Below, one piece after another: positions 1 through 64,000 of a stretch of 64,000 nt of DNA. The DNA is taken from NCBI GenBank assembly GCA_964561995.1, contig CAZLQZ010000002.1, positions 38,442 through 102,441 of the forward strand. The letters are read 5' to 3'. A program made the translations under genes and the position numbers. Under the pieces are notes generated by a model that worked only from the letters and a program-made list of their open reading frames with translations, was not told where the DNA came from and searched no databases. This DNA is from an uncultured Methanosarcinales archaeon. Lineage in GTDB: Archaea; Nanobdellota; Nanobdellia; Woesearchaeales; JABIAG01. Numbering within the stretch: the stretch's first letter is position 1; each line of letters opens with the position of its first letter.

Positions 1-22
1 TATTTTTTTTAAAGATTTCATA

Positions 23-901
23 TTATTTATTTTTGTTCATATCTGCTAAGAATCCAAATAATATTACTTGTATTCCTGTAAGTATAAACACTGCAGATAG
101 AATTGTTCTTGGAATTCCTCCTACTCCTCCTGTATTAATTAAGGTTATTAAAATCCAAATCCCCAAAGCAAAACCTATTGTTAAAAAAAACATTCCTAAT
201 TGTCCAAAAAATTTTAAAGGTTCAAAATCTCTATAAATTCTTAAAATATTGATCCATGCTTTAAATGCATAATCTAATGGTCCATTAAATAATCTGCTGG
301 GTCTGGTTTTTCTTGTTGTAATTGGAATTTCGGTAATTTTTAATCTTTTTTTCCCTGCCCTTATTAATTGTTCTTGAGTATAAGTGAAATTATTAATTAA
401 GGGTAATTCTGCAACTTCTGTAGTAAATGCTCTAAATCCGGTTGTAGTATCTGTTAATTTCGTTTTCAATAATCCCGAAAAAACTTTTGCAAAAGCAATA
501 TTTCCAAATTTTTTCATAATTGAACCACTATAATCTCCTTTTCCAAATCTACTTCCTAAAACTAAATCATTACCTTCTTCTATTTTTTTAATCATTAAAG
601 GAATAAATTTTGCAGGATATTGTCCGTCTGCATCAGTATGAATTATAATGTTGGCTTTATGTTCAATACACTTTTGCATTTCATGTTTAAAAGTCTCTGC
701 TAATCCTAGGTTTCTTTTATTAGAATATACAATTGCGCCTGCTTTTTTTGCAACTTCTATGGTTTTGTCTTTACTTCCATCATTTAGAACTAATATTTTA
801 AAATCATAATCAGTTTCTAGCATGACATCTTTAATTTCCTTAATTACTGGACCTAGATGTTTTTCTTCGTTATATGCGGGTATTGAAATAATTATCTTCA
901 T
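23..901 (-). CDS. GT2 glycosyltransferase, dolichyl-phosphate sugar synthase-like, with a C-terminal TM region
   Basis: N-terminal IISIPAYNEE...LNDGSKD...DADGQ motifs typical of GT2/DPM1-like enzymes. Hydrophobic C-terminal tail. Confidence 0.7.
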   Translation of the reverse strand: MKIIISIPAYNEEKHLGPVIKEIKDVMLETDYDFKILVLNDGSKDKTIEVAKKAGAIVYSNKRNLGLAETFKHEMQKCIEHKANIIIHTDADGQYPAKFIPLMIKKIEEGNDLVLGSRFGKGDYSGSIMKKFGNIAFAKVFSGLLKTKLTDTTTGFRAFTTEVAELPLINNFTYTQEQLIRAGKKRLKITEIPITTRKTRPSRLFNGPLDYAFKAWINILRIYRDFEPLKFFGQLGMFFLTIGFALGIWILITLINTGGVGGIPRTILSAVFILTGIQVILFGFLADMNKNK

Positions 902-988
902 AATGTGAATAATAAAATGACTATATTTAAATAGCTTACTAATTTATATATAATATTATTGGATATAATTAACCCTGACGAGATTATA

Positions 989-1582
989 TTATTTTTTCAA
1001 AATAACTTCTACTTCATATTTTTTTAAAGGGAGTAGTTTATCTGAAAATTTTACAATTTTTTCTTTTAAATCTTTTTTCTTTTTTTCTTCTATTGTTGGT
1101 TTTCGCTCTATTTTGTGTTGTTTTCCCGAACCTTTTTCGAATTTAAATATTAAACTTCTTAATGGATTAATTCTGTTAACTTTTAATTTAAGCATTTTTG
1201 AAAAAGGCGGAATTCCCTCTCCATCGTAACTTGTACTTCTTTGAACAACAAAACAATGAAATGAAGTTTCATCAAAAAATCTTAAATGATATGGATTCTG
1301 AACAGATAATCCCCACGGTACTTTTATATGAAGTAACCCTTTATTTTTTAAAACTCTGAAAAAATCTCTCAGAATCATTAAATAGTTTGTACTAAAATCT
1401 TCTAGAACATGACTGCAATATATACCATCAATTGTATTATTTTCAAATGGTAATGGTGCCGGAAGTTCATGACATATGTTTGCTCCATTTTCTAAATGTC
1501 TATCAATATTTATCCATTTTTTTTCATTAGTTGATATTTTTATGTCTCTTCCTGAACCAACATTTAACCATATTTGAGTCAT
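989..1582 (-). CDS. putative SAM-dependent methyltransferase
   Basis: Short class I MTase-like protein (LEDFSTNYLMILRDFFRVLKNKGLLHIKVP). It overlaps the next gene by 4 nt, which suggests an operon. Confidence 0.4.
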   Translation of the reverse strand: MTQIWLNVGSGRDIKISTNEKKWINIDRHLENGANICHELPAPLPFENNTIDGIYCSHVLEDFSTNYLMILRDFFRVLKNKGLLHIKVPWGLSVQNPYHLRFFDETSFHCFVVQRSTSYDGEGIPPFSKMLKLKVNRINPLRSLIFKFEKGSGKQHKIERKPTIEEKKKKDLKEKIVKFSDKLLPLKKYEVEVILKK

Positions 1583-2352
1583 AATTTTACCACCATAACA
1601 TGTTTATCTAACAGCGGAATGAATGTTTCAGGTTTATCTTTGAAAAATTCTTCAAAAGCTTTAACAACTCCTTTTCCAACTGGAAAATCATGAGATAAAA
1701 TAACTCCCCCTTTAGACATTCTTGGATAAAAAAATTCAAGGCAGTCTTTTGCAGACCTATAAATATCAACATCAAAATGAACAAATGAAAACTTTTTATT
1801 ATTTATTGGTTTTGAAGTTTCTGGAAAAATTCCTTTATAGAAATAAACATTTTTATATTTTTTCAAGTATTTTTTAACTTCATTAAATGAGGCAGAGAAA
1901 TCGCCCTTTTTGAATTTATGAACTCCATCATATTTGAAATCAATAGAATCTGTTTCAGGTAAACCCTCGAAAGTATCAAATAAATGGAGTATTCTGTTTT
2001 CTTTCACTTTACAGATTACTTTTGCACTACTTCCACGATATACTCCTACTTCCGCAATATCTCCTCTTATTTTTTTGGTTGCTAAAGTAATTGTATATAC
2101 ATTATGTAAATCATTTACATTTAATGTAGTGACTCTTTCTTTCAATGCAATTTCTTCATAAATTTTTGCAAAATTTGGTTTTTGCAATAAGCTTGTAAGT
2201 GTCCATTTGTTATAATTCCATAAAACTTTTTGTATAAATTTTAGAGATTTTTCTTTAATCATAATTCTTAAAAAACAGGACTCTTTTTTAAAGTTTGTGG
2301 TACTATTGTTTGTGGATTTTTGGTTATATAATTTTTCAATTTTAAGATTCAC
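1579..2352 (-). CDS. TylF/MycF-like (macrocin O-methyltransferase family) sugar O-methyltransferase
   Basis: GDIAEVGVYRGSSA, DTFEGLPE and GGVILSHDF motifs resemble the TylF class I O-MT family. Confidence 0.55.
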   Translation of the reverse strand: MNLKIEKLYNQKSTNNSTTNFKKESCFLRIMIKEKSLKFIQKVLWNYNKWTLTSLLQKPNFAKIYEEIALKERVTTLNVNDLHNVYTITLATKKIRGDIAEVGVYRGSSAKVICKVKENRILHLFDTFEGLPETDSIDFKYDGVHKFKKGDFSASFNEVKKYLKKYKNVYFYKGIFPETSKPINNKKFSFVHFDVDIYRSAKDCLEFFYPRMSKGGVILSHDFPVGKGVVKAFEEFFKDKPETFIPLLDKHVMVVKL

Positions 2353-2386
2353 AAGTTTTAAAAACTAGTTAAAGTTTTACAATTTC

Positions 2387-3493
2387 ATGAAAGTAAATCA
2401 AAAATATTTCAGGACAATTTGGGTGAAAGAAGATGACAATAAAATTATTCAAATAATTGACCAAAGAAGTCTTCCTCACGATTTTATAATTGAAGATTTA
2501 ACAAATGTTGATGAAGTTGCAGTTGCAATTAAAGATATGCATGTCAGAGGTGCGGGATTAATTGGGGCTACTGCCGGTTATGGTATGTATGTTGCTTGTT
2601 TAGAAGCTTTAGAAAATGATTTTGAAAATCATATTGTAAAATTAGGTGAAAAATTAAAATCTACTCGGCCAACCGCAGTAAATCTTGCATGGGCAGTTGA
2701 TAGACAATTAAAAGCAATTAGTCATGGTAATTCAATTCAAGAAAAAATAAATATTGCATTTAATACTGCAAAAGATATCGCGGATGAAGATGCAGAGTTT
2801 TGTAGAAGGCTCGGAGAACATGGTTTTAAGGTTATTGAAGAAATAAGTAAAAGAAAAAATGGTGAAGTTGTAAATATTCTTACTCATTGTAATGCTGGAT
2901 GGTTGGCTTTTGTTGATTACGGTTCGGCTACTGCTCCAATTTATGCTGCTTTTGAGAAAGGAATAAAAGTTCACGTATGGGTTGATGAAACTCGTCCAAG
3001 AAATCAAGGTGCAAGACTTACTGCTTGGGAATTAGGACAACATGGAGTTTCCCATCATATTATTGCTGATAATGTAGGTGGACATTTAATGCAACATAAT
3101 TTGGTTGATATGGTGATTGTTGGAACCGATAGAACTACTTATACTGGAGATGTAGCAAATAAAATTGGAACTTATCTTAAAGCTTTAGCTGCTAAAGATA
3201 ATAATGTGCCATTTTATGTAGCTTTACCATCTTCAACTTTTGATTGGAAAATGAAAGATGGTGTTAAGGAAATACCTATTGAAGAACGTAACCAAGATGA
3301 AGTAAAATATATTCAAGGATTACATGATGGTAATATAAAAAAAGTTCTTTTAACTCCTGATAATAGTCCTGCTTCAAATCATGCTTTTGATGTAACTCCA
3401 GCAAGATTAGTAACTGGTTTAATTACTGAAAGAGGAATTTGTGAAGCAAATGAAGAATCAATAAAAGCATTATTTCCTGAAAAAAATGACTGA
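2387..3493 (+). CDS. eIF-2B alpha/beta/delta family isomerase (MtnA / ribose-1,5-bisphosphate isomerase-like)
   Basis: Conserved GAGLIGATAGYGMYVA and C-terminal AFDVTPA motifs of the e2b2/MtnA family. Length 368 aa. Confidence 0.7.
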   Translation: MKVNQKYFRTIWVKEDDNKIIQIIDQRSLPHDFIIEDLTNVDEVAVAIKDMHVRGAGLIGATAGYGMYVACLEALENDFENHIVKLGEKLKSTRPTAVNLAWAVDRQLKAISHGNSIQEKINIAFNTAKDIADEDAEFCRRLGEHGFKVIEEISKRKNGEVVNILTHCNAGWLAFVDYGSATAPIYAAFEKGIKVHVWVDETRPRNQGARLTAWELGQHGVSHHIIADNVGGHLMQHNLVDMVIVGTDRTTYTGDVANKIGTYLKALAAKDNNVPFYVALPSSTFDWKMKDGVKEIPIEERNQDEVKYIQGLHDGNIKKVLLTPDNSPASNHAFDVTPARLVTGLITERGICEANEESIKALFPEKND

Positions 3494-4469
3494 AATATTT
3501 TGTGATCAAATAAAAAAATATTTTAAATTTGTGATTAATTCTAATGAATTAGGTTTAAATGAAATTAAAATAATAGATGTTAAATTTTTAGCAAGAGGTG
3601 CTTCTAATCTCAATTATATTGTAAATGTAGATAATAAAAAATTTGTTTTTAGGATGAATATTTTACAACAGAGTTCATTTAAAAATCAACTAAAAAGAGA
3701 ATTTGATATTTTAAAATATCTTGAAAATGAAAATATCAGTCCTAAAGCTTTCATATTAGATGAATCTAATTCTTTTTTCAAACATGATTTAATTATAATT
3801 GAATATATTGAAGGAAGTAAAATTAAACCAAATTTTGATTCTTTATCTAGAACAGCTAAAACATTAAGAAAGTTACATAAAATGCCAATTAAACAAGAAT
3901 TGAATTTAAAAAAAGGTGGATATCAAAATGATTTAAAAGAAATTGAGGAAGTAATTGTTCAATATCAAAATAAAAACAATTTTAATTTAGAATTTTTAGA
4001 AAAGATTAAACGTTTTTATGAAAAAATAAAACAACAAGTTAATAATTTAAATATTGAATCTTTTTGTATAATTCATAGAGATTTAGTTGGTTCTAACGGA
4101 ATTGATGATGAAAATGTTGTTAAATTAATTGATTGGGAAGTTCAAAAAATTGATGAATGTTTTATGGATTTTGGTGTTTTTTTATCACCTGCTAATACAT
4201 TATGGGATTTTGGCAGGATTTTATCTGAAAAAGAAGAAATGCATTTTTTGAAATCTTATTTTGAGAGAAATCCAAACTCTGAAGAATTGAAAAAAACAAA
4301 ATTAAGAAAAATTTTAGCAAGTATATTTTTGGCAATTTGGATAGAAAATAAATTATTAGATATTCAAAATGATGAAATGCCTAAAGAAATGTATGATGAA
4401 GATGTTATTAATAGATGGACTCGTTCAAAAGATGGAGTTATGGAATATTTAAAAGAAAAATTAAATTAA
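3486..4469 (+). CDS. APH/choline-kinase family small-molecule kinase (candidate LicA-like or MtnK-like)
   Basis: Brenner-type motif IIHRDLVGSNGI followed by a LIDWE motif, as in ChoK/APH kinases. It overlaps the upstream isomerase gene by 8 nt. Confidence 0.5.
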   Translation: MTEIFCDQIKKYFKFVINSNELGLNEIKIIDVKFLARGASNLNYIVNVDNKKFVFRMNILQQSSFKNQLKREFDILKYLENENISPKAFILDESNSFFKHDLIIIEYIEGSKIKPNFDSLSRTAKTLRKLHKMPIKQELNLKKGGYQNDLKEIEEVIVQYQNKNNFNLEFLEKIKRFYEKIKQQVNNLNIESFCIIHRDLVGSNGIDDENVVKLIDWEVQKIDECFMDFGVFLSPANTLWDFGRILSEKEEMHFLKSYFERNPNSEELKKTKLRKILASIFLAIWIENKLLDIQNDEMPKEMYDEDVINRWTRSKDGVMEYLKEKLN

Positions 4470-6331
4470 TATTCTACAGGTTTTTCTTCAACAATCTCTT
4501 TAAGATTTTTGCAGAATTCAATAATGTCTTTTTCTGTTAGAGTTCCAATATTTGCAAAATGTAAAACTTTACCAAGTAATGGTCCTTTTCCAGGATAAAA
4601 AATATAACCTCTTTCTTTTAATTTGTCATGAAATTCTTTAAAAGTATAATTATTTGGTGTAAGAACATTAACCATTAAATTAGACATTTCTTGTTCTTTT
4701 AATTGAAATTTAAAACCCATTTCTTTAAATCTTTTTTTTAATAAATCACCATTATTTTTGTATCTTTTCCATCTATTTTCTAATCCTTCTTTTATTAATT
4801 GATTTAATGCTTCATCAAGCATATAAAACAAAGGAATTTGGGGTGTAAATGGTGTTTGATTCTCTTTATCACTATATTTAATATATTTAAAAAAATCAAG
4901 ATAATATGATCTTGGTTTTACATCTTTACTTTTTTCAATAATTGATTTTTTATAACATATTATTCCTAAAACTGGTAATCCTCCAAGACATTTGTTAGTA
5001 TTTGTTAAACAATAATCAACATTGTCTTTAACCATGTCTAATGGTTCTCCACCTAATGCACTTATTGCGTCTACAATAAAACTTTTATCATATTTTTTGC
5101 AAAGTTCTCCTGTTTCACGAACGGGATTAAGCATTCCTGTTGATGTTTCCATTAAAACCATTGAAACTGCTTCAATTGTTGGGTCTTCTTTTAATCTTGC
5201 TTCAATTTCATCTAATTTAGGAAATTCGCCCCATTCATAATGTAAGTAAGACGTAGTTAATCCATGCAATTCACAAATTTCATTTATTCTTTCACCAAAT
5301 GCTCCATTTGCAACAACTAATAATTTTTTATCATCATGCAATATTGAAGATAATAGTGTCTCTGTTGCAGATGTTCCAGAACCACCAATAACTACTGCCG
5401 AATAATTTTTTTCATTTCCTCTAAAAACTTTAATTAATTTTTCTCTTACATTTTTGAATAAGTTTGAAAATTCAGGTTCTCTATGACCTATTTCGCTATA
5501 AACTGTTGCTTTTTTAACTTCTTCTGAAACATTAACTGGACCTGCAACAAACATTCTGTACCCTTGTTGTTCAATATTTTCATCTGTTTTATTATTTAAT
5601 AAATTTAGTTCTTTAAGTTTTTTTATGTCTTGTTCATCATCAACATCAAAACAAAATTTTAAACTTTTTGGAATTGTTAAATTGTAAAATCCTTGATCGT
5701 CAATCATATTTATTAAAGTTAAAGTATACCAACCTTTTAGTGCTGCAGGATTGCTTAAGTTGTCCCTTAATTTTTTGGCTTCTTTTCCTTTAATTTTCAT
5801 AATGCCCATATAGGTGTGAAGTTTTTTGTTTTTATAATCTGGATTTAGCGGTTGTCCTTTTATTGGAATTGTCATTTTAATAATCAAGGAAGTGTCATCT
5901 ACTAAAATAATCTCGTCTTCAAATTTAGGTTTAAATTCAACTTCTTTAGTTACTAAAATATTTTCTTTTTTAGAATTCATTAGTTCTTGTATTAATTCTT
6001 CATCATAAACTAAATCTCCATCACAAATCAATATTTCTTCATCTTCTTTTAATTCTGAGTTTAATTTTTCTAATCCTAAATATACACTGTATGCATTACC
6101 CAATTCTTCATATTTATTGTTAATAATTATATTATTGTGAATTTTTTTAATTAATTCATTTTTATAGCCAGCAATAACAAAAATATTTTCATCTTTCAAA
6201 CCCGCTTTTTTAAGTGCATCAATTTGTCTTTCTAAAATTGTTTTAGAACCTACTTTTAAAAGAGTTTTTGGAACATCAAGTACATTTTTCAATTCATAAT
6301 CACGACCTGCTGCTAAAATAATTGCTTTCAT
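4466..6331 (-). CDS. bifunctional fusion: N-terminal LicC-like nucleotidyl(cytidylyl)transferase plus C-terminal class V aminotransferase
   Basis: N-terminus MKAIILAAGRDYELKNVLDVPKTLLKVG (MobA/LicC-like NTP-transferase). The C-terminal ~360 aa have a class V aminotransferase fold (GGSGTSATETLL, TGMLNPV). Length 621 aa. Confidence 0.6.
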   Translation of the reverse strand: MKAIILAAGRDYELKNVLDVPKTLLKVGSKTILERQIDALKKAGLKDENIFVIAGYKNELIKKIHNNIIINNKYEELGNAYSVYLGLEKLNSELKEDEEILICDGDLVYDEELIQELMNSKKENILVTKEVEFKPKFEDEIILVDDTSLIIKMTIPIKGQPLNPDYKNKKLHTYMGIMKIKGKEAKKLRDNLSNPAALKGWYTLTLINMIDDQGFYNLTIPKSLKFCFDVDDEQDIKKLKELNLLNNKTDENIEQQGYRMFVAGPVNVSEEVKKATVYSEIGHREPEFSNLFKNVREKLIKVFRGNEKNYSAVVIGGSGTSATETLLSSILHDDKKLLVVANGAFGERINEICELHGLTTSYLHYEWGEFPKLDEIEARLKEDPTIEAVSMVLMETSTGMLNPVRETGELCKKYDKSFIVDAISALGGEPLDMVKDNVDYCLTNTNKCLGGLPVLGIICYKKSIIEKSKDVKPRSYYLDFFKYIKYSDKENQTPFTPQIPLFYMLDEALNQLIKEGLENRWKRYKNNGDLLKKRFKEMGFKFQLKEQEMSNLMVNVLTPNNYTFKEFHDKLKERGYIFYPGKGPLLGKVLHFANIGTLTEKDIIEFCKNLKEIVEEKPVEY

Positions 6332-7071
6332 TTTGCTTCCTCATTAATACTTTTTAATCTTTCACAATCTTCCGGATTATCAATATCAAAACAGAATTTT
6401 AAACCATCTGGAATTTCTACACTATAAAATTCTCCGTTGTTTACAATATCTACTAATGGAATTGTATACCATCCTTTTTGCATTTCTGAAGTTGATAAAT
6501 CATTTTTCAATTTGATTGCATTATTTTTAGAAATTCCTAAAATACCAATATAAGTATAGAGTTGTTTTTCTTGCCATATTCCTTCTAAATTTATTCCCTT
6601 AGTTGGTATTGTCATTTTAATTATTTTTTTGTTTTCATCAATAATCATTGTTTCATCTTTTAACTTTGAAGAAAAATCAATTTTTTTAGTAACTATTATG
6701 TCTTTTTTATTTGAATTCATAATCTGTTTAATTAATTCATCATCATAAACCAAGTCACCATCAAAAATTAAAACGCTTTCATCTTTATTCATTTTGTCAG
6801 TTATGAAATTAAGTGCAAGGTAAACGCTGTATGCATTATCAAATTCCATAAATTTTTCATTATAAATTATCTTATCATGAACAGCTTCAATTAATTCTCG
6901 TTTATAACCACTAATTACATAAATCTCTTCTTTTTTTAATCCTGCATTTTTTAATGCTTGAATCTGTTTTTCAAGAATTGTTGTTTCGCCTATTTTTAAT
7001 AATGTTTTAGGAACATCAATTATTCCTTGTAATCTTCTATTATATCCTGCTGCTAAAATTACTGCTTTCAT
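6328..7071 (-). CDS. LicC-like nucleotidyltransferase (paralog of the N-terminal domain of the preceding fusion)
   Basis: MKAVILAAGYNRRLQGIIDVPKTLLKIG is about 55% identical by eye to the fusion N-terminus. It overlaps the fusion gene by 4 nt. Confidence 0.6.
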   Translation of the reverse strand: MKAVILAAGYNRRLQGIIDVPKTLLKIGETTILEKQIQALKNAGLKKEEIYVISGYKRELIEAVHDKIIYNEKFMEFDNAYSVYLALNFITDKMNKDESVLIFDGDLVYDDELIKQIMNSNKKDIIVTKKIDFSSKLKDETMIIDENKKIIKMTIPTKGINLEGIWQEKQLYTYIGILGISKNNAIKLKNDLSTSEMQKGWYTIPLVDIVNNGEFYSVEIPDGLKFCFDIDNPEDCERLKSINEEAK

Positions 7072-7164
7072 ATATTAAAATAACTTTACTTCTTTTTTAA
7101 ATCTTATGAATTTCTTATCTAGAAATGGGAAAATTATATAAATGGAATTATGTTTTGAATAAAT
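7072..7164. promoter_or_regulatory. divergent intergenic promoter region with a TATA-like element (ttatataaat)
   Basis: 93-bp AT-rich spacer between divergently transcribed genes, containing TTATATAAAT. Confidence 0.3.
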
Positions 7165-9078
7165 ATGTTTATTTCAATAATATTATTTTTTGTATATTGT
7201 TTTGGGTTTGGACATAGTCTTTCTCTTTTTATTAAAGAATGGAATGCTTCTTTTTTTGAAAAAGTTATTATGAAAATTGGTTTTGGATTAGCACTTATAA
7301 CACCAGTTGCAATAATGATTAATCTCTTTAAGTTACCTGTGTTATGGTGGATATTTTTAATATTATCTTTAATTGGACCAATTTATTCATTTAGATCTGG
7401 AATTAAAATACCTAAAATTAAGTTTAAAAAATCTGATATGTATTTAATTTTTGTATTAATTATTTTTGTTTTTTCATTATATATGTATATGGGTGGAGCA
7501 TTATCTCATCCTTGGTTAAGTGATGGAGATTCATGGCAACATGCAACTTCAATTAAATATATTGCTTCTGAAAAAACTGTTTTTGCTCCAGAAGGACAGG
7601 AGACTGTATTTAGATATTTAGATACTTATCCTCCTGGATATGGTGCTGTACTTGCAATTCTTTATCAGACTGTTGGTAGTTTAATTCCAACAATCAAAGT
7701 ATTTAATGCATTAATAATTTCTTTGGGTTATTTATTTTTCTTTTTTTTCTTTAAATCTTTTATGAAGAGTAATAAAAAAGCTTTAATGGCCACATTTATT
7801 TTAGCAATGGTTCCTTCTTTTGTAAGTAGATTTATTTGGGCTCATTCATTAGTCATCACCTTACTTCCTGTATTTTTATATGCATTGGTTAAAATTGAAG
7901 ATAATAAACGATGGGCAATTATTGCAGGAATTGTTTTTGGATGTACCACTTTAATACAACCTACTCAGCCAGTTAAGTTTTTTGTGATGTTTTTAATTTT
8001 CATTTCTATAAAATTATTTAAAGATAAAAATCTTTTAAAACCATATCTTATTGTTTTACTTTTTACCATTATTTTTTCTCTTTTTTGGTGGGGACCTATG
8101 GTGGTCAAATATCAAGATGACTTCTTTTTTGAGTTTATGGGTGGACAACAATCTTTTTACAAAGAGGATGGCACTAGAGGGAGTAAACCTTATATTGGTG
8201 GGTTAGGAACTGCAACTAGAATGTATTATTTCGATGATTTTTTTACCGCAAAAAGTCAAAATCAGATAAACAATCCAGTAGGTTGGGGTTCTATAGTTAG
8301 TATTTTATTTGCTTTTGGTTTGATTTCTTTATTTTTTAATTATAAAAAATTAAAACCTAAAAAAGCAAATTGGAGATTGATTTCTTTATTTTGGTTTGTT
8401 TTTACTTTTGCAGGACTTTATGGTGGTACTGTTTTCCCTATTGCTTTGGTTTCATTTAGATTTTGGACTTTAGTTAGTATTCCCATGGCTTTATTAGCTG
8501 TTGAAGGAATGTGGTTTTTGATTAATTTGGGTAAAAAAATTAATATTCCAGCATTTATTATTTTAATAATTGTATTATTAGGAGTTTTTGTTACTTCAGG
8601 TGTTGCAAAATTTGAATTAAACACTATGCAATGGGCACCAGAGGGAGCCCATATGCAATTTGGTCAGAGTGAAGCTTATTCTTGGATGTCTGAACTTCCA
8701 AAAGAAACTAAATTTTTCTATCCTTGTCATTGGGAAAAATTTGGTGATTTTACTGTTATTGCTTATGACTTATATGCTTGTCCTTGGTGTGATGAGGAAA
8801 TCAAATTTAGGGAAAAATTATTTAATGCAAATTATAGTATAGACCCTGTAGATTTAAGAAATTGGTTGGTTAAAAATAATTATGAATATTTTATGATTGA
8901 GGGTAATTGTATTGATGCAATGTCTCGACATGTTTTAAATGCTTATAATATCACAGATCCAGTATTAAGAAAGAAAGCAGGTCTTGATGCCACAAATCAG
9001 TTTTTAACAAATGTTTCTGCATCAGGATTGTTTACTCTATCTCATCAAACACAAGGCAGTTGGATATGGCGAATATAG
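7165..9078 (+). CDS. large polytopic membrane protein, GT-C-fold glycosyltransferase-like
   Basis: About 13 predicted TM helices followed by a Cys/Trp-rich soluble C-terminal domain. It lies inside the glycosylation cluster. Confidence 0.35.
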   Translation: MFISIILFFVYCFGFGHSLSLFIKEWNASFFEKVIMKIGFGLALITPVAIMINLFKLPVLWWIFLILSLIGPIYSFRSGIKIPKIKFKKSDMYLIFVLIIFVFSLYMYMGGALSHPWLSDGDSWQHATSIKYIASEKTVFAPEGQETVFRYLDTYPPGYGAVLAILYQTVGSLIPTIKVFNALIISLGYLFFFFFFKSFMKSNKKALMATFILAMVPSFVSRFIWAHSLVITLLPVFLYALVKIEDNKRWAIIAGIVFGCTTLIQPTQPVKFFVMFLIFISIKLFKDKNLLKPYLIVLLFTIIFSLFWWGPMVVKYQDDFFFEFMGGQQSFYKEDGTRGSKPYIGGLGTATRMYYFDDFFTAKSQNQINNPVGWGSIVSILFAFGLISLFFNYKKLKPKKANWRLISLFWFVFTFAGLYGGTVFPIALVSFRFWTLVSIPMALLAVEGMWFLINLGKKINIPAFIILIIVLLGVFVTSGVAKFELNTMQWAPEGAHMQFGQSEAYSWMSELPKETKFFYPCHWEKFGDFTVIAYDLYACPWCDEEIKFREKLFNANYSIDPVDLRNWLVKNNYEYFMIEGNCIDAMSRHVLNAYNITDPVLRKKAGLDATNQFLTNVSASGLFTLSHQTQGSWIWRI

Positions 9079-10445
9079 TTGATAAGTTTAAAAGAATGGA
9101 CAAATTTGTATTTATACTTTTTATTTTTTTTATTTTTTTTACTTTATTTTTTTTAACTCCTTGGATTCATGCAAATGATGGAGCAGGTTATTATTCTTAT
9201 GTTAGGTCTGCTTTTGTGGATAAAGATTTAAATTTACAAAATGAAAAGGAATTTTTTGAACAAAAGTTTCAAGTTTCAGCAATTCAACGAGATAATTTCA
9301 CAGGAGTTTATTATTCTCAATATCCTATTGGAACTCCTTTATTATGGAGTCCTTTTTATTTAATGGGTCATTTATTTGCAAATAGTTTTGGATATGATAC
9401 TGATGGATATTCATTTCCTTATATTTATATGATTAATTTAGGTTCTGCAATACTTGGATTTTTAGCTCTACTTATGATTTATAATTTTTGTAGAAAGTTT
9501 TTTTCAAAGAAAGTTTGTTTTCTTTCAATTATAACTTTTTGGCTTTCATCATCTATTTTTTATTATATGTATTTTGAAGCATCTTTAAGTCATTGTGCAT
9601 CTTTGTTTGCAGTTACGTCTTTTATTTATTATTGGTATAATACAAAAAATAATAGAACGTATTTACAATGGTTTTTTTTGGGATTGTTATCTTCTTTAAT
9701 GTTAATTGTTAGATATCAAAATGTTTTTTTTATGGTTTTACCTTTGATTTTTTCTTTATTATATTATTTAACAGTAATTAGAAAAAAAGATTGGAAGAAA
9801 ATGTTAAATTTATTTTTTAAAAATGTTTTATACCTAATGGTATTCCTAATTGGATTGATCCCACAACTGCTAGTTTTAAAATATCAACATGGCTATGTTT
9901 TTTCTGCAGAAAGTCATTATCATAATTCTTTTACTTTAATTAAAGCTTCTTATAATTGGATTAATGTTTTATTTTCAACAAATCATGGTTTATTTTTATG
10001 GACTCCCGTAATATTTATTTCAGTATTTGGTTTAATTTATGGCATTAAAATTAACAAAAATAAAGAAACAAAAAAATTAATTTTTGCTTTTTTGGTTGCA
10101 TTTTCATTACAATTATTATTAATATCAACAATAACTGCTTGGAATGGTGCTCAATCTTATGGTCATAGAATGTTTATTAATTGCTCTCTTATTTTTGTTT
10201 TTGGTTTTGCTATATTGATTAATAAGTTACAAAAACACATTAATTTTTCATATTTAATTGTAATTTGTATGATTTTTATAGGTTGGAATTTTAATTTGAT
10301 GATTCAGTATGGTTTAAGGTTAATTCCCGCTGAAGGCTCAATTAATTTTTTAGAAGTAATTAAAAATACTTTTTTTGTAATCCCTAACAAATTAATCGGT
10401 ATTCTTAAGAAATTCTTATTCTCTAGAAGTTCTTTTGTTTCATAG
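9060..10445 (+). CDS. polytopic membrane protein, GT-C / PMT/ArnT-like candidate
   Basis: 461 aa, all-TM architecture. It overlaps the upstream gene. Confidence 0.35.
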   Translation: MDMANIVDKFKRMDKFVFILFIFFIFFTLFFLTPWIHANDGAGYYSYVRSAFVDKDLNLQNEKEFFEQKFQVSAIQRDNFTGVYYSQYPIGTPLLWSPFYLMGHLFANSFGYDTDGYSFPYIYMINLGSAILGFLALLMIYNFCRKFFSKKVCFLSIITFWLSSSIFYYMYFEASLSHCASLFAVTSFIYYWYNTKNNRTYLQWFFLGLLSSLMLIVRYQNVFFMVLPLIFSLLYYLTVIRKKDWKKMLNLFFKNVLYLMVFLIGLIPQLLVLKYQHGYVFSAESHYHNSFTLIKASYNWINVLFSTNHGLFLWTPVIFISVFGLIYGIKINKNKETKKLIFAFLVAFSLQLLLISTITAWNGAQSYGHRMFINCSLIFVFGFAILINKLQKHINFSYLIVICMIFIGWNFNLMIQYGLRLIPAEGSINFLEVIKNTFFVIPNKLIGILKKFLFSRSSFVS

Positions 10446-11184
10446 TAAACTTTTTAAAACTGTATTGTTTATTGTTATTATGAAACTCTCAATTATAATC
10501 CCCATTTTCAATGAAGTATCAACTCTTAAAAAAATTCTTAGTAAAGTGGAGTCTGTTGAACTTCCTAATATTGAAAAAGAATTGGTTCTTGTTGATGATT
10601 ATTCGACAGATGGAACTAGAAGAATATTAAAAGATTTATCTATATCTAAAAAATATAAAATTATTTTAAGAAATAAAAATGGTGGTAAAGGTCGTGCTTT
10701 AAGAACTGGTTTAAAACATTGTACTGGAGACTTAATAGTTATACAAGACGCAGATTTGGAATATGAACCTTCCGATTATAAAATTTTAATTAAACCAATT
10801 TTAGAAGATAAAACTAGTGTAGTTTATGGTTCTAGATTTAAAAAACAAAAATTATTTTCAAAACAAAGATGGGATATTCCAACTCATTATATTGGCAATA
10901 TACTGCTTTCATTGGCTACTTCATTTCTTTATTTTAGAAGGATTACTGATATGGAGACTTGTTATAAAATGTTTACAAGAAAAGTTTACAATTCAATAAC
11001 TCTTAAATCTAAAAGGTTTGATTTTGAACCTGAGATTACTGCAAAAATTATTAAGAAAGGATATAAAATCATTGAAGTTCCTATTCATTATAATCCAAGG
11101 GACTTTTCAGAAGGGAAAAAAATAAATTGGAAAGATGGTGTTAAAGCTTTGCTTTATTTAATAAAATACAGGTTTGTTAACTAA
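10435..11184 (+). CDS. GT2 glycosyltransferase (true start probably at MKLSIIIP around 10480)
   Basis: SIIIPIFNE...LVDDYSTDGT...IQDADLE motifs. Confidence 0.7.
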   Translation: MFHSKLFKTVLFIVIMKLSIIIPIFNEVSTLKKILSKVESVELPNIEKELVLVDDYSTDGTRRILKDLSISKKYKIILRNKNGGKGRALRTGLKHCTGDLIVIQDADLEYEPSDYKILIKPILEDKTSVVYGSRFKKQKLFSKQRWDIPTHYIGNILLSLATSFLYFRRITDMETCYKMFTRKVYNSITLKSKRFDFEPEITAKIIKKGYKIIEVPIHYNPRDFSEGKKINWKDGVKALLYLIKYRFVN

Positions 11185-11896
11185 AATGAATAAATTTAAT
11201 TTGTCAGTTGTAATTCCAACAATAAACTCCGCAAAATCAATAGAATCTAATGTTTTTAAACTTTTAAGATTTTTAGAAAGTAATGATAAAATTAATGAAT
11301 TTGAGATAATTATTTCTGCTCAAACAAGTATTGATAAAACTTTTAAAGTTGTTAAAAGTTTAGAATCTGAAAAGGTTAAGTCCATTTTCATTAAAAAATG
11401 TGGAAAAGGAATCGGTTTAACATATGGTTTTAAAAAAGCAAATTTTGATTGGGTATTAATGGTCGATGATGATTTACCTTATCCTTTTGAAAGTATGAAT
11501 AGATTATTTGAAGAAGTTGAAAAATACGATGTAATTATAGCATCAAGATATGTTCAAGAAGTGAAACATAATGTTCCATTTATTAGAAAAATTGCAAGTT
11601 CAGTTTATATTAATGTTGTAAAGAGTATTTTAAGTATTCCTCAAAAAGATATTCAAGCCGGTATGAAACTTATTAAAAAAGAAATATTTGATGCTAGTTT
11701 TTATCCTAATGAAGTTGGTTATGTGTGGGATACTGAAATGTTATTTCTTGCAAACAAGAAAAATTATAAAGTAATTGAAGTTCCAGTAAAATGTGTTTAT
11801 GAACCAAATCAGTTAGTGGTTTATAAAGTTGCAATACCGATGTTAATGGGAGTAATAAGAGTGTGGTGGAGATACAATGTCAGCAAAAAAATTTGA
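11174..11896 (+). CDS. GT2-like glycosyltransferase
   Basis: LSVVIPTINS...MVDDDLPYP DxD-type motifs. The GT2 fold is plausible. Confidence 0.5.
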   Translation: MLTKMNKFNLSVVIPTINSAKSIESNVFKLLRFLESNDKINEFEIIISAQTSIDKTFKVVKSLESEKVKSIFIKKCGKGIGLTYGFKKANFDWVLMVDDDLPYPFESMNRLFEEVEKYDVIIASRYVQEVKHNVPFIRKIASSVYINVVKSILSIPQKDIQAGMKLIKKEIFDASFYPNEVGYVWDTEMLFLANKKNYKVIEVPVKCVYEPNQLVVYKVAIPMLMGVIRVWWRYNVSKKI

Positions 11897-12614
11897 TTAT
11901 GATTCTGTTCCAGGAGATTATCAATATAAGGCAATTCAAAGTGGCCATGGGTTACAAAAGTTTTGGCATTCATATAAAATAAAACTAATTAATCAAATTG
12001 TACCGTTTAAAAGTTCAGATATTGTTTTGGATTTGGGATGTGGGTCTGGAAATGTTTTAATTTCTATTTCTAAAAGAGTTAATAAGGCATATGGTGCAGA
12101 TATTAGTCAATCTGCTTTGAATTTTATTAAGAATAGAAAAGAAAAAGAAAATTTGATGAATGTTGAGGTAGTTAAATTAAATGAGAATAAACCTTGGCCT
12201 TTTGAAAAAAATTCATTTGATAAAATCATTCTTACTGAAGTAATAGAACATCTTAATAATCCTAAAATATTTGTTGAAAATTGTAAAAAAATTCTTAAAC
12301 CAGGAGGACTAATTTTGATAACTACTCCTAATTATTTTAGTTTTTGGCCAATATTAGAGTTTGTTTCAGATTTATTTCATTTAACTCCTAAAATGAAAGG
12401 TGAACAACATATTTCAAAGTTTAATAAAAAAAGTATGAAAAAGTTAATGAATAGTTTAGGTTTTAATGTTAAAAAACTAAAAACTTTTTATTTCATAAGT
12501 CCATTTATTTATATTATTTCAAAAAATTTAGCAAAAAGATCATTTTATAATGAAATACAATCCAATATTTTACCTGGTATGTTACTTTACACATTAGCTC
12601 AAAAAATAGATTAA
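11877..12614 (+). CDS. class I SAM-dependent methyltransferase
   Basis: VLDLGCGSGNVL motif I. ILKPGGLILITTPN post-motif. Confidence 0.6.
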   Translation: MSAKKFDYDSVPGDYQYKAIQSGHGLQKFWHSYKIKLINQIVPFKSSDIVLDLGCGSGNVLISISKRVNKAYGADISQSALNFIKNRKEKENLMNVEVVKLNENKPWPFEKNSFDKIILTEVIEHLNNPKIFVENCKKILKPGGLILITTPNYFSFWPILEFVSDLFHLTPKMKGEQHISKFNKKSMKKLMNSLGFNVKKLKTFYFISPFIYIISKNLAKRSFYNEIQSNILPGMLLYTLAQKID

Positions 12615-12621
12615 TTCAAAA

Positions 12622-14982
12622 ATGAATATTTCAAAAATAACTAAAAATAAACACTTTTTTTCAATTTTAATTATTTTAATTGTCATTTTAATAATCTCTT
12701 TTCCTCTTTTCAATTTAAATAATTCAAAAAGATCAGGAGATTGGAGAAATGGAGACACTCCTGGATTTAATCTCATTCAAAAAGTAATTATTGAAGACCA
12801 TGGTTGGCCACTATGGGACCATTATACTTTTGGTGGAAGACCAATGGCTGGATTAGGTATGCCTTTATTATATCCTGTTGCTTTAATTTTAGCATTATTT
12901 TTTATTCCTTCTGCAGTTTTAAATTTAATGTTAATTTTACATCTTTTACTTGCTGGAATTGGGATGTATTTTTTAGGTTATGAAGTTTTAAAAAGTAAAA
13001 GGTCTGCAACAATTGCGGCAGTTATTTATTCTTTTTCTCCTTATTTAATGGCAAGTTTGCGTCATCCATTTTGGCTTTACGGAATTGCTTTTATACCTTT
13101 AGAATTTTTTTTGGCAATTAAAACATACAAAAGCAAGAATTATGTTAATTATAGTATTTTGCTTGGAATTATTTTTGCTCTACATTTTTTAAGTTCAGGA
13201 GTTCTTCAATGGTATTATGCTGTTTTGTTAGTATCTTTTTATTTTGTATTCAAAGCATTTGGAAAAAACTTTTTTTCAAGAGCAATAAAATCAACAATAA
13301 TCATTTTTATTTTTGTTTTAGTTATGTTTTCATTAGTTGCAGTAAGATTTTTGCCTTCAAATGAATTTACTAGTTATACAAATCGGGGTACTGGTCTTCC
13401 AATTGAAGAAATTTTAAGAGTTGGACATATTAGTTTTAGTGGTTCTTTAGATACATTTATTTATCCTTTTAATCCAAAATCAAAAGATGGTGGACATAGT
13501 TATGGTCAAGTTGGTGTAATTGGAACTGTTTTTTTATTATTTGGATTAATTTGTTATTTTAAGAAAAAACAATTTCTTTCAAGGAAGAAAGATATTTTTT
13601 TATTTTTAATTCTTGTTATGATTGGAGTTACCATATTTGCAACTGGAATTTTTATTGAACAACTTTACAATCTTCCTGGAATGAGTTCTCAAAGAGGTTT
13701 GGATAGGTCATTAATTCTATTTGTTTTGTCTGCTTCATTATTTGCAGGATATGGTTTTAATTGTTTACAATTAAAATTACATGAAAAAGGATATTCAATG
13801 AAAAAATTGAAGTTTATTTTTTTAATTACATTATTATTAGTTTGGTTAAGTTTATTTGTAGTAAATCTTTCGAAAATTAATCAACAAAATGCTGAATTTG
13901 AACATTATTCAATTACAGAAAACAATCCTGTTTTTCTTATGATTGCAGAAGATAAAGGAATTTTTAGATTTCATGTTTTTGAAGTTACAGGAATTGATTA
14001 TAACAATTTTTTAGGTTCGTCTTTACCAAATGAACAGGAATCAGTTTATGGTACTTATGGTGGGGGATGGGATTATCGTTATTTTAATGTTTTTTTAGGT
14101 TCAACTTTTAGAGATCCTTCTAAATTATGGGGTATGTTTAATGTCAAATATATTATTTCTTCAATTGAAAGAGAAAATGAAGATTTTGAATTAATAGAGA
14201 AATTTGAAAATGTTCCAAAAGAAACAATCAATCAGCAAAGTTATCAAAATGTTGCATACTTATATGAAAATAAGAAGGTTATGGAAAGGTCAACAATAAT
14301 CCCTACTTCGATTCTTGTTGTTGGAAATGAAGATTCTACTTTAAAGACAATTTACGCTTTAATAATTAATCCAAATATAGACCCTAAGAAAACGATTGTA
14401 GTTCAAGGGAAACAGAAAATAAATGATTATTCTTTAATGGAATTAAGTCCATTTGATATTGTTCTCTTATCAACTGGTTCAGTTGATGAAAATTCGGCAT
14501 TTATTATAAGAAGATTTGAAGAAAATGGAGGAATTGTTTTTCCAAGGATACTTGAAGGTGAAAATTCAATTAATGAAGGAGAAATATATGATAAGTTATC
14601 TGAATTTAATGAAACAGTAATTGATTCAGAAATAGAAATTGTAAGTTATTATGATTCAACTCCTAATAAAATGGAATTAAAAGTTACTACAAATGAAAGT
14701 GCATTATTGTTTATTGCTGAGAAATATACCTTATATCCTGGATGGACTGCTAAAATAGATGGTAAAAATACAGACATACTGCTTGCAAATGGAGTATTAA
14801 GTACAATTAATGTCCCTATAGGAACTCATAATATTGTATTTGAGTATTATCCAGCAAGTTTTAGAAAAGGTTTAATAACCACTTCTGTTTCATTATTGTT
14901 AATTGTAGTTTATTTCATTTATTATTATTTTAAAAAAAGAAAAAATGGCAAAAATATGCGGAATATTGAAAACAAAGAGTAA
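12622..14982 (+). CDS. YfhO-like GT-C membrane glycosyltransferase candidate
   Basis: 786 aa. Many N-terminal TM helices, a large soluble domain and a terminal TM helix (TTSVSLLLIVVYFIYYYF), as in the YfhO family. Confidence 0.4.
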   Translation: MNISKITKNKHFFSILIILIVILIISFPLFNLNNSKRSGDWRNGDTPGFNLIQKVIIEDHGWPLWDHYTFGGRPMAGLGMPLLYPVALILALFFIPSAVLNLMLILHLLLAGIGMYFLGYEVLKSKRSATIAAVIYSFSPYLMASLRHPFWLYGIAFIPLEFFLAIKTYKSKNYVNYSILLGIIFALHFLSSGVLQWYYAVLLVSFYFVFKAFGKNFFSRAIKSTIIIFIFVLVMFSLVAVRFLPSNEFTSYTNRGTGLPIEEILRVGHISFSGSLDTFIYPFNPKSKDGGHSYGQVGVIGTVFLLFGLICYFKKKQFLSRKKDIFLFLILVMIGVTIFATGIFIEQLYNLPGMSSQRGLDRSLILFVLSASLFAGYGFNCLQLKLHEKGYSMKKLKFIFLITLLLVWLSLFVVNLSKINQQNAEFEHYSITENNPVFLMIAEDKGIFRFHVFEVTGIDYNNFLGSSLPNEQESVYGTYGGGWDYRYFNVFLGSTFRDPSKLWGMFNVKYIISSIERENEDFELIEKFENVPKETINQQSYQNVAYLYENKKVMERSTIIPTSILVVGNEDSTLKTIYALIINPNIDPKKTIVVQGKQKINDYSLMELSPFDIVLLSTGSVDENSAFIIRRFEENGGIVFPRILEGENSINEGEIYDKLSEFNETVIDSEIEIVSYYDSTPNKMELKVTTNESALLFIAEKYTLYPGWTAKIDGKNTDILLANGVLSTINVPIGTHNIVFEYYPASFRKGLITTSVSLLLIVVYFIYYYFKKRKNGKNMRNIENKE

Positions 14983-16705
14983 AGATACTTCTAATTTAAT
15001 TAAAGATATGACTCTTTTAATGAAGCATGAGTCTTGGCATAAAGAGTTTAATTTTTCTAAAAAAAATATTTCTTTTGGAATTGTAAGTTTAAATCAAATT
15101 AATTCAGAACAGCCAATTTGGAATAAAGATAAAACGAAATGCATTATTATGTCGGGAAAAATTTTTGATTATGATTTTAAAAATGTAAAAAATGATGCAG
15201 AATATATTTTATCTTCTTATGAAAAATTTGGTAAAGAATTTATTAAAAAATTAAATGGTATATTTGCTTTCGCATTATTTGATTTTAAAGAAGAGTCTAT
15301 TGTTCTTGTTAATGATAGATATGGTTTTAGACCTTTGTATTATCATATTGATTTTGATAAAATTATTTTTGCTTCTGAGGTTAAATCAATTATTGCTGAT
15401 AAAACAATAAAAAAGGAGATTGATTGGAAAGCATGGGGTGATTTTTTTTATTTTGGAGAAATACATGGTAATAATACTTTTTTTAAGAATATTTCAGCTT
15501 TACCTCCCGCATCAATTTTAACTTTTAAAAATTCAAAAGTAAGTATTGAAAAATATTATGATTTTAGTTTTATAAAATCTGATGATTCAAAAAAAGCAAA
15601 TTATTTTGTAGATAAATCTATTGAGCTTTTGAATAGAAGTTTAGATAAACAAACAAAATGGTTGAAAGAAGCAGATTTATTGCTGACTGGCGGATTTGAT
15701 TCAAGATGTATTGCAATGATAATTAAAAATCAGAATAGAATTAAATTAAATACTTTTACTACCTTAAAAGAGGGTGATGGTGATAAAGATAAAATTTATG
15801 CAAAAAAAGTTGCAGATTTTCTCGGTTTCAAAAATACTTTTGTTCCATTATCAAAAGATCTTTATCAAAAACATTTTCTTAAGACATTTTATTTAACTGA
15901 TGGAATGACTAATGGTCATTTGTTTTTAATGCCTTTAATTGAAAAATTAGATAAAAAACATATTAATTTTGATGGAATTGTGGGTGATATATTATTAAGG
16001 GGAAGTTTTACTGATGAATATAAATTAAAGATTGGTAGTAAAAAATTAATTAATACTTTATTAAATAAAAATAAATCTAAAATTGTTAAAAAAGTATTTA
16101 ATAGTGATGTTGCAAAAATAATTAATAATTCAATATTGGAAGAAACTAAAAAAGAACTTAATAATTTTAAAGACACTAATAATTTTTTAACATTATACCT
16201 TTTGATGAATGAAGGAAGAAGAAAAGTTGCTTTAAATTCAATGAATACTTTATTATTAAAAAAAGAAAGTTTTGCTCCTTTTTTGGATAATGATTTTGTT
16301 GAATTTGCTTTAACAATTCCTACTAAATTAAAGAATAAAGAAGCAATTTATAATAAGATCATGAATAAATTGAATTCTGAATGTATGAAAATATCAAGTA
16401 CTAGAGGATTAGTTGAAAATAAAAATTTAATTTTTTATTTAAAACGTTTAACTTTTATTAGAAATATTAGATCAAGATTATATTTCTTTTTATCTTCTTC
16501 TTCATTATTTATGAAGTTTTTAACAAAAATTGGTTTATATAAAAGAGATTCAAAAGACAATTTGAACTTTGAAGAAAAACTTTTGAAAAAATGTACTGAA
16601 AGAGATTTTATTAATGATTTCAAACATAATTCTGATCTGTATTCTAAGTATCGTTTACAATTTCTATTGTGGTATAATCTCTTTTTTAAAGGGAAAGTTT
16701 TATAA
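14945..16705 (+). CDS. asparagine synthetase (glutamine-hydrolysing)-like amidotransferase
   Basis: N-terminal glutamine amidotransferase class II-like region (ICGI...) and PP-loop region (LLTGGFDSR). It overlaps the upstream gene by 38 nt. Confidence 0.55.
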   Translation: MAKICGILKTKSKDTSNLIKDMTLLMKHESWHKEFNFSKKNISFGIVSLNQINSEQPIWNKDKTKCIIMSGKIFDYDFKNVKNDAEYILSSYEKFGKEFIKKLNGIFAFALFDFKEESIVLVNDRYGFRPLYYHIDFDKIIFASEVKSIIADKTIKKEIDWKAWGDFFYFGEIHGNNTFFKNISALPPASILTFKNSKVSIEKYYDFSFIKSDDSKKANYFVDKSIELLNRSLDKQTKWLKEADLLLTGGFDSRCIAMIIKNQNRIKLNTFTTLKEGDGDKDKIYAKKVADFLGFKNTFVPLSKDLYQKHFLKTFYLTDGMTNGHLFLMPLIEKLDKKHINFDGIVGDILLRGSFTDEYKLKIGSKKLINTLLNKNKSKIVKKVFNSDVAKIINNSILEETKKELNNFKDTNNFLTLYLLMNEGRRKVALNSMNTLLLKKESFAPFLDNDFVEFALTIPTKLKNKEAIYNKIMNKLNSECMKISSTRGLVENKNLIFYLKRLTFIRNIRSRLYFFLSSSSLFMKFLTKIGLYKRDSKDNLNFEEKLLKKCTERDFINDFKHNSDLYSKYRLQFLLWYNLFFKGKVL

Positions 16706-16728
16706 AAGGTTAAATTCATTATTAAAGC

Positions 16729-17511
16729 ATGAAATTTAAAGAAATTCTTCATGGAACAGCAGCGTCCAGGGATGCTGAACAAGGATATTCTGGTTTGAAA
16801 TATCAAATTTATGAATTTCTTGCAGCTGTACTTGTAAAAATTCTAATGTATACTCCAATTACTGCAAACCAAATTACTTTATTGGGAATTGTTTTTGTTT
16901 ATGTTGCTGCTATATTATTTGGTTATGGAACTTTATATCTTGGAATATTAGCAGTTGGTTTTATTTATCTTGGAGAGTTAATGGATGCAACTGATGGAAC
17001 TTTGGCAAGATCTAAAAAAGCTTGTTCTAAATTACAATCTAATATTTTAGGAAATTTATATCATTCTTCAGCTTATTCAATACTTTTTTTGGGAATTGGA
17101 TTTGGTGTTTTTGTAGGTACTGGAAATTGTATTTTTATTCTATTGGGTGGAATTTCTGCTTTTTTTCAACAAACAATGGGTTTGATTCGTTTCTTAGGAA
17201 GTCAAGTAATGTTTAAGAATAGAGAATTGTTAAAAGAAAAAGGAAAAGAAAATTTATTAGATGAAGCAGATGAAAAAAAATTATTTAAAGTTGGTAAAAA
17301 ATCATTCAAGAATTTCTTTATTGAATTGATTGGTGCACCAATTAAACATTTAAGATTAATAATTATTGTAGTATTAATTTTGAATTATACAATATATCCA
17401 ATGGCGTTTTCAATATTTACTATATTTTATGCGATTTTCATTCCAATTAAAACGCTTGGTTTCTTGCATAGTATTTATTATTCTTTCAAAAGAATAGAAA
17501 CAAAGAATTAA
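16729..17511 (+). CDS. CDP-alcohol phosphatidyltransferase family protein
   Basis: DATDGTLAR matches the DxxDGxxAR core of the CDP-alcohol phosphotransferase signature. Polytopic membrane protein. Confidence 0.55.
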   Translation: MKFKEILHGTAASRDAEQGYSGLKYQIYEFLAAVLVKILMYTPITANQITLLGIVFVYVAAILFGYGTLYLGILAVGFIYLGELMDATDGTLARSKKACSKLQSNILGNLYHSSAYSILFLGIGFGVFVGTGNCIFILLGGISAFFQQTMGLIRFLGSQVMFKNRELLKEKGKENLLDEADEKKLFKVGKKSFKNFFIELIGAPIKHLRLIIIVVLILNYTIYPMAFSIFTIFYAIFIPIKTLGFLHSIYYSFKRIETKN

Positions 17512-17532
17512 TTTTATATAGTTTGAAATAAT

Positions 17533-19029
17533 TTGTTAATTATGAGCTATCTTAAAAAGGGGTTATTAGGTGTTATTTTAATATTTACTGCAACTACTTT
17601 AGGCAATATAGCAGGTTATTTTGTCAGATTAATTTTGGCTAGAAATATTACTCTTGAAGAAATTGGATTATTTTATTCCGTTTTCACATTAATTACTTTT
17701 GTACTTCTTTTTGTTAATATTGGTACAACTCCTGCTTTAATTAAATTCATTTCACAATTTAAAGCAGAAAAGAATTATGGCAAATTGTGGTATTCTATTA
17801 AGTTTGTTACAATTATTAAATTATTTTTAGCTGTTATTGCATCATTATTAATTTATTTTTCATCTAATTTTTTAGCTTTATATTATTTTAAGGATCCTGC
17901 TGCTCAATTAGTATTGCAAATTTTTTCAATTGTTTTGTTTTGTATTGTTGTTGTGGGATTAATGGGAGCTATATTTCAAGGTTTTCAAAGTATGATGACT
18001 TTATCTTTGATTCTTTTTAGTGAGAATCTTTTATTTTTATTATCAACAATTGTGTTAATTTTTTATGGTTTTGAAAAAAGTGCTTTGTTACCTTCTTATG
18101 GTTTTTTAGCAGGTTGGGGATTCACTATTTTGTTATTTTTGCCTTTTTTATTTCGTTATAAGAAATTTTTAGAAAAGGATATAAAAATCAATCATTTATC
18201 TAAAAAAATAATGAATTTTGCTTTAGCATCATTTTTAATTTCATTAGGTAATTTAATTATTGGATATTTAGATACTTTAATTTTAACTTTTTTTAGGCCA
18301 TTAAGTGAAGTTGGAGTTTACAATGTTGTTTTACCTACTGTTATAATAATTGGTTTTTTAAGTCGGTCTATTTCTCAAGTTTTTTTCCCAATGGTTTCAG
18401 AATTGTGGACTAAAGGATTAAAAAACAAATTAATTGAAGGTACTAATTTACTTCATAAATATTCAATGTTAACGGTAATACCTTTGTCAATGACTTTATT
18501 TGTTTTTCCTGAAATTTTATTGAATTTTTTGTTTGGTGCCGAATATGTAATTGGTAGTATGGTAATGAGAATACTTTCAGTAGGAATTATTTTTTTCACA
18601 ATTGGAACGGTGGATCAATCAATACTTTCAGGCATTGGAAAACCAAAAGTTGTTACAAAAATTCTTTTATTAGCAGCATTATTCAATGTGGTAACAAATT
18701 TTATATTTATTCCATATTATGGAATGTTGGCCGCGTCTATAACTACTACATTAAGTTACTTATTAATCTTTATTTTAACAACCTTAGCTCTTAAAAAACA
18801 TATTCAATTGAATTTTAAATATTTAGATTGGTTAAAATATTTTTCATCAGCGGTTGTATTTGTATTATCTGTTTATTTATTAAAAAACATTTTAAAATTC
18901 AATGCTATTTTAGAATTCTTTATTTGTTTAGTATTCGCTTCTTTAGTTTATTTAATTGTTTGTTATTTAGTTGGTTTATTAAATATTAAAGAAGTTAAAT
19001 TTTTCATCAAATCAGTATTGAAGAGATAA
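17533..19029 (+). CDS. Wzx/AglR-type oligosaccharide flippase (polysaccharide biosynthesis protein family)
   Basis: 498 aa, about 12-14 TM helices, MOP-superfamily-like layout, within the glycosylation cluster. Confidence 0.6.
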   Translation: MLIMSYLKKGLLGVILIFTATTLGNIAGYFVRLILARNITLEEIGLFYSVFTLITFVLLFVNIGTTPALIKFISQFKAEKNYGKLWYSIKFVTIIKLFLAVIASLLIYFSSNFLALYYFKDPAAQLVLQIFSIVLFCIVVVGLMGAIFQGFQSMMTLSLILFSENLLFLLSTIVLIFYGFEKSALLPSYGFLAGWGFTILLFLPFLFRYKKFLEKDIKINHLSKKIMNFALASFLISLGNLIIGYLDTLILTFFRPLSEVGVYNVVLPTVIIIGFLSRSISQVFFPMVSELWTKGLKNKLIEGTNLLHKYSMLTVIPLSMTLFVFPEILLNFLFGAEYVIGSMVMRILSVGIIFFTIGTVDQSILSGIGKPKVVTKILLLAALFNVVTNFIFIPYYGMLAASITTTLSYLLIFILTTLALKKHIQLNFKYLDWLKYFSSAVVFVLSVYLLKNILKFNAILEFFICLVFASLVYLIVCYLVGLLNIKEVKFFIKSVLKR

Positions 19030-19060
19030 ACTTTTAAAACCTTAAAAAACTCACAAGATT

Positions 19061-19822
19061 ATGAAACCAATATTTAATGTTAAAAGTGAAAAAAACGTAA
19101 AAGAATGGTATGAAAGAGAAGATATTGCTCAAAAATATCTAAAGAAAAGATTTCAAGATCCTATGGGTAGATTAAGACATAATTCTCAAGTAAAAATAAT
19201 TAATTTAGAAGTTAAAAAAAATATGCCCAAAACTCTTTTAGATTTAGCTTGTGGACCTGCAAGAGTTAGTGCTGATATTAAAGGGGAATTTGAAGGTATT
19301 GCTGCAGATAATAGTGATGAAATGCTTGAGATTGCTAAACAAAGATTACAACCTATAAAGTGGAAAATTAAAAAAGTTGATGCTTTTAATTTAAATTTTA
19401 AAGAAAAATTTGGTTTTGTAACTAGTTTTAGATTTGTAAGACATTTTGAAATGCATGAAAGAAAAGTAATTTATGGTGAAATAAGAAAAATTTTGAAACC
19501 GTCAGGTATTTTTATTTTTGATGTTGTAAATTTTAAGAAATGGAAGTCAATCCGAAATTTGACAAAAGTATTGGGAAGAAATAAACCTTTGCCTGTATAT
19601 GATAAATTTTACAATGTTAAAGAAATCAAAAAAGAATTAAAAGAAAATGGTTTTAAAGTTGTTAAAATGCAACCAATAATCAATCATTTTTTAATTCAAT
19701 ATATTATTTCAAAGATTCTACCAAATAAACTTGCTTTTAAAATAATTAGTTGGTTAGATGAATTCGGAGGCAAAAATCCCTGGGAGTGGGTTGTTGTTTG
19801 TAAAAAAATTGAAAAAAGATAA
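19061..19822 (+). CDS. class I SAM-dependent methyltransferase
   Basis: LLDLACGPARVS motif I. Confidence 0.5.
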   Translation: MKPIFNVKSEKNVKEWYEREDIAQKYLKKRFQDPMGRLRHNSQVKIINLEVKKNMPKTLLDLACGPARVSADIKGEFEGIAADNSDEMLEIAKQRLQPIKWKIKKVDAFNLNFKEKFGFVTSFRFVRHFEMHERKVIYGEIRKILKPSGIFIFDVVNFKKWKSIRNLTKVLGRNKPLPVYDKFYNVKEIKKELKENGFKVVKMQPIINHFLIQYIISKILPNKLAFKIISWLDEFGGKNPWEWVVVCKKIEKR

Positions 19823-20588
19823 TTATCAAATTACAAAAGAGTATTACAATCAGGTTGCAATGTGGCGTTCATCTGGTTTTCTTAAAGGATGGGTTGGTCA
19901 AATTGCTAAAAGACGAGTTCTCCCTGCATTTAAAGCTTTGAAGTTTAATGTAAGTGATAAATGGTTAGATATGGGTTGTGGTCCTGGATTTAATTTTAGG
20001 CTTGGTTTTTTATTAAATAAGAACAAAAACCTAAAAATTTATGGTATTGATCTTTCTAATCAAAATATTAAAATTGCAAAAGAAGAAATAAAAAATTCTA
20101 AATTTGATATTGGAAATGTAGAAAAACTTCCTTATGAAAATGAATTTTTTGACAAAATAACATATTTGCATGTAATTGAACATGTACCTAATCCTTTACA
20201 GTCTTTAAGAGAATTAAAAAGAGTTTTGAAGTTTAATGGCGTAGGAAGCATTTGTTTTCAAAATAAGTATGGGATTGAAAATTTAGGTATGGGTTTTTCA
20301 AAGAAATTAGTTTCAATTCTTGGTGGAGATAAAGCTGGATTTGACAAACCTTCTGGAGTATTGGATGTAAGAAGATCATATTTTGAAATTAAAAAAATGT
20401 GTGAAAAAGCAGGACTTAAGGTAATTAGAGTTGATGGAGCCATATTAATGTTGCCCTCATTAGCTTGGAGAATTCCTTGTTTAAGAAAATTAACTTTAAT
20501 AATCTCAGATTTTCTTGAAAAGCTACCTCTTATTAAATATTTTTCTAGTTATATTTGTATTACTGTAATTAGAACCAATAGACCATAA
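19758..20588 (+). CDS. class I SAM-dependent methyltransferase (true start probably downstream, around the MWRSSGF Met)
   Basis: WLDMGCGPGFN motif I. The 65-nt overlap with the upstream gene suggests the called start is too early. Confidence 0.5.
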   Translation: MNSEAKIPGSGLLFVKKLKKDNYQITKEYYNQVAMWRSSGFLKGWVGQIAKRRVLPAFKALKFNVSDKWLDMGCGPGFNFRLGFLLNKNKNLKIYGIDLSNQNIKIAKEEIKNSKFDIGNVEKLPYENEFFDKITYLHVIEHVPNPLQSLRELKRVLKFNGVGSICFQNKYGIENLGMGFSKKLVSILGGDKAGFDKPSGVLDVRRSYFEIKKMCEKAGLKVIRVDGAILMLPSLAWRIPCLRKLTLIISDFLEKLPLIKYFSSYICITVIRTNRP

Positions 20589-20629
20589 TTCCATAACTTT
20601 TATAAACTAATTCTCTTTTTGAAGATTAT

Positions 20630-21592
20630 ATGTTGTTTAAAAATAAAGTTGTTTTAGTTACTGGTGGAGCAGGATTTATTGGTTCTCATTTAGTTGATAG
20701 AGCATTAAAAGAAGGTGCAGAAAAAGTAATTAGTTTTGACAATTTGATTGGAGGAAAACTTGAAAATCATGCTCATTTAAAAGATGAACCACGATTTGAG
20801 TTTGTTAATGGAGATATAAGAGATTATGATGCAATAAAGCCTTGTGTAGAACAGGCAGATGTAATATTTAATGAAGCAGCTTCTAAATTGGTAGTTAGTT
20901 TGAAAGACCCAAAAATGGATGTTGAAACCAACGTATTAGGAAATTTTAATATTTTAGAAATAATTAGAAAAAGCGGTAAAAATCCAAGATTAATTCATGC
21001 ATCAACTGGTAGTGTTTTTGGTAGTAGTGAAAAACCATTTGAAGAAAATTCACCAAAAAATCCCTCTACTATTTATGGTATTAGTAAATTTGCTGCAGAA
21101 AATTATATTAAGTTTTATCATAAAAATTATGGAATTAATGCTTCAATTCTTAGATATTTTCACGTTTTTGGTCCAAGACAAGATTATCATGGAGAAGCTG
21201 GAGTAATTAATATTTTTTTATCTAGAACTCTTAAAGGTCAAGCTCCTCAAGTTTGTAGTCCTGGAATACAAATAAGATGTTTTACTTTTGTTCAAGATGT
21301 AGTAGAAGCAAATATGATGATGTACAAGAATGATTCAACAATTGGACAGGAATATAATGTGGCTTCAAAGACTAGAATTAGTATTCTTGATTTAGCAAAT
21401 TTAATTGTTAAAAAATATGGTCCCTTGGATATGAAATCTGATATGATAGCATCAAGAATGGGTGAAAATCTCAAACCAATTCCAAATACATATAAAATAG
21501 AAAGTTTAGGTTTTAATGAATCAATTTCTTTTGAAGAAGGTTTAGACATTACTAAAAAATGGATTGAGGAGGATATTAAAAATGGTAATTAA
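20630..21592 (+). CDS. NAD-dependent NDP-sugar epimerase/dehydratase (SDR family)
   Basis: VLVTGGAGFIGSHLV Rossmann motif and YGISK catalytic YxxxK. Confidence 0.75.
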   Translation: MLFKNKVVLVTGGAGFIGSHLVDRALKEGAEKVISFDNLIGGKLENHAHLKDEPRFEFVNGDIRDYDAIKPCVEQADVIFNEAASKLVVSLKDPKMDVETNVLGNFNILEIIRKSGKNPRLIHASTGSVFGSSEKPFEENSPKNPSTIYGISKFAAENYIKFYHKNYGINASILRYFHVFGPRQDYHGEAGVINIFLSRTLKGQAPQVCSPGIQIRCFTFVQDVVEANMMMYKNDSTIGQEYNVASKTRISILDLANLIVKKYGPLDMKSDMIASRMGENLKPIPNTYKIESLGFNESISFEEGLDITKKWIEEDIKNGN

Positions 21593-22610
21593 ATTCGCAG
21601 TAATTGGATGTGGAAGAATAGCTCCAAAACATATTGAATCAATTAAAGAAATTAAAGGGGCCAAACTTGTTGCAGTTTGTGATATCGTTGAAGCCAAGGC
21701 AAAAGATTTTGCTGAAAAATATACTTGTAAATATTATACTGATTATAAAGAATTACTTGAAAATGAAAAAGATGTAGATTGTATTAATGTATGTACTCCT
21801 CATGCAATTCATGCTGAAATTACAATTGTAGCTGCTAAATTTGGAAAAAATGTTGTTACAGAAAAACCTATGGCTACAAGTTTAGAAGAAGCAGATGAAA
21901 TGATTAAAACTTGTAAAGAAAATAATGTTAAATTATTTGTTATTAAACAAAATCGATATAATGAACCAATTATAAAACTTAAAGAAGCTTTAGATAAAGG
22001 TAGATTTGGTAAATTGTTTTATGGTAATACTACTGTTTATTGGACTCGCCCTCAAGATTATTATGACCAAGATCCTTGGCGTGGAACAAAAGAACACGAT
22101 GATGGAGTTTTAATGAATCAATCATCTCATCACATTGATATGTTGAGGTGGTTAATGGGAGAGGTCGAAGATGTTCATGCTTTTACTGAAACCCAAACAC
22201 ATAATATAGAAGCAGAAGATATGGGTATTGCAGTTCTTAAATTTAAGAATGGAGCAGTAGGAACTATTGTTGCAACTACTTCTGTTTTTCCACATAATTT
22301 GGAAGGTTCAGTTACAATTATGGGTGCCGATGGTAGCGTTAAAGTTGGTGGAACTGCATTAAATAAAATGGAATTTTGGCATTTTAAGGATTGGACAAAT
22401 GATGATGAAATAATTGCTAAAACTTCTGAAAATCCACCTAATGTTTATGGATTTGGACATCAAAAATATTTGAAAGAAGTTGTTAATTGTATTGAAAATA
22501 ACCTTCCACCAAGTATTGGTGGGGAAGAAGGAAGAAAAACTCTTGCTTTAATTCAAAAAATTAAAGAAGTTGCAAAACTAAATAAAGAAAATGAATGTCC
22601 AAATTGCTGA
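21564..22610 (+). CDS. Gfo/Idh/MocA-family oxidoreductase, WbpB-like UDP-sugar 3-dehydrogenase
   Basis: FAVIGCGRIAPKH N-terminal Rossmann. EKP motif. 348 aa. Confidence 0.65.
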   Translation: MRRILKMVIKFAVIGCGRIAPKHIESIKEIKGAKLVAVCDIVEAKAKDFAEKYTCKYYTDYKELLENEKDVDCINVCTPHAIHAEITIVAAKFGKNVVTEKPMATSLEEADEMIKTCKENNVKLFVIKQNRYNEPIIKLKEALDKGRFGKLFYGNTTVYWTRPQDYYDQDPWRGTKEHDDGVLMNQSSHHIDMLRWLMGEVEDVHAFTETQTHNIEAEDMGIAVLKFKNGAVGTIVATTSVFPHNLEGSVTIMGADGSVKVGGTALNKMEFWHFKDWTNDDEIIAKTSENPPNVYGFGHQKYLKEVVNCIENNLPPSIGGEEGRKTLALIQKIKEVAKLNKENECPNC

Positions 22611-23061
22611 AACGGCCATTGTAAAAGATAGTAAAATTGGTAATGGAACCAAAATCTGGGAGTTTGCTAATATTTATGGTACTGAGATTGATAAAAATTG
22701 TAATATTGGTGCATATGTTGAAATTCAAAGTAATTCTAAGATAGGTAAAAATGTAATTATTTCTTCTCATTCTTTTATTTGTTCATTAGTTACAGTTGAA
22801 GATGATGTTTTTATAGGTCATGGAGTTATGACAATAAATGATTTACATCCTCCTTCAAGAAGAAAAACAGGTAGTGAAGAAACATGGAAATCAACTTTAA
22901 TTAAGAAAGGTGCAAGTATTGGAAGTAATGTGACTTTATTTCCTGTAGTAATTGGTGAAAATGCAGTTGTTGGTGCTGGAGCAGTTGTCACTAAAGATGT
23001 TCCGCCAAATAGTACGGTGGTTGGTAATCCTGCTAAAATAATTCGGACGGTAAAATCATGA
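22591..23061 (+). CDS. hexapeptide-repeat (LbH) acetyltransferase, WbpD-like
   Basis: Repeated [LIV]G hexapeptide pattern. 156 aa. Located between the oxidoreductase and the DegT aminotransferase. Confidence 0.6.
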   Translation: MNVQIAETAIVKDSKIGNGTKIWEFANIYGTEIDKNCNIGAYVEIQSNSKIGKNVIISSHSFICSLVTVEDDVFIGHGVMTINDLHPPSRRKTGSEETWKSTLIKKGASIGSNVTLFPVVIGENAVVGAGAVVTKDVPPNSTVVGNPAKIIRTVKS

Positions 23062-24158
23062 TTCCACTTGTAGATTTAAAAGCACAGTATTTAACAATTA
23101 AAAAAGAAGTTGATTCTGCAATAAAAAATATTCTTGATAATACTTCATTTATTATGGGAAAACCCGTTGAAAGTTTTGAAAATAATTTGGCTAGTTTTTG
23201 TAATTGTAAACATGCAATTGGTGTTAGTTCTGGTTCTGCAGCTTTATTTTTAGCATTAAAATCTTACAATATTAAAGAAGGTGACGAAGTAATTACTGTT
23301 CCAAATTCATTTATTGCAACAGCTGAAGCAATAGTTCAATGTGGTGCAAAACCAGTTTTTGTTGATGTTGAAGAATCAACAATGTTAATGGATTCAAAAA
23401 AGATTGAAGAAAAAATAACTGATAAGACAAAAGCAATAATTCCAGTTCATTTATACGGTCAAGTTTGTGACATGGACGATATTATTGACATTGCAAACAA
23501 ACACAATTTAATTATTATCGAAGATGCTGCCCAAGCAATAGATGCTGAATATAAGGGAATGAAACTTCCAATTCATGAAACTGCAATATTCAGTTTTTTT
23601 CCTGCTAAAAATTTAGGTTGTTATGGGGATGGAGGGGCAGTAATAACTAATAATCAATCTGTTGCAAAATTAGTTGCAAAATTAAGAAATCATGGCAGAA
23701 TATCAAAATATGAATCTGATATAATTGGTTATGGTGAAAGATTAGATGCACTACAGGCTGCAATTTTAGATATTAAATTAAAACATTTAAATGAATGGAG
23801 TAATCAAAGAATGAAAAATGCTTATTTATATAATGAGTTATTGAAAGATACCCTTCAAATTTCTATTCCTTTTGAAGAAAAACATTCAAAACATGTTTAT
23901 TATATGTATGAAGTAAAAGCTCAGAAAAGAGACGATTTGATGGCTTTTTTAAAAGAAAAAAACATTGCTTCGGGTATACATTATCCTTTACCACTTCATT
24001 TACAGAAATCATTAGAATTTTTAGGATATAAAGAAGGAGATTTTCCTATTGTTGAAAAAGTTGCAAAAAATATACTTTCTTTGCCAATGTATCCAGAATT
24101 AACTGAACAACAAATTAGAGAAATAGTTAATCAAATTAAAACTTTTTATTCATTATAA
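23058..24158 (+). CDS. DegT/DnrJ/EryC1/StrS-family sugar aminotransferase, WbpE-like
   Basis: GVSSGSAALFLAL, PNSFIATAEA and the AKNLG Lys region typical of the family. Confidence 0.75.
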   Translation: MIPLVDLKAQYLTIKKEVDSAIKNILDNTSFIMGKPVESFENNLASFCNCKHAIGVSSGSAALFLALKSYNIKEGDEVITVPNSFIATAEAIVQCGAKPVFVDVEESTMLMDSKKIEEKITDKTKAIIPVHLYGQVCDMDDIIDIANKHNLIIIEDAAQAIDAEYKGMKLPIHETAIFSFFPAKNLGCYGDGGAVITNNQSVAKLVAKLRNHGRISKYESDIIGYGERLDALQAAILDIKLKHLNEWSNQRMKNAYLYNELLKDTLQISIPFEEKHSKHVYYMYEVKAQKRDDLMAFLKEKNIASGIHYPLPLHLQKSLEFLGYKEGDFPIVEKVAKNILSLPMYPELTEQQIREIVNQIKTFYSL

Positions 24159-25302
24159 TTTCTTTATAATAATTAATTAATTCATCTGCAAGTTTATTCC
24201 AATCATATTCTAATATCTTTTTTCTTGCATTTTTCGCTTTTTTTAAAGTTTCTTTTTTATTGTTTATTATGAAATTAATTTGTTTAGCGAATGAATCTAA
24301 GTCGCTAGGTTCATATAAGAATGCTGAGTCTTTTAAAATTTCTTTTAATACTCCAATTCCACTAACAACTAAAGGTTTTTCCATTCCCATATATTCTAAA
24401 ATTTTCAGATTAAGAGTAAATTCAGCACCAATCATTGATTTTGAAAATGGTGCTACTAAAATATCGGCAGCATTTAGATAATGCGGAATTTTATCATGTT
24501 GTATTCTTCCAACAAAAAAACATCTCTTTTCGACTTTTAAATCTTTTGCAAGTTTTTGTAATTCTTGTTTTCCCTTCCCTTCTCCAACAACTACTAATCC
24601 TACCTCTTTAACTTTTGGTAATACTTTGATTACATCTAAGATATGATTGACTTTGTCTAATTTTCCAATGAAAATTAGATTGTTTTTTGTATTTAATTTA
24701 TCTTTGAAAATCTTTTTAATTGAATTATCTGTATTTTTATTTGAAAATATTTTACTATCTATTCCTGATGGAATTGTTTTTATTTCTCGATTATATTTTT
24801 TTTCAAAATAATCTGAAAGAGTTGGAGACATAGTTGTTATACCGTTTGCTCTTTTAATTAAAAATTCTTCTAACCATTTAACTATTTTAACTCTGTAATT
24901 TGGGTGAGTTTTTAATTCTTTCATAGTTTCCCATTCTATATCTCCCATTTCTAATACAAAAGGAACTTTTTGTTTTTTAGCAATTTTTTGTCCTATAAAT
25001 CCAGAAAAAGGAGTAGGTCTAAAACCATGTACTATGTCATAATTTTGTTTATTACCTTTTATAATTGCAGATGGAATATAAAATATCATTGATATTTCTA
25101 AAATTTTGCTATTAAATTGTTTAGGATGAATTATTTTTAAATTTTTAATCTCTTCAAATTTTAATTCTTTATATCCGGAATATTTATCGAATCTTGGAAG
25201 AATTAAAGTAACTTCATGACCTTTTTTTGCAACAGCTTTAGCTAAGTTATATTGTCTTATTGCCGCAAATTTTGAAAAAGGATTAAGCATACTAATTTTC
25301 AT
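24136..25302 (-). CDS. GT4 (group 1) glycosyltransferase
   Basis: C-terminal E-x7-E-like region (EYMGMEKPLVVS) and GT-B architecture. Confidence 0.65.
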   Translation of the reverse strand: MKISMLNPFSKFAAIRQYNLAKAVAKKGHEVTLILPRFDKYSGYKELKFEEIKNLKIIHPKQFNSKILEISMIFYIPSAIIKGNKQNYDIVHGFRPTPFSGFIGQKIAKKQKVPFVLEMGDIEWETMKELKTHPNYRVKIVKWLEEFLIKRANGITTMSPTLSDYFEKKYNREIKTIPSGIDSKIFSNKNTDNSIKKIFKDKLNTKNNLIFIGKLDKVNHILDVIKVLPKVKEVGLVVVGEGKGKQELQKLAKDLKVEKRCFFVGRIQHDKIPHYLNAADILVAPFSKSMIGAEFTLNLKILEYMGMEKPLVVSGIGVLKEILKDSAFLYEPSDLDSFAKQINFIINNKKETLKKAKNARKKILEYDWNKLADELINYYKEIIMNKKF

Positions 25303-26459
25303 TTTTCAAATAACTCCAAAGTTTTATCACTAATTTTATCCCAAGTATAATTTTTAATTTTTTCAATAATTTTTTCCATTTTTTCTTTAATTTTTTTATC
25401 ATCAAATATGTCTTTAACATGTTCTGCGATTTGTTTATGAATATTAGCTTCCATTTCAAGTGGATATCCCCCTATTTCTTTAAGAACATATTTTAGTCCT
25501 CCCATGTCTGCAAGTATTGATGGGATTCCTAAACTCATTGCTTCAACTGCTGTAAGTCCAAATCCTTCTCCAGTGGATGCAAGTACAAATATGTCTGCTA
25601 AAGAATAATAATCATCAACAGAAGGAACTTTTCCTGTAAAAAAACAATTATTTTCAACATTATTTTCTTTAGCAATTTTTTTTAATTCTTCGCCATAACC
25701 TTGATCTTCACCAACAAAAACAAAACTTGTTGAAGGTTCATTTTTTAAAATTTCTTTAGCTGCTTTTATAATATGTTGAGCTCCTTTATATTTTACTAAT
25801 CTTGCAACAAATAGTATTATCTTTTTTGGATTATTAAATTGTTTTTTTAAGTTTTCAACATTTTTTCTTCTTATTTTTTCAATACCATTTGGAATCAATT
25901 CAATTTTATTTTTACAATTTATGATTTCATTATATTGTTTAATATTTTCAGGAGTTAAAGCAATCAAGTTTTTTGCCCTTTTAAGAATTCTTCTTCCAAT
26001 AATTGAATCAAATATATTTTTCAAAAAACCTAAAACTCCATCATAGTGGGCGATTATATCATGTGCTGTAAGAATATATTTTTTTGAATATTTTGATACG
26101 ATGTCCGCTTCGTACGTTTGATATCCGTGTACATGAACAATATCATATTTATTTATGTTATTTTTAAGAAAACGCTTCATTTGAGGATTGAAACTATAAG
26201 GAAATAATTGAAATAAAGGTTGAAATCTAAAAATTTTAATTCCTTCAACGTTTTCTTTGTAACTTTTTTTATTTTTTGATTGAAAACTGAAAAATCTTCC
26301 TGTTGAAAATCCTCTTGTATCATTATTAGTTAAAGAAGTTGAAGTAATGACTGTAACATCGTGTCCTTTATTTTTGAATTGTTTAGATAATTCATGTACT
26401 ACTTTTTCTGATCCTCCTATTGCAGGTGGAAATCTATGACATACTTCTAATATTTTCAT
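25299..26459 (-). CDS. GT4 (group 1) glycosyltransferase
   Basis: GEGFGLTAVEAMSLGIPSI motif. 4-nt overlap with neighbours. Confidence 0.7.
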   Translation of the reverse strand: MKILEVCHRFPPAIGGSEKVVHELSKQFKNKGHDVTVITSTSLTNNDTRGFSTGRFFSFQSKNKKSYKENVEGIKIFRFQPLFQLFPYSFNPQMKRFLKNNINKYDIVHVHGYQTYEADIVSKYSKKYILTAHDIIAHYDGVLGFLKNIFDSIIGRRILKRAKNLIALTPENIKQYNEIINCKNKIELIPNGIEKIRRKNVENLKKQFNNPKKIILFVARLVKYKGAQHIIKAAKEILKNEPSTSFVFVGEDQGYGEELKKIAKENNVENNCFFTGKVPSVDDYYSLADIFVLASTGEGFGLTAVEAMSLGIPSILADMGGLKYVLKEIGGYPLEMEANIHKQIAEHVKDIFDDKKIKEKMEKIIEKIKNYTWDKISDKTLELFEK

Positions 26460-27583
26460 TTTAATTCTCCATAAATTTCTTCATATTTAGCAATTGTATC
26501 TTTCCATAAAAATTTCTTTTCAGGAAATTTGTCATATTCTTTATTAAAAATGCTTACTACTCCTGATGTAATTTCTTTTTCATTTCCTGGTTCAACTAAT
26601 TTTCCTTTTCCAGTTATTACTTCCGGTAGAGAGGTCGTATTTGATGCTACTACCGGTTTTCCTAAGCTACAGGCTTCTACACAAGTATAACCAAATCCTT
26701 CTGAAAGTGATGGGATAACAACACAATCTGCCATTATAACATAATTTGGAAGTTCACTATAAGGTACTGGATCAAGAATAACAACTTCTTCTTTAATCTT
26801 AAGTTCTTTAATTATATTAATCAATTTATCATATTCTTTTTTGTATGTTTTATCTTTGCTTAATATTAATACTAATCTTGAGTTTTTAATTTGTTTTTTA
26901 ATTAAAGGTACTGCTTTAATCAAGTATTCAAATCCTTTAGATGTTCCAGGTCTTCCGGATGCAAAATAAACAAATTTATTTTTCAAGTTGAGTTTATTTC
27001 TTATTTTATCTCCATTATATTTTTTTGGATTCCATTGTTCGTAGTCCATTCCATTATGAACAGTAATTACTTTTTTCTCTGGAATTTTTAGTTTAAGTAA
27101 TTCTTTTTTAGTTGAATTTGATACACAAGCATATTTATCAAAAGAAATATTATAAATTCTTTTTTCAAGAAAGTTATGAATAAAAGCAGAAGTTTTACTC
27201 TTTTTTGTAACATTTTTCCACAAATTTACCCAGACTTCATGGACTGTAATTAAAACTTTTTTCTTATTAATTTTTGCTCCAATCCATGCTGGTAAACTTC
27301 CAGTAAAAGTTGTTGTATGAACTAAATCATATTTTTTACTCTCTTTGATTACTTTTGGAATTGCAAATAATGTGAAGAAATATCTTGAATTAAATTTTGG
27401 AACTAAAATTCTTTCAATTTCTACTCCATTTAAGATTTCTTTTCTTTTAGTATTGGGTAATCTAGAAGTAATTACTTTAATTTTATGACCTTTTTTTGCT
27501 AAACCTTCACATAAATTTTTGAATACTATCTCTACTCCTCCTATGTGAGGTAAGTAATATTCTAATACAAATAATATCTTCAT
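26456..27583 (-). CDS. GT4 (group 1) glycosyltransferase
   Basis: SEGFGYTCVEACSLGKPVVAS motif. Confidence 0.7.
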   Translation of the reverse strand: MKILFVLEYYLPHIGGVEIVFKNLCEGLAKKGHKIKVITSRLPNTKRKEILNGVEIERILVPKFNSRYFFTLFAIPKVIKESKKYDLVHTTTFTGSLPAWIGAKINKKKVLITVHEVWVNLWKNVTKKSKTSAFIHNFLEKRIYNISFDKYACVSNSTKKELLKLKIPEKKVITVHNGMDYEQWNPKKYNGDKIRNKLNLKNKFVYFASGRPGTSKGFEYLIKAVPLIKKQIKNSRLVLILSKDKTYKKEYDKLINIIKELKIKEEVVILDPVPYSELPNYVIMADCVVIPSLSEGFGYTCVEACSLGKPVVASNTTSLPEVITGKGKLVEPGNEKEITSGVVSIFNKEYDKFPEKKFLWKDTIAKYEEIYGELK

Positions 27584-27619
27584 TTTAATAATTAAGAATA
27601 ATATGTATTTAAAGTTATC

Positions 27620-27958
27620 TTATTTTTTCTTTTCAGCACTATTAAATGCAATTTTTCTAACTAAATTTTCGAGTTTATTATTATTTTTTTTAACAATTAA
27701 ATAGTTTTGGATAGTTAATGCAGTTAAAAATAAAAACCCAAGTACTGTAAAAAAATCCATTGTTCTTGATATAGACAAGCTTTCTACAATAAAATCTAAA
27801 GACCCTGGAAAAAGAGTAACAAAACCAAATAAAACCCAAATTAATAACCAAAACATTAATTCTGGTTTACTAAATTCTTTTCTTTTATAATGTAAGAACG
27901 TAAAGTACATAATTCCTATTGCAAATAATAACCCTATAATTTGTATTCCTAATAACAT
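27620..27958 (-). CDS. small 3-4 TM membrane protein (GtrA/DUF2304-like partner of the GT2)
   Basis: 112 aa, hydrophobic, immediately adjacent to a dolichyl-phosphate-type GT2. Confidence 0.3.
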   Translation of the reverse strand: MLLGIQIIGLLFAIGIMYFTFLHYKRKEFSKPELMFWLLIWVLFGFVTLFPGSLDFIVESLSISRTMDFFTVLGFLFLTALTIQNYLIVKKNNNKLENLVRKIAFNSAEKKK

Positions 27959-27959
27959 T

Positions 27960-28631
27960 TTATAATGAAAACAACCTCCACTTTATTAAGTTTATTCCTA
28001 CTTTTAATCCATCCATGATTGTTGTGCCTTTATATTTGTCTCCGTAGATAGTACTGATTGGTACTTCACAATATTTGATTTTTCTATTTCCTGCACGAGC
28101 AATCATTTCTGATTCCATTGAATAATCATTTGCTTTCCACCTAATTTTTTTATAAGTTTTGGAAGTAAATGCTCTAAACCCTGATTGAGTATCTCTTAAT
28201 TTTATGCCATAAAAAATTGTAGTTAATTTATTAATTCCAAAATTGCCTATTCTAAATAGTAGTGGCATTCTTGCTGATAACTCTCTATATCCAAAAACTA
28301 AATCATACTTTTCTAATGCTTTAATGAAATTAGGAATTAATTTTGGATCGTGTTGTCCATCAGCATCAACAACTACAATTGCTTTTGCATTTTTTTGAAT
28401 TGCATAATCACATCCTGTTTTCAATGCAGCTCCTTTTCCCAAATTTACAATGTGTTTTAATACAATAGTTCCTTTTTCTTTTTTTGCAATTTCAGAAGTA
28501 TTATCTTTGCTTCCATCATCAACTACAATTACATTATTTACTATATTTTTAACTTCTTTTAGAACTTTTCCAATTCTTTCACCTTCATTATGAGCGGGTA
28601 TTACAACGAAAACATTATTTTTTTGTTTCAT
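27960..28631 (-). CDS. GT2 dolichyl-phosphate glycosyltransferase-like
   Basis: VFVVIPAHNE...VVDDGSKD...VDADGQHD motifs. Confidence 0.7.
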   Translation of the reverse strand: MKQKNNVFVVIPAHNEGERIGKVLKEVKNIVNNVIVVDDGSKDNTSEIAKKEKGTIVLKHIVNLGKGAALKTGCDYAIQKNAKAIVVVDADGQHDPKLIPNFIKALEKYDLVFGYRELSARMPLLFRIGNFGINKLTTIFYGIKLRDTQSGFRAFTSKTYKKIRWKANDYSMESEMIARAGNRKIKYCEVPISTIYGDKYKGTTIMDGLKVGINLIKWRLFSL

Positions 28632-28642
28632 TATTATTTAAG

Positions 28643-31486
28643 TTAATTTGTTATTGATTCATTAATGTTTGTTTTAAAATAAACATTGTTCTTTGAGTTA
28701 CATTCCCAATCAACACTGTAAACATAAATTTTTCCACCCGTTATTTGTGTTTGTTCATCAAATAAGTTGAAACATTTTAAACCATGTCCTTGAGTAAAAA
28801 ACATTCTTGTAAACATACCATTGACTAATAATGGGTCTGTAAACATCATTTTATATGTGTTTCCGATTGGAATAATTAAAGCAGAAACTCCTATTTTGGA
28901 ATCGTTATACTTAATTTCATTACTTCCATTTTCATTCATGTAAACACTTGATGAAATGTGAATTTTTTCATCTCCTTGTAATACATAAGTTTCTTTTGAA
29001 GTTGTGTTAAAAATTAAAGGTATTTGATTTCCATTAAGTGTATTTACACATTGAAATGTTTCATCATTAACTTTTTGACAAGTATTTAAATTAGATACAT
29101 ATCCTGGCCAAGGACTAATCCATCTGTTAGCATCTTCTGTTCTTATTTCATCATAATATTGAAGTGCTTTTTCTTCATCTAATCCAAATTCCTCTTTTAA
29201 AATTGTAATTCCTTCTGATTCACTTTTTCCTTTTACTTTTTGAATCATTGAAGCTTTTTCAAAGTTCCAAGTTCCAAAATGCCCCCATACTCCCGATTTT
29301 CCAATCATATCTTCTGAAGCAATAACAAATGCTTCTGGAGGAGTACAATGAGAATTTTCAATAACTAAGTCTATTGTAGATTGACTTATGCTTTTGTTAT
29401 TTAAATAATTAATTGCTTCTTGTTTTTTCATTAAAATAATTTCTTTAATTATTTTTATACTTTGTAAGTCATTATTTAATTCTTTGTTAAGATATTTGTA
29501 TGCGTTGTTTCCGCCACAATCAATCATTCTTAAAATAGCTACTGATTCTTTTTCATTTGAAGTTTGTAATAATTTTCCTACCCAATGGGCCTGTGGTTTA
29601 TCTTGTGATGCACCATCAAAAGTTACTGATCTATCTGCAACATATTGGAACCAATGTCCAAAATCCCACCATGATGTGATGATTGCATTTTCATTAGATG
29701 AAATTTTAATGTTAGTTAAAGAACTCCACCATGCATCATTCATTGAAGGAATTTCATGAACTGCTTGATTATATCCTGCTTTGACTGGATTAATTAATAA
29801 AACAATTGCTAAAACAATAAAACAAACTTGTATAAAAATTTTGTTTATGTTTAATGCTTTTGGTATTTTTTTTGCTGCTAATTCATATAGTATTCCAATT
29901 AAACATCCAATAGCAATACTAAATGCTGGAACTAATAATAAAGTAAATCTTAAACCTTTTGTTGAACCATAAATTGTTCCTATAAACCAAACTGCTAAAA
30001 ATGCCATATATTTAATATCAACCTTTCCTTTTTTGTTTTTAATAAATAATGTTAATATTATTCCAAGAACTGCTAAGGCAAAAAATAAAGTGCCACCCAT
30101 TGCACTTATTGTTTGTTCTACTGAAGCAGGGTTTAATTCTGCAACTGTTGTTAAAACATTAGGCCAAATTTTTGTAGTTGCAACATCTTTAATATTAATA
30201 ATACTTAAAGGAAATCCTAAAAATGCATTGAAAAAATGGTTTATGCCTGCAAAAAAACCAGTATCATATAATATTCCAACTCCTAAAGTTGAAAAAATAA
30301 AGAATGGTAAACCAGTATTCATTAAATCTTTTATGTTTTGTTTAATTTCTTTTCTGTTTATAATTAATACATACATTAAGTAAATTATTATTGTTGCTAT
30401 TATAAAGTCAAATATGTACCACCATCCAGTCCAAAATCTGGAATAAATTCCTACACAAATTCCAGAAAGTGAACTTAAAATGATTTTTTTCTTTAATGTT
30501 TTAGCTTCAAAAGCTTCTAAAAATATCCAAGCAATTAATAATGGAAAAAATACATTATATGGGTCAGTGTCAGCAAAACCAGCCACTGTTCTTGTCATAA
30601 AAGCATTGTGAACAGCTAATAAAGTTGAACCTACTGTTGCTCCAAAATTTCCTGCAACTTTTTTAATTATAAAAAAACAAGGGATTATAGCTAATGTTGA
30701 AATTATTAATGGAACAAAGAATATTGCTCTTAATAAGTCATTATTGCCAAATATTTGTGATATTTTATATGTGAATAAGTTAATATAAATGTGCCAATTA
30801 TGGTCTGCTGGGTCTCCTAATGGTGCAACTCGATGATTGTTCCATGAAATTCCATCTCTAATTTCATCTCCTACATGACCATTTTCTATTAAATTTCTTG
30901 TATGTCTTGCATAATAATATGGGTCTATTGCTAATAAATAAGTTTGACCATCTTCATTTCTTAATCTTGATTTAAATGAATTTGCATAAAGTTCAATTCC
31001 TTGTTTGTAAGGTACTTGTGCAATTTGTCCATTTTGTGGTATGTAAACTTTATCTTTTTTTAGTTTAAACCATTCTTCTTCAATTAATTTATTTATATTT
31101 GCATCAGGTAAATTAGGATATTGTTGTTTAACTGATTGGGCAATAAGATTTTTATTAAAACTTTCAAGACTTCCTGCTGCGGATTCATCCATTAAGGGTA
31201 AGTGAGCGGGTTGAATTCTAATGAATATACTTAAAAAAATGGGAATTAATATTAATAATATAATTGAATATTTTTTTGTGAATGTTTGAGTCTCTTTCCA
31301 CCCTTTTTTGAAACTTTCTTTTACATCTACTTCATCATCGGATGTTTTTTCAGTTTTAATTTCTTCTTGTGAATCTTTTTTTTTTCCAAACCAACCTTTA
31401 ATTTTATCTTTTACTTTAGAAAAATCAATTTGAATTTCTTCATCTTTTTCTTTATGTTGTTGTTCTTCCATTTTTAAACCCCTCAC
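28643..31486 (-). CDS. aglB: archaeal oligosaccharyltransferase AglB (STT3 family)
   Basis: 947 aa. N-terminal 13-TM domain, WWDFGHW (a WWDYG-motif variant) and a large C-terminal soluble domain. Confidence 0.85.
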   Translation of the reverse strand: MRGLKMEEQQHKEKDEEIQIDFSKVKDKIKGWFGKKKDSQEEIKTEKTSDDEVDVKESFKKGWKETQTFTKKYSIILLILIPIFLSIFIRIQPAHLPLMDESAAGSLESFNKNLIAQSVKQQYPNLPDANINKLIEEEWFKLKKDKVYIPQNGQIAQVPYKQGIELYANSFKSRLRNEDGQTYLLAIDPYYYARHTRNLIENGHVGDEIRDGISWNNHRVAPLGDPADHNWHIYINLFTYKISQIFGNNDLLRAIFFVPLIISTLAIIPCFFIIKKVAGNFGATVGSTLLAVHNAFMTRTVAGFADTDPYNVFFPLLIAWIFLEAFEAKTLKKKIILSSLSGICVGIYSRFWTGWWYIFDFIIATIIIYLMYVLIINRKEIKQNIKDLMNTGLPFFIFSTLGVGILYDTGFFAGINHFFNAFLGFPLSIINIKDVATTKIWPNVLTTVAELNPASVEQTISAMGGTLFFALAVLGIILTLFIKNKKGKVDIKYMAFLAVWFIGTIYGSTKGLRFTLLLVPAFSIAIGCLIGILYELAAKKIPKALNINKIFIQVCFIVLAIVLLINPVKAGYNQAVHEIPSMNDAWWSSLTNIKISSNENAIITSWWDFGHWFQYVADRSVTFDGASQDKPQAHWVGKLLQTSNEKESVAILRMIDCGGNNAYKYLNKELNNDLQSIKIIKEIILMKKQEAINYLNNKSISQSTIDLVIENSHCTPPEAFVIASEDMIGKSGVWGHFGTWNFEKASMIQKVKGKSESEGITILKEEFGLDEEKALQYYDEIRTEDANRWISPWPGYVSNLNTCQKVNDETFQCVNTLNGNQIPLIFNTTSKETYVLQGDEKIHISSSVYMNENGSNEIKYNDSKIGVSALIIPIGNTYKMMFTDPLLVNGMFTRMFFTQGHGLKCFNLFDEQTQITGGKIYVYSVDWECNSKNNVYFKTNINESITN

Positions 31487-31512
31487 GGATTGTTTAAGAA
31501 TAAGTAATTTCT

Positions 31513-32568
31513 TTATAAAGTTTTGGGGACTAAGAGTAATAGCTTTGGTTCTTTTATTATTAATTGAATTATTACTTTTTTAAGATTATCTCTGTCTATA
31601 TTTGATATGATCTTTTTATTTTTTTCTTTTGATAATGTTTTTATCAAATAATCAATATCTTTTGAAGATAATTTGTCTAAGATTTTTCTTGCAATTAAAT
31701 GAATCCATAGTTCTTTTCTTACTTTTTTTAATCCTTTTTTATAGTTTTTGTTATTAATTAAACAATTTGCTAAAATTTTTGATGACATTAAACCTTGTAC
31801 AATTCCTCCTCCTGTTGTTGCTTTAACTAATGATGCCGCATCTCCAACAACATATGTTGATTTTTTTTGAAATATTTCTTTACTATTATATATAGGGATT
31901 AATCCTGCTTGTAATTCTTTATTTCTGTTCTTTGAAAATTTATTAAAAATGGTTTTAGCATTTTTTTGGTTTGCTATAATCCCTTTTCTACATTTTTTAT
32001 TATTTTCTGGAACAATCCATCCAAATTTACCAAATTTAAGAAAAACTTCTATATCATTATTATTTTTTAGATTAATAAGCTCTTGTATCCCCATAAAATT
32101 TTTATTTTTATTTTTTAAATATTTTGAGACAATTGAGTTTGGACCATCAGCTCCAATTAAAATTCCTTTTTTTATTTCTATTCTTTTATTTTTATTTTTT
32201 AGAATAATTTTATTTTTTTTAATTTCGATAAGTCTATGTTCTAGAAAAAACGTCACTCCTTTTTTTTTTGCTTTTTTATAAAAATGTTTATCCAATTTTT
32301 CTCTATCTAAAATTAAATCTGGATTTTTAAGAATTATATTTATTTTTTTTTTGTTTCCGTGAATTGTAAACTGATTTATTTTATTTACTATTATTTCTTT
32401 TGGTATATTTACTACGTTATTAATTTCATTAGTTACAATGCCAGTACATTGAACTGGTTTACCTACTTCATTGTGTTCTTCGTAAACATTAACTTTAAAT
32501 TTTTTTACAAGAAGGTATGCCAAATAACAACCAACAGGGCCTGCACCGATAATATTAATGGTTTTCAT
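31513..32568 (-). CDS. geranylgeranyl reductase-family FAD-dependent oxidoreductase (possible polyprenol/dolichol reductase)
   Basis: INIIGAGPVGCYLA FAD-binding motif. GGR-family length. Adjacent to aglB. Confidence 0.55.
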   Translation of the reverse strand: MKTINIIGAGPVGCYLAYLLVKKFKVNVYEEHNEVGKPVQCTGIVTNEINNVVNIPKEIIVNKINQFTIHGNKKKINIILKNPDLILDREKLDKHFYKKAKKKGVTFFLEHRLIEIKKNKIILKNKNKRIEIKKGILIGADGPNSIVSKYLKNKNKNFMGIQELINLKNNNDIEVFLKFGKFGWIVPENNKKCRKGIIANQKNAKTIFNKFSKNRNKELQAGLIPIYNSKEIFQKKSTYVVGDAASLVKATTGGGIVQGLMSSKILANCLINNKNYKKGLKKVRKELWIHLIARKILDKLSSKDIDYLIKTLSKEKNKKIISNIDRDNLKKVIIQLIIKEPKLLLLVPKTL

Positions 32569-32616
32569 TTTGTATGTTTAATTGGGTATGATTTAATATT
32601 CATTTTGTTCTTTTAT

Positions 32617-32693
32617 AATCTTTATAAGTGATTAATTCTTTATTTCAATTTAATCACTATTTAATAATGGTAAACTGGGGTAATCTTTATAAG
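32617..32693 (+). promoter_or_regulatory. two copies of AATCTTTATAAG (TATA-like) 65 bp apart, upstream of the surface-protein gene run
   Basis: Exact 12-nt direct repeat at 32617-32628 and 32682-32693. Confidence 0.25.
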
Positions 32694-32751
32694 CTTTACT
32701 CAATTACCTTGATAAACTTATTAGGATAAAATATTTGAGGGGTTAATAAAA

Positions 32752-33612
32752 ATGAAAAAAGGATATATTGCTGGTGCTGTTGCTGGAGTTGTTATAGTTA
32801 GTGGTACAGTAGGAGTAGGATTAAATTCATTATATAATAAAGTACGTGGATCAGAAATACAAGGGTCTGAAAATCAACCTATTGTTGCTGTTGAACAATC
32901 TAAAGTAAATCAACAAGTTGTTTTACAATATGAAGATAGATTAAAAGATATGGAAGCACAGTTAAAACAAAGTCAAGATTTATTGGCAAATTCTAATGCT
33001 GTTGCTGATAATTTACAAAGAGAACTATATAAAACTAATAATCAAAGAACTCCTTTACAAGCTTTTTTTGGAACAAACAAAGTTCCAAAAAATTTGGATG
33101 CTGAAGACATGATTAAAGCAGGATGGGGTGGAAAATATATTTGTGTTGATGATAATGGAAATGCTGATATTTATCAAGATGGAATTACTTCACAATTTAC
33201 TGGTGGAATCAGTAGTATTTTAGCATATCCAACAAAAAAATTAAGTGATGTTACTCAAAAAGTTCCAGTTGTTAATTATTTAACTGCTGCAACTAATGGT
33301 ATTGTAGGTTCTACTGCTTATATCTTGGATGATGGTTGGATTGCATTGGATACTCTTGTAAGAGGAGATAAATCAATGGATCAAATTGCCGAAGAAGTTA
33401 AATTTGCATTAAATGCTTGTGATCCAAAAGATAGAAAAGTCGCTTCAATTCAATTAATTGGTGCTGGTGCCAGAACTTACTTAGCTATTAAAACTATTGA
33501 AGGCATCGAAGACCTTTTTGATTCAGGTGATTCAAATAATAATAATAATAATAACAACAACAACAATAATTTAGGCGTTGGTGGGAATATGAATGGAGGA
33601 GACGCTTTTTAA
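32752..33612 (+). CDS. N-terminally membrane-anchored coiled-coil protein with a C-terminal poly-Asn tail
   Basis: N-terminal hydrophobic anchor. Run of 13 N encoded by (AAT/AAC)12. GAGGGGT SD-like motif 8 nt upstream. Confidence 0.4.
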   Translation: MKKGYIAGAVAGVVIVSGTVGVGLNSLYNKVRGSEIQGSENQPIVAVEQSKVNQQVVLQYEDRLKDMEAQLKQSQDLLANSNAVADNLQRELYKTNNQRTPLQAFFGTNKVPKNLDAEDMIKAGWGGKYICVDDNGNADIYQDGITSQFTGGISSILAYPTKKLSDVTQKVPVVNYLTAATNGIVGSTAYILDDGWIALDTLVRGDKSMDQIAEEVKFALNACDPKDRKVASIQLIGAGARTYLAIKTIEGIEDLFDSGDSNNNNNNNNNNNNLGVGGNMNGGDAF

Positions 33613-33669
33613 TTATTTTTTTATTAATAATTAATTATACTATATGTATTGCGCATTTGGGGGTTTAAA

Positions 33670-35697
33670 ATGAAAGCATTAAGATTTATATTGGTGATGA
33701 TGATTTTGGTAGTTTCATCTAGTTTCGCTTCGGCTTATGTAGATGTTACATTTAATTTTGATCAAAATAATGTACAGTCTTTAATTTATAATTGTTTAGA
33801 TGAAAATTGTAATAACGTAGCAAGTTTTTCAGGTACTTTTGAAAGTGAAACAACAGATGGTAATTTAGAAGTAATCTTTCCATCAACATTAATGTCTGAA
33901 TTTGGTTATGCTGTTTATTTCTTTTCAGAAGGTTACATACCTAAAGAATATGTTTCAACATTTCATTCATATGGGGATGATGAACATTACGAATTGTCTT
34001 ATGATATAGATTTTAATAAAGTTCAAGAATGTCAATCTTTAATTGATGAATTTACTGTTGTTAAAGATACTTTTGCTTATGAACCTTTACAAATTGATGT
34101 TAGTTCTTCATTAGATGCAGTTACTGCTTCCGCATTTTCTTCAATAAATAACGGTGTAGGATATGTTCCACAAGAAATGAAAGATGAATATTATTCTTCT
34201 GATGTTGAAGTTGAGCTTGTAATTGAAGATCAAAATGGAAATGTTGTTAAAACTTTAACTGAAGATTTTACAATTTATATGAATGAACAAGCAGATGTTG
34301 AATTTTCTTGGACTCCAGAAGATGAAGGAAAATATACAGCAACTGTAACTTCTAATGTTATAGATTCACAATGTTCTCTTCCGACTTTAGATGCTAGTTC
34401 TGCAAAAGAATTTAATGTATTACCTGGCAGACCTACTAATGAATATTATACTATTTTAAACGACTTGGATGTTGATAATTCATATCCCGTTGCAAAAGAA
34501 GAATTAACTTTTACTTATACAAAAATTAGTAACTATGCTGATTCAAATCATGATTTAACTCCAGTTGGAACTGAAGTTATTTATTATATCTATTATAATG
34601 GTGATTTAATCGATTCTTGGAATGATGTATTAAATGCAAATTCTGATTATATGAATCCAACTACTCAAACATTTACTTACACTCCAGAAAACTCTGGTCA
34701 GTATGTTGTAATTGTTGATGGTGTGGCATCAGATGACTTGAATAATGGCAATCCTAATAATTCAGAAAGAATTATTTTGAATTTTAATGTTGCAGATGTT
34801 CCAGCTTATGAAATTAGTTTCCAAGTAAGAGATTCAGTGTCTGGAGAAGCAATTGAAAATGCTTTAATTACTATTAACGGACAAGTTTCTGGTACTACTG
34901 ATTTAATGGGTGCATTAACATTTGTAGGTCTAGAATCTGGAACTTATACTTATGTAAGTGAACATGATAATTATCAAACAAGAGATGGTAGTGTTCAAGT
35001 TATTAATGGAAATATGGAAGTTTATTTTACTATGGTTTCAACATCGATTGATGATCCTGTAGACCCAATAGACCCTGTTGACCCTCCAGTAACTACTGAT
35101 ATTACTTTTACAAATAATCCTTTAACAATTGCTTATGTTGCAGTACCATACGAATTTGATTTAGATGCAATAAGTTCTAATTCTAATTCAATTACTTTTG
35201 AAAAAGTAAATGGTCCCGATAGTTTAACTGTTGGAAGTAATGGCCAAATTGAATGGTTGCCATTGCCTCATGACATTGGTGTTCATACAGTTAAAGTAAA
35301 GGCAAATGATGGCTCAGGGGTTAATTATCTTGAATGGGCAATAGATGTTAAATCTAAAATGTCAGAACAAGACCCAGAAATTAATGAATTAAGTGTTATT
35401 CAAATTAGATTTCCAAATGGTTACTTAATCAAATCTGGAAGCGCATTAGCTGTTTCAGTGATGGTTGAAAATACTGGTGACTATGACTTAGATGATGTAA
35501 GATTACAAGTGTCTGTACCTTCTTTAGGTTTAATGAGAAGTGTAGGACCTTTTGATGTAGATGAAAATGACGAAGAACAAAGAACAGTAATGTTAGATAT
35601 TCCTAAAGGAGTTAGTGAAGGAGAATATGAATTAAGGATAGTGATAGGCAATGAAGACTATAGGGCTGTGAAATACAGACCTTTTGGGATTAACTAA
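33670..35697 (+). CDS. secreted acidic cell-surface protein (S-layer/adhesin candidate)
   Basis: Signal peptide MKALRFILVMMILVVSSSFASA. D/E-rich. DPVDPIDPVDPP linker. GGGGGT SD 7 nt upstream of the ATG at 33670 (the ORF track begins at an upstream TTG). Confidence 0.45.
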   Translation: MKALRFILVMMILVVSSSFASAYVDVTFNFDQNNVQSLIYNCLDENCNNVASFSGTFESETTDGNLEVIFPSTLMSEFGYAVYFFSEGYIPKEYVSTFHSYGDDEHYELSYDIDFNKVQECQSLIDEFTVVKDTFAYEPLQIDVSSSLDAVTASAFSSINNGVGYVPQEMKDEYYSSDVEVELVIEDQNGNVVKTLTEDFTIYMNEQADVEFSWTPEDEGKYTATVTSNVIDSQCSLPTLDASSAKEFNVLPGRPTNEYYTILNDLDVDNSYPVAKEELTFTYTKISNYADSNHDLTPVGTEVIYYIYYNGDLIDSWNDVLNANSDYMNPTTQTFTYTPENSGQYVVIVDGVASDDLNNGNPNNSERIILNFNVADVPAYEISFQVRDSVSGEAIENALITINGQVSGTTDLMGALTFVGLESGTYTYVSEHDNYQTRDGSVQVINGNMEVYFTMVSTSIDDPVDPIDPVDPPVTTDITFTNNPLTIAYVAVPYEFDLDAISSNSNSITFEKVNGPDSLTVGSNGQIEWLPLPHDIGVHTVKVKANDGSGVNYLEWAIDVKSKMSEQDPEINELSVIQIRFPNGYLIKSGSALAVSVMVENTGDYDLDDVRLQVSVPSLGLMRSVGPFDVDENDEEQRTVMLDIPKGVSEGEYELRIVIGNEDYRAVKYRPFGIN

Positions 35698-35801
35698 TAA
35701 GTAGTTATTTATTTTAACTACTACTGTATACTAAAATACATAAAGCTTTAAAAACATGCAAGAATTAACATTCAAAATTAGCATGGGGGTATAACAAGAA
35801 A

Positions 35802-37055
35802 ATGAAAGGAAACATAAAAATTGGTATTTTGTTGGTTTTAGTGGCACTATTAGCTATTGGTTCTGTTAGTGCATTACCTGACGTAGAATACATAAAAATT
35901 AACGGTGATCAGTATGAAAATGGTGATTCCGTTGTAGTTGAGAAAGGCGACGATTTAGAAATTAAAGTAAAACTTCAAGCAGATGTGAGTTATGACAATC
36001 TTGAAGTTGAAGCTGATATAATCGGTTATGAATACAATGATATTGATGAAATCTCAGACTCTACTCATACATTTGATGTAGATGCTGGTGATACTGTTTA
36101 TAAGGAATTAGATTTAACAATTCCAAGTAAAGCTGATAAAGATTATTATGATCTTAGAATCAGAGTTAGCGGTAGAACTGGATCTTCTGTAGAATATTTA
36201 ATGAGAGTTAATCTTAAAGGTTCAAGACATGATCTTGAAGTTAAAAGAGTGATGCTTCATCCATCTAATGCTGTTGATGCAGGTAGCTATTTACTAGTTA
36301 ATGCAAAAATAACAAATAGGGGAGAAGAATCCGAAGAAGAAGATGTAAGAGTTACTGCAAGAATCGAAGATTTAGATCTTGAAGACACTACTTATATTAA
36401 CGAAATTGAAGAAGACGAATCAAAAACTTCAGAAGAATTATTCCTAAGAATTCCAGCATGTGCTGAAGCAGGAATTTATGAAGTTGAAGTTGAAGTTGCT
36501 TATGATGAAGATTCAGAAGTAGTTACTGAAATTGAAACAATTGAAATAAGAGAATCAGATCTATGCAATGCTGCAGATGATGATACTGAATCCGTAATTT
36601 CAGTTGGTTCACAAACACAACAAGTAACTGCTGGAGAAGGTGGGGCTACTTATTCACTTTCAATAACAAATCCAAGCAACTCTGATAGATCTTATACATT
36701 AAGCGTTTCAGGTCTAGATTCATGGGGTACATTTAGAGTGGACCCAGCAACAACTCAAATTGTTAAAGCTGGTGAAACAGAAGCAATGTTCGTATTTGTT
36801 TCCGCAAAAGATGACGCAACAGAAGGTCAACAAAGTTTTGTTGTAAATGTTGTATCTGGAGACGAATCAGAAGCTGTTCAATTTTATGCAAATGTTGTTA
36901 AAGATGAAAGCAACATTAGAAAATGGGCAGAATTCGTACTAATTGCTTTGGTTGTACTGTTAATAATCTTAGGACTAATCGTTGGCTTCAGTAGAATGAG
37001 AAATAAACCTGAAGACGATGAAGACGAAGATCTAACAGGTCAAACATATTATTAA
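35802..37055 (+). CDS. secreted very acidic surface protein with a C-terminal TM anchor
   Basis: Signal peptide, extreme D/E content, C-terminal TM helix plus acidic tail. GGGGGT upstream. Followed by a hairpin/T-tract terminator. Confidence 0.45.
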   Translation: MKGNIKIGILLVLVALLAIGSVSALPDVEYIKINGDQYENGDSVVVEKGDDLEIKVKLQADVSYDNLEVEADIIGYEYNDIDEISDSTHTFDVDAGDTVYKELDLTIPSKADKDYYDLRIRVSGRTGSSVEYLMRVNLKGSRHDLEVKRVMLHPSNAVDAGSYLLVNAKITNRGEESEEEDVRVTARIEDLDLEDTTYINEIEEDESKTSEELFLRIPACAEAGIYEVEVEVAYDEDSEVVTEIETIEIRESDLCNAADDDTESVISVGSQTQQVTAGEGGATYSLSITNPSNSDRSYTLSVSGLDSWGTFRVDPATTQIVKAGETEAMFVFVSAKDDATEGQQSFVVNVVSGDESEAVQFYANVVKDESNIRKWAEFVLIALVVLLIILGLIVGFSRMRNKPEDDEDEDLTGQTYY

Positions 37056-37077
37056 ATATTTTTTTTTCTTTTAACAT

Positions 37078-37111
37078 CCAGTCCTGGTTATGCCCCTTTG
37101 GACTGGTTTTT
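37078..37111 (+). terminator. hairpin (CCAGTCC/GGACTGG) followed by T5, preceded by a T9 tract, after the acidic surface-protein gene
   Basis: Perfect 7-bp inverted repeat with a 15-nt loop, then TTTTT. T9 run at 37058-37068. Confidence 0.45.
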
Positions 37112-37127
37112 AAAGTTTTTTAAGGGT

Positions 37128-39185
37128 ATGAAAAACATGAAATTCAAGATTTTTTTAATATTATTGGCTTTTATATTAGTTCTTCCTAATGTATATTCTT
37201 TTGATACTTGGACTACTTCAGTTTCTTTATGTGATTGTGGTATTGATAGTCAAGAATTATATATTTTTAATACTGGCAAAGATAATACCTTCTTAATAGA
37301 TATTAGTGGTGATGCAAAAAATTGGGTTAGTTTATCTGATAATTCTATTTTTTTGGAATCTGGAGAAAGAACAAGTGTTAGTTTGAATTATAAAGTTCCG
37401 TGTGGAGGTAAAGATTCAAATATTATTTTTAAAGTTACTCCGCTTGGTGAACAATCAAAAGAATTAAATCAAAAATTAATAGTTAATGAATGTTCAAATA
37501 TTCAAATAATACCTATCAAAACATTTGATATTGATTGTCCTTGTAAAGAATTAGAGTATCAATTTAAAATTAAAAATACTGGATCTTTTCAAGAAAAATA
37601 TACTTTTGATTCTTCTAAATTTAAAGAAGAAATGATTTTTATTCCTTCAACTGTTTTATTAAATCCTGGACAAGAAGTTGTTGTTACAGCCGTTTTAAAG
37701 GCAGAATGCAAGGTATCTGGTAAATATTCATATGATATTAATGTTTTAGCAGAATATAATGAACTTAAGACCTCTTTTTCTGTTGGCGCTGAAATCAAGC
37801 CTTGTTATGGTTATTCCTTGTCTGCGGGAGAAATAGGGAGTTCATTTGAATCTCAGCAAGGTTTGTATAATGTATGTGTTGGAACTGAGAATTCTATTCC
37901 TTTGTTAATAACAAATGATGCTGATTTTAATAATAGTTATGATCTTTCTTTAAGGGGTAAGTTTGCAACATTACAAAATAAAAATGTTGAAATTGGTTCT
38001 AGTAAAAGTATTTTGACAAATATTTTATTTAATCCAGCTAATGTTGGTAATTATACTTTATTTTTAGAATCAAAATCAAAATTAGGTAAGTTAAAAGGAA
38101 AGTTTAAATTACCGATTATCGTTGAAGATTGTTACAATTTGGAAATTATTATGCCAAGTAAGGTTGAAGTGAATAGTTCTATTGTTCCTATCTTATTAAA
38201 AAACACTGGTACAAAGGAATTAAATGCATTAATTGCTGTATCTGGTAGTGAATTTGTTTCAGTTGATAATGGTGCTTTGACAATTAATGGTGAAAAGGTA
38301 ATTAATCTAGTTTTACAAGACCCGGGTAAATCACTGGTTGAAAATGTTAAAGTATCAGTACAGTTAGATAATGGTGATGTAAAAAATAAAAATTTAAAAT
38401 TGGTATTTGGAAAACCTTTCTTTTATACTTATGGTGTTTTTATTATTTTGGGAATAATTATCTTGATTATTTTAATTATATTTATTGTTTATGTTATTTC
38501 AAAGAGACCTAAAAAAGAAAAAATTAAGAAAGAAAAAAGAATAAAATCTATTGATCGAATTAAAGAGACAGTAATTGAAAATAAAACTAAAAAGAAAGTG
38601 AAAGATAAATCTAAAGAAAAAAAGAACTCCGGTTCTGGTTTTAAGATCTTTTTGTTTGTTGCCTTAATACTTTTAATTTTGATATTTATTTTTTCTCTTC
38701 CAATTCAAACTGTTTCGCCAAATTTATCTGAAAGACAAGTGGGAAAAATGTTAGAACAAAAATGGCCTGTTAATAAAATTTTAAGAACAGATTTAAATGA
38801 ACTTTTTTCTAATTCCTCTTTAAATTTACAATCTAGCGATAAAGTTAATGTTCAAATGATTGGAAAAGTTGCTTATTTATATCCTTCTTCTAATTGGACT
38901 GGTTCAAATTTTTTAGATTTAATTGTTAATAATAAGTCTGAAAAAGTATTTTTTACAATTGAAGGAGCTGTTAATGAAACTTATTTTCAACAAGGAACTT
39001 ATGTTTATGGTACTTTAAGTTATCTTGTTTATGATTATGTTAGAATTCCTATTGTTTTGATAATTGTTGTGTTGGTAATTATTTTGATTATTTTTATAAT
39101 TTTTAAAGCAATTAAATCTAAAAATAAACCTAAAAAAAGTAAGAAAAATAAGGATACTAGGCTGACAACAATAGTTGTTAAATAA
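37128..39185 (+). CDS. large surface/membrane protein with two internal TM segments and Lys-rich spacers
   Basis: Signal peptide (MKFKIFLILLAFILVLPNVYS if translation starts at 37137). TM helices at about residues 440-465 and 515-535 flanking a K-rich segment. The ORF track begins at an upstream TTG. Confidence 0.4.
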   Translation: MKNMKFKIFLILLAFILVLPNVYSFDTWTTSVSLCDCGIDSQELYIFNTGKDNTFLIDISGDAKNWVSLSDNSIFLESGERTSVSLNYKVPCGGKDSNIIFKVTPLGEQSKELNQKLIVNECSNIQIIPIKTFDIDCPCKELEYQFKIKNTGSFQEKYTFDSSKFKEEMIFIPSTVLLNPGQEVVVTAVLKAECKVSGKYSYDINVLAEYNELKTSFSVGAEIKPCYGYSLSAGEIGSSFESQQGLYNVCVGTENSIPLLITNDADFNNSYDLSLRGKFATLQNKNVEIGSSKSILTNILFNPANVGNYTLFLESKSKLGKLKGKFKLPIIVEDCYNLEIIMPSKVEVNSSIVPILLKNTGTKELNALIAVSGSEFVSVDNGALTINGEKVINLVLQDPGKSLVENVKVSVQLDNGDVKNKNLKLVFGKPFFYTYGVFIILGIIILIILIIFIVYVISKRPKKEKIKKEKRIKSIDRIKETVIENKTKKKVKDKSKEKKNSGSGFKIFLFVALILLILIFIFSLPIQTVSPNLSERQVGKMLEQKWPVNKILRTDLNELFSNSSLNLQSSDKVNVQMIGKVAYLYPSSNWTGSNFLDLIVNNKSEKVFFTIEGAVNETYFQQGTYVYGTLSYLVYDYVRIPIVLIIVVLVIILIIFIIFKAIKSKNKPKKSKKNKDTRLTTIVVK

Positions 39186-39226
39186 TTATTTGATTTATTT
39201 TATTTTTTGTAATATTCTTTTTTCAA

Positions 39227-39976
39227 TTAATTTTTTTGAAATATTACTAAACTTCCATATTTATTAAAAAATTTAAATCTTGGATCTTTTTTCACTTCTT
39301 CAACTACGTTAATTACTCCTTGAAATTCATCAGAATAATCGTGAAAAATTAAAAATCCTTTTTTAACAATTAATTCATTCCAAAGATCAAAATCTAATTT
39401 GACATTTTCATATTCATGGCTTCCATCTATAAATAATAATGAAATTTCTTCTTTGAAATTAGTAATTACGTCTTGCGATCTTCCTTTTAAAATTTTGATA
39501 TAATCTTCGACTTTTGCTTTTGAAATGTTATTTTTAAATATTTCAAAAGTTGAGCCTACTTTAGGAAAAAATTCCATTATTTTATTTGAGTTATTCAAGT
39601 CAAATTCTGGCGAATCTCCTCCATCAAATGGGTCTATACAATAAAGGACATTATTTTGTTTTGAATGTTTTATGCCTTTTGTAATATAAATTGAGGATAT
39701 TCCTTTAAAACTTCCTATTTCAACAATTGGTTTTTTTAAGTTTATAGAAGTCTGTTTGGATAATTCATGAAGTACTATTCCTTGTTTAGCATCAATTCCT
39801 TCGGAATCTAAAGATTTAATTAAATCAATTAACCAACTTATTTTGATTGTGTTATTAATGTCTTCCTTTATTTTTTCATTATTAAAAATTTCATTCATAA
39901 TTTTAATTTTTTTATTTAATTTAAAAGCTTTTTGTAACTTAAAAAAAGAAATTAAACAATTCATAAAATATTGCAA
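39227..39976 (-). CDS. class I SAM-dependent O-methyltransferase (Methyltransf_24/CmcI-like)
   Basis: PIVEIGSFKGISS motif I. LLFIDGSHEYENV. Confidence 0.5.
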   Translation of the reverse strand: MQYFMNCLISFFKLQKAFKLNKKIKIMNEIFNNEKIKEDINNTIKISWLIDLIKSLDSEGIDAKQGIVLHELSKQTSINLKKPIVEIGSFKGISSIYITKGIKHSKQNNVLYCIDPFDGGDSPEFDLNNSNKIMEFFPKVGSTFEIFKNNISKAKVEDYIKILKGRSQDVITNFKEEISLLFIDGSHEYENVKLDFDLWNELIVKKGFLIFHDYSDEFQGVINVVEEVKKDPRFKFFNKYGSLVIFQKN

Positions 39977-41093
39977 TTAAAAACAAAATAACCATCATGG
40001 TGCTTAAAAATTTATATCCTTTAATTTTATATTCTGGTTTTCTTTTTCCTATTTTTTTAGCTTTATGAAATATGGCAACTACTAAAATGCAAGTAATTCC
40101 TCCTGAAACTGCCCCTGTTAAACTTAATATTTGAATAAAGTTAGTAATATCAGAAATAAAAACATCCCAAAAAAAGATAACTAACGGCACAATAATTGTT
40201 AATAGCCATGCATTTACTTTTTTCATATTATAATCATATTCATACATTTTTTCTAATGCAATTCCAAGGGCTAAAAATGAAGTTCCCATTGCAATTATGG
40301 CAAATAAATTAACAAATAATCCTATTGGTCCATTGATAAATACATTTAATGCTGCAGAAGCAATTCTTTCATCTATACTTAAAGATTCAAATCCTTTTAT
40401 TCCAACAATTCCAACTACTGTTAAAGCAAATATTAAATATATTGCTATTGAAATAATGCTTCCCCATATTACTGCTTTTTTTATTTCTTTTCTGTTCCTA
40501 GTTAATTGTTCTTTTAATAGGGGTATTGTAGTAACTCCCAAAAATGCAAAGAGTATAATTCCAAAGGGAATGAATATATTTCCTTTTCCTGCAGTATAAT
40601 TCTCTGGTGAAATATGTGATGTTGAAAATATTGAAACTAAAACAATTGTAATTAATAAAATGGTAACTAAAACAAATTCCGTTTTTCCAATTGTTTTTAA
40701 TCCTTTGAAAATTAAGTAACTAGCAACAATAAAAAATATTATTGAATAAATAAAAGCATTTCCTCCAAATAATGAAGCAAAACTTGTTCCTTGTCCAATT
40801 GTGTATGCTAATAATGCTCCATAGATTTCAATCATCATTGCAATAGTGAGAATTAATTTTCCTTTTTTTCCAAGATATTTTTCAGCATATCCTGTCAATT
40901 GATGATTGCCTTTAGTTCTTAGAGTTACTTCTCCTAAATATAAGTTTAACATCATTAGTAATAAACCAATTCCAACAATGTCTATAATTCCTGCAATCAA
41001 TCCTGCTTTAGCAATAATGTAGGGTATGCCAAGTATTCCTGCACCTACTATTGTTCCTACTAAAGTTGCAATACTTATACCTATTTTATTCAT
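39939..41093 (-). CDS. amino acid permease (APC-superfamily transporter)
   Basis: About 11 TM helices. N-terminal GAGILGIP motif typical of amino acid transporters. Confidence 0.5.
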   Translation of the reverse strand: MNKIGISIATLVGTIVGAGILGIPYIIAKAGLIAGIIDIVGIGLLLMMLNLYLGEVTLRTKGNHQLTGYAEKYLGKKGKLILTIAMMIEIYGALLAYTIGQGTSFASLFGGNAFIYSIIFFIVASYLIFKGLKTIGKTEFVLVTILLITIVLVSIFSTSHISPENYTAGKGNIFIPFGIILFAFLGVTTIPLLKEQLTRNRKEIKKAVIWGSIISIAIYLIFALTVVGIVGIKGFESLSIDERIASAALNVFINGPIGLFVNLFAIIAMGTSFLALGIALEKMYEYDYNMKKVNAWLLTIIVPLVIFFWDVFISDITNFIQILSLTGAVSGGITCILVVAIFHKAKKIGKRKPEYKIKGYKFLSTMMVILFLIAIFYELFNFFF

Positions 41094-41179
41094 TTTATTA
41101 TTTCTAACAGAACTATTATTTAAATCTTGACTTGCGTTTATATCTTACAAACTATATTTTGCAAAATAGCTATATTTTT

Positions 41180-41245
41180 AAACTAGTTTTACCTGTAAAA
41201 CTACAGGTGTGGTACTCAATTATTGTGTGCGCTACAGGTGGTGTT
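41180..41245 (+). promoter_or_regulatory. candidate operator/promoter of the nrd operon: palindrome CCTGTAAAACTACAGG plus a second CTACAGGTG copy, and a GGTGG SD
   Basis: Perfect inverted repeat at 41192-41207. CTACAGGTG repeated 32 bp downstream (41233-41241). Confidence 0.35.
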
Positions 41246-41696
41246 TAAAATGAAATGTCCTTTTTGTAATTCCAATGAATTAAAAGTTGTTGAAACTAGG
41301 GAATCGGTTGATAATCTTACGAGAAGAAGAAAAGAATGTTTTTCTTGTAATAAAAGATTTACTACATATGAAAAAATTGATTTGGGTAATATTTTTGTAG
41401 TTAAAAAAGATGGAACAAAACAAGAATTCAAAGAACAAAAAATCAAAGGGAGTATAATTAGAGCGTATGATAAAAGAAACTTTCCTGAAGATAAAGTTGA
41501 AAAGATTTCAAGAGATATAATTTCTAAGTTATACTCATTGGGTCAAAAAGAAGTTCTTTCAACTCAGATCGGAAGGATGATTTTAAGTAAGTTAAAAACT
41601 TTAGATAAACTTGCATATTTACGATTTAGTTATGTCTTTAACGATTTTCAAGACATTGAGAATATAAAAGAGGTTATTAAAAAAATAGAAAAATGA
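41223..41696 (+). CDS. nrdR: NrdR transcriptional repressor (Zn-ribbon plus ATP-cone)
   Basis: MKCPFCNSNELKVVETRE...RRRKECFSCNKRFTTYEKID is the canonical NrdR N-terminus. 157 aa. Confidence 0.8.
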   Translation: MCALQVVFKMKCPFCNSNELKVVETRESVDNLTRRRKECFSCNKRFTTYEKIDLGNIFVVKKDGTKQEFKEQKIKGSIIRAYDKRNFPEDKVEKISRDIISKLYSLGQKEVLSTQIGRMILSKLKTLDKLAYLRFSYVFNDFQDIENIKEVIKKIEK

Positions 41697-43531
41697 TTGT
41701 ATTAGAAGAAAGAAATCAGGAATTGCTGCAAAAATTCAAAAAGAAACATGAAGAATTTCAAAAATATAGTAATCTTGTTAATCATGTTAATATTGTAAAA
41801 AGTTATCTTGAAAATCTGGATTGGAAAGTTAAAGAAAATTCCAATATGAGTTTTTCTTTGCAAGGTTTAAATAATTATATTACTTCTAAAGTTACAACTG
41901 ATTTTTGGTTGTCAACAATTTATAGTGCGAAAATTGCCGATGCTCATAAAGAAGGCGATATGCACATTCATGATTTGTCTATGTTGAGTCCTTATTGTGT
42001 AGGGTGGGATTTGATGGATTTATTATTGAAGGGTTTTGGTGGTGTTTCAAATAAAATACAATCTTTGCCCCCTAAACATTTCAAGTCTGCTTTAGGTCAA
42101 ATTGTTAATTTCTTTTATACTTTACAAGGCGAAAGTGCTGGAGCTCAAGCATTTTCTAATCTTGATACTTTACTAGCTCCTTTTATTAGATTTGACAATT
42201 TAAGTTATGATGAAGTCAAACAAGCTTTGCAAGAATTTATTTTTAATCTTAATATTCCAACTAGGACCGGTTTTCAAACACCTTTTACAAATCTTACTTT
42301 TGATTTGAAATGTAGTCCAATATTTAAACAACTATTTGTAATTATTGGTGGAAAACCTGTTGATTTTAAATATGGTGAATTTCAAAAAGAAATGGATTTA
42401 CTGAATAAAGCTTTTGCAGATGTAATGATTGAAGGGGACGCATCTGGCAGAGTTTTTTCTTTTCCAATTCCGACATATAATATAACTAAAGATTTTGATT
42501 GGGATAATGAGAATTATGAAAAAATCTGGATTATGACTGCAAAATATGGTGTTCCTTATTTTGCTAATTATATTAATTCTGATATGAAACCCGAAGATGC
42601 AATGAGCATGTGTTGCAGGTTGAGATTGGATAAAAGACAATTAAATAAACGGGGTGGTGGGTTGTTTGGTTCTAATCCTTTAACTGGTTCGTTGGGTGTT
42701 GTAACTATTAATCTTCCAAGAATTAGTTTTATTTCAAAAAGTATGTCTGATTTTAAAGAAAATCTTTTATCTATTCTGGAATTAGCAAAAGATTCTTTAG
42801 AATTAAAAAGAGTAATCATTGAACAATTTACTGAGTTGGGTTTGTATCCTTATTCAAAATTTTATCTTAGTTCCATTAAAAAAAATCATGGTGAATATTG
42901 GGCTAATCATTTTTCTACAATTGGGATTGTTGGAATGAATGAAGCATTAATTAATCTTGTTGGCAAAGATATTACTAGTAGTGCTGGTTCAAATGCTGCA
43001 AAAGAAATTTTGGATTTTATGAGAGAAAAAATTTTAGAATATCAGAAAAAAACAGGAAATAATTATAATTTAGAAGCTACTCCTGCTGAAGGAACTTCTT
43101 ATAGGTTGGCAAATTTAGATAATAAAAAGTTCTCATTATCAAATTCTTATTACACCAATTCTTCACAATTGCCTGTTGGATTTACGGATGATTTATTTCA
43201 TGCATTAGATTTGCAAGATGAAATTCAGTGTAAATATACTGGGGGTACTGTGTTTCATGCTTTTATTGGTGAAGAATTGCCCGATTCTAAATCTGTAAAA
43301 CAATTAGTAAAGAAAATTGCTTCAAATTATTCTTTACCTTATTTTACTTTAACTCCTACTTTTAGTATTTGTTTACAGCACAATTATATTTCTGGAAAAC
43401 ATGAAATTTGTCCTACTTGTGGGAAGAAATGTGAAGTTTATAGTCGTATTGTTGGTTATTTAAGACCTGTTGATCAGTGGAATAAGGGCAAGCAAAAAGA
43501 GTTTTTTGATAGAAAGGAATTTTTAGTATGA
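41693..43531 (+). CDS. nrdD: anaerobic ribonucleoside-triphosphate reductase (class III RNR)
   Basis: C-terminal Zn site CPTCGKKC and glycyl-radical motif SRIVGYL. 612 aa. Confidence 0.85.
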   Translation: MIVLEERNQELLQKFKKKHEEFQKYSNLVNHVNIVKSYLENLDWKVKENSNMSFSLQGLNNYITSKVTTDFWLSTIYSAKIADAHKEGDMHIHDLSMLSPYCVGWDLMDLLLKGFGGVSNKIQSLPPKHFKSALGQIVNFFYTLQGESAGAQAFSNLDTLLAPFIRFDNLSYDEVKQALQEFIFNLNIPTRTGFQTPFTNLTFDLKCSPIFKQLFVIIGGKPVDFKYGEFQKEMDLLNKAFADVMIEGDASGRVFSFPIPTYNITKDFDWDNENYEKIWIMTAKYGVPYFANYINSDMKPEDAMSMCCRLRLDKRQLNKRGGGLFGSNPLTGSLGVVTINLPRISFISKSMSDFKENLLSILELAKDSLELKRVIIEQFTELGLYPYSKFYLSSIKKNHGEYWANHFSTIGIVGMNEALINLVGKDITSSAGSNAAKEILDFMREKILEYQKKTGNNYNLEATPAEGTSYRLANLDNKKFSLSNSYYTNSSQLPVGFTDDLFHALDLQDEIQCKYTGGTVFHAFIGEELPDSKSVKQLVKKIASNYSLPYFTLTPTFSICLQHNYISGKHEICPTCGKKCEVYSRIVGYLRPVDQWNKGKQKEFFDRKEFLV

Positions 43532-44004
43532 TTGGTGCATTTCAAAAATTAACTTTGCAAGATTATCCTGGTAGGGTTGCTTGTATAATTTTCACGAGAG
43601 GTTGTAATTTAAGGTGTAGTTATTGTCATAATCCTGATTTATTAAAAGAAGGTAAAAATATTTCTGAAATTGAAATTTTAAATTTTCTTGAAAACAGAAA
43701 AAATTTGCTTGATGGGGTTGTAGTTACTGGTGGTGAGCCAACAATTCATGGTGACTTGCCTAATTTATTGTTTAAAATTAAAAAACTGGGTTACTCAATT
43801 AAATTATATACTAATGGTACTAGACCTTTGATGCTAAAAAAGTTAACTGAAAAAAATTTGGTTGATGTAGTTGCAATGGATTATGAATTAAGTGATGAGA
43901 AATCTAAAAAAATTGTAAAAGAAAGTGGTGTTGAATATGAATTAAGGGTTCATTCTGATGAAAATGTAAAAGAAAAGAATGCAGTTTACTATGATATAAA
44001 ATAA
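43528..44004 (+). CDS. nrdG: anaerobic RNR activating enzyme (radical SAM)
   Basis: CNLRCSYCHN CxxxCxxC cluster motif. 158 aa. Translationally coupled to nrdD. Confidence 0.8.
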   Translation: MIGAFQKLTLQDYPGRVACIIFTRGCNLRCSYCHNPDLLKEGKNISEIEILNFLENRKNLLDGVVVTGGEPTIHGDLPNLLFKIKKLGYSIKLYTNGTRPLMLKKLTEKNLVDVVAMDYELSDEKSKKIVKESGVEYELRVHSDENVKEKNAVYYDIK

Positions 44005-44007
44005 ATA

Positions 44008-44121
44008 TGGGGATGTGAGGATTTGAACCCCAATCCGTCGGTATCTTCAAAAATCATTGACTTTCGTCTCATATTTCCATTGTTGGAGCCGACTATTCTA
44101 GCCAGATTATACTACATCCCC
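44008..44121 (-). tRNA. tRNA-Trp (anticodon CCA) with a ~40-nt intron 3' of position 37
   Basis: Reverse complement reads GGGGATG...CATCCCC-A (acceptor), a GG-containing D-loop, anticodon stem GTCGG/CCGAC with loop CUCCAA(intron)A, and T-arm TGGGG-TTCAAAT-CCTCA. The D-stem is weak and AT-rich, hence moderate confidence. Confidence 0.65.
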
Positions 44122-44164
44122 TATAACCTTTTGTTAAAGAACTATATTCATTTTATAAATATTT

Positions 44165-44434
44165 CTACCAATTGGGTATTTCTTTAAGTTTTTTTGAACT
44201 TTCGACTGCATATCTTGCTTTTTTTTTGGAAGTATAAATTGAAAATGGTTTAAAATTTTCTTTAGTTTCTACTAATTCTTTTTTTTCATTAAGGAAGTAT
44301 ACATTTATTGGAAAAAATACAAAACATGTGTGTAAGTTAATGTTCATTTCCTTGCCTAAATCTAAAACTATTGTTTTTTTCTTAGAAAACATCAGACCTT
44401 TTGTTAAACTAAATATGTTGTTACAAATTTTCAT
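44165..44434 (-). CDS. small hypothetical protein, possibly DUF192-like
   Basis: 89 aa. KGLMF motif reminiscent of DUF192. 4-nt overlap with the upstream gene. Confidence 0.25.
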   Translation of the reverse strand: MKICNNIFSLTKGLMFSKKKTIVLDLGKEMNINLHTCFVFFPINVYFLNEKKELVETKENFKPFSIYTSKKKARYAVESSKKLKEIPNW

Positions 44435-44814
44435 TGTACAAGTATTTCCATTTTATTGATTTTGCCATTTCTTTTTAATTCTTCTATGTATCTGTAAAAT
44501 GATGCTTTTGAACAGTATTTTTGTTGGTCAACTATTATTTCTTTAATTTCTGGTATTGATTGATTTATTTCTAATTGTTCTATTATTTTTTGTTTGATTA
44601 TGCCTTTTTTATTTCTATTAAGTTTGTTATTTATTTCAGTTTGGAGGGTTGGAGCAATTTTCACATTTTGTATTTTTCCTTCCAAGTGTATAATTTTTTC
44701 TTTTAATTCTTTATTTTCTGACTTTATTTTATTTATGTCTGATTTTAAAAAATCTATGTCTTTTTTTATTTTGGAAAAACTTTCTTTCAGTGCTTCTTTT
44801 AGTTCTGTTTCCAT
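44431..44814 (-). CDS. small coiled-coil protein with a C-terminal winged-helix-like DNA-binding segment
   Basis: Heptad-rich N-terminus (LKEALKESFSKIKKDIDFLKSDINKIKSENKELKEKIIHLEGKI). C-terminus SKASFYRYIEELKRNGKI resembles a wHTH recognition region. Its start abuts the GAGACT array. Confidence 0.3.
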   Translation of the reverse strand: METELKEALKESFSKIKKDIDFLKSDINKIKSENKELKEKIIHLEGKIQNVKIAPTLQTEINNKLNRNKKGIIKQKIIEQLEINQSIPEIKEIIVDQQKYCSKASFYRYIEELKRNGKINKMEILVQ

Positions 44815-44857
44815 ATCTTTTTTCTTATTTTTTTCTTATTTAAACATTTCTGTTTTT

Positions 44858-45009
44858 GAGACAAGTCTGAGACTAGTCTCATTTGAGACTGGGACTTTGG
44901 TGAGACTAGCTTGAGACTGATTTCTCCACAGGAAATGGGGGGGTGTCTGAGACTTCTCTGAGACTGTCCTGAGACTCTTCTGGGGCTGGCTTGAGACTAT
45001 TTTGAGACT
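44858..45009. repeat. array of about 10 TGAGACT heptamers with mostly 11-bp (or 22-bp) spacing, including the palindrome GAGACTAGTCTC. Iteron/operator-like.
   Basis: GAGACT at 44869, 44885, 44902, 44913, 44949, 44960, 44971, 44993 and 45004, plus GAGACA at 44858. Spacings are 16, 17, 11, 36, 11, 11, 22 and 11. Local GC is well above the window average. Confidence 0.6.
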
Positions 45010-45122
45010 TTATTTATTTGCCCAGGCCTTTTTAGACGTTAATTAGTCAATAGATTCTCAAATGGTCTTTGAGTACTAGATTTACACAAAATTTATATAG
45101 TATTTTTAAGATTTAACTTCTT

Positions 45123-47663
45123 ATGAAGAAATCTATATCTTTTCTTATCTGTATGTTGTTTTTAGCTAGTTTTGTATCTGCCGGATATTCTTCTAACGCT
45201 CATACTGCTACGGTTTCTTGGGTAGTTCCTATTCCTACTCAAATATATGAACACAGTAAAAGTGCATTTATGCTTAAAGTTGATAATGGTCTTGGTGCTG
45301 GAAATAAAAGTATTGATTTTGTAAGTTTGAACACATATAATTTTGAAGTTCAACCAATTACGCCAAATAATTGGAATTTGATTTCAAGTCAATTTACTTC
45401 AAATTGGTCAACAAATCTTGTTGCACTTGCAAATGGTGCTTCTCAAATATTTCAATTTAATCTTACTGCTCCTAATGTAATTGGCAATACGGTATATAAT
45501 GTAACTATCCTTACTAATGATACTGTTTCAAGTCAAAATATCAATAATCTTTCAATTACTGTACTTAATGATGTAATTCCTCCAAGATATACTATTATAA
45601 ACCCATTAAATGCAACAATTGTTAAAAATGAAACTATTTTGTTTAATATTACTTATACTGAATCAGAATCTGGATTTAATAATGGAAGTTTAATATACAA
45701 TTATACTTCTTTGCTTTTTGAATCAGAATTAAAAAATTATTTGTTGATGGATTGTGTTATAAATAGTTGTAATACTTTTCTTAATATTACAAAATTAGAA
45801 TCCTTTTTTAGTTTAAAGTTTAATTTGACAGATAAGGCTGGCAACCATAATGAAACTCCTTACATTTGGTTGTATGTAGATGTCGATTCTCCAACAATTA
45901 ACAATATTTTTCCAGATGATGGATTTAATACTAGTTTAGAATTGTTTAACGTAACTGTTAATGTTTCTGATGATTCATTTAGTTTAGATTCTGGATTTTC
46001 TCCCTTAGTTAATTGTAGTGTTAATATTGATAATATTTATTTTTCAAGTGTAACTTTTAATTCTAATAATACTAAATCAATTGAATCTAACATTTCATCT
46101 TTAATCGATGGAAATCATTCGTGGTATGTTGAATGTGTAGATAAGACTGGGTGGAATACTGTTTCTTCAAATAGAACTTTTAAATTTGATACTACGGGTC
46201 CTGTTATTTCATTAATTAATCCTTTAAACAATTCTGTTATTGAAGAGGGATCAATTGTAAATCTTAATGTTGTTGATGGTTTAAGTGATGTTGATGTAGT
46301 TTGGTATACTAATTCAAGTAATAATGTAACTATTAATCCATATAATGTTAATACTAGTGGGTGGAGTTACGGAATTAATTATTTAAATGTCTTTGCAAAT
46401 GATTCTTTAGGTAATTTAGGTCAAAATTTGTTTACTTTTAAAGTTGATAATTTAGGTCCAAGTATAATTTTATTACATCCTAATAATAATTCCTTATCAA
46501 ATTCAGTAAGATTTAATGCTACTGATGAATTTAGTTTTAATTTAAGTTGTAATTTGTTAATTAATGGTAGTATTAATCAAACTGTTATTGCACAGAATTC
46601 AACTGAAAAATAAATTAATTTAAGTTTAATTGATGGATCTTACAGATGGCAAATTAATTGTTCTGATATTTTTAACAATTCAAATGCAAGTGAAGTTAGA
46701 GTAATTAAATTAGATAATACTGTTCCCTTTATAGAAATAATATCTCCATTAAATAATAGTAATGGTCAAACAGTTAATGTATCTTATAATTATACTGAAA
46801 ATAATTTAGCAAATTGTAGTGTTTATGTTAATGGTGTTTTAAATAAAACTAGTAATGGGAATAATTTTACAATTAATTTATCTTCATCTAATTTAGAACA
46901 AATAATTAATGTTTCTTGTTTGGATCTTGCAGGTAATGTTGGTTGGAGTGACGATGCTATAGTTTATCATGATAATATCAGTCCTGTTTTGGGAAATACT
47001 TCTGTATTTGTAACTTATAACTCTGCAAAAATTAATTGGAGTGTAAGTGAAATAGCTAATAATAGTGTAAATTATACTCATTCAGGTAATAATAATTCAT
47101 TTTTAACTTATGGTAATCTTAATGCTTTTGCAGAAGTTAATTTAACAAGTTTAGGTGCCAATACTCTATATTTTTATTATGTAAGTTCTTGTGATAAATT
47201 CAATCAATGTTCAAATAGTAGTTTATTAAATTTTACAACAACTTTTGCTCCATCAAGTCCTAGTTCTAGTGGTGGCGGTGGTAGTAGTAATGATGATTCA
47301 GAAGATGATACTGATTTTATTTGCTATGAAGAATGGATTTGCGGACCTTGGTCTAGTTGTGTAGATGGTGAAGAAACAAAAAAATGTTTTGATGGTAATA
47401 ATTGTGGGACTGATGATGATAAACCTGAAATGTCTAGAGAATGTGAATTAGTCTTGGAAGAAAATGATGATGGAGATACTTCTGACGATGTAAATGTTTT
47501 GGGTAATGAAACTCAAGAAAATGGTTTGGGTGGAGTAACTGGTGCTTTTTTAGGTATTAATTCATTTACTTGGTTTGGAATAATTGGTTTATTTTTAATA
47601 ATCATAATTCTCTTGATTTGGTTGTATATATCTAAAAGAAAAATTAAAGTTGAATTAGATTAA
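45123..47663 (+). pseudogene. sequon-rich surface glycoprotein (signal peptide ... Ser/Gly/Asp linker ... C-terminal TM anchor) whose 846-codon frame is interrupted by one in-frame TAA at 46611-46613
   Basis: ORFs 45123-46613 and 46920-47663 are in the same frame. Translating 46614-46919 by hand gives no further stops. Only the first part has a signal peptide and only the last has the TM anchor. There are more than 30 N-x-S/T sequons. Repeated ~100-aa modules begin with I-x-P-L-N-x-S/T. Confidence 0.5.
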
Positions 47664-48548
47664 ACTTTCAAATTCTTTTAAGAATTTTTTTACAATTTCT
47701 TTTTCTCTGATTATGATTATGTTCTCATCATTTATTTTATTTCCCGAACCTGTTGGGTTATAGCTGCCTGTTATTACTGTATTGTTATCTATAATGAATG
47801 TTTTATGATGTAGTGTATGAGGATTAGAATCTAAAAAAACTTCAAAGCTCGAGTTCATAAATTTAAACTTATTGTATTTCATATTTATTCTTTTTTTTTC
47901 CATTACGCCTTTTACTTCAATATCTTTACTTTTTTCAATTAATAGCTGAGCAATATCTTGATCTGTAAAAGAAAATGTCATAAAGTAAATGCTTTCTTTT
48001 GCTTTTTTTAATTCATTTAAAACTTTTTCTTGACAATTATCTTCAGGACAAAAATAATTGTTTAATATTTTATTGTTTAAAACAATAGTTGGATATTTCA
48101 CCTTACTTCCTTTTCCATAAACTTCATAATCTAATTCTTTGAATTCATCCAAGTAATTTTTAGCTAAATAATCTGATTCAATGATTAATACATTGTTGTT
48201 ATTTTTGTAATTGCCATTTAATGTGGGGTTCATGCTTCCAGTCCAGATTATGCTATTATTTATAATGCAAAATTTGTTGTGCATTAGACCGCTTTTTCTT
48301 TTATGAATTATTAGTTCATCGACATTGTCTTTTATTTCTTTTAAGTTTAAATCATAGAAAGCACATTTTACTTCTGAGTTTTTTGTTAGTTTGACAAACT
48401 CATTTGAGCAGTTAGTTTTTGGACAAAAAAATACTGTTGTTTTTCCTTGTTCTGTTGGAATTGGATTCTGAACAATTTCAGCAGTAAAATTATTCAAACT
48501 ACAAGCTGTTAGTAATAATAATAATAGTAAAAGTATTGCATATTTCAT
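47655..48548 (-). CDS. secreted/lipoprotein phospholipase D-family protein with two HKD motifs
   Basis: HNKFCII...GSMN and HHKTFII...GSYN HKD motifs. N-terminal LLLLLLLTACSL lipobox-like signal. 9-nt convergent overlap with the surface-protein gene. Confidence 0.65.
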   Translation of the reverse strand: MKYAILLLLLLLLTACSLNNFTAEIVQNPIPTEQGKTTVFFCPKTNCSNEFVKLTKNSEVKCAFYDLNLKEIKDNVDELIIHKRKSGLMHNKFCIINNSIIWTGSMNPTLNGNYKNNNNVLIIESDYLAKNYLDEFKELDYEVYGKGSKVKYPTIVLNNKILNNYFCPEDNCQEKVLNELKKAKESIYFMTFSFTDQDIAQLLIEKSKDIEVKGVMEKKRINMKYNKFKFMNSSFEVFLDSNPHTLHHKTFIIDNNTVITGSYNPTGSGNKINDENIIIIREKEIVKKFLKEFESLI

Positions 48549-48699
48549 GATTTAATTTATATTTTTATTATTAATAAATCTTAATGAAGAAATTTCGTAA
48601 TTTTTCTAGTTATTTCGGAATATTTTTGAAATCAAGTATTAACCTTATATTAATTTTATATTATAAATATTTATAAACTTTAATTATTTGTAGTATTAT

Positions 48700-50031
48700 A
48701 TGGAATTATCAGTTGGTAATTTGATTTTAATTGGATTATATTTCTTAATAGTATTTGCAATTGGTTTTTGGGTTAAAAAAAAAGAAAGTGTTAAAGATTA
48801 TTTGAATGCTAATCGAAAGGTTGGTTTATTACAAACTACTGCTTCAATTGTAGCTGTCATGGGTGGAATGATGATTGTTGCTCAGGCAACTTTGGGATTT
48901 GAAATGGGTATTGCTGCAGTATGGTATTTTATTGGTATTGCATTAGGCATGGTATTTTTAGGTTTTTGTGCTGGTAAAGTTAGAAAAATTGCTATTGAAA
49001 AAAACTTTTTGACTTTGTCTGATTATTTTATGGAAAAATTTGATTATAAAAATAAAATTTTGGCTGCGATTATTCTTTTTATTGCTTTTTTTTCATTATT
49101 AGTTGGTCAGTTTATTGCAGCTGGTAGTTTATTTTCACCTTTATTGGGGATTCATTATTCCGCTTCAATTATTTTAATGATGGTTACAGTATTGATTTAT
49201 TTGCTTTTAGGTGGTTTTAAAGCTGTTATAAAAACAGATTTATTACAATTTTTTATTATGGCAATAGTTTTTTTCTCAATTCTTTTTGTAATTAATATAG
49301 GTGATTATGCACCTGAACAAGTTAATATTTCTTCCATCGGTGGGTCATATATTGCAATCTTTTTACTAATTGGTGCTTTTGCAATTTTGAGTGGTCCTGA
49401 TATTTGGCAAAGAATATTTTCTGCAAAAGATTCTAAAACTGCAAAAAATGCTTCTTTTTTGTCTGCGGCTTTATTTTTAATTTTTGGTACTGTTTTAACA
49501 ATTATTGGAATTGCAGCTAAGAATAATTTTTCAGGAATAAAACCCGAAGAAGCTTTGTATTATGGTTTGTTTCAACTTATTCCTTTACCTTTAATTGGAA
49601 TCGCAATTATTTTTATTTTAGCAGCAATTATGTCCACAATCGATACTGAATTATTTTATTTGTCTTCAAGTATTTCAAAAGATTTTCTTCAAAATAAACA
49701 TATTTATTCTGAAAAAGAACTGGTGAAAAATATTAGAAAGTATATTTTAATTATAGCTATAGTTTCAGCATTGACTGCAATATTTTTCTCAAATATTATT
49801 ACTCTTATTTTTGGAATTGTGAGTTTATCTTTAGCAGTATCTCCGTCACTTGTTGCTTCTTTTTTTTGGAAATTAAAAAACAATGCTGTTTTTATTAGTA
49901 TGCTTTCTGGTTTAATTAGTTTAGTGGTTCTTTTTATTTTTGGAAGTTTTAATCCTGATACTTCTTTAATACCTTTGCCTGTTGCAATTTTATTTTTAAT
50001 TGTAGGGCAAATATTTTGTCGAAAAAAATAG
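48700..50031 (+). CDS. sodium:solute symporter (SSS) family transporter
   Basis: About 13 TM helices and an N-terminal layout typical of the SSS family (PutP/PanF-like). Confidence 0.55.
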   Translation: MELSVGNLILIGLYFLIVFAIGFWVKKKESVKDYLNANRKVGLLQTTASIVAVMGGMMIVAQATLGFEMGIAAVWYFIGIALGMVFLGFCAGKVRKIAIEKNFLTLSDYFMEKFDYKNKILAAIILFIAFFSLLVGQFIAAGSLFSPLLGIHYSASIILMMVTVLIYLLLGGFKAVIKTDLLQFFIMAIVFFSILFVINIGDYAPEQVNISSIGGSYIAIFLLIGAFAILSGPDIWQRIFSAKDSKTAKNASFLSAALFLIFGTVLTIIGIAAKNNFSGIKPEEALYYGLFQLIPLPLIGIAIIFILAAIMSTIDTELFYLSSSISKDFLQNKHIYSEKELVKNIRKYILIIAIVSALTAIFFSNIITLIFGIVSLSLAVSPSLVASFFWKLKNNAVFISMLSGLISLVVLFIFGSFNPDTSLIPLPVAILFLIVGQIFCRKK

Positions 50032-50033
50032 AA

Positions 50034-50327
50034 TTATAATATTTTTGTTGCACTAATTAACTTGAACATTAAAGTAATTGCAATAATTATTATTACAGTT
50101 CCCAAAACAATTCCCGCAATTTGTATTGTAACTTTATCATTGTTAGCATTATTTGTTCTTGAGTGATTTACGTAGCTAATTCCAATGAAAATGTATAACG
50201 TTAATACCGAAAATATAACATTTTTAAATAAATCATCTCCAATTACAATAAATAAAATGGAAATCATAAATCCAATTAGTGAAAGTCTATGTATCCATGT
50301 TAATATTGAATCTAATTTGTTGTTCAT
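50034..50327 (-). CDS. small 2-3 TM membrane protein
   Basis: 97 aa, hydrophobic. Confidence 0.25.
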   Translation of the reverse strand: MNNKLDSILTWIHRLSLIGFMISILFIVIGDDLFKNVIFSVLTLYIFIGISYVNHSRTNNANNDKVTIQIAGIVLGTVIIIIAITLMFKLISATKIL

Positions 50328-50454
50328 ATTGTTGTATTTATTTATTTAAGTTAAATAACTTTGTTACTACTTTAGAATGCTCCCTTATAGAAATCTTTAT
50401 AAATCTCTTTATCTTCCTTTTTAATTAATTATTATCTATCACCTCTTTTTCCCG

Positions 50455-50480
50455 CACAAGCTTCCTTCGGGGAGCTTGTG
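50455..50480. other. GC-rich 11-bp stem hairpin with a UUCG tetraloop (terminator or small structured RNA)
   Basis: CACAAGCTTCC-TTCG-GGGAGCTTGTG. A single G-U pair. In an AT-rich intergenic region just downstream of the stop of the Lon-like gene. Confidence 0.4.
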
Positions 50481-50498
50481 AGGGTTTATAATCTTCTA

Positions 50499-52226
50499 TT
50501 AATGATCTAAATGCTTAGCAAGAACAATATAAGTAATAATTACACCTGTTAATATTCCCATTACATAAACTAAAAATAGTTCATATTTACCTTCTTCTTT
50601 TTCTTGAAAGGTAATCTTATTATTATTAGTAAAATAAACGTCAAAACTACTTAATTCTAAGGCATATTGAGAAAATAATAAAGAAGAATAAATGCTTTCA
50701 TTTTTAAGATTAGATGAATATTCATAATACGAATATCCTATAATTGGAAAAAATCCTCTTTCTTGTTCTTTTATTATATTATTTTTAGCAACTTTTAGTT
50801 TTAAGTCAACAATTTGTTTTAAAACTTCTTCATCAGATGTTCCCATGCTACTAATTATTGAATCTGAATTTGCTTTAGCTAAAGATGCTGAGTTTAAACA
50901 TAAGGCATAATTTCTATTGTTATATTCGGTTCTGGCTTTTTCAATTTGTCCTTTTATTTGTTCTAAATCAATAGGATATACTTCCATTACATATTGATAT
51001 CGTTCTTCAGCTTCTGCAGTTTTAGTTTGGCATGATTCTTTTAAAACTTCTTGACTGAGTTCTAACTCTTTTCCTTCCATCTCAAAAAATTTACTCCATG
51101 AAATTGCCGAATTAAATCTTTCTTCAGAATAAGAATATAAATATATGGCATTTACTGTTTCATTATTATTTAATGATAAGTTGGCATTATTTAATAGTGT
51201 TGATGCTTCATTAATTCTTTCTTTAACTATCATAAAAGTTTGAAGTTTTGGAATCGTATTTATTTTTTTATTTGTAATATCTTTATCATACTTTTTTATT
51301 TTTTCAATAAGCACTTTTATTTTTGATTGAAGTAAATCTTCGCTAATACCTTCATTTGCATAATTGTTTAATCTTATATTTGCTGAAAAACACTTTGACG
51401 CTGCAGAATAATAATCTCCTTTTTCATATAATAATTTTGATTCGTTAACGATATTAATGGTTGAATTTAATTCCTTTTTTTCTTTTTCAATAGGGGGAAT
51501 TAATTCTTTTGTTCTATCACAAAGTTCTTTAGAAACTTGTTTCATAATCTTATTATATTCTTCATTAATTTCTACATCTTTATTAACATCTTTTTTTAAT
51601 TCTTTATTTAGTAATTCTGTTAAAGCATCATTTAAGATTCCTATTTCTTTGACGATTATTCCTTTTTCTTTTGCATATTTAATTAAATCAAAAGTTTCAT
51701 TATTTTCTTCAGTAATTGATTCTCCAATTGGAATTAGTACTTTTTTTATACCTGCTTTTTTAGCTGCTTCAATTTTTTCTTTTATTCCGCTAACGGGTCC
51801 TACTATTCCTCCTGAATTAATTGTTCCAGTCATAGCTGTTTTTTGATCGAATTTTTCATCAAGTAATGTTATGACCGTTAAAGCAGACATTGCGGCACCT
51901 GCGGATGGTCCTCCAACAATTGGTGCAGAAGATTTAATAGTATAAACAAAATCTAAATTAGAACAGTCTGTTTCTAAATATTTACATGCAATTTCTTTTG
52001 CTAATCTTGTTGAAACTTGGGTGTCTATTTTTGTTAATGGTGAAGTTTCTAAAAAAACACGTCCTTTTCCATCAGTAATTTCTAAAGTTAATTCAGCAGT
52101 TCCGCCTTCAAAACCATTGTCTGTTTCTTTTACTGCTAGTAATGTCATACTGTTTTCAACTGCAAGTACAGAGTTAATCATTAAAAGCAATATAAAAAAC
52201 ATAAAAAACAGCAATCTTTTTTTCAT
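50499..52226 (-). CDS. Lon (S16) protease-domain protein without an AAA+ module. Signal peptide plus C-terminal TM anchor.
   Basis: GPSAGAAMSALTVI (catalytic Ser) and GIKEKIEAAKKAGIKKVLIP (catalytic Lys region). N-terminal signal. C-terminal hydrophobic helix. Confidence 0.6.
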   Translation of the reverse strand: MKKRLLFFMFFILLLMINSVLAVENSMTLLAVKETDNGFEGGTAELTLEITDGKGRVFLETSPLTKIDTQVSTRLAKEIACKYLETDCSNLDFVYTIKSSAPIVGGPSAGAAMSALTVITLLDEKFDQKTAMTGTINSGGIVGPVSGIKEKIEAAKKAGIKKVLIPIGESITEENNETFDLIKYAKEKGIIVKEIGILNDALTELLNKELKKDVNKDVEINEEYNKIMKQVSKELCDRTKELIPPIEKEKKELNSTINIVNESKLLYEKGDYYSAASKCFSANIRLNNYANEGISEDLLQSKIKVLIEKIKKYDKDITNKKINTIPKLQTFMIVKERINEASTLLNNANLSLNNNETVNAIYLYSYSEERFNSAISWSKFFEMEGKELELSQEVLKESCQTKTAEAEERYQYVMEVYPIDLEQIKGQIEKARTEYNNRNYALCLNSASLAKANSDSIISSMGTSDEEVLKQIVDLKLKVAKNNIIKEQERGFFPIIGYSYYEYSSNLKNESIYSSLLFSQYALELSSFDVYFTNNNKITFQEKEEGKYELFLVYVMGILTGVIITYIVLAKHLDH

Positions 52227-52320
52227 TTTAATTACCTTTTTTTGAGTTTTTATAAATATTCTTGTAATTATAGCTATAATACAGGTAAAATTTATTAATC
52301 AAACCTTTTTAATCTTAAAT

Positions 52321-54753
52321 ATGGAATTACCTAAACACTATAAACCTGAAGAATCTGAACCAAAATGGCAAAAACTTTGGGAAGATGAAAAGATTTATTC
52401 ATTTGACTCCGAAAATACTGAAAAAGAAATCTTTTCTATTGATACTCCGCCACCAACTGTTTCTGGTAAAATGCATATGGGGCACGCTTTTAGTAATTCT
52501 CATCAAGATTTTATTGCAAGATATAAAAGAATGAAAGGTTTTAATGTTTTACAGCCTTTAGGAACAGATGATAATGGTCTACCTACTTTAATTCTGATTC
52601 AAAAATTAGAAAAGGTTAAAGCTTCAAAAATGGATAGAAAGGAGTTTAGAAAATTAGTTTTAGATAAGTTAGAAAAGGAACTTAAACCAAGTTATATTGG
52701 AGATTGGAAAAGATTAGGAATTAGTTGCGATTTTGATGTAACATATTCAACAATTGATCCACATTGTCAAAAAATCTCACAAAAGTCATTTATTGATTTG
52801 TATAAAGCAGGTAAAGAGTATAGAATTGAAGCTCCAATGATGATTTGTCCTAAATGTATGACTGCAATTGCTCAAGTTGAACTTGAAGATGCAGAATTAG
52901 ATTCTCAATTAGTTTATATTAAAGTAAAAGTTGAAACTGGGGATGAATTAGTTTTTGCAACAACAAGGCCTGAATTACTTCCTGCATGTGTTGGAATTAG
53001 TGTTCATCCTGATGATGAAAGGTATAAACATTTAATTGGTAAAAAAGTTAAACTTCCTTTAATAAATAGAGAGGTAGTTCTTTCTGCTGATAAAGAAACA
53101 GATCCTGAATATGGTTCTGGAGTTGTTTATTATTGTAGTTATGGTGGTATTGAATGTGTTGAGTGGCTTACTCGTCATCCAGATGCTAAACCAATTCATA
53201 TAATGGGTGTAAAGGGAGTTTATAATCAAAAGGCTGGAAAATATGAAGGTATGAACAGTCATGAAGCAAGAAAAGAAATTGTTATAGACCTAGAAAACGA
53301 TGGTTCTTTAGTTAAAACTGAAAACATAAAACATTCTGTAAATGTTCACGAAAGATGTGGTACTGAAATTGAGTTTGTAGCAACAAAACAATGGTTTATC
53401 AAATATCTTGAAATGAAAGATGATATGTTAAAATGGGGTAATGAACTTAATTGGTATCCTAAACATATGAAAAATCGTTATGATAATTGGGCAAATGGTC
53501 TTAAATGGGATTGGTGTATTTCAAGACAAATTCCATACGGTATTCCTTTTCCAGTTTGGTATTGTAAAGATTGTGATGAGATTATTCTAGCTAATGAAGA
53601 AGATTTACCTGTTGATCCTTTAGAAGATTCTGCTCCTGTAGATTCTTGTCCTAAATGTAATTCAAAAAATATTATTGGAGAAAAAGATATAATTAATACG
53701 TGGGCAACTAGTTCACTTACTCCAACTATTGTAAAAGAATTATTTAAAGGAAAACCAGTTTATGAAAAATTAATTAATAATCCTGAAAGTTTAAGACCGC
53801 AAGCTCACGATATTATTTCTTTTTGGTTATTTAATACAGTTGTAAAAAGTCAGCTTCATTATCAAATGCTTCCCTGGAATAATTGTATGATTAGTGGCTG
53901 GATGTTAGATCCAAAAGGGAAAAAAATGTCCAAATCAAAAGGTAATACTATTGAACCAAGAGATATGATTGAGAAATATTCCGCAGATGCTCTACGTTTT
54001 ATGGCAGGCGGAAGTAAACTTGGAGATGATTTATCTTTTCCTGAAAAAGAAGTTATGACTGGTCAAAAAACAATTACTAAATTATGGAATGCTTCTAAAT
54101 TTGCAATAATGCATTTGGAAGATTATGACCATTCTTGTCCTGAATTAAGATTAGTTGATAAATGGGCAATGAGTAAATTGCATAAATTGATTAAAGAATG
54201 TACAGAAAATTTTGAAAATTATGACTTTTCTCATGTAAGAAAAAATGTTGAAAGCTTTTTTTGGCAAGTTTTATGTGAAAACTATTTAGAAATTGCAAAA
54301 GACAGATTGTATAATCCTGATGTATGGGGAAAAACTCATAGAAAAGCTGCACAATGTACATTAAATAATTTAGTATTAAATATTTTAAAGTTGTTTGCAC
54401 CTTTCTTGCCACATATTACAGAAGAAATATATCATCTTTATTTTAAAGAAAACGAAGGTAAAAAAAGTATTCATATATCTTCTTGGCCTAAATTCCATTC
54501 GAATTTTATTGATGAAGATGCAGAAAGGGTGGGTGATATTTTAATAGATGTTGTAAATCAAATCAGAAAGGCAAAATCTGATGCAAAATTATCTATGAAA
54601 TCTGTTGTTAAGAATTTAAAATTAGTTGCACCTTTAACTAAAGATGAATTTGAAAGTATTGCAATGGAAATTGAAAAGGCATTATTTGTTGAATCTATTG
54701 ATTTTAGTGAAGGTGATTTATTGGTTGAAGTAGAATTCTTAGAAAAGCAGTAA
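52321..54753 (+). CDS. valS: valyl-tRNA synthetase
   Basis: PPPTVSGKMHMGHA...QDFIARYKRMKG (ValRS-type HIGH region). DWCISRQ. KMSKSKGN. 810 aa. Confidence 0.75.
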   Translation: MELPKHYKPEESEPKWQKLWEDEKIYSFDSENTEKEIFSIDTPPPTVSGKMHMGHAFSNSHQDFIARYKRMKGFNVLQPLGTDDNGLPTLILIQKLEKVKASKMDRKEFRKLVLDKLEKELKPSYIGDWKRLGISCDFDVTYSTIDPHCQKISQKSFIDLYKAGKEYRIEAPMMICPKCMTAIAQVELEDAELDSQLVYIKVKVETGDELVFATTRPELLPACVGISVHPDDERYKHLIGKKVKLPLINREVVLSADKETDPEYGSGVVYYCSYGGIECVEWLTRHPDAKPIHIMGVKGVYNQKAGKYEGMNSHEARKEIVIDLENDGSLVKTENIKHSVNVHERCGTEIEFVATKQWFIKYLEMKDDMLKWGNELNWYPKHMKNRYDNWANGLKWDWCISRQIPYGIPFPVWYCKDCDEIILANEEDLPVDPLEDSAPVDSCPKCNSKNIIGEKDIINTWATSSLTPTIVKELFKGKPVYEKLINNPESLRPQAHDIISFWLFNTVVKSQLHYQMLPWNNCMISGWMLDPKGKKMSKSKGNTIEPRDMIEKYSADALRFMAGGSKLGDDLSFPEKEVMTGQKTITKLWNASKFAIMHLEDYDHSCPELRLVDKWAMSKLHKLIKECTENFENYDFSHVRKNVESFFWQVLCENYLEIAKDRLYNPDVWGKTHRKAAQCTLNNLVLNILKLFAPFLPHITEEIYHLYFKENEGKKSIHISSWPKFHSNFIDEDAERVGDILIDVVNQIRKAKSDAKLSMKSVVKNLKLVAPLTKDEFESIAMEIEKALFVESIDFSEGDLLVEVEFLEKQ

Positions 54754-54816
54754 TTGTTTAACTCAGTAGTAGTTACAAAGGATATCTTTATATAATGAAT
54801 TCATTTACTCTACACT

Positions 54817-55464
54817 ATGAATCATACTGAAATAGTACATCAATCTTCGATAAATCGTTTATTGATTGAATTAGGTAATGTAACTTTAGAAGGAAAGATA
54901 AAAGAATGTTCTGGTTCTGATAAATTATTAGTAATAGTGCCTGAAATTAATGAAAGTAAAAGTTCTTTAAGTTATGTTGTGGATTATTTTTCAGATTATA
55001 ATATTTTCACTTTAGATTTAACTCCTTTTGATAAAGAGAGTAAAGATTTCAATGGGGATTTATTTAGAATGATTGATTTATCCATCGATTTAATTGAAAA
55101 GGATTATTTTAATACAAGATACAATAAAGAAATTAATTCAAGAGCATTTTTTGGTTATGGTTTTGGTGCATCAATTGGATTATTAGGTTCTTCAACAAAA
55201 TCTGCATTTAGTGCTTTTGGATTATTTAATCCTGTTATTTCATCATTAACTTATTCTTCCGGATTGCCTGTAGATTTGTTTTGTGATTGTAAGCAACCCA
55301 TTAAACCATTTTTATTAATGAAATATTTAAATGAAAAATTAATTTTTTCAAAAAACAATCTTGGATTTGATGTTAATTCTCCAAAAATTAATTATTTAGA
55401 TATTTGGAAAAACAATCCAGAAGTGTTAACTTATTATAAGAACTGGTTTCAATCTAATTTTTAA
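54817..55464 (+). CDS. hypothetical protein (possible alpha/beta-fold)
   Basis: 215 aa. No confident motif. Confidence 0.25.
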   Translation: MNHTEIVHQSSINRLLIELGNVTLEGKIKECSGSDKLLVIVPEINESKSSLSYVVDYFSDYNIFTLDLTPFDKESKDFNGDLFRMIDLSIDLIEKDYFNTRYNKEINSRAFFGYGFGASIGLLGSSTKSAFSAFGLFNPVISSLTYSSGLPVDLFCDCKQPIKPFLLMKYLNEKLIFSKNNLGFDVNSPKINYLDIWKNNPEVLTYYKNWFQSNF

Positions 55465-56035
55465 CTAATTCTTTTTTTAAAGTTTGTTTAGTTTTACAAA
55501 TTCCTGGTTCATCTTTTAGAATTATGATGTCTCCTTCACTTTCAAATTCTGGTTTAATTGTGACATCATTAATTCCAATAACAAATGGATAATCTTGTTT
55601 CTCTGTCTTTAAATGTGGAAATCTATAAAAAAATAAAGTAGTGGCCTGGTCTTCACAAAAAGATCTAACAAAATTAATTCTATATGAACAATATGTTTCA
55701 ACAAGTTTTTTATGAAACTTAGTAACACTATATTTAGTATAATCAGGTTTTTCATGTTTTTTTAATCCATAATTTAATATTAATTGTTTTCGTAATTCTT
55801 TTTGAAGATGTTTTTTTTGTTCATCCATTTCTTTAACTACAAGATTAACAGCCTCTTCTAAGGGTCTTTTGCCTAAAGTAATTATGGTTATTGATTCTTC
55901 TGGGTGATTTGCTGCTAAAGCATATTCCATTAGCATATCTCCTGCTATTTGAGCATTTAATTTTGGATTTGATTTACAAAAAAAGTCTGTTAAATTACTA
56001 AATCCTTGACTCTTTTGTCTATATATTAACACCAT
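55454..56035 (-). CDS. hypothetical protein
   Basis: 193 aa. No confident family assignment. Confidence 0.25.
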   Translation of the reverse strand: MVLIYRQKSQGFSNLTDFFCKSNPKLNAQIAGDMLMEYALAANHPEESITIITLGKRPLEEAVNLVVKEMDEQKKHLQKELRKQLILNYGLKKHEKPDYTKYSVTKFHKKLVETYCSYRINFVRSFCEDQATTLFFYRFPHLKTEKQDYPFVIGINDVTIKPEFESEGDIIILKDEPGICKTKQTLKKELVKN

Positions 56036-56098
56036 TTACTTCTGGAGTGGGGTAACATTTAAATAGCTTACCGAAGAATTTTGTTAAAAAATAAAAAA

Positions 56099-57487
56099 TT
56101 ATATTTTTGTGATTTTATAACCTTCTTTTGAGTCTTTAATTTCATAACCTTTTTCTTTAATTTCATTCCTTAATTTGTCTGATTCTTCCCAATTTTTATT
56201 ATTTCTTACTTTGAGTCTTTTATCGGCTAGTTGTTTAATCTCATCAGGAATCTTTAATTTTTCATGTTGCATAATTCCTAAAACAGAATCAATATGTTGC
56301 ATGAAATCTTTAATTTCTTGAGCATTAGATTTACTAAATTTTTGTTTATTTATTTCAGTCATAAATTCAAACATTGCAGCTAATGCTCCAGAAATATTTA
56401 AATCATTATCTAAAGATTCTTCAAATTGTTCTTTGTACTTTTTTATAATGTTTGAAATTTCTTTATTATCGTTATCATTAACATCTTCTAAATTATCTAA
56501 AAAATTGTAAATTTTGTTTAACGTATTGGGTATGTTTTTCAGATTATCTTCTCTAAAATCTAATTTCTGTCTATAATGAGTAGAAAGTAATTCGTATCTT
56601 ATTGCCATGGAACTATAACCTTTTTCTAATAGATCTTTTAAGGTATAAAAGTTACCTGAACTTTTACTCATTTTTTCTCCATTAACTATTAAGTGTTCAT
56701 TATGTATCCAAAAATTACACATTTTTTTATCATATGCAGCTTCAGTTTGGGCAATCTCATTGGTATGGTGAGGAAATATCAAGTCTACTCCTCCTGTATG
56801 AATATCAAAGGGAATATTTAACACACCAGACATAACAGAACATTCAATGTGCCATCCTGGTCTTCCTTTTCCCAATTCAGTATCCCAAAATACTTCGCCA
56901 TCTTTTTTATCGTAAGCTTTCCATAATGCAAAATCTCTTACATCTTCTTTATCATATTCGTCTTTATTACTTAATCTTCCTTCTGCATTTTGTTTTAATT
57001 TTTCTGGATCAACTAATGCCAATTTACCATAGTCTTTGAATTTTGAAATACTAAAATAAACATCTCCATTTTCTGTTTTGTAAGCATAATCTTTTTCTAA
57101 TAATCTTTTAATTAATTCAACCATTCCTTTTATTTGGTCAGTTGCTTTTGGCATAGATTCAGGAATTTCAATATTTAATGTTTTTAGATCATTAAGAAAA
57201 GCTTCGGAATAAAATTCAGTAAATTCTTTTAATGATTTTCCTTCTTTTTGTGAATCTCTAATTGTTTTATCATCAACGTCTGTAAGGTTCATCACATGAT
57301 GTAATTTAAAACCTTTATATTTTAAGTATCTTCTAAGTAAATCTACAAAAATGTATGCTCTTAAATTTCCTATATGGACATAGTTATATACTGTGGGACC
57401 ACAGGAGTAGATTCTAACTTCATTATCTTTTAATGGTTTGAATATTTCTACTTTTCTTGTTAATGTGTTGAATAATTTAAGTGTCAT
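56099..57487 (-). CDS. cysS: cysteinyl-tRNA synthetase
   Basis: YSCGPTVYNYVHIGNLRAY (HIGH). Zn-binding Cys. KMSKSSGN. 462 aa. Confidence 0.85.
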   Translation of the reverse strand: MTLKLFNTLTRKVEIFKPLKDNEVRIYSCGPTVYNYVHIGNLRAYIFVDLLRRYLKYKGFKLHHVMNLTDVDDKTIRDSQKEGKSLKEFTEFYSEAFLNDLKTLNIEIPESMPKATDQIKGMVELIKRLLEKDYAYKTENGDVYFSISKFKDYGKLALVDPEKLKQNAEGRLSNKDEYDKEDVRDFALWKAYDKKDGEVFWDTELGKGRPGWHIECSVMSGVLNIPFDIHTGGVDLIFPHHTNEIAQTEAAYDKKMCNFWIHNEHLIVNGEKMSKSSGNFYTLKDLLEKGYSSMAIRYELLSTHYRQKLDFREDNLKNIPNTLNKIYNFLDNLEDVNDNDNKEISNIIKKYKEQFEESLDNDLNISGALAAMFEFMTEINKQKFSKSNAQEIKDFMQHIDSVLGIMQHEKLKIPDEIKQLADKRLKVRNNKNWEESDKLRNEIKEKGYEIKDSKEGYKITKI

Positions 57488-57612
57488 TTTATTGTTAAAA
57501 CCTCTGTTAGTTTATAATATTTTGGATTAAAGACTACGTAAAAGAAATTAGTAACAACAACAAATTGTTTTAATCATAATTATAAGAAATGTAATGATGT
57601 TTTTAAATCTTT

Positions 57613-58857
57613 TCAAATTATTTTAAGATCAACATTAAAGATTGTTTTACTTAGTTCACTAAGTTTATTATTATTTTCATGATTTTGTGATGAGTTGATA
57701 AGTTCATCCAATTTAGTAATCTCGTCATTGAGTCTGATTAATTCTTCTTTAGATCTTGATAGTTTTATTTCTTCTTCTTTTATTTTTTTATTAATTTCTA
57801 TGTTTTCAAGTTTAATGTTAAGTTCTTTATTTTTTTCATTAAGTTTATTGTGATTTATTTTAATATCTTTAAGTAAATTAGAATTTTTAATTGATTCTAA
57901 ACAATTTTTTTCTTGTTTTTCATTAAGGTTTAAAGTTTTAATACTTTTTTCTAATTGTTCTAAAATTGAAATAATCATTAATTCATTATCTTCTTGAAAA
58001 GCTTTAATTGGATTATCTATATATGTTTGAATTACATTTCCTTCTAAAGAAATTTTTTGATATTTTCTTAATGCTCTTGCTAGTACTGAAAAATATTCTT
58101 TTACTTTGTTAGAAATACTTTCAATTTCTTTTTCAACGTTTTTTCTTTCTTCATTAAGTTGATTAAATGATTTGTATTCTTCGCTTTCTTCTAATAATTT
58201 AGCATTTTCTTGTATTTTTTTAATTTGTTGAGTTAATTCTTCTTTTTTAATCTTTTTTTCTTTAAGATCTTTAATTTCAACTTCAATTTTTGCTTTTTCT
58301 TCTTTTAATGATGCGATTGTTAATTTTAATTCATTAATCTTATCTAATCCTGCTTTTTCTAATTTCTTTTTGAATTTGTTAACTTGAAGATTTATTTCAC
58401 CAATTGATTTGTAAACTGCTTGGACTTCATTAAAAAATAAATGTTGAGCTGCTTGATAGCTTTTTTGAGTTTTTTTAGCTAAATCGTCTAATTTTAAGTT
58501 TAAATCCGTATTAAAAGCAATTACTGTTTTCAAATCTCGTTTTTCTGAAATTATAAGATCATTAAAAAACCATGCAACATCTTTAGTAAAATTATTTCTA
58601 TTGACCAACACAATATTTCTTATTCTATTTTCAACTTTATATTTTTCACTTACTTTTGCTTCATTTAAAATTACTATTTTATCTTGAAGAATTTGTTTTT
58701 GTTCTGTTAATTTATTCAATAATTCTGAAATTTCAACACTTAAATCAATATTTAATAGTTTTTCATCTATCCATTTTTCTATTTCATCTATTTTAACTGT
58801 TTCTTTAGTTATTTCTTTTTGTTCTTCTTTGAACAATTTTTTAATGAATTTTAGCAT
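57613..58857 (-). CDS. long coiled-coil protein of unknown function
   Basis: 414 aa, K/E-rich heptad repeats throughout. Confidence 0.3.
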   Translation of the reverse strand: MLKFIKKLFKEEQKEITKETVKIDEIEKWIDEKLLNIDLSVEISELLNKLTEQKQILQDKIVILNEAKVSEKYKVENRIRNIVLVNRNNFTKDVAWFFNDLIISEKRDLKTVIAFNTDLNLKLDDLAKKTQKSYQAAQHLFFNEVQAVYKSIGEINLQVNKFKKKLEKAGLDKINELKLTIASLKEEKAKIEVEIKDLKEKKIKKEELTQQIKKIQENAKLLEESEEYKSFNQLNEERKNVEKEIESISNKVKEYFSVLARALRKYQKISLEGNVIQTYIDNPIKAFQEDNELMIISILEQLEKSIKTLNLNEKQEKNCLESIKNSNLLKDIKINHNKLNEKNKELNIKLENIEINKKIKEEEIKLSRSKEELIRLNDEITKLDELINSSQNHENNNKLSELSKTIFNVDLKII

Positions 58858-58899
58858 AATTGTTAAGAATGCAATGGTTCTTATAAATATTTTTAATAT

Positions 58900-59649
58900 T
58901 TACTTGTTAATAATATAAAATAACTCACTTTCTGTTTCTATATATTCAAAATTTATATCTAGTCTTTCTAACATCAAATCCATCCATCCTCTTTTAGGAA
59001 AGTTCATGGGATTTCCAGCTAAAGTTTTAGTAGAAAATGAAATTACCAAATTTTTAGTAGGTAAATCTTTAATTAAATTTTCAGTAATTTTATGCCCTCT
59101 GCCAAGTTCTAAACTATCGACTAGTTTAAGTAGAAAATAAATGTCCGCAATAGGAAACTTTTTGATTTCTAAAACATCTTTACAGTAAGCTTTTCCATTT
59201 ATTTTATTTTTTTCAAAGAATTTATTTATTTCTTTAACTTGTTCTTGATTAATTTCATAGGCAATATATTCCGGATTGCATTCTAATTGTTTGTATGATT
59301 GAGGATTTAAACCACTTCCTAAATCAACTATTTTTTTTGGTTTTTTAGTAAGTTCAAATATTTTTTTGTATATAGAATAATCTCTGTCTTTTGTTGATAA
59401 ATGATCTAATCCTTTGGCTTTAGTAAATACACCAATACCTTTGTGTAAGTTTGTTTTTACCGATTTAACTAAATCTTGAAAATGTTTTTTCTTTTCTAAC
59501 TTGTTGATTAGAGCTGGATTATTTCTTAATTGTTTAATAATTTCTTTTTTAATAACTTCTTTACTAATTTCTTTATATTTGCCTGTTGACGCTGCAATAA
59601 CTAGCTCATCGAATTTTTTCTCATTTAATTCTTTACTATATATTTTCAT
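58900..59649 (-). CDS. putative SAM-dependent methyltransferase-like protein
   Basis: VDLGSGLNP glycine-rich motif I-like segment. Confidence 0.35.
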   Translation of the reverse strand: MKIYSKELNEKKFDELVIAASTGKYKEISKEVIKKEIIKQLRNNPALINKLEKKKHFQDLVKSVKTNLHKGIGVFTKAKGLDHLSTKDRDYSIYKKIFELTKKPKKIVDLGSGLNPQSYKQLECNPEYIAYEINQEQVKEINKFFEKNKINGKAYCKDVLEIKKFPIADIYFLLKLVDSLELGRGHKITENLIKDLPTKNLVISFSTKTLAGNPMNFPKRGWMDLMLERLDINFEYIETESELFYIINK

Positions 59650-59687
59650 ATTAAGTACTAATTAGTTTGAATATTTAAAATGTTTCC

Positions 59688-60365
59688 TTAGATTGCTTGA
59701 AGAACGTATTTTTTATCCATTCCTAAACTCCAGTTCTGAATTGCTCTAACTAAGGCATTTTTTCTACTTTTATTTAATGGAACTGTAATTCTTTGTTCTT
59801 CATAGGGTATGTGATGCATTAAAGTTGGAATTTTTTGTCTAATTTTATGAAAAGATTCATATTTTGAACTATGTTGTATTGCAATCATGGAAGATATTAA
59901 GTCTGCTAAATTAATTATTGGTATGCTTTTATCTCCAGATTGGACTAAATTAATTTTTTTATGACTAATGTTAAACCCCCTAGCTTTCATATATTGTTGA
60001 AGGATATCAACACTTTTTTGTTCAGAATTATAAAATTGATCAATATAAATTTCTGTATTTTTAGCGTCATAGCCTTTTGCAGTAACTATGTGAGCAATAC
60101 TTGCATGCTGAACTTCTTGCATAGAAAATCCTGAAGATCTAGCTAGTGTCCAATAATAATTATCTAATCCTTTTTCAAACATTTCATCTAAAGATGGAAA
60201 ATTTTCTTCTCCATTAAGAATATCTTTTGCTTTTAAAAGTGCATTCCATCCTAAATCTATTGTTAATTCTGGGTTAGAGGTCTCAGCAACAACGATTACT
60301 CGCTGACTGCCTAAATAAAGTGGAGTTTCGTCTATACCTAAGTATTTCATACTTTTTAAAGGCAT
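59688..60365 (-). CDS. hypothetical protein, possibly DUF99/UPF0215-like
   Basis: N-terminal YLGIDETP...RVIVVAE resembles the GIDD start of the archaeal UPF0215 family. Low confidence. Confidence 0.25.
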   Translation of the reverse strand: MPLKSMKYLGIDETPLYLGSQRVIVVAETSNPELTIDLGWNALLKAKDILNGEENFPSLDEMFEKGLDNYYWTLARSSGFSMQEVQHASIAHIVTAKGYDAKNTEIYIDQFYNSEQKSVDILQQYMKARGFNISHKKINLVQSGDKSIPIINLADLISSMIAIQHSSKYESFHKIRQKIPTLMHHIPYEEQRITVPLNKSRKNALVRAIQNWSLGMDKKYVLQAI

Positions 60366-60407
60366 ATTTTATTTATTATTATTGTGGTTTTAGAAAAGAG
60401 TATATTT

Positions 60408-61493
60408 TTATGAAATTAATTTTTTAAAAAAGTATTTACTATTTAATACACTGTTAGTATTTATTTTTCTTTTAATATTTTTTTTACTAAAATTGTTTGA
60501 AAAATTTAATCTATCCTGAGCTTCTTCAATTATTTTTTTTGGATGAGAAAATATTTGATATGCAGAAAATATGCCCGCTGTAAGTCCTGTTAAAAAACTT
60601 CCAAATCCAAATAGTCCTGGATTTGTTTGTCCAATTTTAATTCCAAGATAAGCACCTAAAAATGGACTTGCAAAACTAATTGCTCGATTTCCTATCATAA
60701 AAAGTTCTCCCCCTGTATTAGTTTCATTCATTTCAAAATTATAACTAGAAATTTGAACATTTGTAACTTCGGATTCAAGTAATTTTCCAAAACAACCATC
60801 AGTTGTAATTCCACCCTTTATTTCGACATTGATTCGATGAAAATTGTGCCAGCATTTCCATCCTAATTTTGTAATTCCATATCTTAATTCTTGAATGTGC
60901 GGTATTACGTAATTGACATTTGCTTTAAAAGGTGTGACATAATTTTCTAATACACAAATATTTTTTTTTACATCTTGTTCAAAAGGTATTAACAAATCTT
61001 CATCTATTTTATTTAAAGTAGATTTTTTACCTAATTGAATTATTATTGGAATTACTTCTGAAGTCCTAGAAGCATAATTATTTGGCATATTTGCATTGTT
61101 ATCAATTATATTGATTAGAGGATTAACAATTTTAGATTCATATCTTTTTCCAGTAATCATGTCTTTTACAGTAACACTATTTTCTTTTTTATCAACAATA
61201 TAAGGTCTTGATTGTATAGTTGGTCTAGCAAAAGTGTAATCTGTATTTGTTGGGTCCCAAAAAAGCATATCTGATAAATCTGGAACTGGTCCATGTAAAT
61301 AAACAGTTGATCCATGAGAATAATTTCTTTTTTCTTGCCATTCTTGAATTCCTTGTTCAACTTTTGTTTTAAATTCATTTTTTACAGAAAATAAATGATC
61401 TTCTGAAAATAAAGTTTCATAATTAGCAATTCTATTACGAATAATTTCTTCTAATACATTTGGACTTAAAGTAGCTTTAATTATTTCTACCAT
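60408..61493 (-). CDS. hypothetical protein with a C-terminal glycine-zipper TM helix
   Basis: 361 aa. C-terminal GLFGFGSFLTGLTAGIFSAY. No recognised N-terminal domain. Confidence 0.3.
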   Translation of the reverse strand: MVEIIKATLSPNVLEEIIRNRIANYETLFSEDHLFSVKNEFKTKVEQGIQEWQEKRNYSHGSTVYLHGPVPDLSDMLFWDPTNTDYTFARPTIQSRPYIVDKKENSVTVKDMITGKRYESKIVNPLINIIDNNANMPNNYASRTSEVIPIIIQLGKKSTLNKIDEDLLIPFEQDVKKNICVLENYVTPFKANVNYVIPHIQELRYGITKLGWKCWHNFHRINVEIKGGITTDGCFGKLLESEVTNVQISSYNFEMNETNTGGELFMIGNRAISFASPFLGAYLGIKIGQTNPGLFGFGSFLTGLTAGIFSAYQIFSHPKKIIEEAQDRLNFSNNFSKKNIKRKINTNSVLNSKYFFKKLIS

Positions 61494-61495
61494 TT

Positions 61496-62515
61496 CTATT
61501 TATATTCTCCAAATTTATTTTTAAATTCACCATTACTTAAACCGCCACTCATATTCATAATTGGAAATCCTTCTAAATCTCTTAATGCTTGCATAAATAA
61601 TGCATACTTTGGTTCAATATCTGCTTTTTTTGCACCTTCTCCAATTCCTTCAAGATTCATTTTTGTTTTTATTTTATCGTAAATTGGATTTCCATCTAAA
61701 TCTGGTTTTTCTGAAGAACCAGTCAAATTATTTTGATATTGAAGCATAACTAATGCACCAAATTCTGGTCCTAATGACTGACTTAATTGAATTGCAAGAT
61801 TGGAAAATATTTCTGCTTCTTTTGTTTTATAATTAATGTTTAATTCATATTCTCTTGCTTTAAGGTCTAGTTCTGCTGAGCCAGTAATTCTTCTTATATT
61901 TGCATCTTTTTGTGCTTTGATTTCAGCAATTGCTTTTTGTAATTCTTCTTTTGCTTTAAGGATTGGTCCTTTTACATTTGTTTCATAATCCATTTCTGGC
62001 ACTTCACTAATAACTTCTGGAAATATGATGTTTGTTAATTCAATATTTTCAGTTTTTATTCCCCAATAAGAAGTTTCACTTTGTAAAAAGTTTTCAATAT
62101 TTTCTCTTAAAATACTTCTATTATTATAAATTGCTTTCCAAGTGTGATCTCTTGCAATTTTTTCACTTCCTTGTCCTCTTAATAATGTTTCTAATTCTTC
62201 ATCTAAATCAGAAGGTGCATTTTCCATATAGTTTCGTGGGTTTTCAATTCTATATCTGGTTGATAAAGAAATATCTAATTTAAATCCAGCATCAAATTTT
62301 GAATTATCACTTTTACATATTGCTGAAAATGATGTTTTATATCTATGTGGTTCTAATGATACAATTGCAACTTGATGTAATCTTGGAATGCCAATTTTAA
62401 AACCGGGTTCTTTTATGTCAACAATTCTTCCTCCAAAAGTTACAATACCTCTCTCGTGAGGATTAATTCTTTGAATCCATCTTACATCTTTATATTCTGG
62501 TTTTTCAAATGTCAT
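61496..62515 (-). CDS. SPFH/band-7 (stomatin/flotillin-like) domain protein lacking an N-terminal TM segment
   Basis: VDIKEPGFKIGIPRLHQVAIVS plus a long coiled-coil region typical of SPFH proteins. No hydrophobic N-terminus. Confidence 0.5.
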   Translation of the reverse strand: MTFEKPEYKDVRWIQRINPHERGIVTFGGRIVDIKEPGFKIGIPRLHQVAIVSLEPHRYKTSFSAICKSDNSKFDAGFKLDISLSTRYRIENPRNYMENAPSDLDEELETLLRGQGSEKIARDHTWKAIYNNRSILRENIENFLQSETSYWGIKTENIELTNIIFPEVISEVPEMDYETNVKGPILKAKEELQKAIAEIKAQKDANIRRITGSAELDLKAREYELNINYKTKEAEIFSNLAIQLSQSLGPEFGALVMLQYQNNLTGSSEKPDLDGNPIYDKIKTKMNLEGIGEGAKKADIEPKYALFMQALRDLEGFPIMNMSGGLSNGEFKNKFGEYK

Positions 62516-62641
62516 ATTTTATTTAAGGAAGTAATTTAATTTAATTAATAAAGTTTTGGCAAGGAAAGGGCCAGAGTTCATCCCTGCCCAGTAGTTAAAA
62601 TCAAAACATTTAAATATCAGTAATACATTCCTTTTATTAGA

Positions 62642-62995
62642 ATGAGTTATTTAAGAAATACAGTTGGTGCATTGCTTGCAAGTGTTGCTTTAGCTAGTAC
62701 TGCAATGGGCGGAGAATTAGAAAGAAAGCTAGGTTTTCCCCTTAATGAAGAAAATGCAGTAACAAAACAAGAAAAAGCCTTAGTTCAAAAAGCAAATCAA
62801 AAATTTAATTCTTTAGAACAACAAGAAAAACTTTTAGATTTTTATAAAAAATGTGTTAAAGATGCTAATTTAACTGATTCAAAATATCAAATGGGAATTT
62901 TAAGAGGGGAAGAAAAAGTAGAAACTTTAAGAAATCAAGTTCAGAATTATGCTTTTTTAGTTCCTGAATATACCAAACAGTTATCCCAAAAGTAA
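62642..62995 (+). CDS. small secreted protein
   Basis: 117 aa with N-terminal signal peptide. Confidence 0.3.
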   Translation: MSYLRNTVGALLASVALASTAMGGELERKLGFPLNEENAVTKQEKALVQKANQKFNSLEQQEKLLDFYKKCVKDANLTDSKYQMGILRGEEKVETLRNQVQNYAFLVPEYTKQLSQK

Positions 62996-63766
62996 ATGCC
63001 ATTTTTCACTTTCATTATCAGAAAGATTCATTTTGTCAATAGCTTTCTTAATTTTAGCAATTTGATGCTCATTTAAATTTTCTTTTGCATCTAAAAATTT
63101 CAAATATAAATCTGCGAAACTTTTTTTATTTAATTTGACAATCTCATTAATTTTTATTCCAAATTTGCTAAAAGCGATTACAATGTCATTATCCTTTGAA
63201 TATTCTTCTAAAAGATTGGTTGCTTTTTTAAGAAGTGTTAATTGTTTAATTAAACTTTCAACAGAATTATTTCTTGTTGCTTTTTCAAATTCATTTAATA
63301 ATTTAATTAATTTTGGAAAATCTTGACTTACAACTTTTTGTGCTTTTTCCCCAATAATTTCTCCAACTTTAACTTCAGTTAATACTTTTGCCATTCTAGC
63401 AATACACATTGCTTTAACTCCTGCTTTAGAGTACCACCTAGCTTTTTCCATTTCATCAAGGTTTTGTTGTTCAACATCCATAATTTGTTTTCTTAATGCT
63501 TTTTCGCTTAATTCTTCAACAACTTTTAAAGCATAATCTCTTTGAATTAAAAGAATTAAATCGTATAAATCTTTTGCATCTTTATGATTAATTAAAGAAC
63601 CTTTTTTTATTATGTGTATTTTGTTATTAATAACTAATTCAGCTTGTGATTTTAAACTTAAAGCTTCTGTGGTACTTGCTATTGTTTTTGGTTGTCCAAG
63701 TAATGCTGCACCTAAAGCTGTAGCAAGATAAAGTTTTTTAAGCCAATTTTTTTTTAACTTACTCAT
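62981..63766 (-). CDS. secreted alpha-helical protein
   Basis: 261 aa. Signal peptide MSKLKKNWLKKLYLATALGAALLG. Confidence 0.3.
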   Translation of the reverse strand: MSKLKKNWLKKLYLATALGAALLGQPKTIASTTEALSLKSQAELVINNKIHIIKKGSLINHKDAKDLYDLILLIQRDYALKVVEELSEKALRKQIMDVEQQNLDEMEKARWYSKAGVKAMCIARMAKVLTEVKVGEIIGEKAQKVVSQDFPKLIKLLNEFEKATRNNSVESLIKQLTLLKKATNLLEEYSKDNDIVIAFSKFGIKINEIVKLNKKSFADLYLKFLDAKENLNEHQIAKIKKAIDKMNLSDNESEKWHLLLG

Positions 63767-63796
63767 AGTCTTATTAAGAAAACTTCTTATTTAAAT

Positions 63797-64000
63797 CTAT
63801 TTCTTTTTTACAACAATCATTACATGATCTTTTTCAAAAGGTTCTAAACTTCTAAAATCAACAATTGTTAATTCTTTTTCTAATTGAGCACGTACTTTTC
63901 TAAAAATATCTCTTGGACGAGCAGAAATGTCAACACTTCTCGCTTTAACTGCAATCATTCCAAATCCACCTTTTTTAAGATATTTATTTACGTTTTTTAA
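63797..64000 (-). CDS. 3' end of a gene that continues beyond the window (C-terminus ...GMIAVKARSVDISARPRDIFRKVRAQLEKELTIVDFRSLEPFEKDHVMIVVKKK)
   Basis: Open frame on the minus strand running to the window edge. TAG stop at 63797-63799. Confidence 0.3.
   Translation of the reverse strand, partial: LKNVNKYLKKGGFGMIAVKARSVDISARPRDIFRKVRAQLEKELTIVDFRSLEPFEKDHVMIVVKKK

What the first reader, a model, noticed from the sequence alone, without database searches (positions are those of the whole stretch)
3486..17511. Kennedy-pathway-like phospho-headgroup activation and transfer module inside an archaeal glycosylation island
Four genes inside the island form a candidate activation and transfer route. 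They are an APH/choline-kinase-family kinase (3486-4469), two paralogous LicC-type nucleotidyltransferases (6328-7071, and the N-terminus of 4466-6331), and a CDP-alcohol phosphatidyltransferase (16729-17511, DxxDGxxAR). In bacteria, LicA/LicC-type enzymes activate phosphocholine, phosphoethanolamine or aminoethylphosphonate as CDP- or CMP-conjugates, and CDP-alcohol phosphotransferases move the phospho-headgroup onto an acceptor. Archaeal lipid headgroup chemistry normally uses CDP-archaeol instead. This combination next to AglB, flippase and GT genes therefore suggests phosphocholine, phosphoethanolamine or phosphonate decoration of an N-glycan or surface glycan, which is not a described feature of archaeal N-glycosylation.
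Basis: partly seen in the sequence, partly recalled or inferred. Interest (0 to 1): 0.65.

Follow-up and report, generated by a model that had tools for sequence, protein, structure and literature searches.

The report
Archaeal head-group activation module lacking PEP mutase
A small-genome (DPANN-like) archaeon carries a conserved gene set that looks like the bacterial machinery for attaching aminoethylphosphonate to the cell surface, but the carbon-phosphorus-bond enzyme is missing, a methylthioribose-1-phosphate isomerase sits beside it instead, and the aminotransferase active site is altered, so it probably attaches a different, undescribed amino-alcohol phosphate.

Summary
All four genes are real. 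The kinase (3486-4469) is closest in fold to choline/ethanolamine kinases, not MtnK. Both nucleotidyltransferases are LicC/PntC-type, not sugar-1-P types. Gene 16729-17511 has the CDP-alcohol phosphotransferase fold.

Gene 4466-6331 is an end-to-end homologue of T. denticola Tde1415, a PntC cytidylyltransferase fused to an AEP transaminase. A canonical MtnA isomerase (2387-3493) lies beside it.

Across 163 related loci the transaminase, cytidylyltransferase, CDP-alcohol transferase and often a Wzx flippase travel together. PEP mutase accompanies only transaminases with Arg at the PhnW-Arg340 position. The window belongs to a DPANN-like class with His there (also Cys→Gly, Tyr→Phe). That class never has PEP mutase nearby. 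MtnA directly adjoins the transaminase in 8 of 25 such loci and in none of about 100 others.

Three details qualify the module:
- The kinase is unique to this window.
- The fused cytidylyltransferase motif is degenerate, and the stand-alone paralogue is intact.
- The transferase lacks its last two catalytic aspartates.

Best reading: a Kennedy-like module for an amino-alcohol phosphate, possibly derived from 5-methylthio- or 5-deoxy-ribulose-1-phosphate. The chemistry is inferred. The result is a new variant of a known kind.

The parts
2387..3493 (+). MtnA-type aldose-1-phosphate to ketose-1-phosphate isomerase (5-methylthioribose-1-P / 5-deoxyribose-1-P isomerase). Proposed supplier of the keto-phosphate substrate.
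   Evidence: NF004326 scores 453 bits (cut-off 271) and TIGR00512 scores 404 bits (cut-off 279). The catalytic Cys (THCNAG) and Asp (GTDR) are kept against 1T9K, 6A34 and 2YVK. Homologues 65-77% identical lie directly next to the aminotransferase in 8 of 25 informative loci of the same class, and in none of about 100 loci of the other classes.
3486..4469 (+). APH-superfamily small-molecule kinase with a choline/ethanolamine-kinase-like fold. It is a lineage-specific addition. Its start overlaps the MtnA stop by 8 nt.
4469..5569 (-). Aminotransferase domain (residues ~255-621 of the 621-aa fusion). Class V, AEP-transaminase-like, of the 'His class' (H591 in place of PhnW Arg340).
   Evidence: TIGR03301 scores 331 bits (cut-off 360.8). 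Best solved relatives are 1M32 (PhnW, E=6e-52) and 6PD1 (E=2e-51). The Lys aligned with the NK motif of solved AEP transaminases (K447; the PLP lysine by my recollection) is conserved. H591, G282 and F345 replace the R, C and Y that are invariant in 42 Arg-class loci; PhnW and Tde1415 also carry these R, C and Y.
5597..6331 (-). Fused LicC/PntC-like nucleotidyltransferase domain (residues 1-245). Probably inactive.
   Evidence: The signature reads AAGRDYEL, where all fusion homologues without an extra paralogue have AAGxNxRL, so Arg13 has become Glu. The same degeneration (GKKDLNI) is seen in L004, the only other locus in this set where a stand-alone nucleotidyltransferase of the same type directly precedes a fused one.
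6328..7071 (-). Stand-alone LicC/PntC-type cytidylyltransferase (NT2). Probably the active enzyme. It overlaps the fusion gene by 4 nt.
   Evidence: The AAGYNRRL motif is intact. Best solved relatives are LicC (1JYK, E=2.6e-10), Tde1415 PntC and IPCT. It is 49-68% identical to the nucleotidyltransferase that precedes the aminotransferase in related loci.
7165..10445 (+). Two polytopic membrane proteins (637 aa at 7165-9078; 461 aa at 9060-10445). They are GT-C-like and transcribed divergently from the nucleotidyltransferase/aminotransferase genes. Candidate extracytoplasmic transferases; their role is not shown.
   Evidence: They have about 13 and 10 hydrophobic segments, with DGDSWQH and NDGAGYYSY loop motifs. 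Homologues 43-47% identical sit in the same position in L088 and in the P0010, P0011 and P0014 contigs, where the shorter one hits PMT_2.
16729..17511 (+). Variant CDP-alcohol phosphotransferase. It has D86xxD89GxxAR94, then H112 and Y116 where the family has Asp3 and Asp4. Proposed head-group transferase.
   Evidence: Pfam PF01066 scores 26.2 bits (cut-off 22), matching the N-terminal half only. In its 12-member subfamily D86, D89, G90, A93, R94, Y111, H112, S113 and Y116 are invariant and G108 nearly so. In the AlphaFold model (pLDDT 80), Foldseek hits 1-19 are all CDP-alcohol phosphotransferases, with TM about 0.5. Orthologues lie on the same contigs as the fusion orthologues, next to a flippase.
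17533..19029 (+). Wzx/MurJ-superfamily flippase. A recurrent neighbour of the transferase.
   Evidence: Polysacc_synt scores 83 bits. A flippase lies next to the CDP-alcohol transferase and/or the nucleotidyltransferase in L002, L004, L006, L007, L010/L147, L086, L090, L094 and L096, and in the P0278 and P0280 contigs.

Best explanation
This is a DPANN-type version of the bacterial 'phosphonyl tailoring' (PntC-AEPT-CDP-alcohol transferase) module, working without PEP mutase.

Proposed flow:
1. MtnA converts a 5-substituted ribose-1-phosphate into the corresponding ribulose-1-phosphate. Candidate substrates are 5-methylthioribose-1-P from MTA, or 5-deoxyribose-1-P from the 5'-deoxyadenosine that radical-SAM enzymes release.
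2. The AEP-transaminase-like domain aminates the C2 keto group. The product is a 2-amino-2-deoxy-pentitol 1-phosphate, which is in effect a C-substituted phosphoethanolamine.
3. The stand-alone LicC/PntC-type cytidylyltransferase (6328-7071) makes the CDP-conjugate. The fused copy has lost its catalytic Arg.
4. The membrane CDP-alcohol phosphotransferase variant (16729-17511) passes the phospho-amino-alcohol to a membrane-bound acceptor, either a lipid-linked glycan or a lipid. The acceptor is then handled by the adjacent Wzx flippase and the island's GT-C enzymes or AglB.
5. The ethanolamine-kinase-like kinase (3486-4469), found only in this lineage, probably re-phosphorylates the free amino alcohol as a salvage entry.

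Shown: the gene families, the domain architecture, the conserved linkage, the absence of PEP mutase nearby, and the active-site substitutions. Inferred: the substrate identities, the order of steps and the acceptor.
For: Architecture: the fusion aligns end to end with Tde1415, a characterised PntC-AEPT enzyme (PMC6697681). NT2's best solved relatives are LicC and PntC.

Linkage:
- CDP-alcohol transferase genes lie within about 1-2 kb of the aminotransferase or nucleotidyltransferase in many loci of all three aminotransferase classes.
- In the His class the usual order is flippase, transferase, nucleotidyltransferase, aminotransferase, then MtnA where present.
- Orthologues of the window's own transferase variant sit on the same contigs as the fusion orthologues.

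MtnA:
- It directly abuts the aminotransferase in 8 of 25 informative His-class loci, plus the P0011 and P0014 contigs.
- The adjacency persists where the other neighbours differ and in both gene orientations. In L088 the nucleotidyltransferase, aminotransferase and MtnA genes are co-directional with gaps of 1-2 nt.
- It is never seen with Gln- or Arg-class loci.
- It is a canonical MtnA.

Not a phosphonate:
- PEP mutase lies within 10 kb in 21 of 42 Arg-class loci and in 0 of 32 His-class loci. It is absent from all 64 kb of the window (Pfam).
- R591H, C282G and Y345F are fixed in the His class, against 100% R, C and Y in the Arg class; PhnW and Tde1415 also carry R, C and Y.
- The window has Asp104 where PntC has its amine-binding Glu104, as in LicC. 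In the paper this goes with a larger pocket.

Dead and live nucleotidyltransferase pair.

Kinase fold closest to amino-alcohol kinases.
Against: - MtnA is absent next to the module in 17 of 25 informative His-class loci. That includes close relatives of loci that have it: L090 and L094 compared with L006 and L096. It is therefore either encoded elsewhere or dispensable.
- Most MtnA-aminotransferase pairs are convergent and so not co-transcribed.
- No aminotransferase is known to act on ribulose-1-phosphates, and literature searches found no such pathway.
- The radical-SAM genes of these islands could explain MtnA as by-product disposal.
- L002 pairs the module with a phosphonate-type ABC transporter.
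- The transferase lacks Asp3 and Asp4, which are needed for catalysis in characterised members (my knowledge of the AF2299, DIPPS and PIPS work). Its activity is therefore uncertain.
- The rest of the genome could not be searched.
Confidence: 0.38

Rival explanations
1. The module makes and transfers an amino-alcohol phosphate from a different, central keto-phosphate. One example is dihydroxyacetone phosphate giving serinol phosphate, then CDP-serinol. On this reading MtnA, and the kinase coupled to it, is a neighbour for another reason: disposal of the MTA or 5'-deoxyadenosine produced by the island's many SAM and radical-SAM enzymes.
For: - Two thirds of His-class loci lack an adjacent MtnA.
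- In L147, L010 and L007 a B12-binding radical-SAM gene occupies the exact slot that MtnA has in L006 and L096. Radical-SAM genes recur in these islands.
- Gln-class relatives form self-sufficient three-gene operons (transferase, fused nucleotidyltransferase-aminotransferase, second nucleotidyltransferase) with no supply enzyme, which implies a common metabolite as substrate.
- MtnA is fully canonical.
Against: - By-product salvage genes are not usually clustered with particular radical-SAM enzymes.
- The DHAP-shunt aldolase that would complete disposal is absent from the window.
- MtnA sits directly against the aminotransferase, not against the radical-SAM genes. In L088 it is the third gene of a tightly packed co-directional trio.
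- MtnA is never seen beside Gln- or Arg-class modules, even though two of those loci also carry B12 radical-SAM genes.
Confidence: 0.25
2. It is a true 2-aminoethylphosphonate module, as in T. denticola. Phosphonoacetaldehyde is converted to AEP, then to CMP-AEP, and AEP is then transferred. PEP mutase and the decarboxylase would be encoded elsewhere, or the phosphonate would be scavenged from a host or the environment.
For: - The fusion is homologous end to end with Tde1415.
- TIGR03301 (PhnW-AepZ) scores 331 bits, just under its cut-off of 361.
- Homologous transferases sit in bona fide PEP-mutase clusters such as L027, L024, L026 and L028.
- Predicted AEP phosphonolipid clusters with CDP-alcohol transferases are described in PMC8942020.
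- L002 carries a Phosphonate-bd ABC transporter next to the module.
- DPANN archaea are scavengers (my knowledge).
Against: - There is no PEP mutase in the 64 kb or in any of 32 His-class loci, against 21 of 42 Arg-class loci.
- The Arg aligned with PhnW Arg340 is His, and two further AEPT-invariant residues are changed, in every member of the class.
- If AEP were imported, no aminotransferase would be needed.
- The specific MtnA linkage is left unexplained.
Confidence: 0.17
3. The kinase phosphorylates ethanolamine (or choline), NT2 makes CDP-ethanolamine or CDP-choline, and the CDP-alcohol transferase attaches it. The aminotransferase and MtnA would serve something else.
For: - The kinase model is closest to choline/ethanolamine kinases, including LicA.
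- NT2's best solved relative is LicC.
- Asp104 is the LicC-type residue.
- All three Kennedy steps are encoded in the window.
Against: - The kinase is absent from all 31 other His-class loci, while the nucleotidyltransferase, aminotransferase and transferase persist.
- Pfam Choline_kinase does not hit the window's kinase.
- No choline or ethanolamine transporter (LicB-type) or LicD was seen in the window.
- The kinase is translationally coupled to MtnA, not to NT2.
- The fusion of the nucleotidyltransferase to an aminotransferase argues that the aminated product is the nucleotidyltransferase's substrate, as it is in Tde1415.
Confidence: 0.12
4. MtnA, the kinase and the aminotransferase are a remnant of methionine salvage, with the aminotransferase converting 2-keto-4-methylthiobutyrate to methionine. 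The surface module would be unrelated.
For: The N-terminal nucleotidyltransferase-like and class-V aminotransferase domains of Mycoplasma penetrans MetRS resemble PntC-AEPT, and that aminotransferase converts KMTB to methionine (PMC13215547). The chain 9OS7 matches the window's aminotransferase at E=4e-32.
Against: - The enzymes between MtnA and KMTB (MtnB, MtnC or MtnW/X, MtnD) are not in the window.
- The kinase is not MtnK-like.
- The aminotransferase is closer to AEP transaminases (180 bits) than to the MetRS domain (112 bits).
- Its constant partners are the nucleotidyltransferase and the CDP-alcohol transferase, including in loci without MtnA.
Confidence: 0.05

Closest known systems
Tde1415 (PntC-AEPT) of Treponema denticola and the phosphonyl-tailoring (Pnt) pathway (PDB 6PD1/6PD2; PMC6697681)
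   Same: It has the same two-domain architecture: an N-terminal LicC-like cytidylyltransferase and a C-terminal class-V aminotransferase. The alignment runs over 2-614 of 621 residues (E=9e-59). The logic is the same, with the aminotransferase making the amine that the cytidylyltransferase activates. It also sits in a cell-surface glycan context.
   Different: - No PEP mutase or decarboxylase is nearby.
- His, Gly and Phe replace the Arg, Cys and Tyr conserved in Tde1415, PhnW and all PEP-mutase-linked homologues.
- The amine-binding Glu104 is Asp here.
- The fused cytidylyltransferase motif is degenerate in this window, and a separate paralogue is present.
- The host is archaeal.
- MtnA is a neighbour.
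Predicted AEP phosphonolipid clusters with a CDP-alcohol phosphatidyltransferase ('Burkholderiales_CDP-OH' / Group 1; PMC8942020)
   Same: The combination is AEPT-type aminotransferase, two PntC-type cytidylyltransferases and a CDP-alcohol transferase. Homologous transferases lie directly downstream of the aminotransferase in PEP-mutase-containing loci in my set: L024, L026, L027 and L028.
   Different: Those clusters are defined by Ppm and Ppd and are bacterial, and their products are still uncharacterised. This one has neither gene, carries MtnA and a kinase, and has a transferase variant without Asp3 and Asp4. It is embedded in an AglB, flippase and glycosyltransferase island.
Kennedy pathway / bacterial Lic pathway (LicA choline kinase, LicC cytidylyltransferase; eukaryotic CEPT1-type CDP-alcohol phosphotransferases)
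   Same: It shows the three-step logic of kinase, cytidylyltransferase and CDP-alcohol phosphotransferase. The kinase fold is nearest to ethanolamine and choline kinases, including LicA. NT2 is nearest to LicC.
   Different: - The kinase is not conserved with the module.
- The conserved source of the phospho-amine is an aminotransferase.
- Bacteria use LicD, not a CDP-alcohol phosphotransferase, for transfer to glycans.
- There is no choline-specific evidence.
IPCT-DIPPS of hyperthermophilic archaea (CTP:inositol-1-P cytidylyltransferase plus CDP-inositol phosphotransferase; PDB 4MND, 2XME)
   Same: It is an archaeal precedent for a LicC-like cytidylyltransferase feeding a CDP-alcohol phosphotransferase with a CDP-activated polar alcohol rather than CDP-archaeol. 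Both are weak sequence or fold hits.
   Different: NCBIfam scores lie far below cut-off (54 against 580). There is no inositol-phosphate synthase, and the product there is a soluble compatible solute.
MtnA/DrdI-based salvage of MTA and 5'-deoxyadenosine (methionine salvage, DHAP shunt; use of the 5-deoxyribose pool for a bioactive sugar, PMC8102628)
   Same: A canonical MtnA isomerase is coupled to an upstream kinase, the same gene logic as mtnK-mtnA or drdK-drdI. There is precedent for SAM by-products being diverted into a secondary product.
   Different: The kinase is not MtnK- or DrdK-like. No dehydratase or aldolase follows. The downstream neighbour is an aminotransferase-cytidylyltransferase.

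Membership tests
LicC/PntC-type cytidylyltransferase | N-terminal nucleotide-binding signature (L-x-A-G-x-G-x-R-L type, with the conserved Arg) followed by the P-K motif | tested here: met
   NT2 (6328-7071) has ILAAGYNRRL...VPK. Its best solved relatives are LicC, PntC and IPCT.
LicC/PntC-type cytidylyltransferase | The same signature in the fused domain of 4466-6331 | tested here: not met
   The motif reads ILAAGRDYEL, with Arg replaced by Glu, whereas all 11 closely related fusions in the alignment have G-x-N-x-R-L. L004's fused copy is degenerate in the same way. The fold family is still recognisable (NTP_transf_3, 41.9 bits).
LicC/PntC-type cytidylyltransferase | CTP specificity and a phospho-amine or phosphonate substrate | not testable with these tools
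   The only lead is a residue-level hint: Asp104 is LicC-like rather than the PntC Glu104.
AEP transaminase (PhnW/AepZ, AEPT) | Score above the curated family threshold | tested here: not met
   TIGR03301 scores 331.4 against a cut-off of 360.8, NF010006 scores 259 against 296, and TIGR02326 scores 243 against 401.
AEP transaminase (PhnW/AepZ, AEPT) | Class-V fold with the PLP lysine | tested here: met
   Aminotran_5 scores 78 bits. K447, in the NTNK motif, is invariant and aligns with the NK Lys of PhnW and Tde1415. That this Lys is the PLP-binding residue is my recollection.
AEP transaminase (PhnW/AepZ, AEPT) | Conserved Arg at the PhnW Arg340 position, in the FRIxNxG motif. I recall this Arg as the binder of the acidic group; that point is not confirmed in the literature held here. 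| tested here: not met
   His591 is found in all 28 His-class sequences, and Arg in all 42 Arg-class sequences; PhnW and Tde1415 also carry Arg. The literature check on Arg340 found nothing.
AEP transaminase (PhnW/AepZ, AEPT) | Genomic association with PEP mutase and phosphonopyruvate decarboxylase | tested here: not met
   No EDKxxxxxNS ORF and no tblastn hit to PEP mutase was found in the window or in any His-class locus. The rest of the genome was not available.
CDP-alcohol phosphotransferase (PF01066) | Pfam gathering threshold | tested here: met
   The score is 26.2 bits against 22, but only profile positions 3-58 of 152 are matched.
CDP-alcohol phosphotransferase (PF01066) | First half of the signature: D-x2-D-G-x2-A-R | tested here: met
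   D86ATD89GTLAR94 is invariant in the 12-member subfamily.
CDP-alcohol phosphotransferase (PF01066) | Second half of the signature: G-x3-D-x3-D (Asp3 and Asp4) | tested here: not met
   The sequence is G108NLYH112SSAY116, so His and Tyr take the place of the two Asp. This is conserved across the subfamily. Other His-class loci keep D...D (L006, L090, L147) or D...H (L002-L004, L084, L086).
CDP-alcohol phosphotransferase (PF01066) | Six-helix membrane fold of the family | tested here: met
   The AlphaFold model has pLDDT 80. Foldseek ranks 1-19 are all AF2299, PIPS/PgsA1 or IPCT-DIPPS, with probability 1.00 and TM about 0.5.
Choline/ethanolamine kinase (LicA/ChoK/EK) | Family profile (PF01633) and choline-kinase motif | tested here: not met
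   Only the general APH profile hits the window's kinase. PF01633 does hit two of its distant relatives, P0124 and P0127. A Brenner-type H-x-D-x4-N motif and an I-D-W-E motif are present.
Choline/ethanolamine kinase (LicA/ChoK/EK) | Closest fold | tested here: inconclusive
5-methylthioribose kinase (MtnK) | Family profile or closest structure | tested here: not met
MtnA (5-methylthioribose-1-phosphate isomerase) | Curated thresholds plus the catalytic Cys and Asp | tested here: met
   NF004326 scores 453 against 271 and TIGR00512 scores 404 against 279. The ribose-1,5-bisphosphate isomerase model scores only 160 against 314. THCNAG and GTDR are conserved.

The most novel reading that the evidence does not exclude
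DPANN-type archaea divert a SAM by-product (MTA or 5'-deoxyadenosine, as the ribose-1-phosphate) through MtnA and a re-tuned AEP-transaminase homologue. The product is a new CDP-activated head group, 2-amino-2-deoxy-5-methylthio- or 2-amino-2,5-dideoxy-pentitol phosphate. A variant CDP-alcohol phosphotransferase then installs it on surface glycans or on scavenged membrane lipids. This would be a phosphate-ester counterpart of the bacterial phosphonate-tailoring pathway and a Kennedy-type reaction in archaea.
Probability: 0.3. Interest if true: 0.8.

Novelty: new variant of a known kind. Interest (0 to 1): 0.62.

Why it matters
If the reading is right, four things follow:
- It would add a new head group and a new biosynthetic route (isomerase, aminotransferase, cytidylyltransferase, CDP-alcohol transferase) to archaeal surface chemistry.
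- It would show that AEP-transaminase/PntC modules are not reliable markers of phosphonate production. Two large classes, with His and Gln at the key position, occur without PEP mutase.
- It would give a testable handle on how genome-reduced DPANN archaea decorate their envelope or remodel scavenged lipids. Archaeal head-group attachment is otherwise thought to run through CDP-archaeol.
- It would link disposal of SAM by-products to envelope biosynthesis.

Even if the head group turns out to be AEP or serinol phosphate, the module would still be an undescribed feature of archaeal glycosylation islands.

Tried and rejected
- **PEP mutase:** I looked for it by motif (EDKxxxxxNS) and by tblastn with four PEP-mutase sequences taken from related Streptomyces, Desulfobacca and other loci. 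The window and all His-class loci gave nothing. Pfam scans of essentially every ORF of 100 aa or more in the 64 kb also found no PEP mutase and no TPP decarboxylase.
- **Kinase as MtnK:** rejected.
- **Kinase context:** I tried to learn its role from relatives. The word-indexed search found only 2 distant hits. The exhaustive search found 30-35% identical relatives. Their contexts (L083, L164-L166) were uninformative. Some relatives are fused to DUF2064/CofC nucleotidyltransferases, which fits 'kinase feeds a nucleotidyltransferase' but gives no substrate.
- **Organism:** the window's own genome is not among the GTDB species representatives scanned, and cluster look-ups gave no names. I infer the taxon (DPANN-like) only from the nearest homologues.
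- **Literature:** searches for an MtnA-aminotransferase-cytidylyltransferase pathway, for DPANN CDP-alcohol transferases, for CMP-AEP transferases and for PhnW Arg340 found nothing directly relevant.
- **Methionine-salvage reading of the aminotransferase:** considered after finding the M. penetrans MetRS fusion and ranked low.

Full report
**The observation**

The window is a 26% G+C archaeal glycosylation island. AglB/STT3 lies at 28643-31486(-). A Wzx-type flippase lies at 17533-19029. Many GT2/GT4 glycosyltransferases, SAM methyltransferases and sugar-modifying enzymes surround the finding.

- APH kinase, 3486-4469, 54.6 bits.
- NTP_transf_3 in 6328-7071, 43.6 bits.
- NTP_transf_3 in the N-terminus of 4466-6331, 41.9 bits.
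- CDP-OH_P_transf in 16729-17511, 26.2 bits against a threshold of 22, with DATDGTLAR at residues 86-94.

The remaining 60% of 4466-6331 is a class-V aminotransferase. It scores 331 bits on the PhnW-AepZ model, just under the 361-bit cut-off. The whole 621-residue protein aligns over residues 2-614 with Tde1415 of Treponema denticola (6PD1, E=9e-59). Tde1415 is the structurally and biochemically characterised fusion of a phosphonate cytidylyltransferase (PntC) with an AEP transaminase (PMC6697681).

Immediately beside it lies 2387-3493, whose stop overlaps the kinase start by 8 nt. It passes two curated MtnA models (453 against 271 bits; 404 against 279 bits). It keeps the catalytic Cys and Asp seen in solved MtnA structures. 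It scores poorly on the ribose-1,5-bisphosphate isomerase model.

The kinase is not MtnK:
- There is no NCBIfam MtnK hit and no PDB sequence hit.
- The margin over homoserine kinase II and APH(9) is small, so I call it a 'choline/ethanolamine-kinase-like amino-alcohol kinase' as a lead rather than a proof.

The stand-alone nucleotidyltransferase is nearest to LicC, then PntC and IPCT. Its matches to sugar-1-phosphate families lie far below their thresholds.

**Comparative genomics**

I collected 163 loci in three ways. One was an alignment-based scan of GTDB species genomes. One was a scan of JGI/ENA metagenomes. The third was exact-protein look-ups.

The nearest relatives, 50-69% identical, come from DPANN-type archaea: Woesearchaeota, Nanoarchaeota, Pacearchaeota and 'Archaeon BMS3Abin17'. 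The window's own genome is not among the species representatives.

The aminotransferase homologues fall into three classes, defined by the residue aligned with fusion residue 591. This position corresponds to the Arg of the FRIxNxG motif in PhnW and Tde1415.
- The Arg class has 42 sequences. It contains all 21 loci that have a PEP mutase within 10 kb.
- The Gln class has 57 sequences, mostly bacterial.
- The His class has 28 full-length sequences in 32 distinct loci and is DPANN-like. The window belongs to it.
- Neither the Gln class nor the His class ever has a PEP mutase nearby.

Two further positions that are 100% conserved in the Arg class, and also found in PhnW and Tde1415, are replaced throughout the His class: Cys282 becomes Gly, and Tyr345 becomes Phe.

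MtnA homologues, 65-77% identical to the window's, occur only with the His class. They always lie directly against the 3' end of the aminotransferase. This holds in 8 of 25 distinct loci with enough downstream sequence, and in two further contigs seen only as gene lists. The adjacency survives changes in the other neighbours and in orientation. In L088/L089, the closest relatives, the nucleotidyltransferase, aminotransferase and MtnA genes are co-directional with 1-2 nt between them.

**The transferase**

CDP-alcohol phosphotransferase-like genes lie next to the aminotransferase or nucleotidyltransferase in many loci of all three classes. These include bona fide PEP-mutase clusters, which matches the predicted 'CDP-OH' phosphonolipid clusters in the literature (PMC8942020).

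In His-class loci the usual order is flippase, transferase, nucleotidyltransferase, aminotransferase, then MtnA where present. The window keeps the transferase-flippase pair about 10 kb away, inside one long co-directional gene run. Orthologues of exactly this transferase (47-57% identical) lie beside a flippase on the same contigs as the fusion orthologues P0010, P0011 and P0014.

The window's transferase belongs to a subfamily that keeps D-x2-D-G-x2-A-R. It has an invariant His and Tyr where the family has its third and fourth Asp. Its predicted fold still matches only CDP-alcohol phosphotransferases.

**The two nucleotidyltransferases**

The fused domain reads AAGRDYEL where related fusions read AAGxNxRL. 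The stand-alone paralogue directly upstream reads AAGYNRRL. The only other locus in this set with a stand-alone nucleotidyltransferase of the same type directly upstream of a fused one is L004, and its fused motif is also degenerate (GKKDLNI). I conclude that the fused domain is probably inactive here and that 6328-7071 is the working cytidylyltransferase.

**The kinase**

The kinase is absent from every other locus. Its nearest relatives are only 30-35% identical, and their contexts are uninformative. It is therefore an add-on of this lineage and not part of the conserved mechanism.

**Interpretation**

The conserved unit is aminotransferase, LicC/PntC-type cytidylyltransferase, CDP-alcohol phosphotransferase and usually a flippase. 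This is the bacterial phosphonyl-tailoring logic. In this class, however, the C-P-bond enzyme is missing, the aminotransferase active site is changed at three otherwise invariant positions, and MtnA is a specific neighbour.

The simplest chemistry that uses all parts runs as follows. MtnA makes a 1-phospho-2-ketose (5-methylthio- or 5-deoxy-ribulose-1-P). The aminotransferase converts the C2 keto group to an amine, giving a substituted phosphoethanolamine. The cytidylyltransferase makes the CDP-conjugate, and the membrane transferase passes it to a lipid-linked glycan or a lipid. The ethanolamine-kinase-like enzyme would then re-phosphorylate the free beta-amino alcohol.

Two residue-level observations fit a larger substrate whose phosphate sits one atom further from the carbonyl than in phosphonoacetaldehyde. 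The window has Asp where PntC has Glu104, and His where the transaminases have Arg. This is inference, not proof.

**Weaknesses**

- Two thirds of His-class loci have no adjacent MtnA. Close relatives differ in its presence.
- In some loci a B12-binding radical-SAM gene sits in MtnA's slot, and such genes recur in these islands. MtnA could therefore be there to dispose of 5'-deoxyadenosine.
- L002 pairs the module with a phosphonate-type ABC transporter and sulfatase-family genes.
- No literature supports transamination of ribulose-1-phosphates.
- A related nucleotidyltransferase-aminotransferase fusion in Mycoplasma MetRS transaminates KMTB.
- The rest of the genome could not be searched for PEP mutase.

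For these reasons I keep four rivals: another central keto-phosphate such as DHAP, true AEP, kinase-driven P-Etn or P-Cho, and a methionine-salvage remnant.

**Verdict**

The Kennedy-like activation and transfer reading and the family assignments hold. Phosphocholine has no specific support, and phosphonate is disfavoured. The most likely product is an undescribed amino-alcohol phosphate.

I rate it a new variant of a known kind, with interest 0.62.

Noticed in passing
L012 9271-12587 (Tumebacillus permanentifrigoris); also L011, L013-L015, L018, L021, L034, L117-L127 and others: A large 'Gln class' of AEP-transaminase homologues has Gln at the PhnW-Arg340 position (57 sequences, mostly bacterial). 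They sit in compact operons of CDP-alcohol transferase, fused nucleotidyltransferase-aminotransferase and a second nucleotidyltransferase, with no PEP mutase within 10 kb. The head group is unknown. These would be mis-annotated as AEP pathways.
   Followed up: partly
L054 8450-11155: In an Oscillospiraceae MAG, a FGGY-family sugar kinase directly precedes a Gln-class aminotransferase, with an AraC regulator upstream and a PHP phosphoesterase downstream. This hints that these aminotransferases act on keto-sugar phosphates.
   Followed up: no
L147 11940-13589; L001 17927-19321 (just upstream of window position 1); L088 17550-18947; L004 21338-22582; L038, L040: B12-binding radical-SAM genes recur in His-class loci. 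In L147, L010 and L007 the gene sits exactly where MtnA sits in L006 and L096. They also occur in two Arg-class Omnitrophota loci. They may perform Fom3-like C-methylation of a cytidylylated head group, and they are a local source of 5'-deoxyadenosine.
   Followed up: partly
L002 13115-19236: Beside the fusion/CDP-alcohol transferase pair lie two sulfatase-family genes (of the EptA/LtaS-like superfamily), a second nucleotidyltransferase and a Phosphonate-bd ABC transporter. There is no MtnA. This suggests uptake of a phosph(on)ate precursor in that relative.
   Followed up: no
L147 13674-14906 and 15238-16809; homologues in L005, L006, L090, L094, L096, L118: The groundwater DPANN loci share a conserved protein of about 410 aa with no Pfam hit, placed right after the aminotransferase or MtnA. 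They also share a HAD-nucleotidyltransferase fusion a few genes on.
   Followed up: partly
L094 3472-6659: A 797-aa protein with PPDK_N and PEP-utiliser domains (a possible small-molecule phosphotransferase) lies next to an extra nucleotidyltransferase, adjacent to the flippase/nucleotidyltransferase/aminotransferase module. This would be a different 'kinase' solution from the window's APH kinase.
   Followed up: no
window 7165-10445: Two polytopic membrane proteins without Pfam hits (637 aa with a DGDSWQH loop; 461 aa with an NDGAGYYSY loop, whose homologues hit PMT_2) are conserved divergently from the nucleotidyltransferase/aminotransferase genes in window-type islands. They are probably GT-C-type extracytoplasmic transferases.
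   Followed up: partly
window 14945-16705: An AsnB-type glutamine amidotransferase lies directly upstream of the CDP-alcohol transferase variant. Relatives keep the order AsnB, TylF-type methyltransferase, transferase, flippase. It may amidate a uronic acid in the same glycan.
   Followed up: no
window 47655-48548 (-): A PLD-superfamily (PLDc_2) protein of 297 aa may be a phospholipid head-group exchange or synthase enzyme. That would be relevant if the organism remodels scavenged lipids.
   Followed up: no
window 41223-44004: An NrdR-like regulator (zinc ribbon plus ATP-cone), an anaerobic ribonucleotide reductase NrdD and its activase lie in one block. This points to an anaerobic lifestyle.
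   Followed up: no
window 1-2352 and 11877-12614, 19061-20588, 39227-39976: The island is unusually dense in SAM-dependent methyltransferases, including two TylF/Methyltransf_24-type O-methyltransferases. This implies a heavily methylated glycan.
   Followed up: no

What the first reader, a model, noticed from the sequence alone, without database searches (positions are those of the whole stretch)
4466..7071. Tandem LicC-like nucleotidyltransferase paralogs, one fused to a class V aminotransferase
The first ~60 residues of the two proteins are about 55% identical (MKAIILAAGRDYELKNVLDVPKTLLKVG versus MKAVILAAGYNRRLQGIIDVPKTLLKIG), and the genes overlap by 4 nt. One copy carries a ~360-aa C-terminal class V aminotransferase. 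As I recall it, this nucleotidyltransferase-aminotransferase fusion is the hallmark of PntC-AEPT enzymes, where 2-aminoethylphosphonate transaminase is fused to phosphonate cytidylyltransferase in nucleotide-activated phosphonate pathways. Here it sits in an archaeal glycan cluster.
Basis: partly seen in the sequence, partly recalled or inferred. Interest (0 to 1): 0.55.

Follow-up and report, generated by a model that had tools for sequence, protein, structure and literature searches.

The report
AEPT-like aminotransferase with dead-looking fused nucleotidyltransferase
A tiny symbiotic-type (DPANN) archaeon carries, inside its surface-sugar gene cluster, an enzyme pair that looks like the bacterial machinery for attaching phosphonates to cell surfaces, but the rest of the phosphonate pathway is missing nearby, a key substrate-binding residue is changed, and the fused copy of the activating enzyme has lost catalytic residues while a free copy next door keeps them.

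Summary
ORF 6328-7071(-) is a 247-aa LicC/PntC-like nucleotidyltransferase (NT). ORF 4466-6331(-) is a 621-aa NT fused to a class V aminotransferase (AT). The genes overlap by ATGA, and the NT parts are 51% identical over 243 aa.

The PntC-AEPT reading is only partly supported. The best sequence and fold match is the T. denticola PntC-AEPT crystal structure. Against that:
- No Ppm or Ppd lies in the window, its flanks, or 1.1 Mb of related loci.
- The AT scores below NCBI's AEPT cut-offs.
- The AT sits in a 100%-supported archaeal clade outside the 99%-supported clade of all characterised AEPTs.
- His replaces the conserved C-terminal Arg.

Two further findings:
- The two NT copies are not sister sequences, so this is not a recent tandem duplication.
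- The fused NT has lost the signature Arg (AAGRDYEL versus AAGxNxRL in 35 relatives) and an invariant Lys. Only one other locus (L006) has a degenerate fused NT, and it is the only other locus with a free NT paralog.

Most likely this is a DPANN head-group activation module. The AT makes an amino-phosph(on)ate, the free NT cytidylylates it, and a CDP-alcohol phosphotransferase transfers it to a glycan or lipid. The substrate is unresolved.

The parts
6328..7071 (-). Free-standing LicC/PntC/IPCT-like nucleotidyltransferase (247 aa) with an intact signature AAGYNRRL...DVPK (Asn11, Arg13, Lys22). Proposed active cytidylyltransferase.
   Evidence: Pfam NTP_transf_3. Best PDB hits are LicC 1jyk (E 2.6e-10) and 6pd1 (5e-6). 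Signature retained. Sister to the free NT of L038 with 100% bootstrap.
6328..6331 (-). ATGA start/stop overlap between the two genes, with a GAGGA Shine-Dalgarno-like element upstream. Suggests translational coupling.
   Evidence: Sequence read directly.
5597..6331 (-). N-terminal NT domain of the fusion (aa 1-245). Confidently folded but degenerate: 4 of 37 clade-invariant positions are changed (N11D, R13E, K138E, S181K).
   Evidence: pLDDT 82-96 across the domain. Groups with the fused NTs of P0007/L037 at 78% bootstrap, not with the adjacent free NT.
6290..6313 (-). Degenerate pyrophosphate-loop motif AAGRDYEL (aa 7-14). Glu13 occupies the position of the essential Arg15 of Tde-PntC.
   Evidence: HMMER alignment to 6pd1. 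DNA read directly. 35 relatives keep xGxNxRL. Role of Arg15 from PMC6697681.
5561..5596 (-). Inter-domain linker (aa 246-257), predicted disordered.
   Evidence: pLDDT below 50 for residues 248-256.
4469..5560 (-). C-terminal class V, AEPT-like PLP aminotransferase domain (aa 258-621) of the archaeal 'His-type' clade. PLP Lys447 and Asp421 are retained, and the GHREPEF motif is invariant.
   Evidence: Pfam Aminotran_5 and NCBIfam TIGR03301 at 331 bits, below the 360.8 cut-off. Invariant columns. Foldseek versus 1m32: TM 0.93, 1.9 A. Clade support 100%.
4559..4561 (-). Codon for His591, at the position of the conserved Arg (FRIGNIG) of the four reconstructed reference structures (1m32, 9kk8, Tde1415/6pd1, 2dr1).
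   Evidence: Alignment of 120 homologues plus 4 PDB sequences.
4991..4993 (-). Codon for Lys447, the predicted Schiff-base lysine (NTNKC motif).
   Evidence: Aligned with SANKC of 1m32 and 9kk8; 9kka is the K193M mutant at this site.
3486..4469 (+). Orphan APH-fold small-molecule kinase. Its stop codon overlaps the fusion gene's stop convergently, and its start overlaps the mtnA-like gene by 8 nt. Possible supplier of a phosphorylated precursor.
   Evidence: Pfam APH at 54.6 bits. No close PDB relative. A convergent APH gene is also directly downstream of fusion P0004. Junction read directly.
2387..3493 (+). MtnA-type aldose-ketose isomerase (methylthioribose-1-phosphate isomerase family) embedded in the glycan cluster. 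Recurrent immediate neighbour of the AT in relatives.
   Evidence: NCBIfam PRK05720 at 453 bits (cut-off 271) and TIGR00512 at 404 (279). PDB MtnA structures 240-251 bits versus R15P isomerase 107. Catalytic CNAG Cys and GTDR Asp conserved. Adjacent to the AT in L006, L007, L008, L034, L036, L038/39, P0011 and P0014.
16729..17511 (+). Candidate CDP-alcohol phosphotransferase with an atypical signature (DATDGTLAR...GNLYHSSAY). Tentative transferase for the activated head group.
   Evidence: Pfam CDP-OH_P_transf at 26 bits, E 1.2e-5. 25-29% identical to the CDP-OH_PT genes adjacent to the NT/AT pair in L004/5/6. Signature analysis.
17533..19029 (+). Wzx/MurJ-type polysaccharide flippase, a recurrent neighbour of the module in relatives.
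   Evidence: Pfam Polysacc_synt. Recurrence.
7165..10445 (+). Two large polytopic membrane proteins (637 aa with no family; 461 aa with a weak PMT_2/GT-C-like hit), divergently transcribed from the NT genes. The same neighbours occur in L038/39, P0010, P0011 and P0014.

Best explanation
The two genes are the core of a head-group activation module that is conserved in DPANN (Woesearchaeota/Nanoarchaeota-type) archaeal surface-glycan clusters.

Proposed mechanism:
1. The AEPT-like PLP domain aminates a small carbonyl compound carrying a phosphoryl or phosphonyl group.
2. A LicC/PntC/IPCT-like nucleotidyltransferase condenses the resulting amino-phosph(on)ate with CTP to give a CMP/CDP-linked head group.
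3. A CDP-alcohol phosphotransferase transfers it to a lipid-linked glycan or lipid. A Wzx flippase and GT-C-type membrane enzymes handle the later steps.

In this window the NT domain fused to the aminotransferase is a folded but catalytically degenerate relic (Arg13 to Glu, Lys138 to Glu, Asn11 to Asp). The translationally coupled free NT upstream supplies the cytidylyltransferase activity.

The aminotransferase is not an orthologue of characterised AEPT. It belongs to a sister clade in which the anchoring Arg is His. Its substrate is therefore probably not phosphonoacetaldehyde made by Ppm/Ppd. More likely it is a phosphate-ester carbonyl, for which the neighbouring MtnA-type isomerase product (a 5-substituted ribulose-1-phosphate) is the leading candidate.

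Shown: the domain architecture, the residue changes, the phylogeny, the absence of ppm/ppd nearby, and the conserved neighbours.
Inferred: inactivity of the fused NT, CTP as the nucleotide, the direction of the pathway, and the identity of the substrate and acceptor.
For: Architecture and fold:
- best match is 6pd1/6pd2 PntC-AEPT across both domains.

Module conservation:
- NT and AT are always adjacent or fused in about 30 archaeal loci.
- CDP-OH_P_transf is the immediate neighbour in at least 13 non-redundant loci, and Wzx is commonly next to it.

Degenerate fused NT:
- The signature Arg/Asn are lost only in the window and L006 fused NTs, against 35 intact relatives.
- 4 and 9 of 37 invariant positions are changed, against at most 1 in all others.
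- Both loci, and none of 11 intact fusions with known context, have a free NT paralog next door (Fisher p = 1/78).
- Rice et al. report that R15A cuts Tde-PntC activity to below 10%.
- The fused NT is still confidently folded (pLDDT 82-96) and is not evolving abnormally fast (NT:AT identity ratio 0.81, within the 0.76-0.97 range of all 14 fusions; only P0008 at 0.78 and P0009 at 0.76 are lower).

Not classical AEPT:
- TIGR03301 scores 331 against a 360.8 cut-off, while Tde AEPT, P0120 and P0113 pass.
- The His-type clade has 100% and the characterised AEPT clade 99% bootstrap support.
- Arg to His at the FRIGNIG site across the clade.
- 32% identity to 1m32, below the 35% working criterion in PMC10590968.
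- No PEP mutase or TPP decarboxylase in 1.117 Mb of window plus loci (and the Pfam).

MtnA link:
- A bona fide MtnA-type isomerase with catalytic residues lies directly next to the AT in 9 non-redundant loci, in both convergent and co-directional (L038: NT-AT-MtnA-TylF) arrangements, and is embedded within glycan genes.
Against: - No biochemical data exist for any member of this clade.
- The AT's nearest characterised relatives are still AEPTs.
- The CDP-alcohol phosphotransferase partnership also occurs in true phosphonolipid clusters (PMC8942020).
- One relative (L004) has a PhnD-like 'Phosphonate-bd' ABC transporter four genes away.
- Ppm/Ppd could be encoded elsewhere in the genome; only about 79 kb of it was visible.
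- The role of the Arg (R340 in S. typhimurium AEPT) as the phosphonate/carboxylate anchor is from my memory of Chen et al. 2002 and of AGT Arg360. I could not read the paper.
- The fused NT keeps Lys22, the DGD motif and an Arg at position 10, so residual or altered activity is not excluded.
- The degeneracy/paralog association rests on two loci.
- MtnA adjacency could be inherited synteny among related genomes (MtnA is 70-75% identical between loci).
- The window's own CDP-OH_PT candidate is 9.6 kb away and has an incomplete signature.
Confidence: 0.55

Rival explanations
1. Classical phosphonate tailoring. The fusion is a true PntC-AEPT that converts phosphonoacetaldehyde to AEP and then CMP-AEP, with ppm and ppd encoded elsewhere in the genome. 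Alternatively AEP or its precursor is taken from a host or the environment. The product decorates the N-glycan or S-layer.
For: - Best sequence and fold match is PntC-AEPT 6pd1/6pd2.
- The top NCBIfam models are all AEPT models.
- JGI annotates relatives as AEP-pyruvate transaminase.
- CDP-alcohol phosphotransferase and two PntC copies also occur in known AEP clusters.
- L004 has a PhnD-like transporter near a second NT.
Against: - No Ppm/Ppd in the window plus flanks or around any of about 30 archaeal relatives, nor near the one Gln-type bacterial fusion whose context was fetched (P0092). In known producers two-thirds of ppm genes have their nearest NT gene within five genes.
- Below the curated cut-offs, whereas Tde-like sequences pass.
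- Separate clade.
- Arg to His at the substrate-anchor site, and the RFT Arg to Pro.
- The Tde amine-contact residues Glu104/Glu196 are Asp and Trp/Thr.
- If AEP were imported, the invariably co-encoded aminotransferase would be unnecessary.
- No literature links DPANN archaea to phosphonates.
Confidence: 0.22
2. Both NT copies are active and have diverged in specificity. The fused copy has a remodelled pyrophosphate loop and uses a different nucleotide or a different phosphorylated substrate, for example one made by the adjacent APH-fold kinase. The locus would then activate two different head groups.
For: - The fused NT is well folded and under constraint.
- It keeps Lys22, the DGD motif and the C-terminal FDVD acidic motif, and has an Arg at position 10, where GlmU has Lys (the GlmU comparison is from memory).
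- A kinase gene abuts the fusion here and in P0004.
- Known AEP clusters can hold two PntCs.
Against: - Charge reversals at two invariant basic residues (R13E, K138E) in a site that binds polyphosphate are hard to reconcile with NTP use.
- L006's fused NT is more eroded still: a deletion in the loop and loss of an acidic metal-ligand position.
- The changes occur only where a canonical paralog is available, which is the pattern expected for relaxed constraint.
Confidence: 0.15
3. The aminotransferase is an ordinary serine/alanine-glyoxylate-type (SGAT/AGAT) enzyme of amino-acid metabolism. Its fusion or adjacency to an NT would then be incidental.
For: NCBI names several relatives 'alanine--glyoxylate aminotransferase family protein'. 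P. horikoshii PH1308 (2dr1) scores almost as well as 1m32 by phmmer.
Against: - NT adjacency or fusion is conserved across about 30 loci.
- AGAT/SGAT structures score 115-131 bits against 171-181 for AEPTs.
- 2dr1 scores only 207 bits on TIGR03301 against 331 for the window.
- The carboxylate-anchoring Arg that these enzymes need is absent.
- The gene is embedded in a glycan cluster.
Confidence: 0.03

Closest known systems
Tde1415 PntC-AEPT of Treponema denticola (PDB 6PD1/6PD2; Rice et al. 2019, PMC6697681)
   Same: Same two-domain order (LicC-like NT, short linker, class V AT) and similar length (621 vs 624 aa). Alignable end to end, and the best hit by both sequence and predicted fold. Both occur in cell-surface glycan contexts.
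   Different: - Only about 26% identity overall and 32% in the AT.
- Tde1415 sits beside ppm and ppd; this gene does not.
- Tde NT has GGLGSR with the essential Arg15; here it is AAGRDYE.
- Tde Glu104/Glu196 are Asp and Trp/Thr here.
- Tde AT passes TIGR03301 and has the FRIANIG Arg; this one fails the cut-off and has His.
- This locus additionally carries a free NT paralog.
PhnW/AEPT of Salmonella and Vibrio (PDB 1M32, 9KK8; TIGR02326, PRK13479)
   Same: Same fold (TM 0.93, 1.9 A). The PLP Lys and Asp are conserved, and the YPGK and ETS/TTG motifs are shared.
   Different: - 31-32% identity.
- Below all three curated cut-offs.
- Lacks the FRIGNIG Arg and the RFT Arg.
- Has a GHRExEF motif that PhnW lacks.
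- No phnX/phnY/phnA or pepM/ppd neighbours.
LicC CTP:phosphocholine cytidylyltransferase of S. pneumoniae (PDB 1JYK/1JYL)
   Same: Best PDB sequence match for the free NT. Shares the N(x)YS(L/V)YL segment, and Asp rather than Glu at the Tde-Glu104 position. The logic (kinase, then NT, then transferase) resembles the lic pathway.
   Different: The match covers only the first 94 residues (E 2.6e-10). There is no LicA-type choline kinase family hit, no LicB and no LicD. An aminotransferase partner has no place in the lic pathway.
Archaeal IPCT/DIPPS (CTP:inositol-1-phosphate cytidylyltransferase plus CDP-alcohol phosphotransferase; PDB 2XME, 4MND; NF041135)
   Same: The NT is a detectable homologue (E about 1e-14). 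It pairs with a CDP-alcohol phosphotransferase, as in this module's relatives.
   Different: Scores are far below the family cut-off (54 vs 580 bits). There is no inositol-phosphate synthase. An aminotransferase is the obligatory partner instead.
Uncharacterised bacterial 'Gln-type' NT-AT fusions (e.g. P0092, P0067)
   Same: Same fusion architecture. Also lack the Arg (Gln instead), also fall below the AEPT cut-offs, share IGHRExEF / NGxFGER / QTPxTP motifs, and sit next to a CDP-alcohol phosphotransferase with the same Asp-to-His signature variant. No ppm within 10 kb of the one example whose context was fetched (P0092).
   Different: 31-37% identity. Bacterial. Intact NT signature. No MtnA neighbour in the one context examined.

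Membership tests
PntC-AEPT fusion (Tde1415 type) | Single polypeptide with an N-terminal LicC/MobA-like NT and a C-terminal class V aminotransferase | tested here: met
   Pfam. Full-length HMMER alignment to 6pd1. Foldseek top hit 6pd2 across about 640 columns.
PntC-AEPT fusion (Tde1415 type) | NT signature GXG(T/S)R-X4-8-PK with catalytic Arg15 and Lys25 | tested here: not met
   The fused domain reads AAGRDYEL...DVPK: the Arg is replaced by Glu, the Lys is kept. The free paralog keeps the Arg and Lys (AAGYNRRL...DVPK).
PntC-AEPT fusion (Tde1415 type) | Glu104 and Glu196 contacting the AEP amine in a sterically restricted pocket | tested here: not met
   Asp104 (DGD), and Trp/Thr at the MEYEH position, in both copies and the whole archaeal clade. 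Weak criterion: Ari-PntC is also LicC-like yet AEP-specific.
AEP transaminase (AEPT/PhnW/AepZ) | Score at or above NCBIfam curated cut-offs (TIGR03301 360.8; PRK13479 296; TIGR02326 400.8) | tested here: not met
   331.4, 259.4 and 242.8 bits. The Tde AEPT domain, P0120 and P0113 pass TIGR03301 and PRK13479.
AEP transaminase (AEPT/PhnW/AepZ) | Groups phylogenetically with characterised AEPTs | tested here: not met
   NJ tree, 59 sequences, 200 bootstraps: archaeal His-type clade 100%; clade of 1m32, 9kk8, Tde1415 and relatives 99%.
AEP transaminase (AEPT/PhnW/AepZ) | Conserved C-terminal Arg (FRIGNIG; Arg340 of the Salmonella enzyme) that anchors the acidic group of the substrate | tested here: not met
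   His591 in the window. His (rarely Asn/Gln) across P0001-P0066. Arg in the four reconstructed reference structures (1m32, 9kk8, Tde1415/6pd1, 2dr1) and in the Tde-like homologues. The functional role of the Arg is recalled, not read.
AEP transaminase (AEPT/PhnW/AepZ) | More than 35% identity to a validated PhnW, plus clustering with pepM/ppd or phnX/phnYA (criterion of PMC10590968) | tested here: not met
   32% to 1m32 and 31% to 9kk8. None of those genes is nearby.
Phosphonate biosynthetic gene cluster | PEP mutase (PF13714 with EDKxxxxxNS) and phosphonopyruvate decarboxylase in the neighbourhood | tested here: not met
   No PF13714 or TPP-enzyme hit in any ORF of at least 110 aa in the window or in called genes of the flanks. 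Zero motif hits and zero PrpB tblastn hits in 1.117 Mb. The IlvI search found a TPP enzyme in L014, showing that search can detect a hit.
Phosphonate biosynthetic gene cluster | Ppm/Ppd anywhere in the same genome | not testable with these tools
   Only the window plus about 15 kb of flank could be read. The source genome is not among the GTDB representatives returned.
LicC phosphocholine pathway | LicC orthology with LicA choline kinase, LicB permease and LicD transferase partners | tested here: not met
   Partial N-terminal similarity only. The adjacent kinase hits generic APH, not choline kinase. No LicD or LicB was found in the window scans.
CDP-alcohol phosphotransferase (window 16729-17511) | Signature D-x2-D-G-x2-A-R-x8-G-x3-D-x3-D | tested here: inconclusive
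   The first half is present (DATDGTLAR). The second half reads G-NLY-H-SSA-Y. The Pfam hit is 26 bits against a cut-off of 22.
MtnA (methylthioribose-1-phosphate isomerase; window 2387-3493) | Above the curated cut-offs and with the catalytic Cys and Asp | tested here: met
   PRK05720 at 453 (cut-off 271) and TIGR00512 at 404 (279). CNAG and GTDR motifs aligned to 1t9k, 6a34 and 2yrf.

The most novel reading that the evidence does not exclude
The His-type AEPT-like aminotransferase, with its NT and CDP-alcohol phosphotransferase partners, constitutes a Ppm-independent pathway. A ketose-1-phosphate made by the embedded MtnA-type isomerase would be aminated at C2, cytidylylated, and transferred as a phospho-amino-pentitol head group onto DPANN surface glycans or lipids. 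The precursor would be 5-methylthio- or 5-deoxy-ribulose-1-phosphate, derived from the SAM by-products of the cluster's many methyltransferases and B12-radical SAM enzymes. That would be a previously unknown class of CDP-activated head group and a new fate for SAM by-products. The window would also capture an intermediate state of gene fission or fusion in which the fused NT has become a pseudo-enzyme domain.
Probability: 0.15. Interest if true: 0.85.

Novelty: new variant of a known kind. Interest (0 to 1): 0.55.

Why it matters
DPANN archaea depend on their cell surface to attach to hosts, yet almost nothing is known about the chemistry of that surface. This module is widespread in their glycan clusters, and automatic pipelines label it "2-aminoethylphosphonate transaminase".

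- If that label is right, these would be the first phosphonoglycan pathways in DPANN, and ppm/ppd would have to be found elsewhere in the genome.
- If it is wrong, as the missing Arg, the separate clade and the consistent absence of ppm/ppd suggest, then a sizeable family of AEPT look-alikes (archaeal His-type and bacterial Gln-type) makes an unknown CDP-activated amino head group. Metagenomic surveys that use AEPT homology would then be overcounting phosphonate potential.

The locus is also a clean natural example of a fused catalytic domain losing its catalytic residues only where a free paralog can compensate.

Tried and rejected
1. Looked for Ppm/Ppd by four routes and found nothing in the window or any archaeal locus:
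   - Pfam scans of every window ORF of at least 110 aa.
   - Precomputed Pfam on called genes of the flanking and related contigs.
   - Regex for the Ppm motif ED[KQR]x5N[ST].
   - tblastn with E. coli PrpB and IlvI.
   The regex and PrpB searches had no true Ppm as a positive control. The IlvI search did detect a TPP enzyme in bacterial L014.

2. Tried to reach the rest of the genome. The look-up of encoding contigs only extends 10 kb past window genes, and the GTDB scan did not return the source genome. Genome-wide absence of ppm is therefore untested.

3. Considered the neighbouring APH-fold kinase as LicA or MtnK. It has no choline-kinase or MtnK family hit and no PDB relative, and it recurs in only one other locus (P0004). 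It is left as a possible but unproven pathway member.

4. Rejected on scores, the TIGR03301 calibration and conserved NT linkage.

5. Considered phosphonate salvage via the PhnD-like transporter of L004. It is present in one locus only, and it would make the universally co-encoded aminotransferase redundant.

6. Followed the recurrent Inositol_P family hit. It turned out to be a separate IMPase-NT/HAD-NT module 3-5 kb away, not part of the pair.

7. Tried to read the primary AEPT structure paper (PMID 12403617) and to find the 9KK8/9KKA paper for phosphonate-binding residues. Neither is held, so the Arg's role rests on memory.

8. Tested whether the degenerate NT domains evolve faster than intact ones. 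They are at the low end of the range but are not outliers, so accelerated decay is not claimed.

Full report
**1. Observation**

The window (about 26% G+C) encodes two ORFs on the minus strand: 6328..7071 (247 aa) and 4466..6331 (621 aa). They overlap by ATGA, with a GAGGA element upstream.
- Pfam finds a MobA/LicC-type NTP_transf_3 domain at residues 3-126 of both proteins, and Aminotran_5 at residues 274-556 of the longer one.
- The NT regions are 51% identical over 243 residues (E 2e-86). The first 60 residues are 67% identical.
- The surroundings are an archaeal glycan cluster: AglB/STT3, a Wzx flippase, GT2/GT4 genes, many methyltransferases, and GT-C-like membrane proteins. It extends about 7 kb to the left of the window, with LPG_synthase_TM, a B12-radical SAM gene, a GT4 and an epimerase.
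- Relatives come from Woesearchaeota/Nanoarchaeota-type MAGs. A tRNA with an intron fits an archaeon.

**2. How far the PntC-AEPT reading holds**

For it:
- The fusion aligns end to end with T. denticola Tde1415 (6pd1, E 8.6e-59).
- An AlphaFold model (pLDDT 91.7) finds 6pd2/6pd1 as its best PDB matches over both domains. The AT domain superposes on AEPT 1m32 at TM 0.93.
- The best NCBIfam models are all AEPT models (TIGR03301, 331 bits). The next unrelated family scores 140 bits.

Against it, the defining features of the family fail one after another:
- All three AEPT models score below their curated cut-offs (331/360.8, 259/296, 243/400.8). In a calibration, the Tde1415 AEPT domain, a Tde-like fusion (P0120) and P0113 pass (367, 369, 437). 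Archaeal relatives (293-308), a bacterial fusion clade (288-318) and P. horikoshii PH1308 (207) fail.
- In an NJ tree of 59 AT sequences, the archaeal clade containing the window has 100% bootstrap support. The clade holding every characterised AEPT (1m32, 9kk8, Tde1415) has 99%.
- At the conserved C-terminal motif FR(I/V)(G/A)N(I/M)G, all four reconstructed reference structures (1m32, 9kk8, Tde1415/6pd1, 2dr1) and the Tde-like homologues have Arg. The window has His591, the archaeal clade has His (rarely Asn or Gln), and a bacterial NT-AT fusion clade has Gln. From memory of the Salmonella AEPT and human AGT literature, this Arg anchors the acidic group of the substrate. I could not retrieve the paper.
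- The Arg of the RFT motif is Pro in the archaeal clade, and an invariant GHRExEF motif appears that PhnW lacks.
- Identity to validated PhnW enzymes is 31-32%, below the 35% working threshold used in PMC10590968.

**3. Ppm and Ppd**

- No PEP_mutase or TPP-enzyme family was found in any window ORF of at least 110 aa.
- None was found in the called genes about 10 kb to the left and 4.5 kb to the right.
- None was found around relatives P0014, P0003, P0010, P0092, P0007, P0002, P0004, P0011 and P0008.
- The Ppm signature EDKxxxxxNS (PMC6697681) has zero matches in 1.117 Mb of window plus 111 loci.
- tblastn with E. coli PrpB finds nothing. IlvI finds a TPP enzyme only in one bacterial locus.
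- Genome-wide absence could not be tested.

**4. Comparative anatomy of the module**

Genome and metagenome scans gave about 30 archaeal-clade loci with three architectures:
- Separate adjacent genes [NT][AT]. This is the commonest form and includes the window's closest relatives L038/L039, whose AT is 69% identical.
- A single fused gene [NT-AT].
- [NT][NT-AT], found only in the window and in L006 (archaeon BMS3Abin17).

Recurrent neighbours:
- A CDP-alcohol phosphotransferase is the immediate neighbour in at least 13 non-redundant loci.
- Wzx flippases, B12-binding radical SAM genes and an MtnA-type isomerase also recur.

The isomerase is a genuine MtnA-family member:
- It scores above the curated cut-offs.
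- It scores 240-251 bits to MtnA structures, against 107 to ribose-1,5-bisphosphate isomerase.
- Its catalytic Cys and Asp are conserved.
- It lies directly beside the AT in nine non-redundant loci, either convergently or co-directionally (L038: NT-AT-MtnA-TylF), and is embedded among glycan genes rather than at a cluster edge.

The CDP-alcohol phosphotransferases vary:
- Those next to fusions carry an Asp-to-His variant of the fourth signature Asp, in archaea and in bacterial L031.
- Those next to separate pairs are canonical.
- The window's only candidate (16729-17511) is 9.6 kb away and keeps only the first half of the signature.

**5. The two NT copies**

Rice et al. define the signature GXG(T/S)R-X4-8-PK and show that Arg15, Lys25 and Lys153 substitutions reduce Tde-PntC activity to below 10%.
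- In this clade 35 NT sequences keep xGxNxRL...PK.
- The only exceptions are the fused NT of the window (AAGRDYEL: Asn to Asp, Arg to Glu) and the fused NT of L006 (AG--KKDL, with a deletion).
- Of 37 positions invariant in the other 27 unique NTs, the window's fused domain has changed 4 (N11D, R13E, K138E, S181K). L006's has changed 9. All other full-length NTs have changed at most 1.
- These two loci are exactly the two that carry a free, intact NT paralog next door. None of 11 intact fusions with known context has one (Fisher p = 1/78).
- The degenerate domain is still confidently folded. Its divergence relative to the AT domain (ratio 0.81) lies within the 0.76-0.97 range of all 14 fusions, near the low end. 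It is retained, not decaying.

The NT tree shows that the copies are not recent duplicates:
- The window's free NT is sister to L038's free NT (100% bootstrap).
- The window's fused NT groups with the fused NTs of P0007/L037 (78%).
- L006's free NT groups with the fused NTs of L004/P0002 (100%).
- The window's AT is sister to the free AT of L038 (72%).

Redundancy therefore arose at least twice, by old duplication, by recombination between fused-type and split-type loci, or as an intermediate in gene fission. Each time, the fused copy lost the catalytic motif.

**6. Mechanism proposed**

- The AT makes an amino-phosph(on)ate.
- The free NT (6328-7071) converts it to a CMP/CDP conjugate.
- A CDP-alcohol phosphotransferase installs it on a glycan or lipid.
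- The fused NT is a structural or binding relic.

The substrate is the open point. I put about 0.2 on classical AEP, with ppm/ppd elsewhere. I put somewhat more on a phosphate-ester carbonyl, with the MtnA product as the best specific candidate. Three things point that way: the remodelled anchor residues, the LicC/IPCT-like rather than Tde-like NT pocket, and the MtnA linkage. None is decisive.

**7. Novelty**

- No paper in the library connects DPANN lineages with phosphonates or describes this module.
- The window's proteins are unnamed in public sources. Relatives are auto-annotated as AEP transaminase or AGAT-family.
- I classify the finding as a new variant of a known kind. It is a PntC-AEPT-like module that fails the membership tests for AEPT, and it has a pseudo-enzyme NT domain compensated by a paralog.

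Noticed in passing
window 1579-3493: An MtnA-type methylthioribose-1-phosphate isomerase gene sits inside the glycan cluster beside a TylF-family O-methyltransferase. The same MtnA-TylF pairing recurs in L006 and L038/39. This is an odd location for a methionine-salvage gene.
   Followed up: partly
window 3486-4469: An orphan APH-fold kinase with no PDB relative. Its start overlaps mtnA by 8 nt, and its stop codon overlaps the stop of the convergent fusion gene, leaving no room for a terminator. A similar convergent APH gene follows fusion P0004.
   Followed up: partly
L008 14840-16363; L041 7438-8997; L068 15238-16806; L044 13567-15085: Nanoarchaeota relatives carry a second module 3-5 kb downstream of the NT/AT pair. 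It is an inositol-monophosphatase-family or HAD phosphatase domain fused to (or, in L044, split from) another NTP_transf_3 nucleotidyltransferase.
   Followed up: partly
L004 16648-19236: A PhnD-like 'Phosphonate-bd' substrate-binding protein with ABC ATPase and permease lies next to a distant NT-only gene and two sulfatase/LtaS-like genes. It is the only phosphonate-flavoured neighbour seen in any locus.
   Followed up: partly
L004 9178-9906, L005 2786-3535, L006 9170-9895, L033 11837-12559, L035 4098-4829, L031 12517-13329: CDP-alcohol phosphotransferases adjacent to NT-AT fusions, in both archaea and a bacterium, share a variant signature in which the fourth conserved Asp is His (GxxxDxxxH). 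Those next to split NT/AT pairs are canonical.
   Followed up: partly
proteins P0067-P0095 (e.g. L031/L032 10001-11935): A bacterial clade of NT-AT fusions has Gln at the conserved Arg site, also falls below the AEPT cut-offs, and has no ppm within 10 kb in the one context examined. These may be misannotated as AEP transaminases.
   Followed up: partly
window left flank, L002 12497-13891; also L006 21338-22581, L009 5925-6727, L068 11940-13589: B12-binding radical SAM genes recur within or directly beside the module across relatives. Their role is unknown; it may be methylation of the head group or of a sugar.
   Followed up: no
window 44008-44121 (-): A 114-nt tRNA, presumably intron-containing, was detected by Rfam (41 bits) but missed by ARAGORN.
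   Followed up: no
window 41223-44004: An NrdR-like regulator, an anaerobic ribonucleotide reductase NrdD and its radical SAM activase form an apparent operon. A bacterial-type NrdR in a DPANN-type archaeon is worth a look.
   Followed up: no
PDB 9os7: The Mycoplasma penetrans MetRS N-terminal ancillary domains are the next-best full-length structural match after PntC-AEPT. This suggests another NT-AT-like fusion that has been recruited as a non-catalytic appendage.
   Followed up: no

Follow-up and report, generated by a model that had tools for sequence, protein, structure and literature searches.

Four co-oriented genes, designated g1 to g4, were located on the plus strand of the 64,000-nucleotide stretch of DNA analysed here (the window), at the coordinates listed in Table 1. 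Their position had initially been given as immediately downstream of aglB. This placement was abandoned: aglB, which encodes an AglB/STT3 oligosaccharyltransferase, lies on the minus strand and is separated from g1 by a GGR-like FAD oxidoreductase gene, so that the cluster is divergent from the GGR-like/aglB operon (28643-32568), itself the terminal part of a glycosylation gene island. In the window, as in three loci of relatives (L001, L008, and L013), the cluster is flanked by an amino-acid permease gene. For g2 and g4, the ORF lister had set starts at TTG codons (33649 and 37098, respectively), both too far upstream, and public gene calls of 675 and 682 amino acids fit the downstream ATG starts favoured in the initial annotation.

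Table 1. Features of the g1-g4 cluster and its surroundings; positions are counted from the first nucleotide of the window.
Feature	Position	Strand	Remarks
aglB (AglB/STT3 oligosaccharyltransferase)	28643-31471	-	own GAGGGGT SD at 31478-31484
GGR-like FAD oxidoreductase gene	31513-32568	-	between aglB and g1
Promoter-like BRE/TATA box of g1, AATCTTTATAAGCTTTAC	32682-32699	+	~55-70 nt upstream of ATG; function inferred
g1 SD-like GAGGGGT	32737-32743	+	8 nt before ATG; predicted canonical anti-SD duplex -8.8 kcal/mol
g1	32752-33612	+	286 aa, pI 4.8
g2 SD-like TGGGGGT	33658-33664	+	5 nt before ATG; predicted duplex -9.6 kcal/mol
g2	33670-35697	+	675 aa, pI 4.05
g2 C-terminal domain	35389-35691	+	residues ~574-674; homologue of g3 domain 2; basic last strand
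Hairpin after g2 stop	35700-35722	+	-9.2 kcal/mol, z -2.4; no T-tract behind
Promoter-like BRE/TATA box of g3, AAAGCTTTAAAAA	35742-35754	+	~50 nt upstream of ATG; function inferred
g3 SD-like TGGGGGT	35784-35790	+	11 nt before ATG; predicted duplex -9.8 kcal/mol
g3	35802-37055	+	417 aa, pI 4.12
T9-C-T4 run directly after g3 stop	37059-37072	+	archaeal oligo-T terminator
Hairpin CCAGTCC...GGACTGG, then T5	37078-37111	+	fold 37078-37106: -14.2 kcal/mol, z -3.5
g4 weak SD-like AAGGGT	37122-37127	+	9 nt before ATG (37137); predicted duplex -4.6 kcal/mol
g4	37137-39185	+	682 aa, pI 9.1

The description of all four products as extremely acidic held for g2 and g3, whose pI values are the lowest two among the 54 ORFs of the window, but not for g1 and g4. 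Consistent with the earlier mention of two extremely D/E-rich proteins, one with a C-terminal transmembrane (TM) anchor, Asp and Glu make up 16% of g2 (net charge -79, 75 kDa) and 21% of g3 (net charge -54, 46 kDa), and the TM helix is in g3. Signal peptides were predicted for three proteins, as had been proposed: g2, g3, and g4 each have an N-terminal hydrophobic segment with an A-x-A-like site at which cleavage would be expected.

Strong Shine-Dalgarno (SD) motifs, GAGGGGT or TGGGGGT, had been reported 7-11 nt upstream of each gene. This spacing was confirmed for g1 and g3, the g2 motif lies closer to its ATG, and g4 has AAGGGT only. The predicted anti-SD duplexes of g1 to g3 (-8.8 to -9.8 kcal/mol) agreed with the term strong, but they did not exceed in strength those of the remaining SD-bearing genes of the window (-8.2 to -10.2 kcal/mol), ordinary operon-internal genes included, and the g4 site was weak. 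In the window, only aglB, g1, g2, and g3 have GGGGT 3-12 nt before a real gene start, four occurrences against a chance expectation of ~0.1 (Poisson P ~5e-6). The same four genes account for four of the six SD-bearing genes among 30 window genes that are likely first in their unit. All 13 g3 orthologues have a leader in which a G-run SD lies 5-9 nt upstream of the ATG. At the corresponding positions, the g2 orthologue of L001 has GGGGG and the g4 orthologues of L001, L002, and L005 have GGGG to GGGGGG.

Promoter-like boxes were found upstream of g1 and g3 (Table 1). The 18-mer of the g1 box precedes the g1 orthologue of L001 in identical form. Boxes of the CTTTAAAAA/CTTTATAA type occur at a similar distance before the g3 orthologues of L001, L005, L007, L008, L011, L012, and L014, and a promoter-like box was recognisable in approximately 8 of the 13 g3 orthologue loci. 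Both hairpins that had been annotated as hairpin and T-tract terminators do fold, but the one behind g2 lacks a T-tract, and the conserved signal of g3 lies elsewhere. The hairpin behind g2, to which a similar stem corresponds in L001, is a weak terminator at best; a simple terminator scan of the region found nothing, this hairpin included. Archaeal RNA polymerase terminates at oligo-T, and oligo-T after the g3 stop codon is kept in 12 of 13 orthologues, the contig of the thirteenth (L010) ending 4 nt past the stop. At least five T residues within ~25 nt of the stop codon were counted in 11 of the 12 assessable orthologues; in L007 the oligo-T lies ~55 nt downstream, behind a hairpin. The conserved termination signal of g3 is the T9-C-T4 run and not the hairpin that follows it. 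The loop of the latter holds GGTTATGCCCC, a TATA-like box ~50 nt upstream of g4. The same stem was found in L007, and GTTATACCC is kept at equal distance from g4 in L001 and L005; since the stems are identical between relatives, they provide no covariation. Together, the leader/SD, oligo-T, and promoter-like signals fit abundant proteins.

The g3 protein comprises, in this order, a predicted signal peptide, three Ig-like β-sandwich domains (residues 27-139, 145-250, and 265-366), a TM helix (residues 371-400), and an acidic, predicted cytoplasmic tail ending in GQTYY-COOH. Its AF2 model (pLDDT 88) has an all-β ectodomain, with the TM helix as the sole long helix, and its Pfam matches were FixG_C, NPCBM_assoc, and CARDB. 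All of its 84 homologues belong to Woesearchaeota/Nanoarchaeota where named. The g3 family comprised 973 clusters (50% identity) at E ≤ 1e-30 and 4246 clusters at E ≤ 1e-10, the best 150 of which are nearly all 405-470 aa long. YY-COOH was present in 131 of 136 family representatives, QTYY-COOH being almost invariant, and there is apparently one copy of g3 per locus. Identities to L001 were 63% for g3, 63% for the permease, 60% for AglB, 43% for g2, 41% for g4, and 29% for g1. By this measure, g3 is conserved on a par with housekeeping neighbours. It is the conserved core of the cluster, and a role as membrane anchor or stalk is proposed for it.

In g2, a predicted N-terminal signal peptide and six β-sandwich domains, variable in their N-terminal part, were found without a TM anchor. 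The AF2 model is all-β (pLDDT 85.5), and Pfam matches were CarboxypepD_reg, He_PIG, and CARDB-like. A word-index search yielded only 15 g2 homologues (552-1116 aa). The C-terminal domain was matched by the g3-family profile (E 7.7e-15), and in BLAST the C-terminal segment of g2 matched the C-termini of neighbours of 405-1749 aa in L002, L003, L004, L008, L010, L012, and L013. Among the otherwise variable proteins encoded upstream of g3, this domain alone is conserved; these g2-like proteins range from 405 to 1749 aa and from 2 to 122 Cys residues and also differ in domain composition. We propose that g2 is the distal (outer) subunit and that its C-terminal domain is a docking module.

A predicted signal peptide and a Cys-containing Ig-like ectodomain of ~400 aa are followed in g4 by a TM segment, a Lys-rich cytoplasmic loop, a second TM segment, a second ectodomain of ~100 aa, a further TM segment, and a Lys-rich tail. 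Of its nine N-glycosylation sequons, eight lie in predicted external parts. The g4-like proteins of relatives (566-1053 aa) contain FixG_C and HYDIN-type Ig domains, charged cytoplasmic loops, and 3-8 TM segments whose number and spacing are not conserved. The MFS, CitMHS, and similar matches of g4 were below cutoff and involved low-complexity TM sequence. No transporter, ATPase, or enzyme domain scored in g1-g4. g4 is proposed to be a membrane-embedded partner of g3. The g1 protein has an N-terminal Gly/Ala/Val-rich TM anchor (~residues 4-27) rather than a typical signal peptide, followed by a coiled-coil-like stretch, a globular domain, and a poly-Asn/Gly tail. It had no match in Pfam, NCBIfam, or PDB, and its homologues are confined to the closest loci (L001, L005, and L006), with 28-29% identity where g3 shows 63%; g1 appears to be a lineage-specific accessory gene.

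Among 13 related loci, g4-like proteins follow g3 in 12 (recorded in L001, L004, L007, L008, L009, L011, L012, L013, and L014) and the g2-g3 pair is kept in 10, with no g2-like neighbour of g3 in L009 and L014. The order of a variable Ig-rich secreted protein, g3, and a g4-like protein recurs in relatives down to 30% g3 identity. The divergent GGR-like/aglB arrangement is present in L001/L006, L009, L010, and L013 and absent from L002, L004, L011, L012, and L014, and no ATPase or secretion-system gene was consistently linked in the relatives' loci examined. In this tiny, uncultivated archaeon of the DPANN/Woesearchaeota, the four genes code for a conserved, membrane-anchored surface-protein set, very acidic in g2 and g3.

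Archaeal S-layer proteins are typically sequon-rich. As a measure of glycosylation potential, g2 has one sequon against 8.3 expected and g3 none against 2.4 expected, while the g3 family has 153 against 352 ± 18 expected; both proteins strongly avoid N-glycosylation sequons. Elsewhere in the window, positions 45123-47663 encode a secreted, TM-anchored protein with 33 sequons against 14.8 expected, whose gene is interrupted by an in-frame TAA in the assembly. DPANN S-layer candidates are also typically sequon-rich (10.1101/2023.10.27.564410; 10.1101/2021.04.28.441871).

When g2, g3, and the alignments of their families were compared with all PDB chain sequences (phmmer and profile searches), no S-layer chain was returned at E ≤ 1, and no Pfam S-layer family scored for g1-g4. 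Fold matches were generic tandem Ig/MG/PapD-like arrays. The S-layer tile (DUF1608/TIGR01567-type) and S_layer_N/C domains were absent from Pfam/NCBIfam matches at E ≤ 1 for g1-g4 and three other secreted window proteins, and the MSTP-like family had no match among the eight secreted/surface window proteins scanned. However, g3 matched NCBIfam NF033506, a 'putative S-layer protein', below threshold (E 9.4e-21; 74.1 bits against a cutoff of 110), with residues 46-394 aligned to profile positions 244-620 of 627. The earlier statement that the proteins lack recognisable S-layer similarity is therefore true solely for characterised families. NF033506 was not matched by g1, g2, or g4, and PACE-CTERM was not mentioned in the literature searched. 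Nor did any of the proteins match an intracellular family, homology to which the initial annotation had set against a surface function.

An envelope location of g2, g3, and g4 is well supported by the predicted signal peptides, the TM anchors of g3 and g4, the modelled Ig-like β-sandwich ectodomains, and the agreement with Pfam. The cluster probably forms a protein coat or an attachment apparatus. Our preferred reading, to which we give roughly an even chance, is a membrane-anchored, surface-displayed envelope module, probably a proteinaceous coat; by analogy, the best description would be an anchored coat or attachment complex at the cell surface, with the construction of SlaA/SlaB of Sulfolobales. 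After Sec export and signal-peptide cleavage, g3 would become a type-I membrane protein, its three Ig-like domains pointing outward as a ~10 nm stalk and its acidic QTYY-COOH tail residing in the cytoplasm. g2 would be secreted and free, a very acidic chain of six β-sandwich domains, docked onto a g3/g4 base by its C-terminal domain, with the fast-evolving N-terminal part as the exposed surface, and the assembly would presumably form a lattice. The polytopic g4, with its Ig ectodomains, would be the second constant partner of g3, and g1 an accessory protein, anchored in the membrane and specific to the lineage. A separate promoter-like box and a leader precede each unit (g1 with g2; g3; g4); the SD in the leader is a strong G-run for g1-g3 and weak for g4. 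With the strong oligo-T terminator of g3, this is the arrangement of abundantly made structural proteins. Against an S-layer function stand the lack of a match to solved S-layer proteins, the near-absence of sequons, and the MSTP-like S-layer proteins that a preprint reports for DPANN phyla including Nanoarchaeota (10.1101/2024.05.28.596244). The sequon-rich protein at 45123-47663, the absence of a g2-like gene from L009 and L014, and the absence of a SlaB-type coiled coil from g3 further argue against a coat.

It is possible, though doubtful, that the cluster instead encodes a host-attachment or adhesin complex, in which g3 and g4 would form a conserved base and g2 a diversifying adhesin for a host or substrate surface. 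Any S-layer would then consist of another protein, either an MSTP/NEQ300-type protein encoded elsewhere or the sequon-rich glycoprotein at 45123-47663. The variation of g2-like proteins in length, domains, and Cys content, with only the docking domain kept, points in this direction, as do the adhesin-type domains of g2 (He_PIG/cadherin-like, CarboxypepD_reg, and invasin-like). Both candidate S-layer sources add to this, but each has a counterpart: the gene of the separate secreted, TM-anchored 33-sequon protein is broken by the in-frame TAA, and the preprint text consulted, which describes S-layers of the MSTP-like type in DPANN phyla, Nanoarchaeota among them (10.1101/2024.05.28.596244), does not specifically cover Woesearchaeota. 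Moreover, g3 occurs without a g2-like neighbour in L009 and L014, and because it is widespread, constant in length, apparently single per locus, and accompanied by signals of abundant proteins, a bulk structural role fits it better than that of an adhesin base.

A functional membrane complex for uptake, pore formation, or cell-cell transfer, with g4 as membrane component, g3 and g2 as extracellular scaffolds, and the QTYY tail coupled to a cytoplasmic machine, seems improbable. It would account for the invariant g3-g4 core, the several TM segments and charged loops of g4-like proteins, and the adjoining permease gene in the window, L001, L008, and L013. The near-invariant cytoplasmic C-terminus of g3 (YY-COOH in 131 of 136 representatives) also implies that a conserved binding partner exists inside the cell, for which a passive coat would have no obvious need. 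However, transporter, ATPase, and enzyme domains are lacking in g1-g4, the MFS/CitMHS matches of g4 are sub-cutoff, no ATPase or secretion-system gene is consistently linked, and the TM number and spacing of g4 are not conserved. That these are unrelated neighbouring secreted or membrane genes with a coincidental G-run motif is hardly credible: although g1 is not kept beyond close relatives, the aglB linkage is missing in half of the loci, and SD strength is unexceptional, this is largely refuted by the synteny of g2-like, g3, and g4-like genes down to 30% g3 identity, and g2 and g3 have a homologous domain in common, while the G-run is present in 13/13 orthologues and clustered in the window (P ~5e-6).

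Among known surface proteins, S-layer proteins have been characterised by a mass of 40-200 kDa, a pI of 4-6, 40-60% hydrophobic residues, and few sulphur amino acids (10.1101/2021.04.28.441871). Both g2 (45% hydrophobic, 2.7% Cys plus Met) and g3 (44% and 1.7%) fall within these ranges, which are weak and not specific. With NF033506 (PACE-CTERM-PROT), whose S-layer role is itself putative, g3 aligns over the C-terminal Ig-like domains and membrane anchor, but it lacks ~240 N-terminal profile positions and scores 74 bits, below the curated cutoff of 110.

NEQ300 of Nanoarchaeum, Micr_00292 of Micrarchaeum, and MJ1_0160/MJ1_0707 of Nanobdella are, like the proteins studied here, secreted, acidic, multi-domain, and β-rich, and an anchorless SlaA-like and a C-terminally anchored SlaB-like protein have been proposed as a pair in Nanobdella aerobiophila (10.1101/2023.10.27.564410). 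N-glycosylation genes are expressed alongside proposed DPANN S-layer proteins (10.1101/2021.04.28.441871). Compared by description, the latter have ~1000 aa, 13-17 or more sequons, and in some cases MSTP/DUF1608-type domains, whereas g2 and g3 lack these domains and are nearly sequon-free. Woesearchaeal 'S-layer protein genes', so named in the study concerned and not equated with g1-g4, have been reported to rank among the top-expressed genes (PMC11606122). The haloarchaeal csg-type S-layer glycoprotein shares with the present proteins a string of Ig-like domains, high acidity, and C-terminal membrane attachment. In contrast to it, g3 lacks a PGF-CTERM/archaeosortase motif ahead of the TM helix (...DESNIRKWAEF-VLIALVV...) and matched none of the NCBIfam CTERM sorting-domain models; g3 also shows no sequence match to it and is depleted in sequons. 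With the WxL/WxLIP complexes of Firmicutes, a different domain of life, the likeness may be one of layout only. In those complexes, the secreted partner has a C-terminal WxL domain containing two W-x-L motifs and the anchored partner carries DUF916/DUF3324; here, the WxL match was at threshold, on generic β-sandwich sequence, and W-x-L motifs were not seen when the translated g2 C-terminal region was inspected.

The SlaA/SlaB genes resemble g2 and g3 in being adjacent and co-oriented, with the larger, anchorless, fast-evolving secreted subunit first: g2 (675 aa) lacks a TM segment and g3 (417 aa) has one at residues 371-400. SlaB, like g3, is smaller and better conserved, with a Sec signal peptide, β-sandwich domains, and a C-terminal TM helix. 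Both systems have Ig-like domains in both proteins (10.1101/2023.10.27.564410), as well as a second promoter, putative in the case of g3, before the anchor gene and SD-motif leaders (PMC11627041). The 5'-UTRs of S-layer genes of Sulfolobus, where they contain short SD motifs, and of Methanococcus raise reporter protein yield (PMC11627041). However, no sequence similarity links the two pairs, no SlaA/SlaB chain was among the top fold matches, the coiled-coil stalk of SlaB is absent from the g3 AF2 model, and SlaA/SlaB are heavily N-glycosylated whereas g2 and g3 are nearly sequon-free. The overall logic of the g2-g3 pair would be that of a two-component S-layer such as SlaA/SlaB, with a variable outer subunit and a conserved TM stalk, to which the present locus adds a conserved partner, g4, and the cytoplasmic QTYY tail of g3.

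Four genes on the forward strand, here called g1 to g4, were present at the positions given in the initial annotation. Its preference for ATG starts in g2 and g4, rather than the upstream TTG codons of a mechanical ORF list, was in agreement with public gene calls of 675 and 682 aa, respectively. The cluster is not located downstream of the oligosaccharyltransferase gene aglB, as had been claimed: aglB lies on the other strand and a gene for a geranylgeranyl-reductase-like (GGR-like) FAD oxidoreductase intervenes. The cluster and a GGR-like/aglB operon thus run in opposite directions, away from each other. This operon forms the end of a glycosylation gene island encoding a methyltransferase, an NAD-dependent epimerase/dehydratase, a GFO/IDH/MocA oxidoreductase, a hexapeptide acetyltransferase, a DegT aminotransferase, three GT4 glycosyltransferases, DUF2304, GT2, AglB/STT3, and the GGR-like FAD oxidoreductase, which may be a polyprenol/dolichol reductase. 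Among the loci of relatives with g3 orthologues (L001 to L014), the divergent operon was found beside the cluster in L001/L006, L009, L010, and L013, as in the window, and was absent from five others. The window has a GC content of approximately 26%, and its source-named homologues derive from metagenome-assembled genomes of Candidatus Woesearchaeota, Nanoarchaeota, or Nanobdellota.

Coordinates of features in the window, with identity to the L001 relative
Feature	Position	Strand	Product or remark	Identity (%)
Glycosylation island	~19758-32568
aglB	28643-31471	opposite to g1-g4	AglB	60
Leader of aglB	31478-31484	-
GGR-like gene	31513-32568		FAD oxidoreductase, between aglB and g1	55
g1	32752-33612	+	286 aa	29
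g2	33670-35697	+	675 aa	43
g3	35802-37055	+	417 aa	63
g3 tail	37002-37052	+	residues 401-417, acidic linker and GQTYY-COOH
g4	37137-39185	+	682 aa	41
Permease				63
Putative nrd operon	41250-44004	+
tRNA match	44008-44121	-	41 bits (Rfam)
Candidate surface protein gene	45123-47663	+	~846 codons in one frame
In-frame TAA	46611-46613	+
Putative Lon-like protease gene	50499-52226	-	575 aa

Downstream of the cluster, translations with a zinc-ribbon NrdR-like N-terminus and a radical-SAM CxxxCxxC motif gave the appearance of an anaerobic ribonucleotide reductase operon (NrdR-like/NrdD-like/NrdG-like), whose first gene has a GGTGG Shine-Dalgarno (SD) site. The adjacent tRNA match spans 114 nt against a 71-position model and was not called by ARAGORN, which suggests a tRNA gene with an intron. 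The 575-aa protein has a C-terminal Lon (S16) proteolytic domain in addition to a signal peptide and two TM-like segments, and may be a Lon-like protease that is secreted or bound to the membrane.

With pI values of 4.05 (net charge -79) and 4.12 (net charge -54), g2 and g3 were the two most acidic products among the 54 ORFs of the window, while g1 was mildly acidic (pI 4.8) and g4 basic (pI 9.1); extreme acidity thus applied to two proteins, as the text of the initial annotation had it, and not to four, as in its title. Since GC3 of g2 and g3 was ordinary (0.13-0.14), their raised GC content (0.31-0.34 versus 0.26) was attributed to amino-acid composition, and horizontal transfer was rejected as its cause. 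Putative signal peptides, in the form of N-terminal hydrophobic segments with an A-x-A-like end, are present in g2, g3, and g4; the N-terminus of g1 is a Gly/Ala/Val-rich TM anchor. An AlphaFold2 model of g3 (pLDDT 88, from a 42-sequence alignment) showed a signal helix, three beta-sandwich domains (27-139, 145-250, and 265-366), a TM helix (371-400), and a disordered tail; Pfam matches were to NPCBM_assoc/DUF4625, CARDB, and FixG_C Ig-like domains. In the g2 model (pLDDT 85.5), a signal helix was followed by six beta-sandwich domains, including CarboxypepD_reg, He_PIG/cadherin-like, and C-terminal CARDB-like domains. In g4, an Ig-like ectodomain of ~400 aa that contains Cys is accompanied by a second ectodomain (~100 aa) and by three TM segments, between which lie Lys-rich loops; its orthologues contain FixG_C and HYDIN-type Ig domains and a varying number of TM segments. 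For g1, Pfam, NCBIfam, and PDB sequence searches yielded no family, structure, or distant-homologue match, and its homologues were confined to the closest relatives.

Fold searches retrieved nothing more specific than tandem arrays of the Ig, macroglobulin, or PapD-like type, and sequence and profile searches of g1, g2, and g3 against all PDB chains gave no meaningful match and no S-layer protein. The only named relative was NCBIfam NF033506, "putative S-layer protein" (PACE-CTERM-PROT), whose C-terminal 60% was matched by g3 (E 9e-21) with a score of 74 bits, under the curated cutoff of 110. PACE-CTERM was not mentioned in the literature searched.

A g3 profile search of 1.84 billion representatives gave 8470 matches at E<=1e-3, 4246 at E<=1e-10, and 973, counted as clusters at 50% identity, at E<=1e-30; the best 150 were nearly all full-length (405-470 aa). 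A locus search with a narrower g3 alignment returned six genome loci only. A word-index search for g4 homologues yielded just five matches, probably because of low-complexity sequence, and g4 orthologues were collected from the g3 loci. A g4-like protein was encoded 3' of g3 in 12 of 13 loci, the remaining one (L010) ending at the g3 stop. In 10 of 13, the gene 5' of g3 encoded an Ig-rich, secreted protein with a very low pI (4.05-4.4) and a length of 405-1749 aa; L009 and L014 had no g2-like neighbour upstream, and L007, cut upstream, was uninformative. Only the last ~100 aa of these upstream neighbours were conserved. This C-terminal domain is truly homologous to domain 2 of g3 (g3 profile, E 7.7e-15) and ends in a basic strand, while the rest of the protein is strongly acidic. 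Two g2-like giants with 122 Cys each, of 1749 aa in L002 (2582-7831) and 1055 aa in L013 (4532-7699), show extreme diversification of the putative outer subunit.

A GGGGT motif 3-12 nt 5' of a genuine start occurred only four times in the window, at aglB, g1, g2, and g3, against a chance expectation of ~0.1 (P about 5e-6). GGGGGU pairs with the canonical 16S 3' end (CCUCC) via one G-U wobble; this anti-SD sequence was taken from general knowledge because an Rfam scan found no 16S gene within the window. Predicted duplex energies were -8.8 to -9.8 kcal/mol for the G-run sites, -4.6 kcal/mol for g4, and about 0 for most window genes. An SD of -7 kcal/mol or better preceded 11 of 54 genes and, among genes likely to be first in their unit, 6 of 30, four of which were aglB, g1, g2, and g3. 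The G-run sites are thus real and unusual for unit-leading genes. Their strength is not exceptional, since the remaining SD-bearing genes (GGTGG or GGAGG type) reached -8.2 to -10.2 kcal/mol, and the site of g4 is weak. A G-run 5-9 nt 5' of the g3 ATG was conserved in all 13 loci (window and 12 others), down to 30% identity. The aglB leader (TGAGGGGTTTAAAAATG) is nearly the same as that of g1 (TGAGGGGTTAATAAAAATG); the aglB orthologue of L001 lacks such a g1-type leader.

A promoter-like box of the CTTTAAAAA or CTTTATAA type was recognisable ~50 nt 5' of g3 in about 8 of 13 loci. A run of at least five T occurred within ~25 nt 3' of the g3 stop in 11 loci; in L007, T runs lay ~55 nt 3' of the stop, beyond a hairpin, and L010, which ends 4 nt past the stop, was left out of this count. 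With these shared signals, g3 has the appearance of a monocistronic unit, conserved among relatives, that opens with a leader and closes with a strong archaeal terminator. Both hairpins previously proposed as terminators were predicted to fold (z -2.4 and -3.5), but the first has no T-tract 3' of it, and the second overlaps a TATA-like box of g4 with conserved counterparts in L001, L005, and L007. As it is the oligo-T run that is conserved, the hairpins were dismissed as key terminators. Scans for sigma-70 promoters (58 matches versus 49.0+-6.2 in shuffles, ~1.5 sd) and intrinsic terminators (none found) were uninformative for an archaeon.

N-glycosylation sequons (N-x-S/T) were avoided in part of the cluster. 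Across the window they showed no bias (153 observed, 151 expected), whereas g2 contained 1 versus 8.3 expected (p about 0.0005), several of its orthologues had none versus 6-7 expected, and 136 full-length g3-family representatives together contained 153 versus 352+-18 expected. No depletion was seen in g4-like proteins, and eight of the nine sequons of g4 lie in predicted external parts. Among g2-like orthologues, sequons were not depleted in L002, L008, P0089, and P0090, the L002 protein being sequon-rich (39 versus 17 expected). The first 496 aa of a secreted product encoded outside the cluster (45123-46613; pI 4.38) were strongly enriched and contained 33 sequons versus 14.8 expected. The complete frame, interrupted by a single in-frame TAA, specifies a signal peptide and Ig-like domains along with an acidic, Cys-rich stalk and a TM anchor at the C-terminus. 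The TAA may mark a pseudogene, be polymorphic, or stem from misassembly; shortened forms of 496 and 486 aa appear in public gene calls from two source sets (contigs of 154 kb and 107 kb). This protein is a rival candidate for a surface or S-layer glycoprotein.

A YY-COOH end, mostly x-Q-T-Y-Y, was found in 131 of 136 full-length g3 representatives, each at most 50% identical to the others, and was separated from the TM helix by an acidic linker of about 8-17 residues. Type-I topology would place the QTYY peptide in the cytoplasm, where its near-invariance implies that a conserved partner exists inside the cell. The tail matched no known sorting signal or binding motif; taking the TYY C-terminus for an HbYX-like (proteasome-docking) motif is unsupported.

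The best-supported interpretation is that the cluster represents a conserved envelope module. In such a module, g3 would be a stalk or base anchored in the membrane, g2 a variable outer subunit docking via its g3-like C-terminal domain, g4 a constant polytopic partner, and g1 a lineage-specific accessory. Expression level, lattice formation, and g2-g3 contact are points that we infer. The proposal of candidate S-layer or host-attachment proteins is retained to this extent; assignment to any known S-layer family finds no support, as homology, coiled-coil, and sorting motif are lacking and sequons are almost absent. In the main rival explanation, the module would serve as an attachment apparatus, the real lattice being the work of another protein. 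The extreme variability of g2 and the sequon-rich, TM-anchored glycoprotein gene in the window speak for this explanation, as do MSTP-like S-layers reported for DPANN phyla including Nanoarchaeota in a preprint (10.1101/2024.05.28.596244).

Within the envelope-module interpretation, a more far-reaching reading, which we consider improbable, would be that Woesearchaeales-type DPANN archaea possess a two-component, non-glycosylated surface coat specific to them, with the g3 family as its universal membrane anchor. The invariant QTYY-COOH would couple this coat to a conserved cytoplasmic partner (e.g., a cytoskeletal, division, or quality-control machine), and hypervariable g2, docked via its g3-like domain, would set host or surface specificity. 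Purging of sequons from g2 and g3 beside the aglB operon would then reflect selection for a glycan-free coat, while g4 and the 45123-47663 protein would be glycosylated.

Woesearchaeota rank among the uncultivated archaea with the widest distribution; none of their envelope proteins is known to have been characterised. No surface protein is named in the DPANN chimney metaproteome paper. The locus offers a concrete candidate set for the woesearchaeal envelope that is maintained across the family and in which the anchor is conserved, the outer subunit varies, and a membrane partner is present. Sequon avoidance near aglB and the QTYY end, its most unusual details, raise questions on envelope-cytoplasm coupling and on the substrates of AglB in reduced cells. 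If g1 to g4 encode ordinary surface proteins of moderate abundance, the finding amounts to routine annotation.

With this locus, a known class, the archaeal Ig-domain surface or envelope proteins, gains a new and widely conserved member. The proposed module would follow the same working logic as SlaA/SlaB, the two-component S-layer of Sulfolobales, and is paralleled by a pair proposed for Nanobdella aerobiophila (10.1101/2023.10.27.564410). The regulatory layout of the cluster resembles that of the S-layer genes of Sulfolobus and Methanococcus, whose 5'-UTRs raise reporter protein yield (PMC11627041).
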